A stretch of DNA of 64,000 bases from a virus: positions 1 through 64,000 of IMG/VR virus record IMGVR_UViG_3300028197_000003; one strand, 5' to 3'. This document shows, piece by piece, positions 1 through 64,000 of this stretch. The notes beneath the pieces are model-generated. The model worked only from the letters and a program-made list of their open reading frames with translations, did no database searches and was not told where the DNA came from. A program made the translations under genes and the position numbers. Position 1 is the first letter of the stretch; each line of letters starts with the position of its first letter.

Positions 1-1
1 T

Positions 2-118
2 ATCATCAACGAGTTCTGCAATGCATTCACTGATGGAGTATTTCAAAGCAATTCTAAATGGTATATAAGAGATAACAATAATGTCACCCCATTTGTATCA
101 GGTTATGTCTTCAACTAA
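2..118 (+). CDS. 3' end of a hypothetical protein (partial, runs off the window)
   Basis: Open frame from base 2 (IINEFCNAFTDGVFQSNSKW...SGYVFN) to TAA at 116-118; same strand as following small ORFs. Confidence 0.6.
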   Translation: MINEFCNAFTDGVFQSNSKWYIRDNNNVTPFVSGYVFN

Positions 119-152
119 GTAACAACTACTCATACCATCACTATCTAACATC

Positions 153-407
153 ATGGCAACTCCCTATTTCATTCTCACACCAGACACACAAGACAAGTGG
201 GATGATATTATTTCAACCGTATTCTCCTACGTAAATGATAATCATAGTGATGCTAATGACACCTATGATTATGTCACTAACCATCTAGGATTGCCATTTG
301 TAGAGAATAAACAGTGCTTCGATATATTCTGGAAAGAATGGAATGAAGCATATCTATCTTTACTTGCTGGTGATGATGTACCTGATGAACTTACAGGGTG
401 GAACTAA
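153..407 (+). CDS. Small acidic hypothetical protein (84 aa)
   Basis: ATG-started ORF; TAA overlaps next ATG (TAATG). Confidence 0.75.
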   Translation: MATPYFILTPDTQDKWDDIISTVFSYVNDNHSDANDTYDYVTNHLGLPFVENKQCFDIFWKEWNEAYLSLLAGDDVPDELTGWN

Positions 408-622
408 TGATAAAACGATACATCGTAGAGACTATTCAATTCAATTGGAGAGATGGTGATTTTGATTGTCCAATGTCATTGAGACCAGGGATAATTGATG
501 CTACATTATCGACAGTTTGGTTCGGTGAATCAAAGGATGATGTTATCAATCAAATCAGACAATCTGCTGCTTTTGATGTAAGTTTTGTTGATCTAACTTA
601 TCTACCATATAAGGCAATATAA
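407..622 (+). CDS. Small hypothetical protein (71 aa)
   Basis: ATG at 407 coupled to upstream stop; preferred over GTG at 398. Confidence 0.7.
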   Translation: MIKRYIVETIQFNWRDGDFDCPMSLRPGIIDATLSTVWFGESKDDVINQIRQSAAFDVSFVDLTYLPYKAI

Positions 623-1315
623 TGTCATGCTAAGTAATAACGCGCACTCACTCACTAATTGTTACATAGTGTTAGTCAATCCATTGCAATTACTGTTACA
701 TAGCACTAAACTAAGTGTATTCCTCCCCCCCTAAATAAGCACTCGTTTATGATCTTTTATTAGTGAATCTTATCTATTTTCGTTATTACTGAAAGGTTCA
801 AATAAATGTATCTACGTTTACTCTTTCGTTCACTTATGTGCGGAGTTGATGTTACCTTAGCGAGCACAACATCGTCACACAGTTTATCACAGACCGCCCC
901 CAATTGCAACCCCTTGGAGACACTTTGTAACATTGCAATCGTGCCCACTAAATGACACTTAGCACCCCACTAAGTAACACATAAGGACTGCCTATCTAAC
1001 AGTTGCAGAAGATCGCTAAGTGACACATAGTGACACTGATTACACCGAGGAAAGTTCACCAGCATCCCAAACAGTAAGCATCACATAGCGACGACACTTA
1101 CAGGCACTCAGTGACACTTAGCACCCCACTAAGTAACACATAGCGACAGTGCTAAATGACACTTAGGGACAGTTATTTGTTATCGTTCGATGTTGGTAAG
1201 GGGGGGCGTTGCTAAAAAAGTACCTTCTTTCTAAGCTATAAACGTTTCCAGACGCTCGATAGATATCGATTTGATTTATTTTTTCAGATACCCTGAGAGG
1301 GATATAGAAAAATTT
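623..1315. other. Non-coding convergent intergenic region; candidate replication origin
   Basis: No credible ORF; direct/inverted repeats; C7 run at 725-731 and G7 run at 1200-1206; GC skew flips from C-rich to G-rich across it. Confidence 0.5.
948..1166. repeat. Iteron-like repeat cluster
   Basis: Exact 31-bp repeat TGACACTTAGCACCCCACTAAGTAACACATA at 953-983 and 1112-1142; CTAAATGACACTTAG at 948-962 and 1152-1166; variant CTAAGTGACACATAG at 1016-1030. Confidence 0.9.
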
Positions 1316-1486
1316 TTAGGGGTAAAAAATTTCTTGTAGGACGCCATTGGAGGAGAGGACGCGATATTTTTTGCCGGACTGGATAGAACGCCCCTTTGCG
1401 GTACGGCAAGCAGATGTCAAGGAGTGTTGTTCACCGTAGCGATGCCACTTGAAGAATTGGTCCTGGTATTCAATGATAAATTTCAT
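1316..1486 (-). CDS. Small basic hypothetical protein (56 aa; below ORF-track cutoff)
   Basis: Hand translation MKFIIEYQDQFFKWHRYGEQHSLTSACRTAKGRSIQSGKKYRVLSSNGVLQEIFYP; overlaps end of upstream SGNH gene by 17 nt. Confidence 0.65.
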   Translation of the reverse strand: MKFIIEYQDQFFKWHRYGEQHSLTSACRTAKGRSIQSGKKYRVLSSNGVLQEIFYP

Positions 1487-2234
1487 TGTAAAGGAGGTTA
1501 GCGAAGAAGTTATGAGATAGTCGAGTGGGATGAAAGGAGTGTGGATTTATGTGTTTATGTTGTTCTAAGAAGCGGATACGGCGTGAGTCTGTCTTTTGAT
1601 ACTGGGAGACGTGGTAAGTATCATTAGTGGGAGTGTAACCGTGATGGGTAGATAGGATGGAACAGAGGTCCCTGTGAGGGCGATCAGAGAATAGGAGACG
1701 GGGGATATGAGTGGGGTATATGTGATGATTGAAGAGATCTACCCAATAGTTACGAATACCGAGTGCATCAAAGTAAGTATTCCAATGAAGCATTTGATTG
1801 GAAAGTTCTTTGAGGACTACGGAGTGATTGTAATGTAAGCGGAGGTGAGTTTTGGAGTCAAAGTTATTTTTACGTAGTTGGTTATCTGCGGAATAACCGT
1901 GACCCCATACTCTACTTACGTAGGTATTACGGTTATTATACCATATTTCATCACGAGCGGTTGAAGTTATACCCCAGAGAACAATGGAGTCTTTCGAGGG
2001 GGGAGAAGTGTTGAAGAACTCAGTGGCCAAGCGGAATTGTTTTTGGTTACTTGAACCATTTTGTGAGAAATTTATGTTAGTTTTATTGAGTTTCTCTGAG
2101 AGTAGGTGACGGTATGAGTATTTTGTGAAGTCTTCAGAGTGTCTTTGGGCGTTGAATTGTTCTCTAGGTTGTCCTGGGGTGTAGCAGAGACCGTGACCCC
2201 ACATCCAGGAGCAACCGAAGGTGATGAGGTTCAT
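1470..2234 (-). CDS. SGNH/GDSL-like hydrolase/acyltransferase family protein
   Basis: N-terminal FGCSW, NFSQNGSSN, WGITSTARDE, C-terminal SFHPTRLSH. Confidence 0.75.
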   Translation of the reverse strand: MNLITFGCSWMWGHGLCYTPGQPREQFNAQRHSEDFTKYSYRHLLSEKLNKTNINFSQNGSSNQKQFRLATEFFNTSPPSKDSIVLWGITSTARDEIWYNNRNTYVSRVWGHGYSADNQLRKNNFDSKTHLRLHYNHSVVLKELSNQMLHWNTYFDALGIRNYWVDLFNHHIYPTHIPRLLFSDRPHRDLCSILSTHHGYTPTNDTYHVSQYQKTDSRRIRFLEQHKHINPHSFHPTRLSHNFFANLLYNEIYH

Positions 2235-2264
2235 AGGCGGTCGGAACCCTCTCTCAAAGGAAGT

Positions 2265-3110
2265 TTATTTGTCACCTGTAGCATCACGATGTTCTTGGGA
2301 GTAGATGGACTGTCTCATATTATTTTTTGTGAGGTAATAGTATGGAGACTTGAATATATCATGCATTGAGTATTCCATTACCATAGCGATACGTTTATGT
2401 GCTTTAGGAGTAGGGTGAAGTTGATTTTTGAAGGTATGAAGTAGATTAGTTTGTACACAATATTTGACACGTTCTGAGGTTTCTTCATTCATCCAACGGA
2501 TACCATATCCTGGAGTTTCCAGATTGGAGTCAGGTGCATGACATTCATTCCATGTTAGTTCAGTTAGCATGGAATTGATTAGGAGGCGACCACCAGGGTG
2601 GATATGATTATCGATACCATCCCACCAATAGTTAGGAATACCTTCAAGTTTTAGAAGTTTATCAAAGACTGCGATTTGATATTTGAATCGTTCATAACAT
2701 ACCCAGAAGTTATGATGTTTTTTATAGTAATCATCAACATCAATTTTGTGCCAATATTCTTGGTTGAACTTTTGTTCATCAGTCATGCCAGGGAATAAAA
2801 CCATTGAGGCAGCTTCAAAATCATCTTTATTTGAAATATGCTGAATTTCAAAGATAATACCAGCGACTTTGATGCCTCTTTTTTTATACTCAGGTAACTT
2901 ACGAATAATTACTTTATTCAAGTGGTATTGGAGAGTATCGTTAGATGCCCGTTTGAAAGATATATTCTTTAGTCGCCAGTTATATTTGTCTGCTAAGATA
3001 TGTGCCCATGATTTTTTAGGGTCATCTTCTGCAAGAGTCCATGCACCACCAATGACGATTAGGACTGGGCGAAGATCATCAATAGGAGTGCCACCATCAA
3101 AGGTCTCCAA
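2265..3110 (-). CDS. SGNH-like protein with nucleophile Ser replaced by Ala
   Basis: IGGAW in place of GxSW; NISFKRASN; C-terminal LHPTPKAH; TTG start uncertain. Confidence 0.65.
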   Translation of the reverse strand: METFDGGTPIDDLRPVLIVIGGAWTLAEDDPKKSWAHILADKYNWRLKNISFKRASNDTLQYHLNKVIIRKLPEYKKRGIKVAGIIFEIQHISNKDDFEAASMVLFPGMTDEQKFNQEYWHKIDVDDYYKKHHNFWVCYERFKYQIAVFDKLLKLEGIPNYWWDGIDNHIHPGGRLLINSMLTELTWNECHAPDSNLETPGYGIRWMNEETSERVKYCVQTNLLHTFKNQLHPTPKAHKRIAMVMEYSMHDIFKSPYYYLTKNNMRQSIYSQEHRDATGDK

Positions 3111-3366
3111 AGTTATCCCTCATTTCTTCACGATGGTTCTTGAGGGATGTGAAGGCACCATCAATAAAACCACGACGATATTCCCAGGTATCACCCCCGG
3201 TTTTACCTCTAGAGGCATTGATGCACTTTGCAGCATCAGGATCATCTTCTCTAAGGTTATTGCATACTAAACCAGCAAGATCAAGATCTTTACCAGGTTT
3301 GCCGGTCCCTCCCCAATAGAGGACTCCCTCCATCCAAGTAGCACCACACTTTTCACATTTCTTCAT
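3097..3366 (-). CDS. Cys-containing hypothetical protein (possible Zn-binding)
   Basis: CEKC plus two further Cys; in operon context; upstream TAAATA box on minus strand. Confidence 0.7.
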   Translation of the reverse strand: MKKCEKCGATWMEGVLYWGGTGKPGKDLDLAGLVCNNLREDDPDAAKCINASRGKTGGDTWEYRRGFIDGAFTSLKNHREEMRDNFGDL

Positions 3367-3391
3367 GGGAACCTCTGTGGATTATAAAAAA

Positions 3392-3398
3392 TATTTAG
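3392..3398 (-). promoter_or_regulatory. T4-like late promoter box (CTAAATA)
   Basis: TATTTAG on + strand, 26 bp upstream of the 3366 start. Confidence 0.45.
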
Positions 3399-4024
3399 AA
3401 GTTAGTATGTTCTATAATGTAGTCAGCAATGATTTTGTGTTGATCTGCATTTGGATGACCTTGACCAGGGGTCTGGATCATCTTCAGAATATCCTCGTAG
3501 ATATGATGCATTTTCGGGTCATCCATTAGGTTTCGCCAATACCCCATATCTTCTAGAGGATCACAATCATTGAATAGTACAATGTAGGGAACTTCATGTA
3601 CTTTAGCAAATTGTTCAAAAAGAAGTAAGTTTTTGTATAAATTCTCTGCCCCATGTGTCTTATTCCATACCCAACGGTAGTAGGAAGACATTGCTAGGGA
3701 ATGTGGTACTTTCTTCTTATTACCTGAACGGAAGTTGAAATTAGAATTATCTTGTCTAAACCTAAAAGGGCAGAAGAGGTGAGCACCATCTTCTGCATAG
3801 AACTCAATACGAGTGGGTACTGTAAGTTGTAAGACTACTGGTTGAACCCCATTAGTCTTTATATGATGTAGTACCCTATTTACGATATAGTCATTGGATG
3901 CCCCACATTGAGACAAATCAGTTGCTTCACACTTGTAGTGTTTTTCAACATGATGAATGAACCGTTCTGCTAGACGGTCCTTCAGTTCATCACCCCATGT
4001 ATACGAACAACCCGCAAATATCAT
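3395..4024 (-). CDS. SGNH-like protein
   Basis: FAGCSYTWG, DLSQCGASN, QLTVPTRIE, C-terminal GHPNADQH. Confidence 0.75.
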   Translation of the reverse strand: MIFAGCSYTWGDELKDRLAERFIHHVEKHYKCEATDLSQCGASNDYIVNRVLHHIKTNGVQPVVLQLTVPTRIEFYAEDGAHLFCPFRFRQDNSNFNFRSGNKKKVPHSLAMSSYYRWVWNKTHGAENLYKNLLLFEQFAKVHEVPYIVLFNDCDPLEDMGYWRNLMDDPKMHHIYEDILKMIQTPGQGHPNADQHKIIADYIIEHTNF

Positions 4025-4395
4025 GCCGAAAGATCAATCATTTTCTGTATGTAGGTCTTTGCTTTTTGTAGGTCATCTTGACGAGAGTTGCCAGATTTCC
4101 TACCTGCACGACTAACATACTTTACAACATTACCAGCAAAGAAGTCGAGTTCTTGATCTGCAATGAAATCCCAGACTTCAATTTGTCCAGTATTGTAATA
4201 ATCGGGATGGTAACCGAGTGCATCAGAAACCGAAAACGTAAGGTGATCTTGTCCTGGTCCCCCAATGCCTCCAACTTGGAATGTGAAAGGGACTTGCTGA
4301 GCTGCTTGTACAGCATCGTCAGGAACTTGGATATCTAATGCGTCACCGCCGTCGAATTGAATGGTGTCGTCTGCCATAGAACTAATGAGCGTCAC
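4021..4395 (-). CDS. DUF3310-like protein (T7 gp1.7 nucleotide-kinase-related family)
   Basis: HPDYY..GQIEVWDFI...FFAGNVVKYVSRAGRK...DDLQKAKTY pattern; start could be the Met at 4377. Confidence 0.7.
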   Translation of the reverse strand: MTLISSMADDTIQFDGGDALDIQVPDDAVQAAQQVPFTFQVGGIGGPGQDHLTFSVSDALGYHPDYYNTGQIEVWDFIADQELDFFAGNVVKYVSRAGRKSGNSRQDDLQKAKTYIQKMIDLSA

Positions 4396-5221
4396 GCCAA
4401 ATAGTATTGTAGGGTTTAGAATCTTTATTAGATTCCTTATATGAAGTATAGCACTTGGTTAGTATAGGGTCAAGGATCTCTGCAATTTGTTGATGTCCTT
4501 GTATAGTTGGGTGAAATGAATATGGATTGAGAACTCCTTTTTTCTTCAAGAAGTCAACACGATCACAATCTGCTTTCCAATCAGAGAAGTGATACTTATC
4601 ATCCATTGGATCCCATCCATTCTTGTATGCCAACTGACTTAGTAAGTCCTGATTGCAGTCATACGGCAATTCATCAAATGGTTTATATACACCACCAGTA
4701 TAATTATTGACATTCAGTGTGTCAAACCATATTTGAGGAACGTTGAGTAACTCAAAATACTTCTGCCAAAAATGGACTTCGTCTGCTAACGTCCGATTGG
4801 CAACACGTTCATAGAAGTGTTGGCGGAAATACTCCTTTGGTCCACACCAATCAGGTCCATGAATATGTTTACGTTTCTCTTGACCGGGTTGAAAGCATGA
4901 AAATGACTTTCCATGATTGAAAAATACTTCCATCCTGTAGATAGAAGTTACCCCCCAGATGACAATAGTGTCATTTAGATCATTCTGATGTAAATATTTT
5001 CTAAGTCTGCGAAACTGACATCCATTAGATGCTCCTCCAGAAGCAATATTGACGTTTTCTAATCCATGCTTTTTTGATAAGATAGTTCTAAACGCATTTT
5101 CCCAGTTGTCATCATCGTTATAACAGCGGTCTTGATACGTTTGTTTGTCCCAAGGATCTTCAGAATCATACCCGGAACCAACACCAGCAATCCAACTGCA
5201 TCCTAAAGTCAGTAATCTCAT
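4382..5221 (-). CDS. SGNH-like protein
   Basis: LGCSW, NIASGGASN, WGVTSIYRME, C-terminal SFHPTIQGH. Confidence 0.75.
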   Translation of the reverse strand: MRLLTLGCSWIAGVGSGYDSEDPWDKQTYQDRCYNDDDNWENAFRTILSKKHGLENVNIASGGASNGCQFRRLRKYLHQNDLNDTIVIWGVTSIYRMEVFFNHGKSFSCFQPGQEKRKHIHGPDWCGPKEYFRQHFYERVANRTLADEVHFWQKYFELLNVPQIWFDTLNVNNYTGGVYKPFDELPYDCNQDLLSQLAYKNGWDPMDDKYHFSDWKADCDRVDFLKKKGVLNPYSFHPTIQGHQQIAEILDPILTKCYTSYKESNKDSKPYNTIWRDAH

Positions 5222-6003
5222 CTGAGTCGGGCAATCTCACCATCAATCTTATCTGCTAACCACTTATGGTACTCTCTAGTGGGATGTTGAGAGAAAGGAT
5301 TGACTTCTTTCTGCTGTTCTAGATATTGAATGCGAGTAGAATCTGAAGAAGAGAACTGCGAGACGTGATATCCATCTGCTTTTGGGGAGAATTGTAAGTC
5401 TGCACACTTCAAAGACATCAGATCCCGCCTAGGTTGATCGTCAAAGAGCATCCTATCGATTGGTTTGGGGTATTCATGATGGTTGAAAGTATCAAACCAA
5501 TAATTTTCAATACCTGCTGCTTCAAAAAAGCGGTTCCAGAAGCGGCATTTGTGTGCAAGTAGTTCTACTTTCTCCTTGTGATCATAGTGATGTGCTAAAT
5601 GTGCCTTGCTATCAAACTTAGCACGCGCCATTTGGGTGTCAGCACCCCATCCATTACCAAAAAGAACACTGATATATTTTCCTTTTTCCTTAGAAAACAC
5701 CTCAGTGCGGGTTGTAACAGTCAATCCCCAGAGCACAACTGTGTTTTTGTACTCACTTGGATCTAATTTACCAAAGTATCTCTCAGCAAACCGAAACTGA
5801 CGCTCATTGGAAGACCCCATTTGAGCGAAATTTTCGTTCGTGCACTCCCACTTATCTGCTAGATGCTTACGAAAGGCATATTTGTCTCCGAACTTTGCGT
5901 CATGATTGTCAGAACCTTGTTTATATTCAATCTTAGTCATCCCTGGAGTATAGTTGGTACCCACACCAAACATCCAAGAGCATCCAAAAGTAACAAGATT
6001 CAT
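5218..6003 (-). CDS. SGNH-like protein (close paralog of 1470-2234)
   Basis: FGCSW, NFAQMGSSN, WGLTVTTRTE, SQHPTREYH; shares FDSKxHLxxHYxH with 1470-2234. Confidence 0.75.
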   Translation of the reverse strand: MNLVTFGCSWMFGVGTNYTPGMTKIEYKQGSDNHDAKFGDKYAFRKHLADKWECTNENFAQMGSSNERQFRFAERYFGKLDPSEYKNTVVLWGLTVTTRTEVFSKEKGKYISVLFGNGWGADTQMARAKFDSKAHLAHHYDHKEKVELLAHKCRFWNRFFEAAGIENYWFDTFNHHEYPKPIDRMLFDDQPRRDLMSLKCADLQFSPKADGYHVSQFSSSDSTRIQYLEQQKEVNPFSQHPTREYHKWLADKIDGEIARLR

Positions 6004-6045
6004 AATAGATCAAATCTCAGAGGTAGCATTGCGGGGATTCTGCCG

Positions 6046-6053
6046 TATTTATC
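6046..6053 (-). promoter_or_regulatory. T4-like late promoter (GATAAATA)
   Basis: TATTTATC on + strand, 43 bp upstream of the SGNH gene starting at 6003. Confidence 0.6.
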
Positions 6054-6106
6054 ATAACATAGTTTGGCCATCATACTCAAAGTCATGACAGTGACTTGAT
6101 AGCACT

Positions 6107-7078
6107 CTATTTTCCCCATGCTTCAGGTAAAGTTTTGAATACGTACTTCCAATCTTTATAAAATTTACCCATATACATTCCTGCAACGTTGATATCTTCT
6201 GGAGTAAGGTCTTCAACGTCGCTTATCCATTGATCTTTTAGGTATTCGTGGTGTGGTGCCTTACTTCCCATGTCTGGGACATAGACATTTTGATGAAGCT
6301 CTGTAATTGGGTACTCAAAAAACTCAGAAATAGCACCAAGTTGCTCTGTTTCTTGTTCAGGATCCCAAAAATCTTCCATCACCACTGGATAAACGTTATC
6401 TTTACCAAAAGCATCGCAATATTTTAGGTAACCAGCGATATAATCGCAATGATCTGGCACTCTATTCTGTTTTAGGTTGTGAAAAAACAATTTTCGGTGA
6501 TTTTGTCTCTTTGCAAAGGCTGCTGCGGTAAAATCTCCGCACCAAGAATCTACAACATTGACTTTTCGGGTCAATAAACTACCAACTTCCGAAAAATAGC
6601 GCCTAACAGGGTCACGAAACTCCATCAAGATCTTGACTTTGAAGTGCTCCTGCAATTTTGGAGCAATTTCAAACAAAAATGGTCGAGGAAGACTGAAATT
6701 TGTGTTGGAGAAGTCGCAAACTCCCTCATATTCGTCTTTGATGTTTTCCCAATGCCCTAAAAAGTATTCAATGTACGCATCGAGTGACTTTGGATTTGCC
6801 ATAAGCATTTCCAAAGACGTATTTTTGACAAATCGGTTACTTTTTGATAAATATTCGCCATACGGATGATCGTTTGGTCTTTTTTGATAACTAGCACCGT
6901 TCCACATTAGATCAAAGGCACGTTCATGCTCCTCATCTTTCTTACAAAGTGCTTTGAGGTACCAATTTTCTTTTTTATGCCCCATATGAACATATTGGTT
7001 GTCCATCGTCACTGTGTAGTGCATTGGACTTGTTGCTGACCAGCCAACGCCGGGATTTAGAAGCAGTGTTGGTTTCAT
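6107..7078 (-). CDS. Sulfotransferase-fold (P-loop-like) protein
   Basis: GVGWSATSP (5'-PSB-like), KKENWY, DFSN, FRDPVRRYFS (3'-PB-like). Confidence 0.7.
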   Translation of the reverse strand: MKPTLLLNPGVGWSATSPMHYTVTMDNQYVHMGHKKENWYLKALCKKDEEHERAFDLMWNGASYQKRPNDHPYGEYLSKSNRFVKNTSLEMLMANPKSLDAYIEYFLGHWENIKDEYEGVCDFSNTNFSLPRPFLFEIAPKLQEHFKVKILMEFRDPVRRYFSEVGSLLTRKVNVVDSWCGDFTAAAFAKRQNHRKLFFHNLKQNRVPDHCDYIAGYLKYCDAFGKDNVYPVVMEDFWDPEQETEQLGAISEFFEYPITELHQNVYVPDMGSKAPHHEYLKDQWISDVEDLTPEDINVAGMYMGKFYKDWKYVFKTLPEAWGK

Positions 7079-7110
7079 GGTAAACTATATAAATTCAGGA
7101 GGTGGGTCGT

Positions 7111-7269
7111 ATGCCGTATGATGTCTATCTAGACAAGAAAATCATCTTTGAATCTCTATCAAAAGAAAAAGCAGAAGGAATTCGAGATACCATGCAAAAT
7201 ATGATTATGGCAGGAATCAACACTACTTATAAAGTTGAAGATATCCGAATTGAACCTTGTAAAGGATGA
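7111..7269 (+). CDS. Small hypothetical protein (52 aa; not in ORF track)
   Basis: AGGAGG at 7097-7102; MPYDVYLDKKIIFESLSKEKAEGIRDTMQNMIMAG...; TGA overlaps next ATG (ATGA). Confidence 0.75.
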   Translation: MPYDVYLDKKIIFESLSKEKAEGIRDTMQNMIMAGINTTYKVEDIRIEPCKG

Positions 7270-8156
7270 AACCTACATTATTTTTGAACGTAGGAACTGG
7301 ATGGTCAGGGACTACTCCATTATACTACACTTTGGGTTGGTATAACAACTATTGTCATGCTGGACACCGTAAAGAAAAAGGATATCTGTGGTTGCTTCAG
7401 TTACAGAAAGATAATAACACGTTTGAGCGAGTAAAGTTCTACAAAAAGTTTTTTGGACCATCCAGGCAGTCAATTACGACTCGGAAACCCAAAATCTTCA
7501 CTCATGAATCTAAGTACGTTGCTGGAAAATGGACTGAGGAAGAAATTGAGTATTTTTGGGGTCCCCCGTTTGAATTGAGAAAGTATGTTCAATATTATTT
7601 GAAGCATTGGGATAATATCAAAGATGATTATAAAGCAGTTGCTGATTTTAGCAACCCCAATGGATATTGCGATGCAGAGTACATAAAATATCTTGCATAT
7701 CATTTACAGAGTTATTTTGACGTAAAAATCCACATGATTTTCCGAGATCCCATTCGTAGACTGTGGTCTTGTCGTCAAGCTCAGAAAAGAGACAAACCTG
7801 TTGAGCATTTTCTAAAGTCTGGCATGGATTTTGACTATATCGATTTCTATAACAAATGGGCAGATGCATTTGGCAATGATAATACCCATGTAACAATCAT
7901 GGAAGACTTTTGGGCAGGAGACACTTCTTTGCTGTCAAGTTTTATTGGTATGGATATCAAGGAGACTCATGTCAATGCATATGTCCCAGATCTCGGTCCC
8001 TGTGCTCCACATATCCAATATTTGAACGATCAGTGGGAATCTGACGTAATGCATATGCCAGATCATGTCAAGGATAAAGCAAAGATTATGATGGAACCTT
8101 GCTATTCTCATTGGAAGCAATATTTTGGCAAATTGCCCGAATCTTGGGGAAAGTGA
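7266..8156 (+). CDS. Sulfotransferase-fold protein
   Basis: GTGWSGTTP, RKEKGY, DFSNPN, FRDPIRRLWS, C-terminal DQWESD...LPESWG shared with paralogs. Confidence 0.7.
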   Translation: MKPTLFLNVGTGWSGTTPLYYTLGWYNNYCHAGHRKEKGYLWLLQLQKDNNTFERVKFYKKFFGPSRQSITTRKPKIFTHESKYVAGKWTEEEIEYFWGPPFELRKYVQYYLKHWDNIKDDYKAVADFSNPNGYCDAEYIKYLAYHLQSYFDVKIHMIFRDPIRRLWSCRQAQKRDKPVEHFLKSGMDFDYIDFYNKWADAFGNDNTHVTIMEDFWAGDTSLLSSFIGMDIKETHVNAYVPDLGPCAPHIQYLNDQWESDVMHMPDHVKDKAKIMMEPCYSHWKQYFGKLPESWGK

Positions 8157-8186
8157 TATTATACATAGGAAGCATTTGAGGTTGTT

Positions 8187-8324
8187 ATGCGCCGACTCTG
8201 GTATTGGATTGTAGGTGAATGGAATCTTCGTAAAATCCGCAAAATGGATCCGTTTATCTACGAAGCAGATCAGATGGATGAGATGGATGATCCTTTTGCT
8301 GATGATGGGGACGATAAAGGATGA
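8187..8324 (+). CDS. Small protein with Trp/basic N-half, DPFIYE motif and acidic tail (45 aa; not in ORF track)
   Basis: Hand translation MRRLWYWIVGEWNLRKIRKMDPFIYEADQMDEMDDPFADDGDDKG; ATGA overlap with carbamoyltransferase. Confidence 0.65.
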   Translation: MRRLWYWIVGEWNLRKIRKMDPFIYEADQMDEMDDPFADDGDDKG

Positions 8325-9700
8325 TTGGATTTTCTGAGGGGTTTCACGACGCCGGACTGGCGGTTGTTCGTAATAAAAAGATTATCTTTGCTGCACATAG
8401 CGAAAGATACTCTAAGAAAAAGCATGACAAACGATTATGTGATGAACTTGCCTTTTATGGCGAATCACTCAACACAGGTGATGACGTAATCGCTTTTTAT
8501 GAGAAACAGTTCCCAAAACGTGTCAGGCAATTTTTCGCTGGACAAAACCACTGGCGTAAACGAAGACATCTAGCGTTACGACCAAATATCGGTTTTCCTC
8601 ATCATCAATCACATGCTGCAGCAGCATTCCAGACTTCATGCTTTGAAGAAGCAGCATGTGTTGTTGTAGATAGTATTGGTGAATGGGATTGTAGTTCTGT
8701 ATGGACTGCAAAGATGGTTGATGGTAATGCTGTCTATAAAAAACGTTGGTCCCGTAGATATCCAAAGTCTATAGGTCTTTGGTACTCTGCTTTGACTGGA
8801 TGGGCAGGTCTTCGTCCTTTAGACGAGGAATATATCTTTATGGGTATGGCAGCGTTTGGTAAACCCCATTATGTTGAAGAGGTAAGAAAACTCTTGTCTC
8901 AAAACAACCATCGTGGTTGCCATTTAGATATTGAGAGTAAGGAAGACGTTGCTGCTAGTGCACAGGTCGTTCTAGAGGAAGAGTTAGATAAGATTTTTGA
9001 TATTGCTCTTAGATACAGCGATAATGTCTGTTATGGGGGTGGTGTTGCATTGAATTGTGTTGCTAATACCAAACTACGTAAAAGGTGCAACTTATGGATC
9101 ATGCCCAACCCAGGTGACGCTGGTGGGGCACTTGGTGCTGCTCTATTGGCATCAGGTAAGAAAGTAGAGTTCACTCCTTACACTGGGTATAAGATCGACC
9201 GTAAAGTTGATCCTGAAGCAGTTGTAGATGTTCTTTTGAAGGATGGCATCTGTGGTATAGCAAATGGTAAGGCAGAGTATGGTCCTCGTGCTTTAGGTAA
9301 CCGTTCTTTGATTGCGGACCCCCGATCATTTGCAAATAAGGATCGAGTCAACGAAATCAAGAAGAGACAGAAGTTTAGACCATTTGCACCCGCAATTCTG
9401 GAGGAGCATTGTCAAGATTACTTTGATATGCCAGAGCACTCTCGATACATGTCTTATGTCTATCAATGTAAGCGTCCAGACGAGATTCCTGCCTGCGTGC
9501 ACGTCGATAACAGTGCAAGAGTACAAACGGTGCCCGAGACTAGTGAAAGCGTCTTCAGAGCGATTCTAGAGGCATGGTACAAGCGTACAGGTTGCCCTGT
9601 ACTTCTAAATACATCATTGAACATTCGTGGCATGCCAATGGTCAATGAATGGTCTGATGCACTTGATTTCTCTAACAAGTATAACGTTACTGTATTATGA
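8321..9700 (+). CDS. Carbamoyltransferase, NodU/CmcH family
   Basis: HDAG, SERYSKKKHD, HHQSHAAAAF, GGVALNCVAN, PGDAGGALGAA, GPRALGNRS, RPFAP, HVDNSARVQTV, LLNTSLN. Confidence 0.92.
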   Translation: MIGFSEGFHDAGLAVVRNKKIIFAAHSERYSKKKHDKRLCDELAFYGESLNTGDDVIAFYEKQFPKRVRQFFAGQNHWRKRRHLALRPNIGFPHHQSHAAAAFQTSCFEEAACVVVDSIGEWDCSSVWTAKMVDGNAVYKKRWSRRYPKSIGLWYSALTGWAGLRPLDEEYIFMGMAAFGKPHYVEEVRKLLSQNNHRGCHLDIESKEDVAASAQVVLEEELDKIFDIALRYSDNVCYGGGVALNCVANTKLRKRCNLWIMPNPGDAGGALGAALLASGKKVEFTPYTGYKIDRKVDPEAVVDVLLKDGICGIANGKAEYGPRALGNRSLIADPRSFANKDRVNEIKKRQKFRPFAPAILEEHCQDYFDMPEHSRYMSYVYQCKRPDEIPACVHVDNSARVQTVPETSESVFRAILEAWYKRTGCPVLLNTSLNIRGMPMVNEWSDALDFSNKYNVTVL

Positions 9701-10539
9701 AAATACTATTTTCCGGCGATTCCTTCTGCGAAGGCACTGAACTAGACGGTCGAGAACATAGTATGGAACAAAGGGATACATTACGATATTCAAACGTTGT
9801 AAAAGAATATTTGAACGATCTTTTTGGCATTCAAGTCACATTTGACAATATCGGATATTCTGGTTACTCCAATGATGAGATTACTCGCGATACAGTTGAG
9901 TATTGTGAGAAAACCGAAGTAGATGTTGCTGTAGTTCAGTTCTCACACCCTCAGAGGTGGGCATACTACAGTGAGGTGAAAGAACGCTGGTTTAGTATGG
10001 ATCAGTATGAACATTTTTATGGTTGCCACCCAGAACACAAAGTAATTGAAATTTGTGAGTGGTGGGACACTAATGTCAAGTCTAGAACTCAATATATTGA
10101 CAATTTTTTCAAAAACGTATTTTTACTTGAACAATACTTCAAAGCAAAAAACATTCCTTATGTTTTTCTTCAATTAGAGGAATGGACTAATAATGAAATT
10201 GCAAGTTGCGATACTAAGTGGAAAGAGTTGGTAGACACCAAGCGTGTCAAAGGTGTGACACCATCACAAGAAGAATTTGGTAATAGGGAGTATTTTGTCG
10301 GAGAAACAGATGCTATTTGTCCTACATGGTGGATGAAGGACGAAGAACTAATGAGGGAGTACAGAACTCTTGATCAGAGAGATGAAAAAACAGAATTTGC
10401 CGTTGGTAATGATGAAGACACTCATCGGTGGTTAGGTGGATGGCATCCAGGTAAAAATGGTCATATTGCCATTGCAAAGTGGATTATTCAGGAAATGACT
10501 GATAATGAAAAACTCCACCATCTGTTTCCTGGAATATGA
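9697..10539 (+). CDS. SGNH-like protein
   Basis: FSGDSF, NIGYSGYSN, QFSHPQRW, C-terminal WHPGKNGH; ATGA-coupled on both sides. Confidence 0.75.
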   Translation: MKILFSGDSFCEGTELDGREHSMEQRDTLRYSNVVKEYLNDLFGIQVTFDNIGYSGYSNDEITRDTVEYCEKTEVDVAVVQFSHPQRWAYYSEVKERWFSMDQYEHFYGCHPEHKVIEICEWWDTNVKSRTQYIDNFFKNVFLLEQYFKAKNIPYVFLQLEEWTNNEIASCDTKWKELVDTKRVKGVTPSQEEFGNREYFVGETDAICPTWWMKDEELMREYRTLDQRDEKTEFAVGNDEDTHRWLGGWHPGKNGHIAIAKWIIQEMTDNEKLHHLFPGI

Positions 10540-11789
10540 ATAGAAAGGAGGTAATTGATAATCAAAAAAACAATAGTCTTTGTGCATATCCATTTTTCTC
10601 TGTTAGAAATGGACAATCACATGGATATGCTCCATGTTGCTGGGCACACCGCCAACAACTAGTTGGTCCTGCTACTGACACTGTTTTTGAATATTTTGAT
10701 GGTCCAGAGGCAGTTGAGTTACGCCGTGGAATGTTGAATGGCGAAATAACCAATCAGTGTAAAGGAATTTGTCATTTGTGCCATGAGCGAGAAAAAACGA
10801 GTGGTACGTCTGCTCGTTTGATGATGAAAATCGATGAAAACATGCTTGCTCTTTATAATGATGATGGAACCTATAATCCTGATCACAATCCAGATATTCG
10901 TGAAGTTCTAAATCTAGAACTGAATTTTTATGGTAGTTACTGTAATCTGGAATGTTATGGGTGTCATCCTGCAGATTCAACAACTAGAACTGCTAGATTA
11001 GAAAAAATCTCAGACCTACGAGTTTCTGAGGGAAGAGACGACTGGTTTGCCAAAAATGTTGATGATGTCTACTGGTTACCTACAGATCTCAGAAAAGTTG
11101 ACCCAGATCAATTTCGTAGACTTGTAGAAGACATTATTGATAATGCTGACCGCATTGGTGCCATGGGATTCTGTGGTGGAGAACCAATGGCGATGAAGGC
11201 ACATTTTCAAGTTCTAGATGCTTTGATTCTTGCAGGAAAAGCATCACACATGAAATTGAACTATGTCTCAAATATGACTATGTGGGACATGAAAGTAATG
11301 GAAAAATACCTGAAAGAGTTTAGATACATCCATGTTCAATGGAGTTGTGATGGATTACGTGAAAGAAACCATTATTTGAGATATCCAACAGATTGGGATA
11401 AAACATGGGCAAATGTTCAAGCACTGCGAAAATATTGCAAAGAATCAGGAAAAGGTTCTATGCAGACAACATATACACCTTCTCTTCTAAGTGTGTACAA
11501 AATCAAAGAAGTATTTGAGTTTTTTGAAGAGCAGAATCTAAAATCACGTCCATTTGAAATCTATAACCGATTAGAGAACCCACATTTTCTAAGAGTCAAT
11601 AATCTGCCAGAACCACTCAAAGAGCAGATATTAGATGAAGTAAAAAGTGTTAGTGAGTCAGTTGCTTTAGATATGATGAGACCATGCGAACCTGGGTCTT
11701 GGGAGATTGCAAAAGAGTATTTTGATGATCTGGATAAAACCCGAGGAACCAATTGGAGACTGACTTTTCCCGAACTTGCGGGGTACTAA
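10536..11789 (+). CDS. Radical SAM enzyme with N-terminal SPASM/twitch-like Cys cluster
   Basis: CNLECYGC (CxxxCxxC), GGEP, SCDG; N-terminal CAYP...PCC...CHLC. Confidence 0.85.
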   Translation: MNRKEVIDNQKNNSLCAYPFFSVRNGQSHGYAPCCWAHRQQLVGPATDTVFEYFDGPEAVELRRGMLNGEITNQCKGICHLCHEREKTSGTSARLMMKIDENMLALYNDDGTYNPDHNPDIREVLNLELNFYGSYCNLECYGCHPADSTTRTARLEKISDLRVSEGRDDWFAKNVDDVYWLPTDLRKVDPDQFRRLVEDIIDNADRIGAMGFCGGEPMAMKAHFQVLDALILAGKASHMKLNYVSNMTMWDMKVMEKYLKEFRYIHVQWSCDGLRERNHYLRYPTDWDKTWANVQALRKYCKESGKGSMQTTYTPSLLSVYKIKEVFEFFEEQNLKSRPFEIYNRLENPHFLRVNNLPEPLKEQILDEVKSVSESVALDMMRPCEPGSWEIAKEYFDDLDKTRGTNWRLTFPELAGY

Positions 11790-11792
11790 ATA
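11786..11792 (+). promoter_or_regulatory. T4-like late promoter box (CTAAATA)
   Basis: Overlaps radical SAM stop; 54 bp upstream of glycosyltransferase-like gene. Confidence 0.55.
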
Positions 11793-11845
11793 ATATGGTA
11801 TCATGCATTTAGGCGTGATGCCTTATCAAAAATTGACCTACATGT

Positions 11846-12610
11846 ATGGCTAAAGGTTTCAAGGTGGTAACGACTCCGCCCGAAGGCGAACAAACTACAA
11901 AGTCGGACGAGTTCAGTGTTGAAGCCGCAAGAGAGATGGTAAAGGGTAAGACCTTTGTCTTCTGTCTCCCTGGTCGCGGCGTATCATATATTTTCCTGAA
12001 AAACTTTGTGCAACTCTGTTTTGAGATTGTGCAGCAGGGGGGTGCTATCCAGATCTCTCAAGACTACTCTTCAATGGTCAATTTTGCCCGTTGTAAGTGT
12101 CTAGGAGCAAATGTCCTCCGTGGTCCTGATCAAGAACCTTGGGATGGCAAACTCCAGTATGACTATCAACTGTGGATCGACAGCGACATCGTTTTTGGTC
12201 TTGAACAGTTCTATCGCATTCTCTGGATGGATAAAGAACTTGCTGGTGGTTGGTATGTGACTGAGGATGGTAACACCACTTCTGTTGCACACTGGTTAGA
12301 AGAGGACGACTTCAAGAATAATGGTGGTGTAATGAACCACGAGATGCTTGATGGTATTCAAAAGCGTCGCAAACCTTTTACTGTTGACTACACCGGTTTC
12401 GGTTGGTTACTAATCAAGAAGGGTGTGTTTGAACACAAGATGATGACATACCCTTGGTTTGCTCCTCAGATGCAAGTTTTTGAATCTGGAGAAGTCCAAG
12501 ACATGTGTGGTGAAGACGTATCTTTCTGCCTCGATGCTAAAAAAGCAGGGTTTGAAATTTGGTGTGATCCTAAGTGTCGTGTCGGTCATGAAAAAACTAG
12601 AATCATTTGA
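11846..12610 (+). CDS. GT-A fold glycosyltransferase-like protein (family conserved in T4-like cyanophages)
   Basis: ARCKCLG, YDYQLWIDSDIVF (DxD), VDYTGFGWLLIKKG, GEDVSFC, GH. Confidence 0.75.
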   Translation: MAKGFKVVTTPPEGEQTTKSDEFSVEAAREMVKGKTFVFCLPGRGVSYIFLKNFVQLCFEIVQQGGAIQISQDYSSMVNFARCKCLGANVLRGPDQEPWDGKLQYDYQLWIDSDIVFGLEQFYRILWMDKELAGGWYVTEDGNTTSVAHWLEEDDFKNNGGVMNHEMLDGIQKRRKPFTVDYTGFGWLLIKKGVFEHKMMTYPWFAPQMQVFESGEVQDMCGEDVSFCLDAKKAGFEIWCDPKCRVGHEKTRII

Positions 12611-12643
12611 TTTTATAGATATATCAAGTGATCTCACTCTGAT

Positions 12644-12808
12644 ATGGACAGATACGATATTTTCGTTGATGGAACTAAAATCCACGACGCTATAACCGAA
12701 GACGAAATGGAAGAATTTACACAGGATCTCGCTGATGAGTTTTATAAAACAGGTACCCCTCATCCAGGCAGTGTAGACGTAGTATACATTGGTACAGACC
12801 AAGAATAA
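12644..12808 (+). CDS. Small acidic hypothetical protein (54 aa; not in ORF track)
   Basis: MDRYDIFVDGTKIHDAITEDEMEEFTQDLADEFYKTGTPHP...; followed directly by a terminator. Confidence 0.7.
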   Translation: MDRYDIFVDGTKIHDAITEDEMEEFTQDLADEFYKTGTPHPGSVDVVYIGTDQE

Positions 12809-12811
12809 ATG

Positions 12812-12838
12812 AAAGGGGTTGAGAGACCCCTTTTTTTT
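12812..12838 (+). terminator. Intrinsic terminator
   Basis: GGGGT-TGAGAG-ACCCC stem-loop followed by T8. Confidence 0.8.
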
Positions 12839-12846
12839 GTACTCTA

Positions 12847-12854
12847 AATAAATA
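12847..12854 (+). promoter_or_regulatory. T4-like late promoter (AATAAATA)
   Basis: NATAAATA box upstream of gp25. Confidence 0.7.
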
Positions 12855-12879
12855 CAATGACAAAACACTAGGTCGCGCA

Positions 12880-13284
12880 GTGCCTCTTCAGAGAACATCG
12901 CTACCTTTCAAAGACATTTCACTGTCTTTCAAAAGGCATCCGGTCACTCATGATATTATTCCTCTAAAAAATGAGGACGCTATCAAGCGAGCTGTTCAAA
13001 ATCTAGTACGTATTCAATTGGGTGAAGTATTCTTCAATACCCTATTGGGAACTAGGATTACCGGATCTTTATTTGAATTAGCTGATGGGGACTATGTCGA
13101 TCCTATCAAGAATGAGATTGAAACTACTATTACTAACTTTGAGCCTAGAGTCCGACTTACTGATGTAAAAGTAGAAAGTTTCCCAGATAGTAACTCCCTT
13201 GATATAGCAATCTATTACGACATTGTTGGACAAAATAGTCCATCACAAAGGGTATCATTTGTTCTTGAACCTACTAGGCTATAA
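12880..13284 (+). CDS. gp25: Baseplate wedge subunit
   Basis: FKDISLSF..HPVT.D...LKNEDAIKRAVQNLV...GE; NFEPRV; directly before gp6. Confidence 0.9.
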   Translation: MPLQRTSLPFKDISLSFKRHPVTHDIIPLKNEDAIKRAVQNLVRIQLGEVFFNTLLGTRITGSLFELADGDYVDPIKNEIETTITNFEPRVRLTDVKVESFPDSNSLDIAIYYDIVGQNSPSQRVSFVLEPTRL

Positions 13285-15380
13285 TGGCACTAACACAATT
13301 TACAAATCTGAACTTTGAGGACATAAAGACCTCAATCAAAGACTATCTAAGGGAAAATAGTAATTTCACAGATATGGATTTTGAGGGGTCTAATCTCTCA
13401 ATGCTTATCAATGTTCTTGCATATAATTCGTATAGCACTGCCTATAACACCAACATGGCGGTGAATGAGACGTTTATCGACTCAGCAACGCTTAGAGAAA
13501 ATGTTGTATCTCTAGCCCGTAATATTGGTTATGTACCTCGTTCTGTTCGTGCTTCAAGAGCAGTAGTGGATATTGATATTACTGATCTTCCAACTACCAC
13601 AGAAACTGTATCAATTCAACCTGGGGTTATTGCTAACGGCAGCATATCTGATGTAAACTATATTTTCTCTATTGCGGAAAAGATTACTTTCCCTGCAAAG
13701 GATACTGCAGCAGGTGCTTCTATTGAAATCTATCAAGGACAATATCTAGAGAACAATTTCACAGTCAATAATTCTCTTCCTAACCAGAGATATATCCTTC
13801 CTAACAATGGGGTAGATACATCCACTCTTTCAGTAAAAGTAAAAAACAGTGCTTCTGATAATACTATTATTGAGTATAAATTAGCAAATTCTATTGTTGG
13901 TGTTACTTCAGCATCTAACATTTATCTTATTCAGGAAACAACTGACGAAAAATATGAGATTCTTTTTGGTGATGGAGTCTTTGGTAAGAAACTAGAGTCT
14001 GGCAACGTAGTTACTATTGGTTATATCAAGACCAATGGTAAGGCAGGAAACGGTGTACGTTTCTTCAACTTTGTTGGGACTATGAAAGATCAGGATGGAG
14101 TTACTGAAAGTGGGTTTGCTGCTAACCTTTTTTCTGTTACTCCTTCTGAAAATGGAGACTCTATTGAGTCCCTAGAGAGTGTCAAGTATTATGCACCCCG
14201 TCTGTATGCCGCTCAGAACCGTGCTGTGACGGCAAATGACTATGAGGCAATCTTACCTTCTCTTTACCCTAACATCGAGTCTGTGAGTGCCTATGGTGGC
14301 GAAGAACTGACTCCTCCACAGTATGGTCGGGTATTCATTGCTGCCAAACCCAAGAATGGATTCTTTCTGTCTGATCTGACTAAGAAGCAACTTCTTACAT
14401 CTCTCCGCAATTACACGATTGCAGGTATCCTACCATCTTTTGTAGATCTAAGTTTCTTGTATGTTGAGGTAGATACCTATGTCTACTTCAACACCAATTT
14501 TATTGGTGACGTTGACAATCTCAAAACCAATGTATTGAATTCTCTCACTCTTTATGGTGGGGGTCGTGAAATCAATCAATTTGGTGGTCGATTCAAATAT
14601 AGCGGCATTCAAGCAACTATTGATGGTGTGGATAATTCCATCACCTCTAACATCACGTTAGTAAGAATGCGTCGTGACCTGGTTGCCAAAATCAACCAGT
14701 TTGCACAGTATGAAATCTGTTTCCTAAATCCTTTCTATTGTTCTGGTAGTTCTTACAATATTCACTCTACTGGGTTCAATGTATCAGGTGTAGTGGGAAC
14801 TTGCTACTTCTCAGACAATAAACTCAACGATAAGACTGGTGATCTGTTCCTCTTCCAAATCTTAGAAGATGATCGGGTTCAAGTTATCAACTCCAAGTTT
14901 GGACGAATTGATTATGAGAAAGGTGAGGTTATTCTTGAAACAGTAAACATTACATCAACTCTGGCAGAAAACAATATCATCGAGATTGAGGCAGTTCCTT
15001 TATCTAATGATGTTCTTGCCCGAAATGAAATGTACTTATCGTTTGATGTTGCAAAAAGCAATGTCTACATGCGTGTAGATAGTGTTGCAACTGGTAACAA
15101 TAGTTCTGGTTCAAGGTTCCTTGCTCAGTCTAGTTACTTTACAGATAAGAACGTTCGTGGAACCATTATAACTACTACTGCCGGTTCTACTCTAATCGGT
15201 TATGTAAACGGCGAAAAATATTATGGCGATTACCACGTCATGTCTGACGGAACCAAGATGACTGGTTCTTCACATTTACCTGGAAGTAGGTTGATTACTT
15301 CTTCACCAATAGTCACTACTACTCTTGTTAGTGGGACTTCTTCCTCTTCATCTTCGTCACCATCATCTAGCGGATACTAA
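13284..15380 (+). CDS. gp6: Baseplate wedge subunit
   Basis: LNFEDIKTSIKDYL, FEGSNLS.LINVLAYN, DSATLRENVVSLA, FGDG, AQNRAVTANDY. Confidence 0.92.
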   Translation: MALTQFTNLNFEDIKTSIKDYLRENSNFTDMDFEGSNLSMLINVLAYNSYSTAYNTNMAVNETFIDSATLRENVVSLARNIGYVPRSVRASRAVVDIDITDLPTTTETVSIQPGVIANGSISDVNYIFSIAEKITFPAKDTAAGASIEIYQGQYLENNFTVNNSLPNQRYILPNNGVDTSTLSVKVKNSASDNTIIEYKLANSIVGVTSASNIYLIQETTDEKYEILFGDGVFGKKLESGNVVTIGYIKTNGKAGNGVRFFNFVGTMKDQDGVTESGFAANLFSVTPSENGDSIESLESVKYYAPRLYAAQNRAVTANDYEAILPSLYPNIESVSAYGGEELTPPQYGRVFIAAKPKNGFFLSDLTKKQLLTSLRNYTIAGILPSFVDLSFLYVEVDTYVYFNTNFIGDVDNLKTNVLNSLTLYGGGREINQFGGRFKYSGIQATIDGVDNSITSNITLVRMRRDLVAKINQFAQYEICFLNPFYCSGSSYNIHSTGFNVSGVVGTCYFSDNKLNDKTGDLFLFQILEDDRVQVINSKFGRIDYEKGEVILETVNITSTLAENNIIEIEAVPLSNDVLARNEMYLSFDVAKSNVYMRVDSVATGNNSSGSRFLAQSSYFTDKNVRGTIITTTAGSTLIGYVNGEKYYGDYHVMSDGTKMTGSSHLPGSRLITSSPIVTTTLVSGTSSSSSSSPSSSGY

Positions 15381-15385
15381 TAAAC

Positions 15386-18300
15386 GTGATTGAGACCTCT
15401 CTTACACGAGTAAAAATTCATGAAGTAGTCCAAAGTCAGATTCCAGAATCTATTGATTCAGAGAGTCCGCTTTTTGGGGAGTTCATGAAGCAGTATTATC
15501 TCTCCCAAGAGTATCAAGGGGGAACAATTGATATTGCTGAGAACTTAGTTGAGTATAAAGGTCTTGATGTACTGAACAATAACAATCTGATTGGTTTTGC
15601 TTCAGTTAGTCAATATATCGGTGGTAGAGATAATATCATCTATGTGGATTCTACTAATGGATGGCCTGCATCCTGGGGTCTGCTAAAGATCAACGATGAA
15701 ATTATTACATATACCGGTATAGGCAGCACTTCTTTTACAGGATGTCAGCGTGCCTTTAGTGGTATTGAAAATAATCAAAAAACAAATTCTCCAGAGTTCC
15801 TTACTTTCACTAATAGTGGTTTAGGAACTCATGGCATCGGAGCAAAAGTTACTAACCTAAGTAACGTTTTTCTTCAGACTTTTCTCAAAAAACTCAAAAA
15901 GCAAGTTTTGCCTGGGTTTTCTGAGCGCCCTCTGAACGAGAAAGTCAATCAAAACAATTTCATTCGTCAAGCAAAAGACTTTTTCAGTACAAAAGGTACA
16001 GAAGAATCTTTCAAAATCCTCTTTGGTGCGCTTTATGGCGAAGAGGTTGAGATGCTTCAACCCGCTCGTTACATGATTCGTCCGTCTTCTGCGGACTACT
16101 TGACCAATGATGTTATCCTAGCAAAGGCAAAACGCGGGAATGCTCTGAAGATTGATGGACAAACCATCAGTCAGGGTAATGGTATTAGTGCAAGTGTATA
16201 TTCTGTTGAGTCTACAATCGTAGGCATTCACACTTTTTACGCAATTAGGTTGTCTCAAGATACAACCTTCGGCGCATTTCAACAAACTAATAAGAGTTTT
16301 GTAACCCGTGAAATCCCTTCTGGCGCAACGGTTCTTGACGTTGACTCTACAGTTGGATTTGGAACTGCTGGTTATTTTGGGATGGGTGGGAAAACCTATC
16401 AGTATACAGATAAAAACTATACTCAGTTTATTGGAATAACATCCACTACAGCAGTTACTGCAATTGGATCCACCGTAACATTTGGCGTGGATGCCATTTC
16501 TTATGAGGACGGGGATCTTACTAAACCAGTAAGTGTTGAAGTCGTAGGCATTCTGTCTAAATTTGTTGGCAATTCTGTAAACCAGCAAAGAGAAAGTATT
16601 ATCAATGTCAAGCAACTTGGTAATATTGAAACTGATAATAGATTTACCACCTGGATCCAAAACTCTACACCAAAACATACTCTTGTTGGTTGGAAAGTAA
16701 TCGCTCCTGGAAAGTATCAATTAGATCTAAGTAGACCTCACGATTTCTTAGTAGATGATACATTTGATGTTGTAGATCCTGACAACAATATCAATCCGGC
16801 AACAATTGTTAGTATCATTGATAGCACTAGTATTATTGTCACTACTGCTGCTCTAGATCCTACTATTGTCTACTTTATTCGTAGAAATCTAAAACTTCAG
16901 AATAATTATACAGCTAACGTTCAAGCAACTTATAGAGATCCTAATGATGCAGTGTTTGTAGCATCAAACAGTCTGCCTCATTGGCCAATAAATGCTTCTA
17001 AACGTTCTCGGACATTATATCCATTTTTGAAACCGTTTGGCACTGAACTTGAGATTATTGACCACCACTTTGCTGATGGTGATATTGTTACATATAATTC
17101 TGTTCAAGGTTCAAAGTTAGAAAACCTTATTGAGGGTGACTCATATTATGTAAAACGTATCAATGGCAATAAGTTCTCTCTTGCTTTTACTTCAGAGAAT
17201 GTTCGTAATGGAAACTATATTGTCGGTATTACAACCTCAGATTCTAATACAAATACTGAGCATAGTTTTACGCCTGTTCAATTTGTCGATAAGGAAAACT
17301 CTCCACAGAGTTTACTTCGCAAGTTTCCTGTCGCGACTTTTGATGAAATTTCTCCAATGTCTGCACCTGGTCCGATTGGACTATTTGCAAATGGTGTTGA
17401 AATTCATTCTTATAAATCAACTGAAAAAGTATTCTATGGTGCTCTGAATACGATTGATATTTTGAACTCTGGTTCAAATTACGATATTATAAACCCCCCT
17501 CGGTTATCCGTCTCACAGAGCGGTCACACTGGAATAGGTGCATCTTGCGTTGCTCAAGTCAAAGGCACCTTGAAGGAGATCCTGGTTGACACTGAGGGCG
17601 TAGATTATCAGGAGATGCCTCTGGTAACAATCAAAGGTGGTAATCATAAAGGATCTGCAGTCATCATTCCCCAGTTGAAGATTGTTGCTCAAGAAATAGA
17701 GTTTGATGCAACCTCTTCTGGTGGTGTTGTCAACACTGAGGAAGATAGGTTTCAGTTCAAGGCACCTCATGGGTTCAAACCTGGTGAAGCAGTTATCTAC
17801 ACCACTGGTGGCACCAGTGAGATTGGCATTGGCACTACACCGGGAAATTTGATTGATGGTAACCCATACTATGTGGTTGTCAAGGATGATTTTGAAATTA
17901 TGTTGTCCGAATCTCCTACAAAGGCAATTGCAGGAATCGGTACTATCCCTATTGATAGCAATGGTGCTGGTGTACACAAGTTGTCTACTATTGATCGTAG
18001 AAATAAACTAGACAAAATTTATGTTGATCAATCAGGAACTTTCTATAATAGAACTCTTAGAGTTACGTCAGGCACTGTTGGAATAAACACGTTTATTGAT
18101 GCTTTCTATTATCCTAATCATGGATTTGTCAATGGAGATCAAATTAGATATGAGGCACCAGACGCTATTGCTGTTGGTGGACTGAATAAAGGGTCAGATT
18201 ACTACTGCCGAAAGATTGACGAAGATAGTTTCCGTCTAGCAACAGTTGAAGATGGTGATTCCTATGTCTCACTCCTCAGTAATGGTAGTGGCAGTCATTT

Positions 18301-21300
18301 CCTGTCGGATCCTCCAATCTTTGTCAATATTGTTGGTCGTCAGGGAATAACTACATCAAATGCAACGGCAACTCCTGTTATACGGGGGGACATTATTGGT
18401 GCTGAGGTTACTGAGAACGGAACTAAGTTTGGTTCTACTGTTATCAATGATAACCATCGTCCAGAAATCAAGGTAATTGAAGGTAAGAATACTTTCTTAC
18501 AACCATTCATTGTAAATGGTCGTATAGATCAAATTATTATCAAAGCAGGTGGTCAAGACTTCTTCAATATCCCAGATATTATAATTTCTGGTGATGGTGT
18601 TGGTGCTAAAGCAAAAGCAATTGTATCAAATGGAGAAGTTGTTGATATTGTAATGATTGAAAAGGGTGCAAATTACACCCAGGTAATGACTACTGCAAAA
18701 GCAGTAACACCTGGTACTGGAGCATTATTTTCCGCTAACGTCAAAACTTGGACAATCAATAATGTTGATCGCTTTGCCAAATTAGGTGACGTTCAAACTG
18801 ATGATGGATTCTACGGTTCACCTCGGGAATCAAAGTTTGGTTTACCTTACATAAACTATTACGTCCCAAGACAACTTCGTAGTTATCTGGGTGATGAAGG
18901 TATTGGGCACTCACCTATTTTGGGATATGCTTATGATGGCAACCCAATTTATGGACCTTATGCTTTCAGTGGAACAAATGGAGGTTCTCTCAAGTACATG
19001 CAATCCAGTTATGTCAAGGTAACTGGTCAGCGTTTTGATGGACCCCAATTACTGAATTTCCCAGCAGGGTTCTTTGTTGAAGATTACAAATATGTTCCTG
19101 GATCAGGTGATCTGGATGAACATAATGGACGATTTGCAGTTACTCCGGAGTATCCTAATGGCATCTACGCTTATTACACAACAGTATCTACTAATCTGGT
19201 TTCAAACGCTGGAGATCCTTTCCACAATGCAAGATCTCCAATCTTCCCATACGTTATAGGAGATAGTTATAGATCCAAGATTGAATCTAAAAACTTTGAC
19301 TATGATTTTGACCAACGTCAAGATCCTAATCAATATGGGGTAGTCAAAAATACTAAGTCATTCAATATCACTGAATATGAGTTTATTTCAAACTCAAATC
19401 GCGGATCAAGTATTCAATCAAGAATTCTTTCGACTGAACAGGGTCCAATTGAAACTGTAAAAATTATTGAAAGTGGTGAAGGATACTATGTTGGAGACTC
19501 CTTGTCTTTCAACAACACTGACACCAATGGTTTTGGTGCTATTGCCAAAATTAGTAAAATTGTTGGACCCGAAGTATCTACGATCGATTCTAGTCGCCTT
19601 GAACTTGAAGATGTAGAGTTTATTTTCAAAGAAGGACAAGTAACAGGAATTACTACCCTTCCTCATAATCTAGGCAATAACTCTTTTATTCTAGTATCTG
19701 ACCTTAGTTCAACTAACCATATCCAGATGGAAGGTATCCATCAGATCGTGGTGAAGAGTGTAACTTCTGGTATCTCCACTCAATTATCTACTGTTGGCGC
19801 TACTGCTGGTATAACCACTAGTATTCGCGTATTTGATAACGTCAATATTTTTGAAGTAGATGACATTATCCAAGTGGATAATGAGCAGATGAAAGTGTTT
19901 GAAATTGACACTCTTCAAAATCAAATTGATTTGATTCGTGCAGTCAACGGAACTGTATCCGCAGCACATACATTTGGTGCTGCCATCAAACTTTTACCGA
20001 CTAAGTTTGAATATAGAATACCTTTTGTTCCTGCCACACCTAATAACTATACAGTCTATTTTGACGCTGGTAACCAAGTTGGTTTGGGCCTTTCTTATGG
20101 TGCAGCAAACAATCATACCGTTGACACTGTTGACTTTGGACAGCAAACGATTCCTACCCGGTCGTTATTCATTCCTCGCCATAGTTTTCAACCTGGTGAC
20201 AAAATCAAATACAACTCAGAGAATGGCACTCGACTGAATTATCAACCTACTACAGGTGCTGGTGGAACATCAAGTGGTTGGACTTCACCTCTTCCTGAGA
20301 CTAACTTGTTTGTTCAAGTTTTGAGTCAGAATACCATTGGTATCGTTACCACGTTTGCTGGCATTGGTTCTGCTGATGCACGGGTAATGTACTATCCAGA
20401 TCAAACTGGTATTGGTAATACTCACTTCTTCAAAACTGATAGAGGTTCTGTTACTGGTAAGGTTAGTACAACTAATGTTTTGGCAACCACAAAAGAGGCA
20501 CATAGTCTGCGTCCTCTAGACACGATTGAAATGACTGTGGTATCGGCGGCAACGTCCTCCGTGGCATTAGTTTACAATCCCGGCGATCGTTTTGTCAGTA
20601 TCGGCAACTCTGCTAACCCACGTATCGATGTCACTCGTGGGGATACACTTGAGTTTGATATTTCTGATGCCAGCATGCTGGATACTAAGATTCAATTCTT
20701 CCTTGATCCCAAATATCATAAAGAATTTGTTGGTTCTGGTAATACTACACCACAAGTAACTTACGACGGCATTCCTGGAAATGCAGATGCTAAGGCAACT
20801 GTATCAATGAATAGTGATGCTCCTGAGGTTTTATTCTATAAGATCAATTCTTTAGACATTGGCAAAAATATTGACGAAAACATTGACATTGATGATCATA
20901 ATAAGATTGTTGTAAACAATAGTATCTACACCGCATCTGGAACTATTAGCACTGTTGGTAGCAACCAATTTACATTCAATATTTTTAGAGAACCTGAGCG
21001 TGTTGGTTATACAACTCAAACCGCCAATATTGCTTATCTTACAAACACCACTAATGATGCTGGTCCAATTGGAGCAATTGAAATTACCTCAGGTGGTCTA
21101 AACTATCGCGATATTCCTCAAGTAAGTATTGCTTCTACCTCAGGAACATCCGCATTAGTTCGCCCTTCAGGTCCTATGATTGGAAAACTCAGAGAAGTCA
21201 ATATCTCTGGGTATGGATATGATTATCCTTCAGATAAAACCCTTCGTCCAGAAGCATCTGTTCCTCAGGTAATCTACATAAAAGACAACTTTACAATCAC

Positions 21301-23629
21301 TGATGTTGGTATTACTTCTGCCGGTAAGAAGTATCTGACACCTCCAGATCTGGTTATCTACAACTCCAAGACGGATCAAATTAGTGATACCACTAAATTC
21401 CGAGTAGATATACAGGGATCTGGTGTCAGTGCAGTCAAAATTATTAGTGGTGGTGGTAATTTACGTAGTGGTGACAATAAAATTGTTGCAATCAATAATA
21501 CCAATGGAGTTGGTATTGTTAGTGCCAGTTATGCATTCCCAAATGTTACTCTGACTCTCAAAACACCTCAATCTGGATTTACTAACTCTGTTCCCATTCC
21601 TTTTGCTGTGGGTGACAAGGTGTTTGTTGAAAACGTTGGTGTTACCACTGGTCATGGATATAACTCCGCTGACTTTGGTTATCAGTCGTTTGAGTTGACA
21701 GAAGTCAATGCAAACCTCAATGTCTTCAACGGTGCTTTCATCAAGTATCAGACAACACAAAACCCTGGTTCCTATGACAACGGTCAGTTTGGTTCTGTAG
21801 CAAATGCTGTTGATATTGCTCAGTTTGAAGCGGTTCTGAAAGAAAGTGAGTTTGACAGTGGAGAAACTATTCGCAATGAAAGTGACGCTTCTGCCAAGAT
21901 TGTTTTTGGTAAAGGAAAACGCCGTAATGTACTGCGTGTAGATACCGTTGAAGGTTTTGAAGTTGGCGACAAGATTACTGCTGAATTGTCAAACTCTGGC
22001 GGTACAATCGAACAGATCGATAAGGCAGATGGTCATTTTGAGACTGGCATCGTCTATAAAGGTCGTTTTGGATGGGAAACTGATACAGGCAAACTGTCTG
22101 ATATCACTCAGCGTATTCAAGATAGTGACTACTACCAACAATTCTCTTATTCTCTAAAGTCTAAGATTGGCATTTCTTCTTGGAGTGAACCAGTTGATTC
22201 GCTAGCACATATTGCTGGATTCAAAAAGCACTCTGACATGCTGATCAACTCCTCAGTTGTTGGATTAGGAACTACATCCATAATCACAATTGCTGGTGAC
22301 GGTGGTGATGCACAAGCAGTTGTATTGATTGAAAGTGAAGACAAACTCTCTTGTTTCAAGGCATTTGACACTGGGTTTGAAGAACCCGATCCCACTAACA
22401 CTACTAGTGACAAAATTGTATTCTCATCCACTAGATTTGGTGCCACAATTATTAGTAACACCAATCGGGTTTTAGAAATTGATGATATTAGTCCTCAATT
22501 CTATAATGATCCAGATGTTATTCGTGCTGTAATTATTGACACCTTCCCTGGTGCTGATAGTGGTATTGATCCCGTATCCGGTATCAAATATCATGCACAA
22601 GTGGTTTTAGATGAATCTCTTGGTCTAACTTTCAATACAACTCAGTTCTGCGAATTTATTGTCTTCTCTGACGGCACTAACAGTTTTATCAACCAATACT
22701 CGGATCTGTCAGATTCGTTTGATTTGGGAGAGTTTATTGCAGAAATGTCTGGTAGTGATGTTATCGTCAAGTTCCAACCTTTCAACAATACATTTACTTA
22801 CGACATCACATTCTATAAAGAAGAACTGCCTCGTACTGTGACTGCTGGTATTGGTAGCACTTCGTTTAGTCATGTAGAGAAAATTGGTCTTAGTTCTGCG
22901 TTCACTGCAAGTGGATCTCCTACTACGGTATCACTGCATGACATTGATGGAACTAAGTTCCGATCAGGTCTCATTGTTGTAGCACATGAGACTTCTACTG
23001 AGACTGAAATGGAAGAGTACAACTTCCTTATGGATGGAGCAAATAATGTTATCTACAGTGACTATGGCAACATGGACACTAATATTACTCTAGGTGATTT
23101 TGATATGGATAATGCTAGCAATGTTCTTAGTTTGACTTACACTCCTGCCGCCAATCAAGCGGTTGATGTTCACCTGATGGTGACTCAAGTTGGCGTTGCT
23201 CAAACAGCACAATCTAACGTTTCCGGCATCAGTACCTTATCAGTAGGAGATAGTGAACTAGAAGGTGCTTATATAGAAATTGGTGCTGCTGGAAGTCCTT
23301 CCAATACTCCAATATCAATCAAGGATACTGGAACCTTCACATCAGTCAAGTATTTTGTACAAATACATAATACTACGGATGATGAATACTCTGCGTTTAC
23401 TGTTGCTGGTAATTCTACAAACGGTAATCTCAACTATAACACCTACAACAACTTGTCCAACGCTTCTAATGAAAAGCGTGACATTCGTAATGTAGAAATG
23501 GACCTTGATGGCACCGACATGCGTCTAATGTTTATGCCCCTAGCAAACAAAGAATATGTTTGCCGCACTTACGAGATTCGACTTGATCGACCCGATAGTA
23601 TCGCCCAAGATACGACGATAAACCTCTAA
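15386..23629 (+). CDS. gp7: Giant baseplate wedge initiator (gp7-like) with split YHYH-type domain and repeats
   Basis: Position between gp6 and gp8; QSQIP, KGTEESFKILFGALYGE; GYAYDGNPIYGP and DLDEHNG motifs; IQDSDYYQQFSY. Confidence 0.7.
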   Translation: MIETSLTRVKIHEVVQSQIPESIDSESPLFGEFMKQYYLSQEYQGGTIDIAENLVEYKGLDVLNNNNLIGFASVSQYIGGRDNIIYVDSTNGWPASWGLLKINDEIITYTGIGSTSFTGCQRAFSGIENNQKTNSPEFLTFTNSGLGTHGIGAKVTNLSNVFLQTFLKKLKKQVLPGFSERPLNEKVNQNNFIRQAKDFFSTKGTEESFKILFGALYGEEVEMLQPARYMIRPSSADYLTNDVILAKAKRGNALKIDGQTISQGNGISASVYSVESTIVGIHTFYAIRLSQDTTFGAFQQTNKSFVTREIPSGATVLDVDSTVGFGTAGYFGMGGKTYQYTDKNYTQFIGITSTTAVTAIGSTVTFGVDAISYEDGDLTKPVSVEVVGILSKFVGNSVNQQRESIINVKQLGNIETDNRFTTWIQNSTPKHTLVGWKVIAPGKYQLDLSRPHDFLVDDTFDVVDPDNNINPATIVSIIDSTSIIVTTAALDPTIVYFIRRNLKLQNNYTANVQATYRDPNDAVFVASNSLPHWPINASKRSRTLYPFLKPFGTELEIIDHHFADGDIVTYNSVQGSKLENLIEGDSYYVKRINGNKFSLAFTSENVRNGNYIVGITTSDSNTNTEHSFTPVQFVDKENSPQSLLRKFPVATFDEISPMSAPGPIGLFANGVEIHSYKSTEKVFYGALNTIDILNSGSNYDIINPPRLSVSQSGHTGIGASCVAQVKGTLKEILVDTEGVDYQEMPLVTIKGGNHKGSAVIIPQLKIVAQEIEFDATSSGGVVNTEEDRFQFKAPHGFKPGEAVIYTTGGTSEIGIGTTPGNLIDGNPYYVVVKDDFEIMLSESPTKAIAGIGTIPIDSNGAGVHKLSTIDRRNKLDKIYVDQSGTFYNRTLRVTSGTVGINTFIDAFYYPNHGFVNGDQIRYEAPDAIAVGGLNKGSDYYCRKIDEDSFRLATVEDGDSYVSLLSNGSGSHFLSDPPIFVNIVGRQGITTSNATATPVIRGDIIGAEVTENGTKFGSTVINDNHRPEIKVIEGKNTFLQPFIVNGRIDQIIIKAGGQDFFNIPDIIISGDGVGAKAKAIVSNGEVVDIVMIEKGANYTQVMTTAKAVTPGTGALFSANVKTWTINNVDRFAKLGDVQTDDGFYGSPRESKFGLPYINYYVPRQLRSYLGDEGIGHSPILGYAYDGNPIYGPYAFSGTNGGSLKYMQSSYVKVTGQRFDGPQLLNFPAGFFVEDYKYVPGSGDLDEHNGRFAVTPEYPNGIYAYYTTVSTNLVSNAGDPFHNARSPIFPYVIGDSYRSKIESKNFDYDFDQRQDPNQYGVVKNTKSFNITEYEFISNSNRGSSIQSRILSTEQGPIETVKIIESGEGYYVGDSLSFNNTDTNGFGAIAKISKIVGPEVSTIDSSRLELEDVEFIFKEGQVTGITTLPHNLGNNSFILVSDLSSTNHIQMEGIHQIVVKSVTSGISTQLSTVGATAGITTSIRVFDNVNIFEVDDIIQVDNEQMKVFEIDTLQNQIDLIRAVNGTVSAAHTFGAAIKLLPTKFEYRIPFVPATPNNYTVYFDAGNQVGLGLSYGAANNHTVDTVDFGQQTIPTRSLFIPRHSFQPGDKIKYNSENGTRLNYQPTTGAGGTSSGWTSPLPETNLFVQVLSQNTIGIVTTFAGIGSADARVMYYPDQTGIGNTHFFKTDRGSVTGKVSTTNVLATTKEAHSLRPLDTIEMTVVSAATSSVALVYNPGDRFVSIGNSANPRIDVTRGDTLEFDISDASMLDTKIQFFLDPKYHKEFVGSGNTTPQVTYDGIPGNADAKATVSMNSDAPEVLFYKINSLDIGKNIDENIDIDDHNKIVVNNSIYTASGTISTVGSNQFTFNIFREPERVGYTTQTANIAYLTNTTNDAGPIGAIEITSGGLNYRDIPQVSIASTSGTSALVRPSGPMIGKLREVNISGYGYDYPSDKTLRPEASVPQVIYIKDNFTITDVGITSAGKKYLTPPDLVIYNSKTDQISDTTKFRVDIQGSGVSAVKIISGGGNLRSGDNKIVAINNTNGVGIVSASYAFPNVTLTLKTPQSGFTNSVPIPFAVGDKVFVENVGVTTGHGYNSADFGYQSFELTEVNANLNVFNGAFIKYQTTQNPGSYDNGQFGSVANAVDIAQFEAVLKESEFDSGETIRNESDASAKIVFGKGKRRNVLRVDTVEGFEVGDKITAELSNSGGTIEQIDKADGHFETGIVYKGRFGWETDTGKLSDITQRIQDSDYYQQFSYSLKSKIGISSWSEPVDSLAHIAGFKKHSDMLINSSVVGLGTTSIITIAGDGGDAQAVVLIESEDKLSCFKAFDTGFEEPDPTNTTSDKIVFSSTRFGATIISNTNRVLEIDDISPQFYNDPDVIRAVIIDTFPGADSGIDPVSGIKYHAQVVLDESLGLTFNTTQFCEFIVFSDGTNSFINQYSDLSDSFDLGEFIAEMSGSDVIVKFQPFNNTFTYDITFYKEELPRTVTAGIGSTSFSHVEKIGLSSAFTASGSPTTVSLHDIDGTKFRSGLIVVAHETSTETEMEEYNFLMDGANNVIYSDYGNMDTNITLGDFDMDNASNVLSLTYTPAANQAVDVHLMVTQVGVAQTAQSNVSGISTLSVGDSELEGAYIEIGAAGSPSNTPISIKDTGTFTSVKYFVQIHNTTDDEYSAFTVAGNSTNGNLNYNTYNNLSNASNEKRDIRNVEMDLDGTDMRLMFMPLANKEYVCRTYEIRLDRPDSIAQDTTINL

Positions 23630-26496
23630 TGACATTCAAACTCGGTTCTGTCAACAAACAATTCAACTCTGAAACGGAAAGTTTCAAACGCTCGTTCAAA
23701 TTGCGTCATAAACTTGATCCGATTTTTAGAAAGGAGTTTGATGGTGCCAGCACAAGTGCGGTCATTGTAGGTAGCAATACTATTGTTATCAATAATCACT
23801 TCTTTGTTACTGGGGAAAAGTTACACTACACGGCACAGGCAGGTAATGAACCTATTGGTATTGAACATGGTGTGAATGGTGTGGGTGCTGCTACCACATT
23901 ACCATCCGAGGTTTTTGCAATCAAAGTAAATGAGAATACTTTCAAATTAGCAGCAACAAAAGCACTTGCACTTACAGCAGATTCTATTGGAATCTCTACT
24001 GTAGGTATTGGTTCAACACATACATTCCAGGCACTAAAGCAAAATACTAAATGTATTATCTCTGTAGATAATATTATACAGTCACCCCTATATCAAAAAC
24101 ATGGTGTGACTACTACGTTAGATTCTATCGCTAACAAAAATGTTATCTTGACAGATGGATCTATCTTTGAAAGATTTGATCTATTCAAAATCAACGATGA
24201 GGTGATGAGAATTCGCCTGACTAACGTAGATGGTAATTCCAATAAGTTTACGGTAGATCGTGCTTGGATGGGAACGACAAAACAGTCCCATTCTAATGGC
24301 GATACTGTTCAGTTTTTGTTAGGCGATTATAATATTATTGATAATGACATTACATTTGTAGATGTTCCGTTTGGTGGTACTAGAAGAACAACCGGAATAT
24401 CATCAAATAGTTTCAATATTACTGCAAATTATTTTACTAGTCTAACTGATGATCTGGATACTGGTACAAAAATCAAGTTGAGATCTCTCAACCCACCAGT
24501 ACCTTTAGAATCAAATAGAGATTATTTTATTATCAAAAATGCTGCAAATAATTTTTCATTTGCAGATACAAAAGATGACGCTATAGTCGGCAATAAATTA
24601 GCACTAACTAGTGCTGGTATTGGTACTCACAATCTAGTCAATGCTGATGTTTTGGTGGGTAGCAGTTTCCAAGGTCGTGTGTTCCAACGTAGCAACTATG
24701 ATGGCAACATAATTTTTGATGACATTGCTGATCAGTTTACTGGTATTGGTAAAACATTTACGCTGAAAAAAGATAATACTGATGTCACTGGTATTACATC
24801 TGACTTCGGTGCAATTCTAATCAATAATATTTTCCAGAAACCTGATGTTGATTATGAGTTCATCAGTTCACCTAGTCCTGGTATCACTTCAGTATCGTTC
24901 AAGGGCAATGATCAACCAGGATTTATTGCTAATACCAATCCCAATGACGTAAACGCTAATCGTTTACCTAGAAAAGGTATTGTTGTTTCTTTCGCCAATA
25001 CTCAAGGTATTGGTTATGTTCCAGGTGCATATGACGATATTGCACTAGTCAGTGGTAATACTGGGATTGGTGTAAGTGTAAAGGTAACTGTTGGTACTGG
25101 TAAAAGTGTTGGTCAAATTGATATTGTAAATCCTGGTTATGGATATACTGTTGGTGAACTTCTCCAGGTGGTTGGTATTCCGACTATCTCTACCTATGGA
25201 CTTGATTTTACTCCCGCAGCAGTCACGGTCCTAGACACCTTTGATGATGAGTTTGCTGGATGGGTATTTGGTAAATTACAGATTCTTGATAATTTTTCTA
25301 GTCAGTTTGATGGAAAGCGTAGTGTATTTCAAATAACTAAAAACAATGTTCCCCTGAGTATTGAGAAACGTGGTGGGTCCGTAGTTGAGTTAGATCAAGT
25401 TTTATTGATCTTTATCAATGATGTTCTTCAAAAACCTGGCAAAGCATATATTTTTGAGGGTGGAACCAGAATCCGATTTACTGAACCACCTAGGGCAGGT
25501 TCAAGTCTTCAGTTCCTATTCTACAGAGGAACTGACGCTGACATTACTACAGCAGAAGATTTCCCTGATGTAAAAGAAGGAGATAACCTGACCCTAGGTA
25601 GACAAGACAGTCGTGTTATGCGTGGTGTATTGAGTAGAGATACTGTGCAGACCACGAACTACAAAGGTCCTCATATTACTGATGCTTCTATTCCTACGCG
25701 GGTTATTGATCTATGTAAGCAGACTGAAGATAGATTTGTTGAAGGCGTCAAAGTTCCTAAGTCTCGTCCTTCACTGGGAGCAAGAATTTTCCCCGCAGCA
25801 CGAGTTATTCGCAACATTGCTGCCCTTGACACTAATGTCTACTTGAATAGTGGTTCTTTGATCTTCAGTCTTACTGAAGGAAATACTTACAACCCACAAG
25901 AAGATTGGCCTATGCTTCTAGTAGATAATGAAGTAAACCCTGTAGGATATGGAACAACGGGTTTCAAAGTTGAAAAAGTTGAAAAAAATGTAGCTAACAT
26001 TGTAGGGGATAGTGGATATGTATGTGGTGTTGGTTCAACGGACCAAGGCATGCAAATTCACTTCCATATTTCATTGAATGATGCTCAACGCCAAAACCAA
26101 TATGGTGGTAAAATAAAAACTGGTATCGGTACAGGTGATTACTTTGTAATCTCTAAATCAAACGTTGGAAATGGTTTGACTGCTCTATCTCAAGATAGAA
26201 ATGAAATTGTCGGCACTGCTGTCACATGTATTGACGGCATTTACGAGTGTTCTCATATCGAAGATCTTGCATCTGATGTAGTCAAAGTGCACGTCAATAT
26301 TGTTAGTGGTCATGGACTTGATTTTACTGGCCTACACAGCGATGTTGGCACTCACTATGCAGAGTTTAGTTGGGCAAAAGTGACTGCAAATTCCGCCATT
26401 GGAACTAGCTTTACTATCAACACAACTGGTCTTACTGGTATAACAACTGCGCCTACTTTGATTCGCGAGCAAAAACTTCTCGTGGATTATCCATAA
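23629..26496 (+). CDS. Virion structural protein (baseplate-associated, 955 aa)
   Basis: TAATG-coupled to gp7-like gene; same repeat modules; Gly/Thr/Ser-rich beta composition. Confidence 0.75.
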   Translation: MTFKLGSVNKQFNSETESFKRSFKLRHKLDPIFRKEFDGASTSAVIVGSNTIVINNHFFVTGEKLHYTAQAGNEPIGIEHGVNGVGAATTLPSEVFAIKVNENTFKLAATKALALTADSIGISTVGIGSTHTFQALKQNTKCIISVDNIIQSPLYQKHGVTTTLDSIANKNVILTDGSIFERFDLFKINDEVMRIRLTNVDGNSNKFTVDRAWMGTTKQSHSNGDTVQFLLGDYNIIDNDITFVDVPFGGTRRTTGISSNSFNITANYFTSLTDDLDTGTKIKLRSLNPPVPLESNRDYFIIKNAANNFSFADTKDDAIVGNKLALTSAGIGTHNLVNADVLVGSSFQGRVFQRSNYDGNIIFDDIADQFTGIGKTFTLKKDNTDVTGITSDFGAILINNIFQKPDVDYEFISSPSPGITSVSFKGNDQPGFIANTNPNDVNANRLPRKGIVVSFANTQGIGYVPGAYDDIALVSGNTGIGVSVKVTVGTGKSVGQIDIVNPGYGYTVGELLQVVGIPTISTYGLDFTPAAVTVLDTFDDEFAGWVFGKLQILDNFSSQFDGKRSVFQITKNNVPLSIEKRGGSVVELDQVLLIFINDVLQKPGKAYIFEGGTRIRFTEPPRAGSSLQFLFYRGTDADITTAEDFPDVKEGDNLTLGRQDSRVMRGVLSRDTVQTTNYKGPHITDASIPTRVIDLCKQTEDRFVEGVKVPKSRPSLGARIFPAARVIRNIAALDTNVYLNSGSLIFSLTEGNTYNPQEDWPMLLVDNEVNPVGYGTTGFKVEKVEKNVANIVGDSGYVCGVGSTDQGMQIHFHISLNDAQRQNQYGGKIKTGIGTGDYFVISKSNVGNGLTALSQDRNEIVGTAVTCIDGIYECSHIEDLASDVVKVHVNIVSGHGLDFTGLHSDVGTHYAEFSWAKVTANSAIGTSFTINTTGLTGITTAPTLIREQKLLVDYP

Positions 26497-26499
26497 ATA
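26492..26499 (+). promoter_or_regulatory. T4-like late promoter (CATAAATA)
   Basis: NATAAATA upstream of gp8. Confidence 0.7.
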
Positions 26500-26526
26500 A
26501 GTTGAATCGAGAAGTCATTTAGCATA

Positions 26527-28056
26527 ATGCCAGCCATTATCACTGATCAAATTAGGGTATTGAATGCTTCTAACTTTGTCAGTGGAATTACTACCACTGA
26601 TAATAGTTATTATGTTTTCATGGGCTTGCCTAATGCTACCGATGTTGCATCGGATTGGAATACGGATACGCCGTCTCCAATAGACAATTTCAATGAACAT
26701 GATAATATTTACGACACGCTAATTAGTGCAAAAAAAATCACTAGTAGTGATATTTTGCGAGTAGTTAGAAAAATATCTTGGCTAAGTGGTACAACGTATG
26801 AGATGTATCGCCATGATTACAGTGTAAATCGTCTTACTCCTAACACCAGTGCAACTGGACTGTATAAGGCAAACTACTACGTGATGAACTCGGACTTTAG
26901 AGTTTATGAGTGCCTTTACAATGGCGCTGATCCTGCCAATGGTGGCAAAGGTGTAATTTCATTGCAAGAACCAGTTCACACTGATTTACAACCTCGCACA
27001 GAGAGTGATGGATATATTTGGAAGTATCTTTACACAATCAAACCTAGCAATATTGTCAAGTTTGATAGTGCAGAGTTCATTCCACTGCCCTCTGGATGGT
27101 CTCTAAGTACAGATACTGCAGATGTACGGAACACTGCTATTGAAGGTCGTGTAGAGGTAATTGTGATTGAGGACGTAACTAATGCGTCTTATCAATTCAC
27201 TGGAACAAAAAATAGTGTTCCTATAAAAGGTGATGGTGCCGGTGGTATGGCATCAGTCACGTTTGTGAATGGTAAACCTACTGCTGTCCAAGTCACTAGT
27301 GGCGGTACAGGATACAGTTTTGCGACTCTAGACCTTGACTCTGTTGTCACTGGTTCAGGTGCAGTGTTTACCGTCATCATTCCCCCTCCTGGAGGACATG
27401 GTGCTGACATCTATCGTGAACTTGGATCTAATAAAGTTCTCATTTACTCTCGCTTTGAGAACAGTGATGTAACAAACCCCGATTTCCCAACAGGAAATCA
27501 ATTTGCTCGACTTGGTATTATCAAAAACCCTGAAATGCAGGGTAGTTCCAATATTCTTACCGACCCCACGGTGTCCGCGATGTATGGCGTGCGACTAGCA
27601 GGCGCAGCATCTTCGACCATGGTGGTTGCCAACGATGGAGTTGTAAAACAAACAGTTGGTGTGGGATCTACTGCTATTGGAAAAATTATTTCGTATGATA
27701 ACACTACAAAGGTTCTGAATTATTGGCAAGATCGCTCTATGGCAGATGGATCTGCCAGTGCCCTTCACCAATACTCTCTAAATAGATTTACCAAAACCCC
27801 TGGTACGGGTGGATCTTTGAACATTGTTGTCAAAACAATTGGCGGAGAAGAAACCCTCACCGTCGATACAGCGTTTACTGGAGTCTCTACGACTATCAAT
27901 AATCGCACTTATTATTTGGGTCAAACGTACAATTCTGGTATTGCCTCCCCAGAGATCAAGAAGTATTCTGGCGACATTATCTACGTAGATAATCGTCCTG
28001 AAGTAACTAGAGCGTCTAACCAGCGAGAGGATATCAAGATCATCTTAGAATTCTGA
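26527..28056 (+). CDS. gp8: Baseplate wedge subunit
   Basis: MPAIITDQIRVLNASNF, YYVMNSDFRVYECL, DGYIWKYLYTI, GDIIYVDNR, EDIKIILEF. Confidence 0.9.
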   Translation: MPAIITDQIRVLNASNFVSGITTTDNSYYVFMGLPNATDVASDWNTDTPSPIDNFNEHDNIYDTLISAKKITSSDILRVVRKISWLSGTTYEMYRHDYSVNRLTPNTSATGLYKANYYVMNSDFRVYECLYNGADPANGGKGVISLQEPVHTDLQPRTESDGYIWKYLYTIKPSNIVKFDSAEFIPLPSGWSLSTDTADVRNTAIEGRVEVIVIEDVTNASYQFTGTKNSVPIKGDGAGGMASVTFVNGKPTAVQVTSGGTGYSFATLDLDSVVTGSGAVFTVIIPPPGGHGADIYRELGSNKVLIYSRFENSDVTNPDFPTGNQFARLGIIKNPEMQGSSNILTDPTVSAMYGVRLAGAASSTMVVANDGVVKQTVGVGSTAIGKIISYDNTTKVLNYWQDRSMADGSASALHQYSLNRFTKTPGTGGSLNIVVKTIGGEETLTVDTAFTGVSTTINNRTYYLGQTYNSGIASPEIKKYSGDIIYVDNRPEVTRASNQREDIKIILEF

Positions 28057-28060
28057 TACG

Positions 28061-31000
28061 ATGCCACAGAACACCAATCTCAACGTTAGTCCATACTTTG
28101 ATGACTTTGATTCTGCAAAGAATTATACCAAAGTTCTGTTCAAACCAGGATCTCCTGTCCAAGCAAGAGAACTAACAACTTTCCAGTCTATCCTACAAGG
28201 ACAGATTGAAAAGTTTGGTAAACATATATTCAAGGAGGGATCTGTAGTTATCCCCGGTAAATTCAACTACGATCCTGACTATACGTATGTCAAAGTAGAA
28301 CCTACATTTTTTGGTGTTCCTGTAGAGTCCTACTACGATAAACTTATTGGTGCTCGCATCAAAGGTAAGATATCTGGGGTGACCGCTAAGGTGGTCAATA
28401 TTCTGTCAGGATCAACTTCTATTACTGGAAATACGACTCTCTACATGAAGTATGAGGGAAGTTCTACCGACCTGAAAAGTGATTCTTTTCTTGATGGAGA
28501 AAACCTTGTTACTCTAAAGGATTTTACTTACGGCGTCACTACTGTAACTGAAGGATCTGACTTTGCTACGGCAATTGCTGCTTCCGCAACTGGTACTGGT
28601 TGCTCCTTCAAACTAATTCGTGGAGTTTTCTTTGCCCGTGGTGCCTTTATTGAGGTTCCTACTGATACAATCATACTTGATCAATATACAAACCAACCAT
28701 CTTATCGAATTGGTTTCCAAGTTTCCGAAGAAATTGTCACTGCTATTGATGACAATAGTTTGTTCGATAATGCTGCAGGATTCTCCAACTTTACTGCTCC
28801 TGGCGCAGACCGACTAAAGATTAGTCTGTCTCTGACTAAAAAACCTTTGACAGATTTCAATGATGAAAGTTTCATTGAACTGTATCGTACAGACGAGGGT
28901 AAAGTCAAACAACTGGTTGACCGGACTGTTTATAATGAGATTGCTAAGGAATTTGCTCGCCGTACTTACGACGAAAGTGGTGACTACTATGTCCGTAAGT
29001 TCCCTATTGAAACTAAAGAATGCCTGAACGATAGGTATAGTGTCTTTGGGCAATTCTTATCTAATCGTCTGACTGAGGATGGCAATATCCCATCTAAAGA
29101 CTTGCTGTGTATTGGTGTGGGTCCTGGTAAGGCATATGTAAAAGGGTTTGAAAGTTATCTACAGGGTTATCGTAATATTGATGTTCCCAAACCTCGTACT
29201 ACTAAACTAATCAAGGATCGTGGCATTCCCTTCGTTGCGGGTAACCGCATGCGGGTCAACAATGTCTATGGTAATGCTCAAATCAAATTGAACGCAGGTT
29301 CAGCAGATTTTGTTGATCTACGTAGTAAAAGACTGCTTGCTAATAAAACTACTGCGGTTGGCGACAGCATCGGTCGTGCACGTGTATATGACTTCAAATT
29401 ACAAAATGCTGGGTATATAAACGATACGTCAGTTTTTGAGTTGATGGTTTTTGACATTCAACTTGATACTGTCATTACACTAAATGAAGCACTAACTTTA
29501 GAAGCACCTGCTCGTGTACAAGGTTCACAGTCTGGTGCTAAGGGAATGCTTAGGACTGCTATGAGTAACACCGTTTCTATGGTGTTGACTGATGTTGCAG
29601 GTACCTTCCAAGAAGATGAATCTTTGATTATCAATGGAGAACAGCAGGGTCGTGTAATCAACAGTGTTCGTGACTATGACATGCAAGATGTCAAGTCTGT
29701 TAGATCTACTGGCGGTTCTCGTACATTTGCTGCTGACCTCGTTCTAGAGGAAAAAACTGCATTCTCCAGCACGTTCCAACTGACAAGTGGTGGTGCTCTA
29801 ACTTCTTCTACCACTGGATGGGCAAAGAATCTTCGTATTGGTGATATTGTTTCTTACACTGATGTTTCCCAGACGGATCCTGTATATCTTGAAGTTAGTG
29901 TTGTTGCCGGAACTAATCAGAGTGCAACTCTAATCAACAGTTCTGATGGTGCTGTCAGTGGTGTCGCTCACAATGCTCTGCATGGTTCTGGCAACGTCAC
30001 TATCACTGATCTAACAGTAATCTCTGGAAAAATCAAAGATGCTGATCAAGGTTATCTGTATGCAGATATGCCTCACAAATATATTGAAAGTGTTGACCTG
30101 ACTGACGCTATTTTGTTTATCCGTAAAGAATACGGAAGTCAAAATACTAGTAGTGATGGACAGTTGACCCTACCATCATTAGTTGGTACAGATTTTATCT
30201 ATTCAGGATTTGATGAGGAGCGTTACTGTGTCAGTTATAGTGACGGTTCCGTTGAACCTCTTACTTCTGACCAGCTTGTTCTAACTGGTGGTTCTAAATC
30301 TGGAACTATTTCTGGACTGACCGCTAGTCAAAGCAATTTGGTTATTCAGACTGCCCAACAAAAATCATCAGTGTCTTCTAAGGTAAAGGCACTTGTCAAG
30401 CAGGCAAGTTTAGTTGTTATTGGTTCTGCCAACGTAAATTCTGGTATCTCTACTGGTATTGGTGATGGTCTTACTCCAAGTGGAGTATATGGCAAGCGTG
30501 TCCAAGACGATGAAGTCTCTCTGGATGTATGCGACGTAGTCACTGTGCACGCAGTGTTTGAATCTACAGGTGCTAGTTCTCCCACCATTCCTAACTTACA
30601 ACTCTCTTCCTTTACTGGAAGTGCAGGTGACAATAGTGATTTGATTGTTGGAGAAATTGGTGTTGGTAAGAGTTCAGGTGCTGCCGCTATGGTGTTGGCA
30701 CGTGAGGGTAGTAATACAGTTGAAGTCTGCATCAAGAACTCTAACAACTTTATTGTAACTGAAGAAATTGAATTTTCTGAAAGTGGAATCAAAGCAAATA
30801 TTTCTAGCGTAAATCCTGGAGATCCTAATATTCGCTCAAACTTCCTTCTAGATAATGGTCAACGTGAAGAATTTTATGACTTTGCCCGTCTTGTTCGTAA
30901 ACCTAATGCCACTAAACCTCAAGGGCAATTGAAGGTTTACTTCGACCACTACACTATCAACTCTCAAGATGGTGGTGATATTCTTACAGCATCTAGTTAT

Positions 31001-34000
31001 GAAAAACCAGAATACGACAGAGTGCCTGCGTTTGGAAACATCCGTAACACTGATATTATTGATTTGCGTCCTCGCGTAGCACCTTTTAGTGGATCTACTA
31101 GGTCACCATTTGAATTTGATTCTCGCAGTTTTGCAGGTGGAGGTCAGTCGGGTTCTAATGTTTTAGTTTCAGATGAAACTATTCAATTTGATTATAGGCA
31201 TTACTTAGCACGTAAAGATCGCTTGTATATCAATCAAACTAACACATTTACAGTCATACAGGGCACACCCGCTGAGCGTCCGGTGCTTCCTGATCCTATG
31301 ACCGACTCATTTGAGTTGGCACAAATTGATTATACACCCTATGTTTACGATGCTCGCTTTGATACTAAAGTAACTTTCAAAGCAAACCGTCGATATACTA
31401 TGAAGGATATTGGCAAACTTGAGAACAGGATTGACGATCTTGAAGAGATCACCTCTTTGTCCTTGCTTGAGGCAAAGACTGATAGTCTGACTATCAAAGA
31501 TCCTGACACTGGACTTGATCGTTTCAAAAATGGTTTTGTTGTTGACCCTTTCAATAACTTTGATATTGCAGATAAGACTCAGACTGAGATCAAATATGAA
31601 TTAGATAAGGGTGTTCTTATTGCTAAACAGCACCGGGATAGTATCGATCTGTTGATTGGTTCCAATACTATTGTTGGTCTAAATGGAGCTCCTGATCCTA
31701 CAGTAGATCCCCGTTATACCAATGATCTAGGTTCTCCTAACATTGTCAAGACTGGTGATGTGGTGACTCTGGCATACGAAGAAATTATTTCCGAAAGTCA
31801 GAATTTTGCCACACGCCTCGAAAGTGTGAACCCATATATGTACCGCGATTGGGGCGGTATCATGAATCTGACTCCTGATTCTGACGTTTTCATTGATCGC
31901 AATCAGGTTACGATTACTGAAGGTGAAGGATTTGCTAATGATTTCTTTGCACAAACTGAACCTCTTCCATTCCTACGTGAGCAGAACATTCAGTTTGATT
32001 GCACTGTGCTAAAACCAAATACACAGCACTTTGCATATTGGAATGGTACTGATATGACAGATGATAACTCATATGTTGTACCTAAACTGATTGAGGTTAC
32101 TCCTGGAAGTGGTTCTTTCCAGATCGGTGAAGCAATCCGTGGATATGCTTTTAGCAATCAAGTAAACAGTCAAGGATTTGACATTCGTTTCCGTCTTGCT
32201 TCACCAAACCATAAGGATGGTCCATTCAATTCTCCGACCATCATTTATAACCAAAACCCATACAACACTAATGTGGGTCTGTCTTCTGCATACTCTGAGA
32301 CTACTACCGTACTGAACGTTGACACTCAGGCATTGAACCAAAAGTCTGATGCTAATTTCTTTGGCACTCTGCAGACTGGTATGGTTTTGGTAGGAGAGTC
32401 CAGTGGTGCTCAAGCAACTGTTGCAGATGTTCGTCTGATTACTGACGAAACTGGATGTGTCCAAGGTTGTTATTACATCCCAGGAGACCTGTTCAGGGAC
32501 GGGGATCACACTGCATCAATGCGTCAAGTTCGTCCTGAGAATTTGATTCCTGGTAAGAACGTTAGTATTACTAGTTCTGAGTTCTTCAGTGAAGGTTTTG
32601 AGATCACTGAGACAACTGTGATCAGAACAGAACCTGCTCTGCCTGAACCAGTGATCAACAACATTACTAATATTACTAACAATACTACAAATAACATCAC
32701 CAATGTTACAAATAACGTTCGTAACGTCCAGAACGTCCAGAATGTTACAAACGTTACAAACGTTCAGGAGAACAACAACGACGATCCTTTGGCACAGTCC
32801 TTTGTAGTTACTGATAGTCCTGGTATTTTCATGACTGGTGTGGATATGTTCTTCCAGAGCAGATCTGAAACCATTCCACTCAAGGTTCGTATTGTTCCTT
32901 TGGAAAATGGTTATCCTTCTGTGAAGGTGATGAAGCATAGTGAAGTTGAATTGAACCCAGATCAAGTCAATATTTCTAACAACGGTTCTGTTCCTACTCG
33001 CTTTACTTTCCCTGCACCTGTCTACCTGCCTGCAGGTGACTATGCTTTCTATCTTGGTTCTGCATCTGGTGATTATGACGCCTGGATTTCTCAGGTGGGT
33101 GAATCAGACATCAACACTCTGAACATCAACCAGTTCCAAAAAGTTGTAGTTGCTAAGCAACCTGCTCAAGGGTCTTTGTTCAAAGCACAGAGCAACAACA
33201 CCTGGACTGCTTCACAGTTAGAAGACTTGAAGTATGTGTCTTATAAAGCAAAGTTCACTGCAAATACAGCAAGCATTCGACTTTATAATCCACAACTAAA
33301 TCTCTACGGCACAAGAAACAAACTTCCAACTAACCCAGTTGAAACATTTGCTAAGCGGGTGTTTGTTGGTCTATCCTCCGGTATGGAGAACAACCCTCAT
33401 ATCGTTGAGGGAACCATCGTGTCTCAAGCAAATAACACTACCGCTCGCGGTGTGGTTGCTGAGAAATTATCTCACCTGGGAGTTGCTGCAAACACAATCA
33501 AAATCACTAATTCGGGTTCTGATTATGAAGATGGCACTTACAGCAACGTTTCTTTACTGACCGTCACTGGTCGTGGTCTGTCTGGAGTTGGCATTGTAAC
33601 CGTCAGTAGTGGTGCTATCACCCAAGCAACCGTCAAGGGATTCCAAACTGGAGAAGGTTATAAAGTTGGTGATACTCTGACTGCCAACCTTGGTACTAAG
33701 GGTCTAGGAAACAACCTTCTTCTAACTGTTGGTGTTACCACTGCTGTTAGTGGTTTGGTCTTGACCAATGTGTCAGGTTCTGATTTCAATACTAGTGATG
33801 CAGTCTCTTATATTCCTACTGCTGGTGCTGGTGTTGGTATTGCTTCAGTGCAGGGGGCAATTGTTCCTGACACTGTAACTATCAATACTGATGAGTACGA
33901 TGGTCGCCATTTCAAGGTCAACCATCCCAATCATGGTAACCACTCTGGCACATCGTTTGTGACTCTAGAAGGCATTACTGGTGACAGTGTTCCTACTCGC

Positions 34001-35200
34001 CTCAGTGTTGGTTATGCCGCAAGTGTCACCTCTGTTGTGAGTGTGGCAAGCAGTATTGGATTCAACATGTTTGAAGGTGCTCAAGTCACTCCTAGCAATC
34101 CCGGTTTTGCCGTGATTGGTGATGAGATCATCAGTTACACATCTGTTGGTACCAACCAACTGACAGGAACAATTACTCGTAACATTGATAACTCTATTGT
34201 TATGAACCATGAAATTGATGCTCCTGTTCAGAAGTATGAACTTGCTGGCGTCTCCCTCCGTAAGATCAATAAGCAGCATAATTTCACTGATGTCGCTAAT
34301 TCTATTGATGGCAAAATCGGTTTTGATTATTATTATCTGAAGCATGGTGGTAGTAACTTCTTTGCTAAAGATAAAATTGGTGGTGGTGATCGTGGACGTG
34401 GTTCTGCAAACATTGCATTTGATACCGTCAACCCTAACATTGCTCATAGTGCTCCTACCGGCACACAAGTGACAGGCAAAATACGTACCACTTCTGGTAC
34501 TAGTGTGGACGGTTCTGAGGCATCATTCTTGGATCAAGGATTTGAGGACATTTCTTTACTTGGCAAAACTGAGTTCAAAACTACTCGAATCATCGCTTCC
34601 CGCGATAATGAGCAACAGAAGAATACCTTGCTGACTTTGCCTGGTGCTAAGTCCTTCACTTTTGAAGCAACTATGAGTAGTGATAATGAGAATGTGTCTC
34701 CTGTAATTGACGTATTCAAGTCATCTATCCTTACAGAATCTAATCGGATCAACAATCCCGTTTCTAACTATAAGACTGACCGTCGTACTAATGGAACTGA
34801 AGATCCTCACAATATGATCTATCAGACAAAGGAAGTTCTCCTTGAGAACCCTTCCACTTCTCTGAAAGTTCTCTTCGCTACCAACCGCCCTGCTGCAAGT
34901 GACATTCGTGTCTTGTATCGTTTGAAGCGTGAAGACGCTGCTGACTTTGATAAGGTGTTTGAACTGATGCCTGGTTTCAGCAACCTGGATTCGGATGGTG
35001 ACATCCTCAACGCGAAGAACAACGATGGTAAGACCGACAAGAAGACTTCTGCAAGTCTTGAGGGTCACTTCAATGAGTACGAGTACACCGCAAACAACGT
35101 TCCTGCTTTTACAGCATTCCAAGTGAAGATTGTATTCAATAGCACGAACTCTGCAGAGGCACCCAAACTTCTAGATTTCCGCACCATTGCAGTTGCATAA
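28061..35200 (+). CDS. VrlC-like / DUF4815-type large virion (tail-associated) protein
   Basis: NLNVSPYFDDF...VLFKPG.PVQARELT, APGADRLKI, ARRTYDESGDY, FKNGFVVDPF, DPLAQSF, W.ASQ.EDLK. Confidence 0.8.
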   Translation: MPQNTNLNVSPYFDDFDSAKNYTKVLFKPGSPVQARELTTFQSILQGQIEKFGKHIFKEGSVVIPGKFNYDPDYTYVKVEPTFFGVPVESYYDKLIGARIKGKISGVTAKVVNILSGSTSITGNTTLYMKYEGSSTDLKSDSFLDGENLVTLKDFTYGVTTVTEGSDFATAIAASATGTGCSFKLIRGVFFARGAFIEVPTDTIILDQYTNQPSYRIGFQVSEEIVTAIDDNSLFDNAAGFSNFTAPGADRLKISLSLTKKPLTDFNDESFIELYRTDEGKVKQLVDRTVYNEIAKEFARRTYDESGDYYVRKFPIETKECLNDRYSVFGQFLSNRLTEDGNIPSKDLLCIGVGPGKAYVKGFESYLQGYRNIDVPKPRTTKLIKDRGIPFVAGNRMRVNNVYGNAQIKLNAGSADFVDLRSKRLLANKTTAVGDSIGRARVYDFKLQNAGYINDTSVFELMVFDIQLDTVITLNEALTLEAPARVQGSQSGAKGMLRTAMSNTVSMVLTDVAGTFQEDESLIINGEQQGRVINSVRDYDMQDVKSVRSTGGSRTFAADLVLEEKTAFSSTFQLTSGGALTSSTTGWAKNLRIGDIVSYTDVSQTDPVYLEVSVVAGTNQSATLINSSDGAVSGVAHNALHGSGNVTITDLTVISGKIKDADQGYLYADMPHKYIESVDLTDAILFIRKEYGSQNTSSDGQLTLPSLVGTDFIYSGFDEERYCVSYSDGSVEPLTSDQLVLTGGSKSGTISGLTASQSNLVIQTAQQKSSVSSKVKALVKQASLVVIGSANVNSGISTGIGDGLTPSGVYGKRVQDDEVSLDVCDVVTVHAVFESTGASSPTIPNLQLSSFTGSAGDNSDLIVGEIGVGKSSGAAAMVLAREGSNTVEVCIKNSNNFIVTEEIEFSESGIKANISSVNPGDPNIRSNFLLDNGQREEFYDFARLVRKPNATKPQGQLKVYFDHYTINSQDGGDILTASSYEKPEYDRVPAFGNIRNTDIIDLRPRVAPFSGSTRSPFEFDSRSFAGGGQSGSNVLVSDETIQFDYRHYLARKDRLYINQTNTFTVIQGTPAERPVLPDPMTDSFELAQIDYTPYVYDARFDTKVTFKANRRYTMKDIGKLENRIDDLEEITSLSLLEAKTDSLTIKDPDTGLDRFKNGFVVDPFNNFDIADKTQTEIKYELDKGVLIAKQHRDSIDLLIGSNTIVGLNGAPDPTVDPRYTNDLGSPNIVKTGDVVTLAYEEIISESQNFATRLESVNPYMYRDWGGIMNLTPDSDVFIDRNQVTITEGEGFANDFFAQTEPLPFLREQNIQFDCTVLKPNTQHFAYWNGTDMTDDNSYVVPKLIEVTPGSGSFQIGEAIRGYAFSNQVNSQGFDIRFRLASPNHKDGPFNSPTIIYNQNPYNTNVGLSSAYSETTTVLNVDTQALNQKSDANFFGTLQTGMVLVGESSGAQATVADVRLITDETGCVQGCYYIPGDLFRDGDHTASMRQVRPENLIPGKNVSITSSEFFSEGFEITETTVIRTEPALPEPVINNITNITNNTTNNITNVTNNVRNVQNVQNVTNVTNVQENNNDDPLAQSFVVTDSPGIFMTGVDMFFQSRSETIPLKVRIVPLENGYPSVKVMKHSEVELNPDQVNISNNGSVPTRFTFPAPVYLPAGDYAFYLGSASGDYDAWISQVGESDINTLNINQFQKVVVAKQPAQGSLFKAQSNNTWTASQLEDLKYVSYKAKFTANTASIRLYNPQLNLYGTRNKLPTNPVETFAKRVFVGLSSGMENNPHIVEGTIVSQANNTTARGVVAEKLSHLGVAANTIKITNSGSDYEDGTYSNVSLLTVTGRGLSGVGIVTVSSGAITQATVKGFQTGEGYKVGDTLTANLGTKGLGNNLLLTVGVTTAVSGLVLTNVSGSDFNTSDAVSYIPTAGAGVGIASVQGAIVPDTVTINTDEYDGRHFKVNHPNHGNHSGTSFVTLEGITGDSVPTRLSVGYAASVTSVVSVASSIGFNMFEGAQVTPSNPGFAVIGDEIISYTSVGTNQLTGTITRNIDNSIVMNHEIDAPVQKYELAGVSLRKINKQHNFTDVANSIDGKIGFDYYYLKHGGSNFFAKDKIGGGDRGRGSANIAFDTVNPNIAHSAPTGTQVTGKIRTTSGTSVDGSEASFLDQGFEDISLLGKTEFKTTRIIASRDNEQQKNTLLTLPGAKSFTFEATMSSDNENVSPVIDVFKSSILTESNRINNPVSNYKTDRRTNGTEDPHNMIYQTKEVLLENPSTSLKVLFATNRPAASDIRVLYRLKREDAADFDKVFELMPGFSNLDSDGDILNAKNNDGKTDKKTSASLEGHFNEYEYTANNVPAFTAFQVKIVFNSTNSAEAPKLLDFRTIAVA
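32655..32780 (+). repeat. Asn-rich N-[VI]-[TQ] tripeptide low-complexity repeat
   Basis: INNITNITNNTTNNITNVTNNVRNVQNVQNVTNVTNVQENNND immediately before DPLAQSF. Confidence 0.85.
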
Positions 35201-35332
35201 ATGAAAGATCAAAGCGATCGTAAGGTCGCTAAGAGAATCATCAAACTTGCAAAGAAAAATCCGGAGTATTACACTCCGGAAGAAATACTTTATGCTAAAA
35301 TGATCAAACGTGTAAATAAAAAGAAAAAATGA
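35201..35332 (+). CDS. Small basic hypothetical protein (43 aa; not in ORF track)
   Basis: ATG directly after upstream stop; MKDQSDRKVAKRIIKLAKKNPEYYTPEEILYAKMIK... Confidence 0.6.
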   Translation: MKDQSDRKVAKRIIKLAKKNPEYYTPEEILYAKMIKRVNKKKK

Positions 35333-35359
35333 GTTGGGGTTTTCTCTGGGAGTTTCTCT

Positions 35360-35554
35360 ATGAACAAGAAGATCAAGGTGAAGGATCATCCGAATCTAGT
35401 GAGGGATCCGAATAATAACGCTATTGTATCCACAGACAAAAGAGGATACCAAAAATATATTGCTGAACGTGAAGAAAAAATTAGCAAAAATAATAAAATT
35501 GCAGAGTTGGAAAAACGACTAGCATATCTAGAGAAAGTATTACTTGAAAGGTGA
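35360..35554 (+). CDS. Small hypothetical protein with coiled-coil C-terminus
   Basis: KVKDHPNLVRDPNNNAIV pattern; same strand as operon. Confidence 0.75.
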   Translation: MNKKIKVKDHPNLVRDPNNNAIVSTDKRGYQKYIAEREEKISKNNKIAELEKRLAYLEKVLLER

Positions 35555-35556
35555 AC

Positions 35557-35564
35557 TATAAATA
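35557..35564 (+). promoter_or_regulatory. T4 late promoter (TATAAATA)
   Basis: Perfect T4 late consensus, 23 bp upstream of the 35587 start. Confidence 0.85.
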
Positions 35565-35586
35565 ATAGTACCAAAGAACTCGGAAA

Positions 35587-35922
35587 ATGGCAGTCCCCGT
35601 CGTCAATATTCAAATTGAACAGGGGACTCATTTTTCCGCGACATATAATATTACTGGAGCTGATGGGAATCCTTTAGACCTTTCTAATCATAGCATTTCA
35701 GCTAAGATGGGTAAGTATGAAGGTTCTCAAGGTATTGGATTTGGTGTAACTTTCGGTGGCACTCCTTCCCAAGGTAAAATTACTATATCACTTACTGATG
35801 TAGTAAGTGGTATTGTCACTTCTGGTAGATATAATTATGATGTTTTGGCTAAGAATGATATTACCGGAAAGTCCACAAAAGTAATTAGTGGGCAGGCTCA
35901 AGTAAATGCGACGATTACCTGA
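35587..35922 (+). CDS. Small beta-rich virion structural protein
   Basis: NIQIEQGTHF...G.PLDLS...GRYNYDV pattern; follows a late promoter. Confidence 0.7.
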   Translation: MAVPVVNIQIEQGTHFSATYNITGADGNPLDLSNHSISAKMGKYEGSQGIGFGVTFGGTPSQGKITISLTDVVSGIVTSGRYNYDVLAKNDITGKSTKVISGQAQVNATIT

Positions 35923-36302
35923 TGGAAAACCAGTATTTCGTATCACTTTCAAGCGATGGTGGTTTTGCAGTTTCTTTATCTGATGATGGTCTTGCTGCAT
36001 TAGAAGCAGGATCTTTTTCAGTTTCTTTGCAATCTTTAGGAGATACATCTAGTGGAGGAGGAGGTGTGAGTCGGTTATTCAATCTTGATGATGTCAACAC
36101 AACTAATTTGACTGGAGCAACTGACAAGTTTGTTCTAATTTATGATGGTCCATCAAACTCTTTCAAGTTTGTAAACCCAGATGAGGTTGTTGACAATGCA
36201 ATTGCTGACTCACCGGGTCCCGCAGGACTTACTGATACTGCTATTGACTATCTTGACACTGCCCTTGATGACAAGATAGATCTAGATGGTGGAACTTTCT
36301 GA
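35922..36302 (+). CDS. Fibre-associated structural protein
   Basis: LDDVN, FVLIYD...FKFV, ends DLDGGTF like the fibre's IDGGSF. Confidence 0.7.
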   Translation: MENQYFVSLSSDGGFAVSLSDDGLAALEAGSFSVSLQSLGDTSSGGGGVSRLFNLDDVNTTNLTGATDKFVLIYDGPSNSFKFVNPDEVVDNAIADSPGPAGLTDTAIDYLDTALDDKIDLDGGTF

Positions 36303-36314
36303 GTAGTTCTACTT

Positions 36315-36321
36315 CTAAATA
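36315..36321 (+). promoter_or_regulatory. T4-like late promoter box (CTAAATA)
   Basis: Upstream of fibre gene, inside CTTCTA/TAGAAG inverted repeat. Confidence 0.6.
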
Positions 36322-36379
36322 TAGAAGATGAATGCATTCGTGATTCTTCAGTGAATATTCAAAATCACAAATAAAGTAA

Positions 36380-39300
36380 ATGGCTGCACCTGTTTTACAG
36401 TTCAAGCGCGGTAGTCTTGCCGCCCTCCCCGGTCTGCAGGCTGGCGAACCCGGTTGGGTGACCGACAGTTATGACCTTTTTGTGGGTATTGACTCCAATA
36501 CAAGTAACAATAAAGTTGTTGGATCTGCTCGTTACTGGACCCGCGAAGGCACTACATCTGGTAGTGCAGTCCGGATGGTTGAGGGTACGAACAACGGACA
36601 ACACTACGTCTCTTTAGGTGCTCCTGCCGCACTAACTTCTAGTGAGGAGTATATCCTTCCTGCCGCTGCTGTAGCAGGCGGGTACATGAAGGTAGACGGA
36701 TCAGGCAATATGTCCTGGTCTACAGAAATTGATATTGATACCCCTCTCTCGGTGTTGGACATCGACGGTGGTACTGATATTGGTGCTGACCTGGCTGATG
36801 GCGACCTCCTGATTGTTGATGACGGCGGCGGAGGGACGAACCGAAAGACGGCACTGTCTCGCGTCAAGACTTATGTTCTTGGTGGTGGTGCTGGTGCTAG
36901 TTTTGCTGCTATCAATGTTTCTGGCATTGGTTCTATTGCTTTTGTCAAGAGCAGCACTGGTACCTTTACTGGTGTCGTTACTGCCTCTTCCTTTGACGGC
37001 GACCTTGCTACTAGCAACCTGACTGGTACGGTTGCTAATAATCAACTTACTAATAGTACAGTTTCTTTTGGTGGCATTTCACTGGCACTGGGTGCCGCTG
37101 ATGCTACTCCTGCTTTCAACCTGCAAGATGCAACCGGTTATCTGACTTCCAACTTGGTTGGAACGATCACCAATGCTCAGTTGGCTGGTTCGATTGTTGA
37201 TGGCAAACTAAATCAGATCACATCTGCTAATAAGGTTGATGTTTCTGCTATTGACATTGATGGTGCTACCGACATCGGTGCTGACCTAGTTGATGCTGAT
37301 CTTCTGGTTGTAGATGACGGTGCTGGTGGCACCAACCGTAAGACGGCAATGTCCCGCGTCAAGGATTATGTCCTTGGTGGTGGTGCTGGTGCAAAATTCG
37401 TAAACCTCCAGGCAACTGGCATTACGACCACCGTCCAGTTACAAACAGTTGACATCAATGTGTCTGCTGGTGCAACTGTTACCGGTGCTCTTGATGTTGA
37501 TGGTGGTGCAAACATTGCTTCTGGTCTGACCGTAACTGGTGGACTGACTGCAAACTCCGCAATTGTTTCTGACCTGACTGACGGTCGTGTCGTTCTTGCT
37601 GGTACTTCTGGAGAACTGGAAGACAGTGGCAACCTGACCTTCAACGGTTCAACTCTTGCTGTAACGGGTGCTGCAACTGTATCCACAAATCTAGGAGTTT
37701 CTGGAGAGGCAACTCTTGCTTCTGCCACCATTAGTGACCTGACCGATAACCGGGTTCTGATTGCTGGTACTGCTGGTGCAGTTGAAGACAGCGGCAACCT
37801 GACCTTCGACGGTTCTGATCTGGGCGTGACCGGTGATGTCACCGCTTCAGGCACTGTCCAAGCTGCAAACGTCACTGCTACTACCGCAGCAACTCTTGCT
37901 TCTGCTGCTGTCCAAGACCTGACTAATGGTCGGGTGGTTCTGGCAGGTGCTGGTGGTGAACTGGGTGATGACTCTGGTCTTACCTACGGTGACAACGATC
38001 TCCGTGTTACTGGTGGCATCAACGCTACTGGTATTGCCTCTGCTACCTCGTTTGCAACGGGTGCTGAAGGTTCTGCAATCATTGTTACCAGTGACACGAT
38101 CACTGGTCCTTCTTCGATCACCCTTGACCCTGCTGCTCTCAACGACAACAGCGGTACGGTGTTCATTCTAGGTGACCTGCAAGTCAAGGGCACCACGACT
38201 CAAGTTGACTCCACCACGGTTTCTGTTGCCGACTTGGCAATCGAAGTTGCTAAGGGTGCTGCCAACGATGCTGCTGCCAACGGTGGTGGTTTCACGGTTG
38301 ATTCAGGTGATGGTGACAAGACCTTCCACTTTGAAGCACTGGGTGACAACTTCGGTTCTTCTGAAAACCTGAACCTCGCTTCTGGCAAAGTCCTCAAGGT
38401 CGCCAACACTGAGATTCTGAGTGCTGCTGCACTTGCTTCTAGCGTTAGCGTTGACGTTGCTTCCATCAACTTGGATGGTGCAACTGCAATCGGTGCTGAC
38501 CTGGTTGACGCTGATCTCTTCCTGGTTGACGACGGTGCAGGCGGAACGAACCGCAAAATCACTGCTACTGAGATCAAGGATTACATGCTCGGCGGTGGTG
38601 CCGGTGCAAACTTCGCTGCAATCAACGTCTCCGGTATTTCTACCGTTGGGTTCGCTGAAGCTACAACCCTGAAGGTTGGTGCTGGTGCGACTGTCACGGG
38701 TGCTCTTGACGTAGACGGCGGTGCTAACATCGCTAGTGGTTTGGTTGCAAACTCCGCTAAAGTTTCTGACCTAACTTCTGGTCGCGTCGTTCTTGCTGGT
38801 ACTGACGGTGAGATCCAAGACAGCGGCAACCTGACCTTCGATGGTTCTACTGTCGGCGTCACTGGCGGCATCACCGTCTCTGGTGCTGTTGATGCAAACG
38901 GCGGCATGGATGTCGCTGGTGGTTTCGTCGCCAACTCTGCTAAGGTCTCTGACCTGACCTCTGGTCGCATTGTCCTTGCTGGCACTGCTGGCGAACTGGA
39001 AGACAACAGTGCACTTACCTTCAACGGATCAACCTTTGCTGTCACGGGTGCTGCAACTGTCAGCACTAACCTAACGGTTACTCAAGAACTGAGTGCTCGC
39101 GACGCTTCACTACGTAACGTAGTTTCCAGTGGTGTAATTACAGCAACCAACCTTCGCAACGCTGCTGCTGGTCTGCTTCCTCTGGTTGGTGTATCCAGTG
39201 CTTCTGGTCACACCGGCATCGTTACCGGATTCAAGTTCAACGGTACTGGCGTTGAAGCATACAAGGTTGAAGATGGCACTGCAACTGTCACCCTGTCGGG

Positions 39301-40672
39301 TGTTGCTGCTACTACCTTCACTTCAAGCAACACTATTGTTGCTACTCAAGGTCAAACTTCTTTCACCGTTGCCTCTGGTTTCCAAGAAGGTTTCTGTGAT
39401 GTCTATCACAACGGTGTTCGCCTGATCACCGGAACTGACTACACCCAAGGCGTTGATGGTCAGACCATTACTATCAACTCTGGTGCTACCGTTGGTGACG
39501 AACTTGAGTTTGTTGCCTGGAAGTCACTGGGTGACATTGTAAACATTGCATCACTCAAGACTGCCGGTAACCTAACGGTATCTGGTGTTGCAACTGCTAC
39601 TGGCGGTTTCGTTGGTAACCTTACTGGTGATGTCACCGGTACGGTTAGTAGTGGTAGTGGTTTAGGTGCAGGCACTGTTCCTCTAACTTCTCTGGATATC
39701 GACGGTGGTGCTGATATCGGTGCTGACCTGGTTGACGCTGATCTGCTGATCGTTGACGACGGTGCTGGCGGCACTAACAAAAAGACAGCACTGTCTCGCG
39801 TCAAGTCCTACGTGCTTGGCGGTGGATCTGGTGCAACATTTGCCGCGATCAACGTCACGGGTATTGCCACTAACACCTTCCTGCAATCTACCACCGCAAA
39901 CGTGGGTGCTGGACTGACAGTTGGCGGTGCAATTGACGGAAACGGCGGTGCAAACATCTCTGGTGGTGAGACCGTCCTTTCTTCCGCAACAGTCTCCGAT
40001 CTGACCGATGGTCGCATCGTAGTCGCGGGTGGATCTGGTGCTCTGGGAGATGACAGCAACCTCACCTGGGACGGATCAACCCTAGGAGTTGGTGGTGCTA
40101 TCAGCGGTTCCGGTGGTGCAAGCATCTCCGGCGGTGAAACCGTCATGTCCTCCGCTACAGTCTCTGACCTGACTTCTGGTCGTGTCGTGCTCGCGGGTGG
40201 ATCTGGTGCTCTCCAAGACAACGGTGGTCTGACTTACGACGGTTCTACCCTCGCAGTCACTGGTGCAGTAACCGTTAGCACCAACATGACCGTTAGCGGT
40301 GACCTGGTTGTTGAAGGTTCTACTACCCAGATCAACACAACCAACACCACAATCGAAGACGTTCTGCTTGAACTGCAGAAAGTAGACGGTGGTAACCTCA
40401 GTGCTGATACCAACAAAGACGTTGGTATCGTAATGAACTACTACAGCGGATCCGCTAAGAAGGCAGCAGTCTTCTGGGATGATTCTGCTGGACGTTTCGC
40501 TCTCGCAAGCGAGGCAACTGAGTCCGCAGGCGTCTTGGGTAGCATTACCTACGCTGGTCTGGAAGTTGGTTCCCTGTACCTGAATGACTGTGCTGGTCAG
40601 TCTCAAGTGATCTCCTGCTCCGGCACGACTCGCTCTCTTGAGAACATCACCATCGACGGGGGATCGTTCTGA
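36380..40672 (+). CDS. Tail fibre protein with two internal repeat families (1430 aa)
   Basis: N-terminal LQFKRG...L.AGEPGW.TD; G/A/T/S/V-rich; repeats; ends IDGGSF. Confidence 0.85.
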   Translation: MAAPVLQFKRGSLAALPGLQAGEPGWVTDSYDLFVGIDSNTSNNKVVGSARYWTREGTTSGSAVRMVEGTNNGQHYVSLGAPAALTSSEEYILPAAAVAGGYMKVDGSGNMSWSTEIDIDTPLSVLDIDGGTDIGADLADGDLLIVDDGGGGTNRKTALSRVKTYVLGGGAGASFAAINVSGIGSIAFVKSSTGTFTGVVTASSFDGDLATSNLTGTVANNQLTNSTVSFGGISLALGAADATPAFNLQDATGYLTSNLVGTITNAQLAGSIVDGKLNQITSANKVDVSAIDIDGATDIGADLVDADLLVVDDGAGGTNRKTAMSRVKDYVLGGGAGAKFVNLQATGITTTVQLQTVDINVSAGATVTGALDVDGGANIASGLTVTGGLTANSAIVSDLTDGRVVLAGTSGELEDSGNLTFNGSTLAVTGAATVSTNLGVSGEATLASATISDLTDNRVLIAGTAGAVEDSGNLTFDGSDLGVTGDVTASGTVQAANVTATTAATLASAAVQDLTNGRVVLAGAGGELGDDSGLTYGDNDLRVTGGINATGIASATSFATGAEGSAIIVTSDTITGPSSITLDPAALNDNSGTVFILGDLQVKGTTTQVDSTTVSVADLAIEVAKGAANDAAANGGGFTVDSGDGDKTFHFEALGDNFGSSENLNLASGKVLKVANTEILSAAALASSVSVDVASINLDGATAIGADLVDADLFLVDDGAGGTNRKITATEIKDYMLGGGAGANFAAINVSGISTVGFAEATTLKVGAGATVTGALDVDGGANIASGLVANSAKVSDLTSGRVVLAGTDGEIQDSGNLTFDGSTVGVTGGITVSGAVDANGGMDVAGGFVANSAKVSDLTSGRIVLAGTAGELEDNSALTFNGSTFAVTGAATVSTNLTVTQELSARDASLRNVVSSGVITATNLRNAAAGLLPLVGVSSASGHTGIVTGFKFNGTGVEAYKVEDGTATVTLSGVAATTFTSSNTIVATQGQTSFTVASGFQEGFCDVYHNGVRLITGTDYTQGVDGQTITINSGATVGDELEFVAWKSLGDIVNIASLKTAGNLTVSGVATATGGFVGNLTGDVTGTVSSGSGLGAGTVPLTSLDIDGGADIGADLVDADLLIVDDGAGGTNKKTALSRVKSYVLGGGSGATFAAINVTGIATNTFLQSTTANVGAGLTVGGAIDGNGGANISGGETVLSSATVSDLTDGRIVVAGGSGALGDDSNLTWDGSTLGVGGAISGSGGASISGGETVMSSATVSDLTSGRVVLAGGSGALQDNGGLTYDGSTLAVTGAVTVSTNMTVSGDLVVEGSTTQINTTNTTIEDVLLELQKVDGGNLSADTNKDVGIVMNYYSGSAKKAAVFWDDSAGRFALASEATESAGVLGSITYAGLEVGSLYLNDCAGQSQVISCSGTTRSLENITIDGGSF
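36758..40265 (+). repeat. Protein-level repeats in tail fibre: 4 x type A, 7 x type B
   Basis: A (DIDGGTDIGADL.D.DLLIVDDG.GGTNRKTA.SRVK.YVLGGG) near 36758, 37253, 38468, 39695; B (SA.VSDLT.GRVVLAG..G.L.D...LTF.GS) near 37556, 37721, 37901, 38753, 38936, 39983, 40151. Confidence 0.85.
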
Positions 40673-40696
40673 TAGGTAAATAAAAACCTGATATAT

Positions 40697-40722
40697 AGGG
40701 GGAGTTGACTCCCCCTTTTTTT
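40697..40722 (+). terminator. Intrinsic terminator after tail fibre
   Basis: GGGGGAG-TTGA-CTCCCCC followed by T7. Confidence 0.8.
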
Positions 40723-40941
40723 ATGGAAAAAGAACAAGAACTGCAAAATCTTTTGCAAATCTATGTGAAAAGACTTTCAGATGAAACTGCTAGATCAGTT
40801 GCATATGAAGCACGCATTGGTGTGATGGGTCAACAGTTACAAATGATGGCAGAAGAAATTCAAAGACTTCGTCCAGCACCTGGAGATGCAGGACAGTTCC
40901 CTGAACCTAAAACTGGAGTTGGTAAAACAACTAAAAAATAA
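40723..40941 (+). CDS. Small coiled-coil hypothetical protein (72 aa)
   Basis: ATG at 40723 preferred over TTG at 40705 (which lies in the terminator); TAATG overlap with next gene. Confidence 0.65.
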   Translation: MEKEQELQNLLQIYVKRLSDETARSVAYEARIGVMGQQLQMMAEEIQRLRPAPGDAGQFPEPKTGVGKTTKK

Positions 40942-41474
40942 TGGAGTCATATTTTGGCGGCATTTGGAAGGATGACTATGTTGGTCAACTGAAGCACTCA
41001 GGAGACGCTGTAGTCGATTACATCAATAAGTTATCTCCATCTAGTGTATTGGATGTAGGATGCGGTTACAACCGCCTCAAGGACCGTGTACCGGGGTTAG
41101 TTGGTATTGATCCATATAACAAAGAGGCACACTTACATATGTCTCTGGAGGAATACTATGAGTATGAATTTCCACCTGCTGATGTTGTTCTCTGTCTAGG
41201 ATCAATCAACTTCGGAACTGAAGAAGATATTGATAAACAGATTAGTATGTTAGATAAATTGTTTCTAAAAGATATTATTTTTAGGGTCAATCCAGGTATT
41301 GCTCATGATTGGGCAAATACTAATATTGATCAGATACAATGGTATGATTGGAACATTGAAAAGATAAATAAAATTACTGAAGAATACCAATACAATTTGA
41401 TATCACTGAAAGAAGAAACTACTTCTCAAGGACATCTAAGGTATTTTTTTCATTATGCTAAATACTCACGTTGA
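40941..41474 (+). CDS. Class I SAM-dependent methyltransferase-like protein
   Basis: VLDVGCG motif I; VGID; DVVLCLGSINF. Confidence 0.75.
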   Translation: MESYFGGIWKDDYVGQLKHSGDAVVDYINKLSPSSVLDVGCGYNRLKDRVPGLVGIDPYNKEAHLHMSLEEYYEYEFPPADVVLCLGSINFGTEEDIDKQISMLDKLFLKDIIFRVNPGIAHDWANTNIDQIQWYDWNIEKINKITEEYQYNLISLKEETTSQGHLRYFFHYAKYSR

Positions 41475-41487
41475 AAGGAAATCCAAA

Positions 41488-42162
41488 ATGCTTTCTGGAA
41501 CCGATTTCGTAAAGAAAATCAAGGAAGGTAATAGGGAGCTGTTTGAGGCTTCCCGTAGTAACGTCCGTCGTTTCTTCGCTTCTGCCCCTAGCGAGGAGTA
41601 CCTCGTCGAGCACTTCCGTGGCCGCATGGTCAACGAAGCACAAAACATGTATGCGATTGCTGGTCAAGTAGCATCTGCCGACCCTAGCACCGACGTTCGC
41701 GACCTGGAGCTTCTTAGCAAGCAGGCATTGGACGAAGCAAAGCACTTCCGCATGGTCAAGGAAGTCATCGAGCACATCACTGGCGAAGAACTAGACGTTG
41801 CTGCTGCTTTCGCTGCTGAAGCAGGTAAGCCTCAAGCAAAGGGTGCTTCCCTGCTTGAGAAGTACGAAGCTGCTCAAGATCCTGCTGCCCTCGCTGCCTA
41901 TCAGCTCGTTGCTGAAGGTCGTGCACAAGCAGTCTGGTCTGAAATGGCCGAGTGTGTTGAAGATTCGTTTATCTCCACCCGCTACGCCTCCATTGCTAAG
42001 GATGAAGGTTTCCACAGCAACCTCGGCGGACGCTCACTGAGCCGTCTGGTTGAAGGTAGTGTGGAACTTCAAGATCGCGTTCTTGCTCTTGTCGAGCGTA
42101 TGCGTTCTGATCTTCTGGAGATCTCCCGCCAGAACACGGCTACACCTCTTGCCGTTGTTTGA
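41488..42162 (+). CDS. Ferritin-like di-iron carboxylate protein
   Basis: E...DEAKH and E...DEGFH with 33- and 30-residue spacing; CTAAATA at 41458-41464 implies start at 41488, not 41455. Confidence 0.8.
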   Translation: MLSGTDFVKKIKEGNRELFEASRSNVRRFFASAPSEEYLVEHFRGRMVNEAQNMYAIAGQVASADPSTDVRDLELLSKQALDEAKHFRMVKEVIEHITGEELDVAAAFAAEAGKPQAKGASLLEKYEAAQDPAALAAYQLVAEGRAQAVWSEMAECVEDSFISTRYASIAKDEGFHSNLGGRSLSRLVEGSVELQDRVLALVERMRSDLLEISRQNTATPLAVV

Positions 42163-42775
42163 AGGTCTGACGACCTTCTCTAATAGTCTCGTCTAACCAA
42201 TGGTCTTTGACGGGACTTACATATTTTCCGTTGGCATCGCCGGTTATAAACTGGTCGATGCCATTGGTCGTTACAGGGAACTTTAGAATCTCCCCACAGT
42301 ATTTGATATAGTCTTCCTTCCACAAGAAAAAAGATTCGTGAGATAGGAAATGTGTTTCAATATATGGATCCTCTAAGAGGGATTTATAGTAACCTTTGGC
42401 AATCGGTAGGGTTACTTCTCCACCAACTCTTTCTTGTTGAAGTGCATTTATATTTTGATCTCTTGTAATAATTGCCACTACAGGTGTGTAACCAAGATGC
42501 ATTGCTTGATGACAAACTGCTGAAATCTTAGGTACCTGTCTGACACCATCATAGAAGAAAGGAACACTTACATTTGCTAGAAAAAAATCTCCCTCAGGAA
42601 ACTCTAACAACTCAGGATATACCCAATACTTGGCAAATGGTTCCTCATCAGATGGAACCCAGTAATTATCTTTGAGAGAATCCCACCCTACAACTTCTGG
42701 GTGCAAACTAAATATTCTTGCAAATAGGTGATTGCCTGATCCTTGTGGTCCGGTTGTGATAAGGAGTCTTTTCAT
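42140..42775 (-). CDS. Degenerate P-loop protein (GPQGSGNH family), paralog 1
   Basis: TGPQGSGNHL, W....EPFA.YW, RDQNI..QQ.R. Confidence 0.75.
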   Translation of the reverse strand: MKRLLITTGPQGSGNHLFARIFSLHPEVVGWDSLKDNYWVPSDEEPFAKYWVYPELLEFPEGDFFLANVSVPFFYDGVRQVPKISAVCHQAMHLGYTPVVAIITRDQNINALQQERVGGEVTLPIAKGYYKSLLEDPYIETHFLSHESFFLWKEDYIKYCGEILKFPVTTNGIDQFITGDANGKYVSPVKDHWLDETIREGRQTFKQRQEV

Positions 42776-43913
42776 GAGTAAACCGAAGTTTATATTTTTC
42801 TTAGGAGCATCATTTTCAGCAACAACTCCGCTGTATAAAATGCTTCGTAATCACATTACGAGTGGATTTGCTAAAGAACATCATTTGGCAGAAGTAGCAG
42901 AGATAGCGCAACAAATAAGATCTGGAATTTATACACCGACCGATAGAGATAATTTTCCCTTTTTATCAAGTTCAAAAAAATCTTCTACCTCATCATGGGT
43001 CGGTGGGGAAGAGTATAATGAAAAGTTATTGAGATGTAAAAAGAAGATTGATTGCGCCCAAAATTTTGGTACTAGTTCTGGTGAGATTATAACAGATTAT
43101 CCGGATTTTAGTAATTGGTCAATACAAAAATATGTTGATTACTACAAAAAATTGTGGGACAATAGAGGGGATGGTAGAGATGTATTAGTTGATTGGTCTA
43201 ATAGTAATGGTCGTTTAGATTATAATTTTATAAAAAATTTACTGGAAGCATTGAAGCAAGAGTTTGATGTCAGTGCTCTGATTATATGTAGAGACCCTGT
43301 GAGAAGGGCATGGTCTTGGTTGAACTATGCATGGAATGATTATTCAAAAGTTTATATGAAAGATCGTTACACTAATATTGACTCTGCCGCCAAAGCAGAA
43401 TTTGCAAAAATAAAACCATATCATCCACTCATTGAAAGTGTAGAAAAATCGTGTCCTGTGCACGTTTTGGTTATGGAAAAAGTATGGGAGGGTAATTCTT
43501 TTCTATCTAAAGAAGAGTCTCAAATAATTACTCAGTTGATTGGGAAACCTGACTTTGCCCCAAACCTATACTGTCCCGATAGAGGAAACAAAGCAATCCG
43601 TTATAAACATCAAAAAGACCAGTGGTGTTCTGATCATTTCAATATGTCAGATAAACAATACTATGAGTACAAAAATATTATGATTGATCATTATGATGGA
43701 TGGAAAGGAGATCTTCCTGAGGGGTGGGGATCTCCAATGGATTATGAAACAAACTGTTCCTTACCCATAGATGGCATAGAAGAACAGTACATCAAACCTG
43801 GAACTTATCGTAAGAGTGATGGAAAATTATATGTAGACTTTGATGGTTATGATGAATTATATAACGTTGAATATGTTGACCCATATTTTAGTGATAAATT
43901 TTCCAACCCATAA
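42774..43913 (+). CDS. Sulfotransferase-fold protein
   Basis: MSKPKF start matches paralogs; GASFSATTP, AKEHH, DWSNSN, RDPVRRAWS, YCPDRG, DQWCSD. Confidence 0.7.
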   Translation: MSKPKFIFFLGASFSATTPLYKMLRNHITSGFAKEHHLAEVAEIAQQIRSGIYTPTDRDNFPFLSSSKKSSTSSWVGGEEYNEKLLRCKKKIDCAQNFGTSSGEIITDYPDFSNWSIQKYVDYYKKLWDNRGDGRDVLVDWSNSNGRLDYNFIKNLLEALKQEFDVSALIICRDPVRRAWSWLNYAWNDYSKVYMKDRYTNIDSAAKAEFAKIKPYHPLIESVEKSCPVHVLVMEKVWEGNSFLSKEESQIITQLIGKPDFAPNLYCPDRGNKAIRYKHQKDQWCSDHFNMSDKQYYEYKNIMIDHYDGWKGDLPEGWGSPMDYETNCSLPIDGIEEQYIKPGTYRKSDGKLYVDFDGYDELYNVEYVDPYFSDKFSNP

Positions 43914-43940
43914 AAAAAGGCAGGCGTTATGCCTGCCTAT
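43911..43940 (-). terminator. Intrinsic terminator for minus-strand dctP-like gene
   Basis: AGGCAGGC-GTTAT-GCCTGCCT stem with A7 on its left (U-tract on minus strand). Confidence 0.75.
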
Positions 43941-43957
43941 AAAATCAAAACAGAAGT

Positions 43958-44914
43958 TTACTCTTCTGCATCGGTACCGTAGGCACGAATACGATCAGCA
44001 ACTCCCGCAGGAAGAGAAATCGTATCATACAATCCAGCAGTAGCTTGCTTGAATGCAGTACGCTCATCAGTAGTCATTTTGTTGACGGTAATTCCTTCAT
44101 TCGTGCACTTGACCTCAAGGTCAAACATCTCATCAACAGACCATTCTTGTTCCGCATCTGCGGTAACAATTGCTGCGTTTGCAATTTTGCCACGAAGTCC
44201 AGAATCTTTATCCAAAGACTTCCAAAAATCTTTCCGACAAACAATAGCTGCAACATTCATAGAATGTCGTGTATCATTGAGAGTCTTCATGACATCATCG
44301 CCTTCATTGGCGAAGAACTGAGTGTAGTTAGCATCTGCACCAGCAACGGTGCCATCTGTGACGGCTTGTTTGATCTGCTCTACTTCAAGAACAACAGGAG
44401 TAGCACCAATTGCTTCAAAAGTTTTTTTAGCAATTTCGTTGTCGTCGCATCGAATGGAAACCCCTAACAGATCATCGGTTGTATCGATTTCTTTAGTAGC
44501 AGGAATCATATTGTATCCACCAGCAAAAGTATATCCCAGACCCCTAACTACAGTATCTTCACGTCCCCATAGTCCTTTCAAAAGCTCAATTCCAACTTGA
44601 CCCGCTAAGGCGTTACTTGCCTCAACATAACTACTAAACAAATAAGGCATATCAAGAACTCTCAAATCTGAGTTGAGTTCAGCCAACTTGGACGTATATA
44701 TCTGACACATATCCAACTTACCCTCTCTAATGAGAGTAATAAAATCATTCCTGGTAACTGCTACACCTTCATTGTACTTCGTAGCAAACTCTGATAGTGT
44801 AAGAATTTCAACTTCAAATTCCCCAGGAGCAAGGATCTCAATTTCAGTAGCAAACTTCTCAGCAGTACGACGGAAAAGTTCAATAGGTTCATGTACCCAA
44901 CGTACTTTTTTCAT
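43958..44914 (-). CDS. dctP: TRAP transporter substrate-binding protein-like (DctP family), no signal peptide
   Basis: GKLDM, LDMPYLF, DDLLGVSIR, FEAIGATPV, GTVAGAD pattern; no DctQ/DctM nearby. Confidence 0.75.
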   Translation of the reverse strand: MKKVRWVHEPIELFRRTAEKFATEIEILAPGEFEVEILTLSEFATKYNEGVAVTRNDFITLIREGKLDMCQIYTSKLAELNSDLRVLDMPYLFSSYVEASNALAGQVGIELLKGLWGREDTVVRGLGYTFAGGYNMIPATKEIDTTDDLLGVSIRCDDNEIAKKTFEAIGATPVVLEVEQIKQAVTDGTVAGADANYTQFFANEGDDVMKTLNDTRHSMNVAAIVCRKDFWKSLDKDSGLRGKIANAAIVTADAEQEWSVDEMFDLEVKCTNEGITVNKMTTDERTAFKQATAGLYDTISLPAGVADRIRAYGTDAEE

Positions 44915-44941
44915 GCCTTATTGAGTTATGGTTCTATACTA

Positions 44942-44949
44942 TATTTATT
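44942..44949 (-). promoter_or_regulatory. T4-like late promoter (AATAAATA)
   Basis: TATTTATT on + strand, 28 bp upstream of the dctP start. Confidence 0.6.
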
Positions 44950-44991
44950 GTAATGTAACTGTTCCTAAATTATTATGATGCTTGTGAAAGG

Positions 44992-46038
44992 ATGAAACCT
45001 AAATTTATTTTGTTTCTTGGAGTAGGTTGGTCAGCAACAACTCCACTGTTTGCATCTATCAAAGAACATTTACTCTACGGCATTGAGAAGGAATGGTTTT
45101 ATCCCCAGATGTTGTTTGAAAGGAATTTTTACAAGTTCACAAATGATCATTTATGGAGAAAATCTTTAGATGAACTCAAGGTAAGAATAAGAAAATTTAG
45201 AGAGGGTGAGATACAGTTTCATCATGTGTCGAAGCACGATGTGTCAGAAAAAGCATTGAGTATCATAGAGCATCATGATCCTACTATCGAGAGATATATT
45301 GATTTTTACAAATGTCTCTGGGAAGAAGGGGTAAGTTACGATAAGAAGGCACTTGCAGATTTTTCAAATACAAATAGTGAATGTTTCTTTGTTGATAAAG
45401 GAATTCGATGGTATAGAAACTTTGTATCAGAATTGGATAAACATTTTGATGTTATTCAAGTTGCAATTTTTAGAGATCCAGTTAGGAGGTTTTTCTCAAA
45501 CGAGGTTTGGTTATATGACAACGCCGAGCATCTAGACATTGACACGGGTGGTCAAACTTTAGATCAGTGGTTTGAACATCGTATAGAACATCAGATTCCT
45601 TATGCCAAACTTATCAAGACTGCCATGTCTTGTGGTAAGACTGAATTTTTTGTTATGGAAGACGTATGGGAATCTGATACTGAAACCCAAATTGCTCGAC
45701 TACAAAAACTTTTTGCTGTCGATAGAGTAGAATTATATGACAATGCTTACTGTCCTGATAGAGGATCTAAAGCAATTAGATATAGTAACCTAATAGATCA
45801 ATGGACTAGTGATTCATTTGATATGCCAGATGATTTATATTATAAACTCAAAAAAATGATGAGTTTTCAGTACGAAGATTGGATAAAAATGTATGGCAAA
45901 TTGCCTGAAACTTGGGGCAGTCCTGCAGACTATAAGAAGAATCAGAGTTTACCGATAGGGAGACTACAGCACAAAGAGAACTTTGTTTATCCAGAGTTTT
46001 ATGAAGAGATTGATGGTCAAAATTATTGTCATAACTAG
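44992..46038 (+). CDS. Sulfotransferase-fold protein
   Basis: GVGWSATTP, EKEWFY, DFSNTN, FRDPVRRFFS, YCPDRG, DQWTSD, LPETWG. Confidence 0.72.
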   Translation: MKPKFILFLGVGWSATTPLFASIKEHLLYGIEKEWFYPQMLFERNFYKFTNDHLWRKSLDELKVRIRKFREGEIQFHHVSKHDVSEKALSIIEHHDPTIERYIDFYKCLWEEGVSYDKKALADFSNTNSECFFVDKGIRWYRNFVSELDKHFDVIQVAIFRDPVRRFFSNEVWLYDNAEHLDIDTGGQTLDQWFEHRIEHQIPYAKLIKTAMSCGKTEFFVMEDVWESDTETQIARLQKLFAVDRVELYDNAYCPDRGSKAIRYSNLIDQWTSDSFDMPDDLYYKLKKMMSFQYEDWIKMYGKLPETWGSPADYKKNQSLPIGRLQHKENFVYPEFYEEIDGQNYCHN

Positions 46039-46058
46039 TAAAGTGATTGTATAAAAAA

Positions 46059-47189
46059 ATGAAACCTAAATTTATACTATTTGTTGGTTATGGATGGGCA
46101 GCAACAACTCCATTATTCAATTCCCTAAAAGAACATCTACTTTTTGGTACTCAAAAAGAGATGCATTATTTTGAATTGATCTATAAAAAACAATATTACA
46201 AAGATCCTAAAAACTGGGGGGAAGGAGCCAAAGACCGTAGGGGATGGGAGAAAACTTTTGAATTACATTTAGCACGTGTCAAACAGACCAGGTATGGTGA
46301 AGATAATTATGATCAAAATATTTTTGTGCCAGATAAAGCATTTGATATTCTTGAAGATCCTAATACTTGTATAGAAAACTATATCAATTTTTATAAATCC
46401 ATTTGGGAAAAACATGCAGATGAGGGCAAGATACTTGCAGATTGGTCAAACTCAAATATTCTTCCGATAAACGATAAAACAGTAGGACTGCCTTTGTACA
46501 AAGAGTTTATACAAAGACTACAAGAACATTTTGATGTTACTCAAGTAGGAATTTTTAGAGATCCAGTTAGACGACTATTTTCAGAACATGTTTGGCATTG
46601 GGACAATGCAGATCTCCTTAGAATTGATAAAGGTTTACATCATACCGTAGAAACTTACTTAGAATTATATGCAAAAAAAGTTTTACCTTACAGTGATATT
46701 ATAGATGTCACTAGAAAATATGGTAAAACTGAATTTTTTGTTATGGAAGATATATGGGAGAACGATACTAAAAATCAACTTAGTCGATTAGAAAATCTTA
46801 TTGGTAAAGATATAAATTTATATGATAATGCTTACTCTCCTGATAGAGGATCTAAAGCAATTAGATATACTCTTTTGATTGATCAATGGAATAGTGATTC
46901 ATTTGATATGCCAGATGATTTATATTATAAACTAAAAAAAATACTTCAGTATCAATATGATTATTGGCCTAAAGTATTTGGTTGTCTTCCTGAGCAGTGG
47001 GGAACCCCTATAGACTACAAGAAAAATCAAAGTTTACCTATAGGAAGAATTGAACACGAAGGTAATTTTGTTCCTGAAGAAAATCGTGAACTAATTGATG
47101 GTGAATATTATTGGAAAGATTTCGATAATACATTTCTGCTTGATGGAATGGATGATTTTTTTACTAAATTTGAGGTTGTAAGTAAGTGA
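46059..47189 (+). CDS. Sulfotransferase-fold protein (tandem paralog)
   Basis: MKPKF start at 46059; GYGWAATTP, QKEMHYF, DWSNSN, FRDPVRRLFS, DQWNSD. Confidence 0.72.
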   Translation: MKPKFILFVGYGWAATTPLFNSLKEHLLFGTQKEMHYFELIYKKQYYKDPKNWGEGAKDRRGWEKTFELHLARVKQTRYGEDNYDQNIFVPDKAFDILEDPNTCIENYINFYKSIWEKHADEGKILADWSNSNILPINDKTVGLPLYKEFIQRLQEHFDVTQVGIFRDPVRRLFSEHVWHWDNADLLRIDKGLHHTVETYLELYAKKVLPYSDIIDVTRKYGKTEFFVMEDIWENDTKNQLSRLENLIGKDINLYDNAYSPDRGSKAIRYTLLIDQWNSDSFDMPDDLYYKLKKILQYQYDYWPKVFGCLPEQWGTPIDYKKNQSLPIGRIEHEGNFVPEENRELIDGEYYWKDFDNTFLLDGMDDFFTKFEVVSK

Positions 47190-47870
47190 TCAACAACACT
47201 TAGATGGTTTTTCTGGTTGTGGTCCTGTAGGTCCTTCAGTAAAAGGATCTAATGGAGCAGGAATTCCAGTTTTATTGCAGTCATCCAAAGGATTGTTTGC
47301 AACATATTGAATATACTTGTCGTTAGCATCTCGTTTCAAAATTTCATCTACACGTTTGTCATACCATGCAACTGGGATACCAATGTCTAGGTGTTTTAGA
47401 TACTCTTCTTTATAGAGATATAAAAGTTCGTAACTAAGAAAGGTTGGGTTGGGGAATTTTGACATCTGATCCAAGAAATACTTGGTGGTTAGTTCGCCCC
47501 TCAACCGCTGTTGTTGATTACGAAGTATGTTTTGATCACGACCAATTACAACTATTTTAGTTTTGATCCCCATATTTTCGGCAGACTTGCAAAACTGCAA
47601 TACGTTTGGACACCAATGGGTCCCTTTTTCTTTGATGCCGAGGGGGACACTAATAGAGGTAAAGTAATATTCCGACTGAGACCAATCGAAAGATTGCAGT
47701 TTATTGGGGTCTCTCCAATATTCTGCAAAAGGTTCTGCAAATCTATGTGCTTCCCAATAATTGTTCAGCAAAGATTTCCACCCATAGACATCATCGTGCA
47801 ATGAAAAGATTTTTGACCATAGATGGTTTCCCGATCCTTGAGGCCCAGTTAGTACAACGAGTGTCTTCAT
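47190..47870 (-). CDS. Degenerate P-loop protein (GPQGSGNH family), paralog 2
   Basis: TGPQGSGNHLW, EPFAEYW, RDQNIL..QQQR; clear paralog of 42140-42775. Confidence 0.75.
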   Translation of the reverse strand: MKTLVVLTGPQGSGNHLWSKIFSLHDDVYGWKSLLNNYWEAHRFAEPFAEYWRDPNKLQSFDWSQSEYYFTSISVPLGIKEKGTHWCPNVLQFCKSAENMGIKTKIVVIGRDQNILRNQQQRLRGELTTKYFLDQMSKFPNPTFLSYELLYLYKEEYLKHLDIGIPVAWYDKRVDEILKRDANDKYIQYVANNPLDDCNKTGIPAPLDPFTEGPTGPQPEKPSKCC

Positions 47871-47891
47871 AATATAGTAACCTTCATACTA

Positions 47892-47900
47892 ATTATAACA
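47892..47900 (-). promoter_or_regulatory. Possible sigma70-type extended -10 (TGTTATAAT) for the 47870 gene
   Basis: ATTATAACA on + strand, 22 bp upstream of the minus-strand start. Confidence 0.4.
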
Positions 47901-47901
47901 C

Positions 47902-47908
47902 CTAAATA
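47902..47908 (+). promoter_or_regulatory. T4-like late promoter box (CTAAATA)
   Basis: 65 bp upstream of fibre-like gene. Confidence 0.55.
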
Positions 47909-47972
47909 CTCCTATGCGAGAGTATATACTCTCAGTATCTAACTAGATGATCGCTACATAGCGACTACGTGA

Positions 47973-49133
47973 ATGTCATCTCCAAATATTAGGGTCAAAC
48001 GCTCAGCGATTGCTGGCAAGGTCCCACACTATCCAAACAGCCTAGAACTTGGCGAATTTGCGATCAACACAGCGGACGGCAAAGTCTTTATTGCCGCTGG
48101 TGTTGGAGCAGGTGTTACTGTACGCGAAGTTGGTATAAGCACCGGCAAGATTCTTAGTGGTATCGCTACGATTACCACGCTTGAAGCAACAAATTTTAGT
48201 GTAAGTAATACTATCGTTGGTATTTCCAGCGGTGCGAACAAGGTAGATACTGCAACTGACGGTGGTAACCAATGGCACCACGTTGGATTTTTAGATAATA
48301 GAACTGGATATCAAAAAATAAAGACTAACGGTCTTACTTACAACCCTAACACTGGCAAACTCTATGCTGGTATTGGTAGTTTTGGTAAGGTTAGTGGAGA
48401 AGCAACGGTTTCTCAACTAGTAGTCACTGGAGTAACCACTGTATCCACGATCAATGCTGATGCATTTGTTGGTGATGGATCTGCTCTTACTAACATTGGT
48501 GCTGCTACATCTATTTCATCTCAAGTTACAACCGCTACTCAAGGTCAGACCGCATTTACATCACCTGGTGCTCACAATGATGGAACTAAACAACTTACTG
48601 TAGAAGCATATATCAACGGTGTTCGCCAACGTAAAGATACTGACTTCAGTGTCTCATCTACAAGCACAGTAACCCTTAGTAGTGGTGCCAAGGTAGGTGA
48701 TGAGGTTCAAATTCAAGTTCATTATGGACATACTCTCGATCAAGAATCTTTTACTGCAACACAAGGTCAAACAGTATTTACAATCTCAGGTGATTTTGCT
48801 GCACAAAAAAACTTCAAAGTATTTTTGAATGGTATAAAATTACGTAAAACTACAGACTATACTACCGGTGCATCTATTGTCCTTGTGACCGGATGTAAAG
48901 TGGGAGACGAAGTTGATATATGTGGAGATCTTTCAGAAGATCAATATACTGCAACTGAAGGACAAACAACATTTATTCCAAGCGATACAAATATTTCTAC
49001 TAAAAACGCTCAAGTATATCTAAATGGGGTTTTACTACGAGCAGTAGATTGGTCATTTGGAGATACATCTATATCAATTACTAATGGCACAACTGTAGGT
49101 GACGAGATAGATGTCGTTGTAAGACGTAACTAA
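47973..49133 (+). CDS. Short fibre-like virion protein (occupies the slot before gp13)
   Basis: IRVKRS...LELGEFAINTADGKVF N-terminus; three AT.GQT.F...NG...VGDE modules. Confidence 0.75.
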   Translation: MSSPNIRVKRSAIAGKVPHYPNSLELGEFAINTADGKVFIAAGVGAGVTVREVGISTGKILSGIATITTLEATNFSVSNTIVGISSGANKVDTATDGGNQWHHVGFLDNRTGYQKIKTNGLTYNPNTGKLYAGIGSFGKVSGEATVSQLVVTGVTTVSTINADAFVGDGSALTNIGAATSISSQVTTATQGQTAFTSPGAHNDGTKQLTVEAYINGVRQRKDTDFSVSSTSTVTLSSGAKVGDEVQIQVHYGHTLDQESFTATQGQTVFTISGDFAAQKNFKVFLNGIKLRKTTDYTTGASIVLVTGCKVGDEVDICGDLSEDQYTATEGQTTFIPSDTNISTKNAQVYLNGVLLRAVDWSFGDTSISITNGTTVGDEIDVVVRRN

Positions 49134-49156
49134 ATAGAAAAAAAGTCTTGGAATAA

Positions 49157-50002
49157 ATGGCGAACCCATCTACAAGACAGGAGTTAGTCGGTTACGCTAG
49201 GCGTCAACTAGGTGCTCCAGTCCTTGAAATAAACGTTGCTGATGAGCAAATTGAAGATCTGATGGATGATGCCATTCAGGTTTATCAAAATCGCCATATG
49301 GATGGCGTTGAATTGATGTACTTGAAGCATAAGATCACGCAGGACTTCCTTGATGCTACTCGCGCTAGGGCAGAAGATAAGTCAACTGGTATCACTACCA
49401 GTACAGGCACAGCAAATATTACTGGAATTGGCGTTACCACCTTTAGTTTTGAGGAGAACCAGAATTTCATCCAGGTTCCTGACGCGGTTATTGGGGTCGA
49501 AAGAATTTTCAAATTGGACAATCGTCTAATTTCGACGAACATGTTCAACATCAATTATCAGTTGATGCTGAATGATGTGTATTTTTTCAGTTCAATGGAA
49601 CTGATGGGATATACAATGACTAAAAGATATTTGGAAGACCTAGATCATATTTTACATCCTGAGAAAGCAATTCGTTTCAATCGTCGGCAGAACAGACTTT
49701 ATCTGGACGTTGATGGCAACAGTATGCAGGAAAATGATTACATCATTATCCGTTGCTATCGGGTTTTAGATCCCAACGATTTCCCAAAAGTATATAACGA
49801 TATCTTCCTGAAACGTTACTTTACTTCTCTCCTCAAAAAACAGTGGGGACAAAACCTAATCAAGTTCCAAGGTGTAAAATTGCCAGGTGGTGTTGAACTG
49901 AATGGTAGACAGATTTATGAAGATGCGGTTGGAGAAATTCAAGTATTAGAAGATAAGATGGCAAATGAGTATGAACTTCCTCCGCTTGATCTGATTGGAT
50001 AA
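49157..50002 (+). CDS. gp13: Neck protein
   Basis: RQLGAPVLEINVADEQIEDL, KQWGQNLIKF.GVKLPGGV.LNG. Confidence 0.93.
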   Translation: MANPSTRQELVGYARRQLGAPVLEINVADEQIEDLMDDAIQVYQNRHMDGVELMYLKHKITQDFLDATRARAEDKSTGITTSTGTANITGIGVTTFSFEENQNFIQVPDAVIGVERIFKLDNRLISTNMFNINYQLMLNDVYFFSSMELMGYTMTKRYLEDLDHILHPEKAIRFNRRQNRLYLDVDGNSMQENDYIIIRCYRVLDPNDFPKVYNDIFLKRYFTSLLKKQWGQNLIKFQGVKLPGGVELNGRQIYEDAVGEIQVLEDKMANEYELPPLDLIG

Positions 50003-51396
50003 TGGCACTAAATCCCTTCTTTCAACAAGGCACCCCTGGTGAACAGGACCTCGTACAAGATCTGATAAATGAACAGATCCAAATGTATGGAGTGGAATTT
50101 ATTTACCTGCCTCGTATTTTTGTCAATACTAAGACTATTATGAGGGAGGTAACTTCTTCTAAGTTTACCAAATCATTTCCTATTGAAGGGTATATTGAGT
50201 CTTATGAAGGTTTTGATGCTGGATATAATCTACTAACAAAATTTGGAGTTCGTACTAACGCAGAGATGAAAATTGTCATCTCTCAAACTCGTTATCTAAA
50301 CTATATCACACCTTTGATGGTTGGTGCTCGTGGATTGACAAATGCACCCGTACGTCCTTATGAAGGAGATCTTATGTATTTCCCATACAGGGATCTACTG
50401 ATGGAGATCAAGTATGTTGATGACGTTAGTAACTTCTATCAACTACGTAAGAACTATACGTACACTCTGACGGTTGAACCGTTTGAGTATGAGGATGAAG
50501 TCATCCAGACTGGAGTCAATGTGATTGATGATGACTTCAAGACTGCTGGTTACAATGCTACTTTTGTTTTACTAGATGTTGGAAGCACTGCATCAGCAAC
50601 TGTAGGACTTGCCACTGGTATTCGTTATATCGATCTATTGAATGGTGGTAACGGTTGGAGTGCTGCCCCTAGAGTCAAAATTTCTCCTCCTGTAGGAGGG
50701 GGCACTACAGCAACTGCAGTTGCCATCACTAGCACTACAGGCACAAGTGCTTTCCGATCAACTTATATTAGTGACATCTTTATTACTAATCCTGGTGTAG
50801 GTTACACTGCAGTTCCTACTATTCAATTCATCTCTGAGGATGGTCTAGGATCTGGTGCAATTGCAAAAGTTGCTATCTCCACCAGTGGAGGCATTAGTAA
50901 TGTTATTGTTAGTAATGTTGGATCAGATTATGTACAGGCGGATCCTCCAGATATTACTTTCAATGCACCTCCTTCTGGGGGGCATATTGCCAAGGCACTT
51001 GCAGTCGTAGATACATTGGGTCGTTTGAATGCGATTCGTATCACTGATGCTGGTTCTGGATACACTTCCAACCCTACAATTACAGTAGGAGCAGCAGGCA
51101 CAGTTGGTGTTGGTACTTTCAATTATGGAGAAGTTATAAAAGGTCAATCCAGTCTCAGCACTGCGTTTGTTACTACTTGGAATGCTCCAACTCTTACTCT
51201 CAAAGCACGCAATCTGAGTGGTAACTTTAGTGTTGGCGAACTTATCGTGGACAATGAAGGAAGTGCGTATCGTCTAAATACCATCGATTATAATGATGAC
51301 GACTTCGCTCCCAGTTACAACTCGGGAGATACTATTCAGAACGAAGCAGATAGCATCTTAGATTTTACAGCGAAAAACCCCTTTGGTGAAGTGTAA
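50002..51396 (+). CDS. gp14: Neck protein with C-terminal beta-repeat extension
   Basis: ALNPFF, QDLINEQIQMYG, P.EGDL.YFP, ends NPFGEV. Confidence 0.9.
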   Translation: MALNPFFQQGTPGEQDLVQDLINEQIQMYGVEFIYLPRIFVNTKTIMREVTSSKFTKSFPIEGYIESYEGFDAGYNLLTKFGVRTNAEMKIVISQTRYLNYITPLMVGARGLTNAPVRPYEGDLMYFPYRDLLMEIKYVDDVSNFYQLRKNYTYTLTVEPFEYEDEVIQTGVNVIDDDFKTAGYNATFVLLDVGSTASATVGLATGIRYIDLLNGGNGWSAAPRVKISPPVGGGTTATAVAITSTTGTSAFRSTYISDIFITNPGVGYTAVPTIQFISEDGLGSGAIAKVAISTSGGISNVIVSNVGSDYVQADPPDITFNAPPSGGHIAKALAVVDTLGRLNAIRITDAGSGYTSNPTITVGAAGTVGVGTFNYGEVIKGQSSLSTAFVTTWNAPTLTLKARNLSGNFSVGELIVDNEGSAYRLNTIDYNDDDFAPSYNSGDTIQNEADSILDFTAKNPFGEV

Positions 51397-52442
51397 TGGT
51401 TGGCAATTACTTTTACAATGAAACAATTCGGAAAACCGTAATTGCTTTCGGTACACTATTCAATAACATCAGCGTCAAAAAATTTGGCACTGATGGTAAG
51501 AGTATTAGTCAAATCAAAGTTCCTATTGCATACGGACCTATTCAACGGTTCCTTGCACGGATTGAACAGCAACCAAACTTTGATGACAATATTGCTATCA
51601 GTCTACCTAGATTGTCGTTTCAGTTGACATCATACGTCTACGACGCAAGTAGAAAAGCATCTCCTATTCAGAAGTTTACAATGCTGTCACCGACAGCAAA
51701 ATCTAAAGTAAAGAAGATGTATATGCCTGTCCCATATGACGTGGGATTTAGGTTGAGTTTTGCAGCAAAACTGCAAGACGATGCACTACAAATCATTGAA
51801 CAAATTTTACCATTCTTCCAACCTTCCTATAGCGTGACTATCAACATGCTTGAGGGAGTAAGTGAGAAACGTGATATTCCTTTTACTCTAACAAACGTTG
51901 GGTTTGTTGATGAATACGAAGGAGATTTTTCAACACGCAGATTTATACAATATGATCTTGATTTCGTAGCAAAGACGTATTTCTATCAAGAAGTGCCTAC
52001 GGACGAAAATGGAATTATCAAAAAAGTTCAAGTGGATTATTCTTCCGCTCTCCGTGCTCCAAGGGAACAGAGATACACCGTTGTTCCCCAAGCATCTAAA
52101 GATTATAATGAAGACGAATCGGGAAAAATTACTGCCGCCGTCGATAAAATAAAAACTCTTATCAAGGTAGCAAATGGATCACAGTACACAGTTGGTGCAT
52201 TCATTGAAATAAACAATGAAGTTATGAGAATCAAAGAAATTGATTCTAATAACCTGATTGTTCAAAGGGGTGTGTATAACACCAATATTGTTGAACATGC
52301 AGCAGATGACAGAATCAATCTAGTAAATAGTGTTGATAATGAACTAATTGAATTTGGGGACACATTCGGTTTTAGTGAATCTAGATCATTCTTTGGTGCA
52401 GATGGAAAATCGTTTAGTCCTAAAACTGGTACTGATTTATGA
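51396..52442 (+). CDS. gp15: Tail sheath stabiliser / tail terminator
   Basis: YFYNETIRKTVIAFGTLFNNI, VPIAYGP.QRFLAR, LPRLSF, EQILPFFQP. Confidence 0.92.
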   Translation: MVGNYFYNETIRKTVIAFGTLFNNISVKKFGTDGKSISQIKVPIAYGPIQRFLARIEQQPNFDDNIAISLPRLSFQLTSYVYDASRKASPIQKFTMLSPTAKSKVKKMYMPVPYDVGFRLSFAAKLQDDALQIIEQILPFFQPSYSVTINMLEGVSEKRDIPFTLTNVGFVDEYEGDFSTRRFIQYDLDFVAKTYFYQEVPTDENGIIKKVQVDYSSALRAPREQRYTVVPQASKDYNEDESGKITAAVDKIKTLIKVANGSQYTVGAFIEINNEVMRIKEIDSNNLIVQRGVYNTNIVEHAADDRINLVNSVDNELIEFGDTFGFSESRSFFGADGKSFSPKTGTDL

Positions 52443-52846
52443 CTCAACATTTTGATGCTATCGATAAAGCACTAGAGACTAAATCTGAAATTGTAAAAGA
52501 AACAAGAGCAATTTCAAAAAAATTGAGACCTGAAGACCCCGATAAAGATTATGAGTATTCTCGTGCTCAACTTTATAACTTAGTTGAGAAAGGACAAGAA
52601 GCAGTAAATGGTATTCTTGACGTTTGTATGGATACTCAGCACCCCAGAGCATATGAAGTTGCTGGTCAGTTGATCAAACACGTCGGTGATGTCACTGACA
52701 AAATTGTTGATTTGCAGAAAAAAATGAAAGATCTGAGTGCAGAAGATGGTCCCAAAAATGTTACTAATAATGCGTTGTTTGTAGGTAGCACAAGCGAACT
52801 ACAAAAAATGATCAAGAAGGGTCTTCTAAATAATACTGATAAGTAG
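52439..52846 (+). CDS. gp16: Terminase small subunit
   Basis: DYEYSRAQLYNLVEKGQEA, HPRAYEVAGQLIK, NNALFVGSTSELQK. Confidence 0.92.
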   Translation: MTQHFDAIDKALETKSEIVKETRAISKKLRPEDPDKDYEYSRAQLYNLVEKGQEAVNGILDVCMDTQHPRAYEVAGQLIKHVGDVTDKIVDLQKKMKDLSAEDGPKNVTNNALFVGSTSELQKMIKKGLLNNTDK

Positions 52847-52854
52847 TTTCTCCA

Positions 52855-53649
52855 ATGTTATACACATATAAATTACCTATCTTTGAAGCACCTGGTGATG
52901 GTTTCGCTCGCATGAGTGATGATCAGTTCATAGATTACCAGAAGAAAAATCCTGGTGCGGCAGAAAAAGCGGCACAGGTAAGAAAGCAAGCACAAGCACG
53001 TGCCAATAAATCCAACAACACATCCAACAACACATCCAACAACACATCTACAGCAAAACCTTCAGGAAAGAAGGAGGTAGGAACCAGTGCCCTTGCCAAG
53101 CGTGGCGGTATTGTCAAAAGTAATTCACAAGGCAATCAGTCTAATAAGGTTGGTGGCTCTAGTGATAGCAAGCGTGTTGGTGCTGCTGGGGGCAAGGCAG
53201 TAGACATGGGTGTGAAGAAGGTGAATGTCCGTGATGTAACTCCTGGACAAAAGAAAGTTTCTGGTTCTTCTTCTTCATCGGATTCCGTTTCAGGAGGACA
53301 AAAGAAACTTTCTAGTGGAAGTGGATCGAATCAAAACCGTCCCCCTTCTGGGGCAGGTACTGATAGAGTTGCTCAAGGTGGTGCACTTGCGAAGAGAGCA
53401 CCTGAGAAAAAGACTGGCGGACCTACCAACTACACCGCAAAGAAAAATTATGTCAAGGCGAAGAGAGTTGCTGGCAAAGTTGGTGCTGCAGCACGAGTTG
53501 CAGGAAAAGCCGCAGTTGTTGCAGGAAAAGTTGGTAAGTACGCAATTGGAAACACTGCGGCTGCTTTTGGCAAGTCTAGTTGGAAGACCGAATCTAAACA
53601 ACTAAAGACATTTGGTCAGTTCATGATTGAAAGTGAAAACGGAAAGTAA
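52855..53649 (+). CDS. Basic, low-complexity, probably disordered protein between terminase subunits
   Basis: K/G/S/A-rich; CTAAATA at 52826-52832; C-terminal KTFGQFMIES. Confidence 0.75.
   Translation: MLYTYKLPIFEAPGDGFARMSDDQFIDYQKKNPGAAEKAAQVRKQAQARANKSNNTSNNTSNNTSTAKPSGKKEVGTSALAKRGGIVKSNSQGNQSNKVGGSSDSKRVGAAGGKAVDMGVKKVNVRDVTPGQKKVSGSSSSSDSVSGGQKKLSSGSGSNQNRPPSGAGTDRVAQGGALAKRAPEKKTGGPTNYTAKKNYVKAKRVAGKVGAAARVAGKAAVVAGKVGKYAIGNTAAAFGKSSWKTESKQLKTFGQFMIESENGK
53011..53046 (+). repeat. Perfect 12-bp tandem repeat x3 (SNNT)
   Basis: TCCAACAACACA at 53011, 53023, 53035. Confidence 0.95.
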
Positions 53650-53652
53650 TTT

Positions 53653-55311
53653 ATGACTAGGAGTGACGTATACCTTGGTAATCCTAATCTAAAAAAAGTA
53701 AATACCAAACAGGAATTTACCGAAGAAAACATCATCGAATATGTTCGATGTAAGAATGATCCCGTTTATTTTACAGAAAAATATATAAAAATTGTGAACG
53801 TGGACGAAGGTCTTGTCCCGTTCAACATGTATAAGTTTCAAAAAAAACTTATCAAAAATTTTCATCAAAACAGATTCAATATCTGTAAAATGCCTAGGCA
53901 GACTGGAAAGTCTACCACTGTTGTATCGTTTCTTCTTCACTACGCAATCTTCAATGATAACGTCAACATCGGAATCCTTGCAAACAAAGCAGCAACAGCT
54001 AGAGATCTCCTCGGCAGATTACAACTGGCGTACGAAAACCTGCCGCGCTGGATGCAGCAAGGCATTATAGCTTGGAACAAAGGATCTATGGAACTGGAGA
54101 ACGGTTCTAAGATCATTGCTGCATCTACCTCAGCATCTGCTGTCCGAGGTATGTCTTTCAACATTATCTTCCTGGACGAGTTTGCGTTTGTGGCAAACCA
54201 CTTGGCGGATGATTTCTTTGCGTCAGTATATCCTACAATCTCATCTGGTAAATCTTCTAAAGTAATTATCGTATCTACGCCTCACGGCATGAACCACTTC
54301 TACAGAATGTGGCATGATGCTGAGCGTGGTAAGAACGAGTATGTTCCTACTGAGGTACACTGGTCTGAAGTGCCAGGTAGAGATGCTAAGTGGAAAAAGC
54401 AAACTATTGCTAACACGTCAGAACAACAGTTCAAGATTGAGTTTGAGTGTGAATTCCTAGGATCTGTTGATACTTTGATAGCAGCATCAAAACTAAAAGC
54501 ACTGGTCTTTGAAGACCCAGTGAAAAGGAATGGCAAGTTATCTTTATATGAAACTCCACGTGAAAAACATGAGTACGTCATTACAGTTGACGTTGCACGT
54601 GGTGTAGGCAAAGACTATAGCACGTTCTGTGTTTTTGATATCACAGAGTATCCATATAAAATTGTAGGAGTTTATAGGGACAATGAAATCAAACCCATGA
54701 TCTTCCCATCAATTATTGAGGAAGTGGGTAGGGCATACAACAACGCACATGTTCTGGCAGAAGTCAATGACATCGGTGATCAGGTGGCATCTATTTTGTT
54801 CTATGACTTGGAGTATGAAAACCTGTTGATGGTTGCCATGCGTGGGCGTGCAGGTCAGCAAGTTGGTTCTGGGTTCTCTGGTGTCAAGACTCAGTTGGGT
54901 GTGAAGATGAGTCAGGTCACCAAGAAGGTGGGTTGCTCTAACCTCAAAACTCTGGTTGAGGATGACAAACTAATCTTCTGCGACTACAACATCATTGCAG
55001 AACTGACAACGTTCATCCAGAAGAAACAGTCGTTTGAGGCAGAGGAAGGTTGTAATGATGACCTTGCTATGTGCCTGGTTATCTTTGCATGGTTAGTTGC
55101 ACAGGATTATTTCAAGGAGATGACGGACCAAGATGTTCGTAAAAAAATATATGATGAACAGAAGAATGCTATTGAACAAGACATGGCACCTTTCGGTTTT
55201 GTATGCGACGGTTTTGATGAGATGGGTGGGGAAAGTATAGAGTCAGACGGTACGATTTGGAAAACTGATGAGTATGGAGATCGCTCTTACATGTGGGAGT
55301 ACCATTCCTAA
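53653..55311 (+). CDS. gp17: Terminase large subunit
   Basis: YLGNPNLKK, PRQTGKST (Walker A), FLDEFAFV, STPHG, QEF-like FECEF, VDVARG, DDLAM. Confidence 0.97.
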   Translation: MTRSDVYLGNPNLKKVNTKQEFTEENIIEYVRCKNDPVYFTEKYIKIVNVDEGLVPFNMYKFQKKLIKNFHQNRFNICKMPRQTGKSTTVVSFLLHYAIFNDNVNIGILANKAATARDLLGRLQLAYENLPRWMQQGIIAWNKGSMELENGSKIIAASTSASAVRGMSFNIIFLDEFAFVANHLADDFFASVYPTISSGKSSKVIIVSTPHGMNHFYRMWHDAERGKNEYVPTEVHWSEVPGRDAKWKKQTIANTSEQQFKIEFECEFLGSVDTLIAASKLKALVFEDPVKRNGKLSLYETPREKHEYVITVDVARGVGKDYSTFCVFDITEYPYKIVGVYRDNEIKPMIFPSIIEEVGRAYNNAHVLAEVNDIGDQVASILFYDLEYENLLMVAMRGRAGQQVGSGFSGVKTQLGVKMSQVTKKVGCSNLKTLVEDDKLIFCDYNIIAELTTFIQKKQSFEAEEGCNDDLAMCLVIFAWLVAQDYFKEMTDQDVRKKIYDEQKNAIEQDMAPFGFVCDGFDEMGGESIESDGTIWKTDEYGDRSYMWEYHS

Positions 55312-55375
55312 AGTCCCACTAAATAACCTTTTCCCTAAATATCTCTAGTCATCGTAGGGACAACAGGGAGTTAGA

Positions 55376-57556
55376 ATGGCACTTCGATTAGCATCTCCGG
55401 GTATTTCTATACGGGAAGTTGACCTAACTCGTGGTGGCGTTGATTTTACAACCAACGTCGTAGCAGGTTTTGTCGGTCCCTTTCGGAAAGGACCCGTAAA
55501 CGAGATTACTCGTATCAATAACGAGAAAGAACTCGTTGATGTTTTCGGGCAACCGGGAATTGGCAAGTCTGATTATCATTATGAGGTTTTTCTTTCCGCA
55601 TCACACTTCCTCTCATATGGAGGAAAATTAGATGTGGTACGTTGCAAGGGTGGAGACCTTGTAAACGCAAACGCAGCGGCTGGTTACGCACATACCACCA
55701 ACCTTTTGGTTGAAAATGAGGACGATTATTACAACAATCAAGCAGACGATCTTCACTGGTACTTTGCTGCTAAGAACCCTGGTGCTTGGTCAAACCAAGT
55801 AAAAGTCGCAGTTATCGATAACTTCGCTGACCAGACTGTTACCCCTACACTACAAACTGGCACCATTGCATCCAACGTGGCCGTTGGTATGGGTGTCACT
55901 CAGCATCTGACAGGACAAACTGTTGGTCTGGGAACGGTGACTGCCGCAACAGGTGTCCTAAAAGGTATCGTTACTGCCAAGACTGCTACAACAGTAGATA
56001 TTCGAGTTGTTAGCACAGTTATTGCAGGAACTGAAACTATTGTTGATTATCAGCAAAACTCCCAACGCGAATTCAAGACGGGTTCTCCCCTGAACTTCGT
56101 GAACAGTTCTGGAAACACTACTGCCATGGGGCAGACAGCTACTACTGCTGACTGGTACAACTCCCAAAACATTCTAACCAGTATTGCTGATGGTGGTACT
56201 GACTTAGTTACCTTACCTTGGCGCTCTGTTCTGAACCGTCCTCAGACCAGCAACTATACTTCAAATCGTGATGGCAACAATGATTCCCTTCACATTGTAG
56301 TTGTTGATGCTGGTGGTCAGGTAACTGGTGATGTAGGTTCTGTTCTAGAGAAGTTCGGCAACTTGTCTAAGTCCAGCGACGCTGAAGTTGCTGGTGGTCG
56401 TGATATTTACTACAAAGATTACATTGCTGAGAACTCTGCTTATCTCTGGGCAGGTGTTTCTCTGGTAAATGGAACTGACACTTTCAACAACACTGCACCT
56501 ATTGCTTCTGGATTTAGTGCTGGGTTTACGCCTCTCACCTCTGGTGCTGGTGCATGGGGTCAAGAATCTAAGGACCTCAAGTTCAACCTCGTAGGTAATG
56601 TCAAGTACACCCTTCTGGGTGGTCTGGACTACACCGGTATCGGAGTGTTCGATGCACCTCTAGGAGACCTCCTAACGTCTTATAACAAGTTTGCCGATCC
56701 TGTGGACAGCGACATTCGCTTCCTCCTTCAGGGTGGTGCATTCAAATCTAAAGAAGAAGAGCAGGCAAAAGCAAACAAGATGATCCAAATCTGCGAACTG
56801 CGGAAGGATTGTATTGCGTTTATTTCACCCTGCCGGAGTTCTCAAGTCAATGTGACTGAGTCTTCTGACAAACTGAAGAACACTCTTGAGTTCTTCTCAC
56901 CCATCACCTCCAGTTCATACGCCGTCTTTGACTCTGGTTACCAGTACGTATACGACCGCTTCAACAGGCAGTTCGTTTACATGCCGATTTCTGCTGACAT
57001 TGCTGGACTTTGTGCACGGACTGACCGGGATAATTTCCCTTGGTTCTCTCCTGCAGGTCAGGTGCGTGGTGGTTTGAACTTTGCTATCAAACTGGCGTTC
57101 AATCCTGGTCAGGATTCCCGAGATCAGCTTTATTCAAACCGGATCAACCCTGTCATCTCTCAACCTGGTGGCGGTATTATCCTGTTCGGAGACAAGACGG
57201 GTCTTTCCTTCGAGAGTGCGTTTGATCGCATCAACGTTCGTCGCCTCTTCATCACCCTGGAGAAAGCGATTGAGAACGCTGCTAAGTCTCAACTCTTTGA
57301 ACTCAATGATGCTGGAACTCGTTCCAACTTCATCAACATTGTCGAACCTTTCCTCCGCGACGTGCAAGCGAAGCGTGGTCTAACCGACTTCCTGCTCGTC
57401 TGTGATGAGACGAACAACACCCCCGATGCAATTGACCGCAATGAGTTTATTGCTGACATCTACCTCAAACCCGCCCGCTCGATCAACTTCATTGGTCTGA
57501 CGTTTGTTGCTACCCGCACTGGCGTTAGCTTTAGCGAAGTCGTCGGCACCGTCTGA
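55376..57556 (+). CDS. gp18: Tail sheath protein
   Basis: SPGISIREVDLT, WFSPAG..RG, RINPV, FDRINVRRLF, PARSINFIGLTFVATRTGV; CTAAATA at 55319 and 55335. Confidence 0.96.
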   Translation: MALRLASPGISIREVDLTRGGVDFTTNVVAGFVGPFRKGPVNEITRINNEKELVDVFGQPGIGKSDYHYEVFLSASHFLSYGGKLDVVRCKGGDLVNANAAAGYAHTTNLLVENEDDYYNNQADDLHWYFAAKNPGAWSNQVKVAVIDNFADQTVTPTLQTGTIASNVAVGMGVTQHLTGQTVGLGTVTAATGVLKGIVTAKTATTVDIRVVSTVIAGTETIVDYQQNSQREFKTGSPLNFVNSSGNTTAMGQTATTADWYNSQNILTSIADGGTDLVTLPWRSVLNRPQTSNYTSNRDGNNDSLHIVVVDAGGQVTGDVGSVLEKFGNLSKSSDAEVAGGRDIYYKDYIAENSAYLWAGVSLVNGTDTFNNTAPIASGFSAGFTPLTSGAGAWGQESKDLKFNLVGNVKYTLLGGLDYTGIGVFDAPLGDLLTSYNKFADPVDSDIRFLLQGGAFKSKEEEQAKANKMIQICELRKDCIAFISPCRSSQVNVTESSDKLKNTLEFFSPITSSSYAVFDSGYQYVYDRFNRQFVYMPISADIAGLCARTDRDNFPWFSPAGQVRGGLNFAIKLAFNPGQDSRDQLYSNRINPVISQPGGGIILFGDKTGLSFESAFDRINVRRLFITLEKAIENAAKSQLFELNDAGTRSNFINIVEPFLRDVQAKRGLTDFLLVCDETNNTPDAIDRNEFIADIYLKPARSINFIGLTFVATRTGVSFSEVVGTV

Positions 57557-57575
57557 TCAATAGGAGAATCAACTA

Positions 57576-58211
57576 ATGGCTTTAGATAGGAACATTTTTT
57601 CCATACCAAACAACGAACGATCTATTGATTCGTTCAAGTCTCGTCTGACGGGCGGCGGTGCTCGCGCTAATCTGTTTGAGGTTGAACTAAACTTCCCTCG
57701 GGGAGTTGGCATCTTTGATGAAGAAATCGAAGACACCACATACCGGATGATGATCAAGGGAGCACAACTCCCTGCTTCAAATATCCAGGAAGTGCTTGTC
57801 CCCTTCCGGGGTCGTCAACTCAAAGTTGCTGGGGATCGTCGTTTCGATCCTTGGACCATCAGTGTAATCAACGATGGTGACTTCAAACTCCGCGAAGCAT
57901 TTGAGCGGTGGTCAAACTTTATCACCAAAGTGTCTGATGGTTCTGGAACTGTCAACCCCAGTGAGTATTATGCTGACTGGACTGTGAACCAATTGGGTCG
58001 TGCAAGCACGAACCTCAATGTTCAGGGTAAGGACAACCCCGCACAACTTCCTGTGCTGCGTCGTTACTCAATGAAGGGTTGCTGGCCTAGTTCTGTTGGT
58101 GCTGTTGAGTTGTCTTACGACTCGGCAGATACCATCGAAGAATTCCAGGTTACCCTGCAAGTTCAGTGGTGGGCTGCTTACGACAGCAATAACGGTGATT
58201 CTGTGGTCTGA
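57576..58211 (+). CDS. gp19: Tail tube protein
   Basis: GGGARANLFEV, VPFRGRQLKVAGDR.F.PW, IEEFQVT. Confidence 0.95.
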   Translation: MALDRNIFSIPNNERSIDSFKSRLTGGGARANLFEVELNFPRGVGIFDEEIEDTTYRMMIKGAQLPASNIQEVLVPFRGRQLKVAGDRRFDPWTISVINDGDFKLREAFERWSNFITKVSDGSGTVNPSEYYADWTVNQLGRASTNLNVQGKDNPAQLPVLRRYSMKGCWPSSVGAVELSYDSADTIEEFQVTLQVQWWAAYDSNNGDSVV

Positions 58212-58217
58212 TAAATA
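58210..58217 (+). promoter_or_regulatory. T4-like late promoter (GATAAATA)
   Basis: Upstream of gp20. Confidence 0.7.
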
Positions 58218-58245
58218 TATTGATTAGACTAACACCCCTATTATT

Positions 58246-59904
58246 ATGACCAAACTTTTTGGTTTTTCAATTGATGATGAATCAAAAAAATCGAAAGGTA
58301 TAATCAGCCCTGTCGCTCCTAACAAGGAAGACGGATCTGATTACTACCTTTCTTCGGGTTTTTATGGACAGTATGTTGATATCGAAGGTGTCTTCAGGAC
58401 CGAGTTCGATATCATCAAACGCTACAGGGATATGTCCCTGCATCCAGAATGTGACACTGCTGTAGAGCACGTAGTCAATGAGGCAATTGTCTCAGATCTA
58501 AATGATTCCCCAGTGGAAATTGACCTTGACAACCTTCAAGTCGGGCAATCTCTCAAGAATGTTATTCGTGATGAATTCAAGAGTGTAAAAGATCTTCTTG
58601 AATTTGATAAGAAGTCGCATGAAATTTTCCGCAACTGGTATGTGGATGGGCGACTGTATTACCACAAGGTAATTGACGTACAGAAACCTGACGAAGGTAT
58701 CAAAGAAATTAGATATATCGACGCCCTCAAGATCAAGTTGATGAGGATCAAACCCAATGAAAGGGGTAAGGGTGTTCCTGATATGCCCATGCCGGATAAC
58801 GCTGCAATTAGTGTTACCAAAGATACTAAGATTCAAGAATTTTACACGTACTACCCTGCAGGTGTAGCGCAGAAGTATGGTTCTGTTGCAGGTAAGGGCG
58901 TACGAATCGCTAAGGATTCTATCTGTCATGTCACCTCTGGTCTGATTGATCGTAATAAGAAACTTACCCTATCTTACCTCCACAAAGCAATCAAAGGTTT
59001 GAACCAACTGCGGATGATTGAGGACTCCCTTGTCATCTACCGTATGTCACGGGCACCTGAACGTCGCATTTTCTACATTGATGTTGGTAACTTACCAAAG
59101 GTCAAGGCAGAGCAGTATTTACGGGACGTAATGAGTCGTTACCGTAACAAGTTGGTGTATGACGCTAACACTGGTGAAGTCAAAGACGACAAGAAGTTCA
59201 TGTCAATGTTGGAAGACTTCTGGCTTCCTCGCCGTGAAGGTGGTCGTGGTACAGAAATTACTACACTGCCTGGTGGACAGAATCTTGGCGAACTTGCTGA
59301 TATTGAATACTTCCAGAAGAAACTGTATCGTTCATTGAACGTTCCTGAGTCCCGCATCGCAGGTGACAGTGGATTCAACATGGGTCGCTCTAGTGAAATC
59401 CTTCGCGACGAACTGATGTTCAGTAAGTTCGTGGGTCGTCTCCGTAAACGTTTCTCTGCATTGTTCCTTGATCTACTAAAAACTCAGTTGATCCTCAAGA
59501 ACATCGTTACTCCCGAAGATTGGGAGAAGATGGCAGAGCATATTCAGTTTGATTATTTGTATGACAATCACTTTGCAGAACTCAAAGAAACTGAGTTGAT
59601 GAATGAAAGATTGAATGTCATGGTTCAAATTGAACCTTACATCGGTACCTACTACTCACGTGATTATGTGAAACGTAAGGTCTTACGTCAGACCGACGAA
59701 GAGATTATTGAGATGACACAGGAGATGGAAGAGGAAAATGCAACAGGGGAAGGAGTGCCGTTAGAAACTCAAAATGCAATCATGCAAGGTCAGATTGAGA
59801 ACGGTCAAATTGGTAATAATCAGAACGGTGCATCGGGTAAAGTCCCCACTGATCCTAATGATGGTGATGCGCCCCTTCTAGATATCAAGAAAGCCAAGAT
59901 ATAA
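58246..59904 (+). CDS. gp20: Portal vertex protein
   Basis: WYVDGRLYYHK, SYLHKAIK.LNQLRMIEDSLVIYR..RAPERRIFYIDVGNLP, EDFWLPRREGGRGTEITTLPG. Confidence 0.97.
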   Translation: MTKLFGFSIDDESKKSKGIISPVAPNKEDGSDYYLSSGFYGQYVDIEGVFRTEFDIIKRYRDMSLHPECDTAVEHVVNEAIVSDLNDSPVEIDLDNLQVGQSLKNVIRDEFKSVKDLLEFDKKSHEIFRNWYVDGRLYYHKVIDVQKPDEGIKEIRYIDALKIKLMRIKPNERGKGVPDMPMPDNAAISVTKDTKIQEFYTYYPAGVAQKYGSVAGKGVRIAKDSICHVTSGLIDRNKKLTLSYLHKAIKGLNQLRMIEDSLVIYRMSRAPERRIFYIDVGNLPKVKAEQYLRDVMSRYRNKLVYDANTGEVKDDKKFMSMLEDFWLPRREGGRGTEITTLPGGQNLGELADIEYFQKKLYRSLNVPESRIAGDSGFNMGRSSEILRDELMFSKFVGRLRKRFSALFLDLLKTQLILKNIVTPEDWEKMAEHIQFDYLYDNHFAELKETELMNERLNVMVQIEPYIGTYYSRDYVKRKVLRQTDEEIIEMTQEMEEENATGEGVPLETQNAIMQGQIENGQIGNNQNGASGKVPTDPNDGDAPLLDIKKAKI

Positions 59905-59907
59905 ATA
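59900..59907 (+). promoter_or_regulatory. T4 late promoter (TATAAATA)
   Basis: Perfect consensus upstream of 59934. Confidence 0.8.
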
Positions 59908-59933
59908 ACCTTTAGCGTTTCTACTACTTCGTA

Positions 59934-60152
59934 ATGGATACTGATCAACTTCTCGATATGATGGGTTCTAAAGAATCCACTCCCAGTGAAATTCATGATG
60001 CCATCAAAGCTTTGTTGACTCAAAAAGCTGCCGACACAGTAGGAGAAGTTACTCCTGCTGTTGCGGCAGGTATTTTTGGAGATACTTCAGGTGAAGATGC
60101 TCCAACAGATGAAGTAGAAACTGAAACTGAAACCGAAGAGGAGTCCGAGTGA
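59934..60152 (+). CDS. Small acidic prohead core-like protein (T4 gp67 position)
   Basis: Position after portal; acidic ETETETEEESE tail. Confidence 0.65.
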   Translation: MDTDQLLDMMGSKESTPSEIHDAIKALLTQKAADTVGEVTPAVAAGIFGDTSGEDAPTDEVETETETEEESE

Positions 60153-60709
60153 TGCAAGCACTGAAACTTGTAGCCGACCATGGTGAACTGTCAAGTAATG
60201 ATGCAACCACGGTTGCGTCCAGTGCTATCACTATTCAAAGTGGTCTGTTATATCTGGCATGTAGTTCTGAGAAAAAAAGTGGACACATCTCTGTGTGTAA
60301 CACTGTCGCAGAAGCTGGCATCGGATCGTTTCATATCGAGAAAGGACAAGGGTTCCTCTATCGTTATGGTCACCCGGCACATGCCAAGATCACTGGTGTC
60401 ACTAAAGGTGCAACCACGGTCATGGCGATCGATTTTGTAGACACCAAAATCAGTGTAGGAGATTTCGTAACTATGACCGGCGCTGCTGTCGGAGCATATA
60501 ACAGCACTTTAGCACACGTTGAAGTGACTGCGATTTCTGATCCTCAATCATATAATGCTTACTCTAAGACCATTACGGTCGATGCTGACACAGCATCATT
60601 AGGAGATTTTACTGGAACTGCAGAGATTTCTAAGTCCGTCATTGTGCGGCTTGCCCCTGAAACTTCTGATGGTTGCACTATGCATGTACACGAGGTCAAT
60701 CTAGCATGA
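60152..60709 (+). CDS. Beta-rich hypothetical virion/head-associated protein
   Basis: TGATG-coupled start; ATGA-coupled to gp21. Confidence 0.7.
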   Translation: MQALKLVADHGELSSNDATTVASSAITIQSGLLYLACSSEKKSGHISVCNTVAEAGIGSFHIEKGQGFLYRYGHPAHAKITGVTKGATTVMAIDFVDTKISVGDFVTMTGAAVGAYNSTLAHVEVTAISDPQSYNAYSKTITVDADTASLGDFTGTAEISKSVIVRLAPETSDGCTMHVHEVNLA

Positions 60710-61353
60710 AACTTATCTCAGAAGAAATTGAAGCAGTAGATATTCTTACCGAAGAGAAAGACGGTAAGAAAACTCTGTATATTCAAGGACCTTTTCTCCA
60801 AGCAGAAGTTGTAAACCGGAACAAACGGTGCTATGGCCTCGGCACTATGGTCAAAGAGGTTGCTCGTTACAACGATTCTTATACCAATAAGGGTCGTGCC
60901 CTTGGTGAACTGGGTCACCCAGATGGTCCCCAGATCAATCTGGATCGAGTGTCCCACAAGATTGTGTCGTTGACTCAAGAAGGTAATAACTTTGTAGGTA
61001 AGGCACAAATTTTGTCTACCCCCATGGGCAAAATTGCTGAGTCTCTCATTAGTGAGGGTGTAAAACTTGGCGTTTCCTCTAGGGGAATGGGATCCATTAC
61101 TCAGCGTGATGGTATCAGTTATGTTGGCGAAGATTTTATGCTCGCCACCGCTGCTGATATTGTTGCCGATCCTTCTGCTCCCGACGCTTTTGTGGACGGA
61201 ATTATGGAAGGAAAGGAATGGGTCTGGGAAGGTAGTGTACTTCGCGAAAAGTCTTGTAAGGCAATTGAAGAGAGTATAAATACCGCTGTAGACGAAGGAG
61301 TGCTTGAGGCACACAAGTTGCGCCTTTTTGCACAATTCCTTTCAGATCTATAA
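60706..61353 (+). CDS. gp21: Prohead core protease
   Basis: MKLISEE start at 60706; NRNKR.Y, ALGELGHP, LGVSSRGMGS, D.VADPSAPDAFV. Confidence 0.95.
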   Translation: MKLISEEIEAVDILTEEKDGKKTLYIQGPFLQAEVVNRNKRCYGLGTMVKEVARYNDSYTNKGRALGELGHPDGPQINLDRVSHKIVSLTQEGNNFVGKAQILSTPMGKIAESLISEGVKLGVSSRGMGSITQRDGISYVGEDFMLATAADIVADPSAPDAFVDGIMEGKEWVWEGSVLREKSCKAIEESINTAVDEGVLEAHKLRLFAQFLSDL

Positions 61354-61357
61354 AACT

Positions 61358-61364
61358 CTAAATA
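61358..61364 (+). promoter_or_regulatory. T4-like late promoter box (CTAAATA)
   Basis: Upstream of gp22. Confidence 0.65.
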
Positions 61365-61400
61365 ATAACAGCAATAACTAGGACTTACGGAAACTAACCG

Positions 61401-62492
61401 ATGGCTGAAGCGAAACAAACACTAGATGAAATGGAGAACCAGGTTACTAAAGGTGCGTCTAAAGCGGATCCTATGCCCAAGGCTCCCAACTACGTGCCTG
61501 ATAACGCCGCGATCGAAGATCTCGGTGGACCCACTCCTACTAATTCCAGACCAGATGACGACAGCAATAAGCTGAAGACACCTGGCGCATCCTTTGCCCA
61601 ATCAGGCGACGTTCAATTTAGGAACGCCGCTGGCAAAGTTCAACTTCCAGGACCTGCTGCTCTGAAGAGCACTGGTTATGGAAAAGGTGCCAACGAAGAA
61701 ACCGAATCCGAGGAAGAGGTGGTTGCAGAAACCCCCAAAACCAAAGATCCTGTTGTTGCTGAAGAAGAGCAAGTCGAAGCCATCGATATCGATGTGTCTG
61801 AAGACGTTGCTGCTTTACTCGAAGGAGAAGAACTCTCTGCCGAGTTCCAAGAAAAGACCGCTACAATCTTTGAAGCTGCTGTACGTAGCAAGATTGATCA
61901 AGTGGCAAGCACTCTGGAAGCTCAGTTCAGCGAAGCATTTGACCAAGAGGTCTCTAGCTTCAAGACTGAGATGACCGAGCGTGTTGATTCATACCTAGAG
62001 TTCGTTGCGAACGAGTGGATCAACGAGAATGCGCTGCAGGTCGAATCAGGAATCCGAAGTGAACTTTCGGAATCCTTTATGACGGGTCTCAAAGCCCTCT
62101 TTGAAGAACATTATGTTGAAATCCCTGAAGATAAATATGATGTCTTAGAAGCAATGACTTCTAAGTTAGATGAAATGGAGACAAAACTCAACGAACAGAT
62201 CGACAGCAACGTCGCATTGACTCAGCGACTGTCGGCGTCTGTTTCTGACAACATCCTCGATGAAGTAAGTGAAGGTTTGGCGCTGTCCCAAAAGGACAAG
62301 CTTTCGGAACTCTCTAAAGGTGTTGAGTTTGAAAGTGAAGAACAGTACCGGGAAAAGCTCGCTACTCTCAAGGAATCGTATTTTACGAAACCTGTAGTTG
62401 AGTCCCAAGAAGTTAGCAGCGAAGAGAGCCTCGTCGAAGATTACTCTCCGTCAATGAACGCATATCTCAATGCTCTAACTAAGTTCCAATAG
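61401..62492 (+). CDS. gp22: Prohead core scaffold protein
   Basis: EDLGGPTPTN, LSAEFQEKTATIFEAAV, VDSYL..VA.EW..EN, LKESYF. Confidence 0.93.
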   Translation: MAEAKQTLDEMENQVTKGASKADPMPKAPNYVPDNAAIEDLGGPTPTNSRPDDDSNKLKTPGASFAQSGDVQFRNAAGKVQLPGPAALKSTGYGKGANEETESEEEVVAETPKTKDPVVAEEEQVEAIDIDVSEDVAALLEGEELSAEFQEKTATIFEAAVRSKIDQVASTLEAQFSEAFDQEVSSFKTEMTERVDSYLEFVANEWINENALQVESGIRSELSESFMTGLKALFEEHYVEIPEDKYDVLEAMTSKLDEMETKLNEQIDSNVALTQRLSASVSDNILDEVSEGLALSQKDKLSELSKGVEFESEEQYREKLATLKESYFTKPVVESQEVSSEESLVEDYSPSMNAYLNALTKFQ

Positions 62493-62534
62493 TATTAGAA
62501 CAACACCCCCCCAACACCCTAATAGGTATACCCA

Positions 62535-63941
62535 ATGTTCAATTCTGGATCTCTCCAGAAGAAGTGGGCACCTCTGCTAGAGGCCGAAGGTCTTGATTCA
62601 ATCAAGGATTCCCACCGCAGAGCTGTAACAGCCCAACTTCTCGAAAACCAAGAACGTTTTCTCCGTGAGGAGCGTGCCTTCCTGAGCGAAGGACCCCCTA
62701 CGGTCAACACAGATCCCGGCGGCGCAGGCGTTGCTGGTTTTAGTGGCGGCGCTGGTGCCGCTGGTCCTGTCGCAGGTTTCGACCCTGTGCTGATCAGCTT
62801 GATCCGTCGCTCCATGCCCAACCTGGTCGCTTATGACCTCGCTGGTGTTCAGCCGATGAACGGTCCTACTGGACTGATCTTCGCAATGCGTTCACGCTAC
62901 GACGGTCAGTCTGGCACAGAAGCATTCTTCAACGAGCCCGATTCGGCATTCTCCGCACAGAACTCTAACGCCAGCTTGGCACAGGGTGACTACACCGGAG
63001 CAACTGATGGTGGTACTGCTGTTGGTTTTGGTACGACCGCCCAAGGTGGTAGCAACCCATCCATCCTCAACGGTGGTGCAGACAACGCTTACAGCACTGG
63101 ACAAGGTTTCAACACCCAAGCTTCTGAAGCACTGGGCGATGGTTCCTCGAACGACTTCCGTGAGATGGCGTTCAGCATCGAGAAAGTCTCGGTGACCGCC
63201 AAATCACGTGCCCTGAAGGCCGAGTACAGCCTTGAGCTTGCTCAAGACTTGAAGGCAATTCATGGTTTGGATGCCGAAGCGGAACTCGCCAACATCCTCA
63301 GCACAGAAATCCTTGCTGAGATCAACCGCGAGATCATCCGTACGATCTACAAGTCCGCCGAAGCTGGTGCTCAAACAAACACTGCCACAACTGGCGTGTT
63401 CGACCTTGACACCGACAGCAACGGTCGTTGGATGGTTGAGAAGTTCAAAGGAATGATCTTCCAACTGGAGCGTGATGCTAACGCCATCGCTCAAAGAACT
63501 CGTCGCGGGAAGGGTAATATCCTCCTTTGCTCCGCTGATGTTGCTTCTGCTCTGACCGCCGCTGGTCAACTGGACTACACCCCTGCCCTGTCAGCCAACA
63601 TGACTGTTGATGACACCGGCAACACCTTCGCTGGTGTGCTCAACGGTCGCTATCGCGTCTATATTGACCCGTTTGCTGCTAACTTGAGTCCTGATCAGTA
63701 TTACGTGATGGGCTACAAGGGTTCTAACCCTTATGACGCCGGTCTGTTCTACTGTCCTTACGTGCCCCTGCAAATGGTTCGCGCCGTTGGTCAGGACACC
63801 TTCCAGCCCAAAATTGGCTTCAAGACCCGCTACGGCATGGTCGCCAACCCTTACGCCGAAGGCACCACACAGGGTCTCGGACGTATTACCGCTGGTTCTA
63901 ACCGCTACTACCGTCGCGTCAAGGTCCAAAACCTTATGTGA
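62535..63941 (+). CDS. gp23: Major capsid protein
   Basis: KWAPLL, VAGFDPVLISLIRRSMP, GVQPMNGPTGLIFAMRSRY, KSRALKAEYS.ELAQDLKAIHG, FQPKIGFKTRYG. Confidence 0.98.
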   Translation: MFNSGSLQKKWAPLLEAEGLDSIKDSHRRAVTAQLLENQERFLREERAFLSEGPPTVNTDPGGAGVAGFSGGAGAAGPVAGFDPVLISLIRRSMPNLVAYDLAGVQPMNGPTGLIFAMRSRYDGQSGTEAFFNEPDSAFSAQNSNASLAQGDYTGATDGGTAVGFGTTAQGGSNPSILNGGADNAYSTGQGFNTQASEALGDGSSNDFREMAFSIEKVSVTAKSRALKAEYSLELAQDLKAIHGLDAEAELANILSTEILAEINREIIRTIYKSAEAGAQTNTATTGVFDLDTDSNGRWMVEKFKGMIFQLERDANAIAQRTRRGKGNILLCSADVASALTAAGQLDYTPALSANMTVDDTGNTFAGVLNGRYRVYIDPFAANLSPDQYYVMGYKGSNPYDAGLFYCPYVPLQMVRAVGQDTFQPKIGFKTRYGMVANPYAEGTTQGLGRITAGSNRYYRRVKVQNLM

Positions 63942-63959
63942 TCACGGATCACAGTCACC

Positions 63960-63986
63960 AAGACTCCCTTCGGGGGGTCTTTTTTT
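63960..63986 (+). terminator. Intrinsic terminator with cUUCGg tetraloop after gp23
   Basis: AGACTCCC-TTCG-GGGGGTCT followed by T-tract. Confidence 0.88.
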
Positions 63987-64000
63987 ATGAGTATCTAATT

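Follow-up and report, generated by a model that had tools for sequence, protein, structure and literature searches.

Mycobacteriophages reportedly carry sugars on their capsid and tail-tube proteins. In that system a glycosyltransferase (GT) encoded by the phage modifies virion proteins of the phage itself (Freeman et al. 2023, cited in PMC12801897 and PMC11256854); a short sequon spread over many proteins is not described for it, and its hosts and GT families differ from those treated here. In the window (the whole 64 000-nt stretch of DNA, from an ocean cyanophage, analysed here), capsid, tube and sheath proteins were without the motif described below, and the proposed targets are instead baseplate, fibres and neck. 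General O-glycosylation in Bacteroidetes uses the sequon D-(S/T)-(A/I/L/V/M/T). Bacterial sequons of this sort (for an example of such a system, in Tannerella, see PMC6120980) resemble the candidate motif of the window in being short and degenerate, in having a hydroxyl acceptor and in being spread over many unrelated surface proteins; however, the sequon is a different one, and bacterial systems work with a periplasmic oligosaccharyltransferase and lipid-linked glycans, whereas here a soluble cytoplasmic GT-A enzyme would act directly.

A197 (PDB 2C0N), the GT-A of Sulfolobus turreted icosahedral virus (STIV), was the sole solved structure reached by sequence profile from the window GT (E 8e-8). 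It is an essential protein, presumed to add sugar to the capsid protein of STIV in the cytoplasm (PMC10551542). A197 and the window GT are both minimal single-domain viral GT-A proteins with a DxD motif; A197 differs in that it belongs to an archaeal virus, that the major capsid protein, and not the tail, is its suggested target, and that its acceptor is unproven, with no known acceptor motif. Fibre capping loops of the pattern V-G-(G/N)-small-x-x-P-x-x-x-L, described for Bdellovibrio MAT proteins, the T5 L-shaped fibre and K1F endosialidase (PMC10769870), have a VGIGT-like core, but the window motif is without conserved flanks. No description of a link between the motif and an enzyme was found in the literature.

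Motif counts and null models

The initial annotation had noted G-[IV]-[GST]-[ST] by eye about 40 times in unrelated structural proteins, and not in gp17, gp20 or gp23. Counting gave 43 copies in the baseplate, fibre and neck proteins of the window against ~8 expected from residue shuffles (1000 per protein), an excess of ~5× on outer tail, baseplate and neck proteins (Table 1), and zero copies in gp17, gp18, gp20 and gp23 (terminase, sheath, portal, capsid). All sites that had been quoted were found in place (gp7-like aa 1462/1475, 955-aa protein aa 121/126, gp8 aa 20, VrlC-like aa 795, gp13 aa 78/92). Counts in the VrlC-like protein, the 1430-aa fibre (three of its copies inside an internal repeat) and gp14 were individually non-significant. 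Genome-wide, the remaining copies beyond the window were located in three fibre-like proteins.

We considered whether amino-acid composition, low complexity or post hoc motif choice could have produced the excess, as G, I, V, S and T are abundant in the motif proteins and those permutations of the four classes that do not overlap were mildly enriched too (1.1–1.9×). Such an artefact was refuted, besides the shuffles, by a first-order Markov null over nine GT-carrying phages (382 copies observed vs 104), by an unbiased ranking of all 4-mers (GITT, TGIG, GIST, GIGS and GVTT among the most enriched), by the permutation control (the stated class order topped the 24 orderings at 5.1×) and by composition-matched proteins of GT-lacking phages (0.7×), and is given next to no weight. 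Codons were diverse, with 40 distinct 12-mers across the 43 sites. The outer virion proteins thus carry a true signal at protein level, which depends on residue order and ends in a hydroxyl residue.

Enrichment was scanned by position in 9 GT-carrying phages. Gly alone was enriched at position 1 (4.8×); Ile (7.0×), Val (2.9×) and Leu (2.6×) at position 2; Gly (5.4×), Ser (4.9×) and Thr (4.1×) at position 3; and Thr (6.2×), Ser (3.2×) and Tyr (2.4×) at position 4, where values of at least 2× were reached by hydroxyl residues only. Flanks held <0.2 bit, position −1 excepted, and no periodicity was found in motif spacing. Refined to G-[IVL]-[GST]-[TS], this short linear motif is best explained as having been selected on exposed proteins of the tail end and neck in a single large clade of T4-like cyanophages.

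Table 1. Features of the window with coordinates; motif copies are observed vs expected from residue shuffles
Feature	Position	Strand	Remarks
Island 1, part 1, span	1470..6003	-	
Island 1, part 1, four SGNH-like paralogues	1470-2234, 2265-3110, 4382-5221, 5218-6003	-	
Island 1, part 1, phrog_484 protein	3097-3366	-	
Island 1, part 1, further gene	3395-4024	-	
Island 1, part 1, DUF3310 protein	4021-4395	-	
Sulfotransferase-fold paralogue	6107-7078	-	
Sulfotransferase-fold paralogue	7266-8156	+	
NodU/CmcH-type carbamoyltransferase	8321-9700	+	confirmed
280-aa protein of no assigned kind	9697-10539	+	
Radical SAM enzyme	10536-11789	+	confirmed
GT-A fold glycosyltransferase ('T4-GC 102', phrog_1574)	11846..12610	+	profile, model, DxD motif
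gp25 baseplate wedge protein	12880..13284	+	0 copies
gp6 baseplate wedge protein	13284..15380	+	1 vs 0.4, not enriched
gp7-like baseplate protein, 2747 aa	15386..23629	+	15 vs 1.9
955-aa baseplate protein, phrog_2885	23629..26496	+	10 vs 0.64
gp8	26527..28056	+	3 vs 0.38
VrlC-like structural protein	28061..35200	+	3 vs 1.3
Fibre protein, 1430 aa, GC-rich	36380..40672	+	4 vs 2.5
Island 2, span	40941..47870		
Island 2, possible methyltransferase	40941-41474		sub-threshold match
Island 2, ferritin-like/di-iron candidate	41455-42162		sub-threshold match
Island 2, paralogue pair	42140-42775, 47190-47870	-	
Island 2, three sulfotransferase-fold paralogues	42732-43913, 44992-46038, 46047-47189		
Island 2, DctP-type solute-binding protein	43958-44914	-	
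Fibre-like structural protein, 386 aa	47973..49133	+	4 vs 0.58
gp13 neck protein	49157..50002	+	2 vs 0.04
gp14 neck protein	50002..51396	+	1 vs 0.34

Distribution across phages and site placement

The comparison set comprised 23 T4-like phages, 11 with the GT-A gene and 12 without (presence or absence verified on 15 whole records). Motif excess was 3.8–6.7× in the carriers vs 0.27–1.14× in the others, with no exceptions; over 43 core orthologues the ratios were 2.4–4.0× and 1.0–1.8×, respectively, and gp13 had 8 sites in three GT-carrying genomes vs 0 in four genomes without GT. Since the motif excess was present in all 11 phages with the conserved GT-A, the motif may be a sugar-attachment site. 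As the main caveat, the gp8 tree grouped all 11 carriers in a single clade (support 100/99) that left out three GT-lacking lineages; the co-occurrence therefore counts only once in evolutionary terms and could reflect simple co-inheritance. S-TIM5 was the only independent GT-bearing lineage (51% identity), and its excess was mostly a capping-loop repeat, VGIGTxxP, in its fibres (11 of 19 sites). Motif excess was absent from a phage whose GT was 26% identical. In the comparison set, motif abundance followed the GT (23 of 23 phages, all carriers in one clade) and did not follow the tailoring islands.

Surface loops had been expected as the places of the motif. In gp13 both copies were found in one hypervariable loop, and gp8 sites were patchy in relatives and often in indel-variable loops or inserts, with no site column common to the 11 GT-carrying phages. 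The VrlC-like protein, with sites in variable loops as well, had 28 site columns across the clade, mostly lineage-specific and most of them held by 1–2 phages. In the 955-aa protein, sites at aa 330, 388, 418, 800 and 832 were conserved across 42 homologues (40 of which have GIGT at aa 330), and in its AlphaFold model (mean pLDDT only 66.5) Gly was mostly placed at a loop-to-strand boundary, with Ile, x and Thr starting the beta strand. Ile and Thr are on the same strand side in this model, so a packing role fits as well as an acceptor role.

The glycosyltransferase and a possible mechanism

The annotation of a GT-A glycosyltransferase-like protein was confirmed by profile (19 of 81 relatives match PF00535), AlphaFold model (pLDDT 92.7) and Foldseek. 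The DxD motif is D112-S-D114, conserved as D112-x-D114, and E223-D224 and H248 are also present; no long hydrophobic run was found in the protein. Top Foldseek matches were LH3, COLGALT1, ppGalNAc-T, mimivirus R699 and A197; those to protein-glycosylating enzymes had E values of 5e-9 to 1e-5 with TM-scores of only ~0.5 and identities of 9–16%. LH3/COLGALT1, the ppGalNAc-transferases and R699 transfer sugar to protein side-chain hydroxyls by a DxD-metal mechanism; they differ in using the secretory pathway or hydroxylysine, and fold likeness leaves the acceptor unspecified. At least 597 IMG/VR stretches had the gene at 75–96% identity; baseplate proteins had only ~32% identity in tblastn matches to other phages, and gp8 identity within the clade was 38–51%. 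In P-SSM2, S-SSM7, ACG-2014f, S-8S53, S-CAM9, Sf-CH5 and B23 the gene was also located just upstream of gp25, and this single conserved GT is the relevant enzyme.

Our preferred reading, held tentatively and at somewhat short of even chances, is that this GT-A uses the motif as its O-glycosylation acceptor. From the promoter-like TAAATA box (59 nt upstream) and gene position, the enzyme would probably be expressed late with the downstream baseplate genes. As a cytoplasmic enzyme it would take a host nucleotide-sugar and place the sugar on the Thr/Ser hydroxyl at motif position 4 of gp7-like, gp8, fibre, gp13 and gp14 proteins soon after their synthesis, either ahead of assembly or while it proceeds, and baseplate, fibres and neck would become decorated with sugar. 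Of the proposed O-glycosylation sequon, the protein-level signal, terminal hydroxyl, variable loops and GT co-occurrence were upheld; we infer the glycosylation itself, including action of the enzyme on these proteins, Thr/Ser as acceptor and timing. The GT could act on host envelope precursors instead, as is assumed in the literature (PMC12801897).

Alternative explanations and gene islands

The main alternative, which we regard as rather unlikely though by no means negligible, is that G-[IV]-x-[TS] is purely structural, an element favoured at turns or where loops pass into strands in the beta-rich baseplate and fibre domains of the clade, with a GT that has only ancestry in common with these proteins and acts on something else, e.g. 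the host envelope. The single gain on the gp8 tree, Gly at strand starts in the 955-aa model and invariant sites in that family, as a fold element would have, are consistent with it, and so are a recurring domain ending G-x-G-T-H (10 of the 382 sites) and the capping loop of trimeric beta-helix fibres, which explains the S-TIM5 fibres (VGIGTxxP; PMC10769870). The extended capping-loop pattern, however, accounts for only 2 of the 382 sites in T4-like GT carriers, flanks are uninformative and spacing is non-periodic; proteins that are unrelated to each other show the excess, and orthologues sharing one fold (gp13, gp8, VrlC-like) show it only with the GT. Sites in variable loops, turnover between close lineages and the restriction of clear enrichment at position 4 to hydroxyl residues also argue against a purely structural motif. 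Reading of the motif by another clade-specific factor inherited with the same baseplate module (another modifying enzyme such as a hydroxylase, kinase or acyltransferase, or else a partner in attachment or a chaperone of assembly) is improbable. 2OG-Fe(II)/phytanoyl-CoA dioxygenase genes are beside the GT in P-SSM2 and S-8S53, and one phylogenetic contrast cannot separate genes gained on the same branch, but GT neighbours differed between the phages examined, and the GT is the one gene checked and found in 11/11 motif-rich and 0/12 other phages.

In the initial annotation, both islands were to build and tailor a glycan attached at the motif, a model to which we give a small chance. Its carbamoyltransferase and radical SAM calls were correct, and the five sulfotransferase-fold proteins were supported via a profile link to PF00685 proteins, but the 5'-PSB loop of the five has lost its Lys. 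The genes of the six SGNH-like proteins (four paralogues and a pair), the methyltransferase and the di-iron enzyme are present, with matches below family thresholds for their identity. TAAATA was found where reported, 23–70 nt upstream of starts (23–60 nt for several island genes), while the full T4 late box TATAAATA occurred at chance level only. Against the model, P-TIM68, S-SKS1, P-SSM2, S-SSM7 and six other GT carriers had the same motif excess with both island families absent. The SGNH-like family had no tblastn match among 50,697 phage records, and the sole match of the sulfotransferase-like family was one uncultured virus, AG-345-D19. With both families confined to near relatives of the window phage, the islands cannot be a required part of the motif system and, given the other motif-rich carriers, are at most a lineage-specific add-on; their genes could equally serve a host surface or small molecule instead of a protein-bound glycan. 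The sulfotransferase-like, SGNH-like, carbamoyltransferase and other island genes thus stand outside the conserved system, and any tailoring of the glycan by them would be restricted to the narrow lineage of the window phage. In favour of the islands' involvement, they flank the baseplate and fibre genes, and the arrangement of island 1 was conserved in the close relative L019.

Motif statistics in the window

The window comes from an uncultured T4-like cyanophage (genome 192,351 bp) and covers its structural region; the best nucleotide matches were cyanophage terminase genes at 72-75% identity. Copies of the motif G-[IV]-[GST]-[ST], described in the initial annotation as recurring in baseplate, fibre and neck proteins, were counted in each protein against 1000 residue shuffles, and every example cited there was recovered in place. 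The excess over composition in structural proteins was real (see table); counts in the VrlC-like protein, the 1430-aa fibre and gp14 were not significant individually under the same shuffles, and no copies were found in the terminase, sheath, tube, portal or capsid of the window. Since the motif had been chosen by eye, unbiased controls were run: GITT, TGIG, GIST, GIGS and GVTT were among the most enriched when every exact 4-mer of the structural set was ranked, the original class order gave the highest ratio (5.1x) when the four classes were put in all 24 possible orders (non-overlapping orders 1.1-1.9x), and in nine phages carrying the glycosyltransferase gene 382 copies were seen against 104 expected from a first-order Markov null. 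A DNA-level cause was rejected, as codons at the sites were diverse (40 different 12-nt sequences at 43 window sites), which places the signal at the protein level. The motif observation is confirmed and sharpened; the interpretation attached to it, an O-glycosylation sequon served by the two gene islands, is supported in part.

Features of the window in gene order, with motif copies observed and expected (1000 residue shuffles per protein)
Feature	Position (strand)	Observed	Expected
Island 1	1470-11789		
Island protein matching a PHROGs family of unknown function	3097-3366		
SGNH-like pair	3395, 9697		
Sulfotransferase-fold paralogues, island 1	6107, 7266 (in 6107-8156)		
Radical SAM protein	10536-11789		
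Glycosyltransferase (GT), 254 aa	11846-12610 (+)		
gp25			
gp6			
gp7-like protein, 2747 aa		15	1.9
955-aa baseplate protein		10	0.64
gp8		3	0.38
VrlC-like protein, 2379 aa			
Two small genes			
1430-aa fibre	36380-40672		
Island 2	40941-47870		
Sulfotransferase-fold paralogues, island 2	42732, 44992, 46047 (in 42732-47189)		
DctP/TRAP-type solute-binding protein	43958-44914 (-)		
386-aa fibre-like protein		4	0.58
gp13		2	0.04
gp14, gp15, gp16, gp17, gp18, gp19, gp20, gp21, gp22, gp23			

Motif shape

Nine related phages were pooled and one motif position was varied at a time. At position 1 Gly alone was enriched (4.8x; other residues stayed near 1, with a maximum of 2.0x for Cys from 4 observations), at position 2 the order was Ile 7.0x, Val 2.9x, Leu 2.6x and Phe 2.0x, and at position 3 Gly, Ser and Thr were favoured (4-5x). 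A ratio of 2x or more at position 4 was reached by three residues alone, all of them with a hydroxyl: Thr (6.2x), Ser (3.2x) and Tyr (2.4x). For 280 sites a context logo gave flanks below 0.2 bit, except for a small or beta-branched residue at position -1, and the spacing between copies had no period; the motif is therefore a short self-contained word and not the fingerprint of a long repeat, and a repeat-domain explanation was rejected. The consensus VG[IVL]G[TSN]xxP is the capping loop of beta-helix fibres (PMC10769870); with Pro at +6 after the core it was present at 2 of the 382 sites in GT-carrying T4-like phages and at none in the window, and it was dismissed as the explanation of the motif. 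A recurring domain ending in G-x-G-T-H accounted for 10 of the 382.

Site location and turnover

Among 43 core orthologues, which are proteins of the same fold, the motif excess was 2.4-4.0x in phages with GT and 1.0-1.8x in those without. Sites in gp13 (8 in three GT-carrying genomes, 0 in four GT-lacking genomes with about 0.2 expected) fell in a hypervariable loop, which in GT-lacking phages was shorter and Thr/Ser-rich but without Gly-Ile. In S-CAM9 gp13 (locus 27819-28940) the loop is extended by some 90 inserted residues that hold five motif copies, and the inserted stretch is similar to a small domain seen in the gp7-like and 955-aa proteins as well. Seven site columns were seen in gp8, patchy among sublineages, often in indel-variable loops and none common to all 11 GT carriers. 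The VrlC-like protein had 28 site columns, mostly occupied in one or two phages each. Sites were thus gained and lost within the clade while density was kept, which points to a clade-wide cause rather than inherited fold elements.

Glycosyltransferase at 11846-12610

The gene upstream of the baseplate block belongs to phrog_1574 ('T4-GC 102' in older annotations) and usually lies directly upstream of gp25. By tblastn its product was 61-80% identical in other T4-like cyanophages and 51-53% in B23 and the S-TIM5 group, with matches in 105 phage records in all; identity was 75-96% in the best 80 of at least 597 IMG/VR stretches, and 2194 cluster representatives matched. Baseplate proteins were conserved far less (955-aa protein about 32% in other phages by tblastn; gp8 38-51% within the clade). 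The window protein had no Pfam match at E<=0.01; PF00535 was matched by 19 of 81 relatives and related GT-A families by others, and a profile built from the 81 matched STIV A197 (PDB 2C0N) with E 8e-8. An AlphaFold2 model (pLDDT 92.7, pTM 0.87) gave a single Rossmann-like alpha/beta/alpha GT-A fold, for which the best Foldseek matches were LH3, Mnn9, A197, mimivirus R699, COLGALT1 and ppGalNAc-transferases (probability 1.00 for LH3, Mnn9, A197, COLGALT1 and GalNAc-T). The DxD motif reads W-I-D-S-D, with D112 invariant and D114 at least 90% conserved among the 81 relatives; E223-D224 and H248 are also conserved. The fold, the DxD motif and the profile link to A197 uphold the initial call, and the product is, by predicted fold, a GT-A glycosyltransferase. 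Since no long hydrophobic run was found, it is likely a soluble cytoplasmic enzyme.

In the P-TIM68 copy (58617-59513) about 46 additional residues are inserted in frame at the point corresponding to residues 128/129 of the window protein. Genes for 2OG-Fe(II)/phytanoyl-CoA dioxygenases flank GT in P-SSM2 (locus 231-2598) and S-8S53 (locus 2976-3536); collagen LH3, the best structural match of GT, pairs a hydroxylase with a glycosyltransferase, and these neighbourhoods recall that pairing.

Co-occurrence of motif and GT

Ratios of observed to expected motif counts were calculated over every baseplate-locus ORF of 400 aa or longer (300 aa or longer for five loci); presence of GT was checked in 15 whole records and taken from tblastn for the remaining phages. 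Ratios were 3.76-6.65x in the 11 phages with GT and 0.27-1.14x in the 12 without, with no exceptions, and in seven whole genomes 3.2-4.4x with GT against 0.75-1.04x without.

Motif ratio in baseplate loci of phages with and without GT
Phage	GT	Ratio
Window	+	4.45
P-TIM68	+	4.31
S-SKS1	+	4.13
S-SSM7	+	6.65
P-SSM2	+	3.89
ACG-2014f	+	3.76
S-8S53	+	5.85
S-CAM9	+	5.85
Sf-CH5	+	6.41
B23	+	5.2
Sf-FS3	+	5.27
P-HM1	-	0.77
S-RIM8	-	0.93
S-RIM2	-	0.53
P-SSM7	-	0.54
ACG-2014d	-	0.95
Syn33	-	0.48
P-TIM40	-	1.03
S-IOM18	-	0.57
S-CAM3	-	0.27
S-CRM01	-	1.14
S-WAM2	-	0.92
Methylophilales phage Melnitz	-	0.97

A gp8 tree placed the 11 carriers together in one clade (support 100/99) and three lineages without GT outside it. 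GT and the motif excess thus arose once, on the same branch, and the split of 11 against 12 counts as a single evolutionary contrast instead of 23 independent ones. One independent lineage with GT, S-TIM5 (51% identity), had 18 copies against 4.2 expected in four fibre proteins; it was rejected as a clean replicate because 11 of 19 motif sites in its five annotated fibre proteins were the known VGIGTxxP capping loop. More distant relatives (P0011, P0444, P0450, P0018) were discarded as replicates, being on short or eukaryote-like contigs without tail genes. Relatives of 38-42% identity were seen on three metagenome contigs (L159, L160, L162). Neighbours of the distant relatives included PI3/PI4 kinase, ATG8, ubiquitin hydrolase, SET domain and rhodopsin genes; judged by this gene content the contigs look eukaryote-like, as in giant viruses, and the GT family may therefore be shared by phages, giant viruses and an archaeal virus. 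A temperate phage of 39 kb (MW202496.1) encodes a 26%-identical relative at 2367-3011, within its structural module and immediately behind the genes for scaffold and major capsid protein; this phage was likewise set aside as a replicate, the motif excess being absent.

Island genes

The initial annotation had the islands build and tailor the motif glycan, with motif abundance expected to co-vary with glycosyltransferase and tailoring genes. Co-variation was found for GT (11 of 11 against 0 of 12, the carriers being one clade) but not for the island families. By tblastn the SGNH-like family had no match in 50,697 phage records and the sulfotransferase-like family matched only AG-345-D19, a single-virus genome; baseplate homologues of P-TIM68 and S-SKS1, which are without both families, had the same motif excess, and those of P-HM1 had none. 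Neither family occurs in the other ten motif-rich phages, and they are therefore not the conserved machinery; the island genes may be a lineage-specific elaboration, or unrelated. Island 1 is kept in a close relative (L019, GT 96% identical).

Individual enzyme assignments fared unevenly. The NodU/CmcH carbamoyltransferase was confirmed (PF02543, Carbam_trans_N, E 1e-36; PF16861, Carbam_trans_C, E 1e-52), as was the radical SAM enzyme (PF04055, 35.7 bits against a cut-off of 29.5, with C136xxxC140xxC143 inside the match). The latter has a second Cys box, C75xxxC79xxC82, which from its spacing may bind an auxiliary cluster. The five proteins assigned a sulfotransferase fold had no direct Pfam match, but their profile reached PF00685-annotated proteins (E 1e-42 to 5e-37), a protein-atlas lead agreed, and the 3'-phosphate-binding motif (R-D/N-P-x-x-R-x-x-S) was present as RDP[VI]RRxxS in all five. 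The usual 5'-PSB loop P-K-x-G-T-T was replaced by G-x-G-W-S-A-T-T-P, in which T-T is kept and Lys is absent; this suggests an atypical donor or chemistry. The six SGNH-like proteins (four paralogues and a pair) stay putative: G-C-S-W, S-S-N and H-P-T motifs were present when blocks I, III and V (Ser, Asn, His) were looked for, the Pfam GDSL match was below cut-off (19.1 against 23.6 bits; E 0.11), and none of 72 homologues matched an SGNH/GDSL Pfam family (PF19547 alone in one). PDB profile searches with the sulfotransferase-like and SGNH-like families returned no match. Methyltransferase and di-iron candidates had E values of 0.003-0.1, weak Ntox5 and Cas3_HD Pfam matches were taken as noise, and 16 of 17 island proteins scanned were without a PHROGs match.

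Sixteen gene starts, among them 3366(-), 6003(-), 11846, 42732 and 44914(-), have TAAATA at a distance of 23-70 nt upstream; the full TATAAATA box occurred only at chance level, which leaves late expression of the island genes possible on a weak basis. The DctP-type binding protein of island 2 was confirmed (PF03480, E 2.5e-32); it is a periplasmic solute-binding protein inside the tail-gene region, with ATAAATA 34 nt upstream.

Interpretation of the motif

We tentatively regard the motif as a candidate acceptor site of the GT-A enzyme, with somewhat less than even confidence. A purely structural motif is only somewhat less probable: in the 955-aa family several sites are nearly invariant (e.g. 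aa 330, where 40 of 42 homologues have GIGT), and in a model of moderate quality (mean pLDDT 66.5; no meaningful match in a fold search) the sites begin beta strands, Gly usually being at the loop-to-strand boundary and Ile and Thr on the same strand face, but site turnover at kept density in gp8 and the VrlC-like protein speaks against it, and the capping loop and G-x-G-T-H domain explain few sites. That another clade-specific factor, not GT-A, reads the motif seems improbable. Equally little credence is given to tailoring of a motif-bound glycan by the islands, whose families are not shared across the motif-rich phages. The acceptor-site reading in its fullest form, in which the clade's cytoplasmic GT-A would recognise G-[IVL]-x-[TS] as a four-residue sequon and coat baseplate, fibres and neck with sugar, with the glycan of this lineage further sulfated, acylated or carbamoylated by the flanking paralogue islands, is a long shot.

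If true, phages would have their first sequon-directed system of virion O-glycosylation, and modification sites on their particles could for the first time be predicted by a simple sequence rule; no published description of the motif or of virion glycosylation in cyanophages was found in the literature searched. T4-like cyanophages are among the most abundant ocean viruses, and which strains of Prochlorococcus and Synechococcus they kill is determined by their baseplate and fibre proteins; a sugar coat on these proteins would change the view of adsorption, host range, particle stability and decay. In the literature (PMC12801897) this GT is listed with genes that modify the host cell wall, and the hypothesis of a virion glycosylator would reassign it.

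Fibre proteins

For the 1430-aa fibre no PDB relative was found by sequence; its gene has a GC content of about 0.50 against about 0.40 in the surroundings, and the protein contains an internal repeat, 'YVLGGGAGA...NVSGI[GS]', three times. Beyond the window, further motif-enriched proteins were only fibre-like ones at 165-176 kb of the genome, where the products of 171191-173527 and 173865-175733 carry 7 motif copies against 0.9 expected and 6 against 1.2, respectively.
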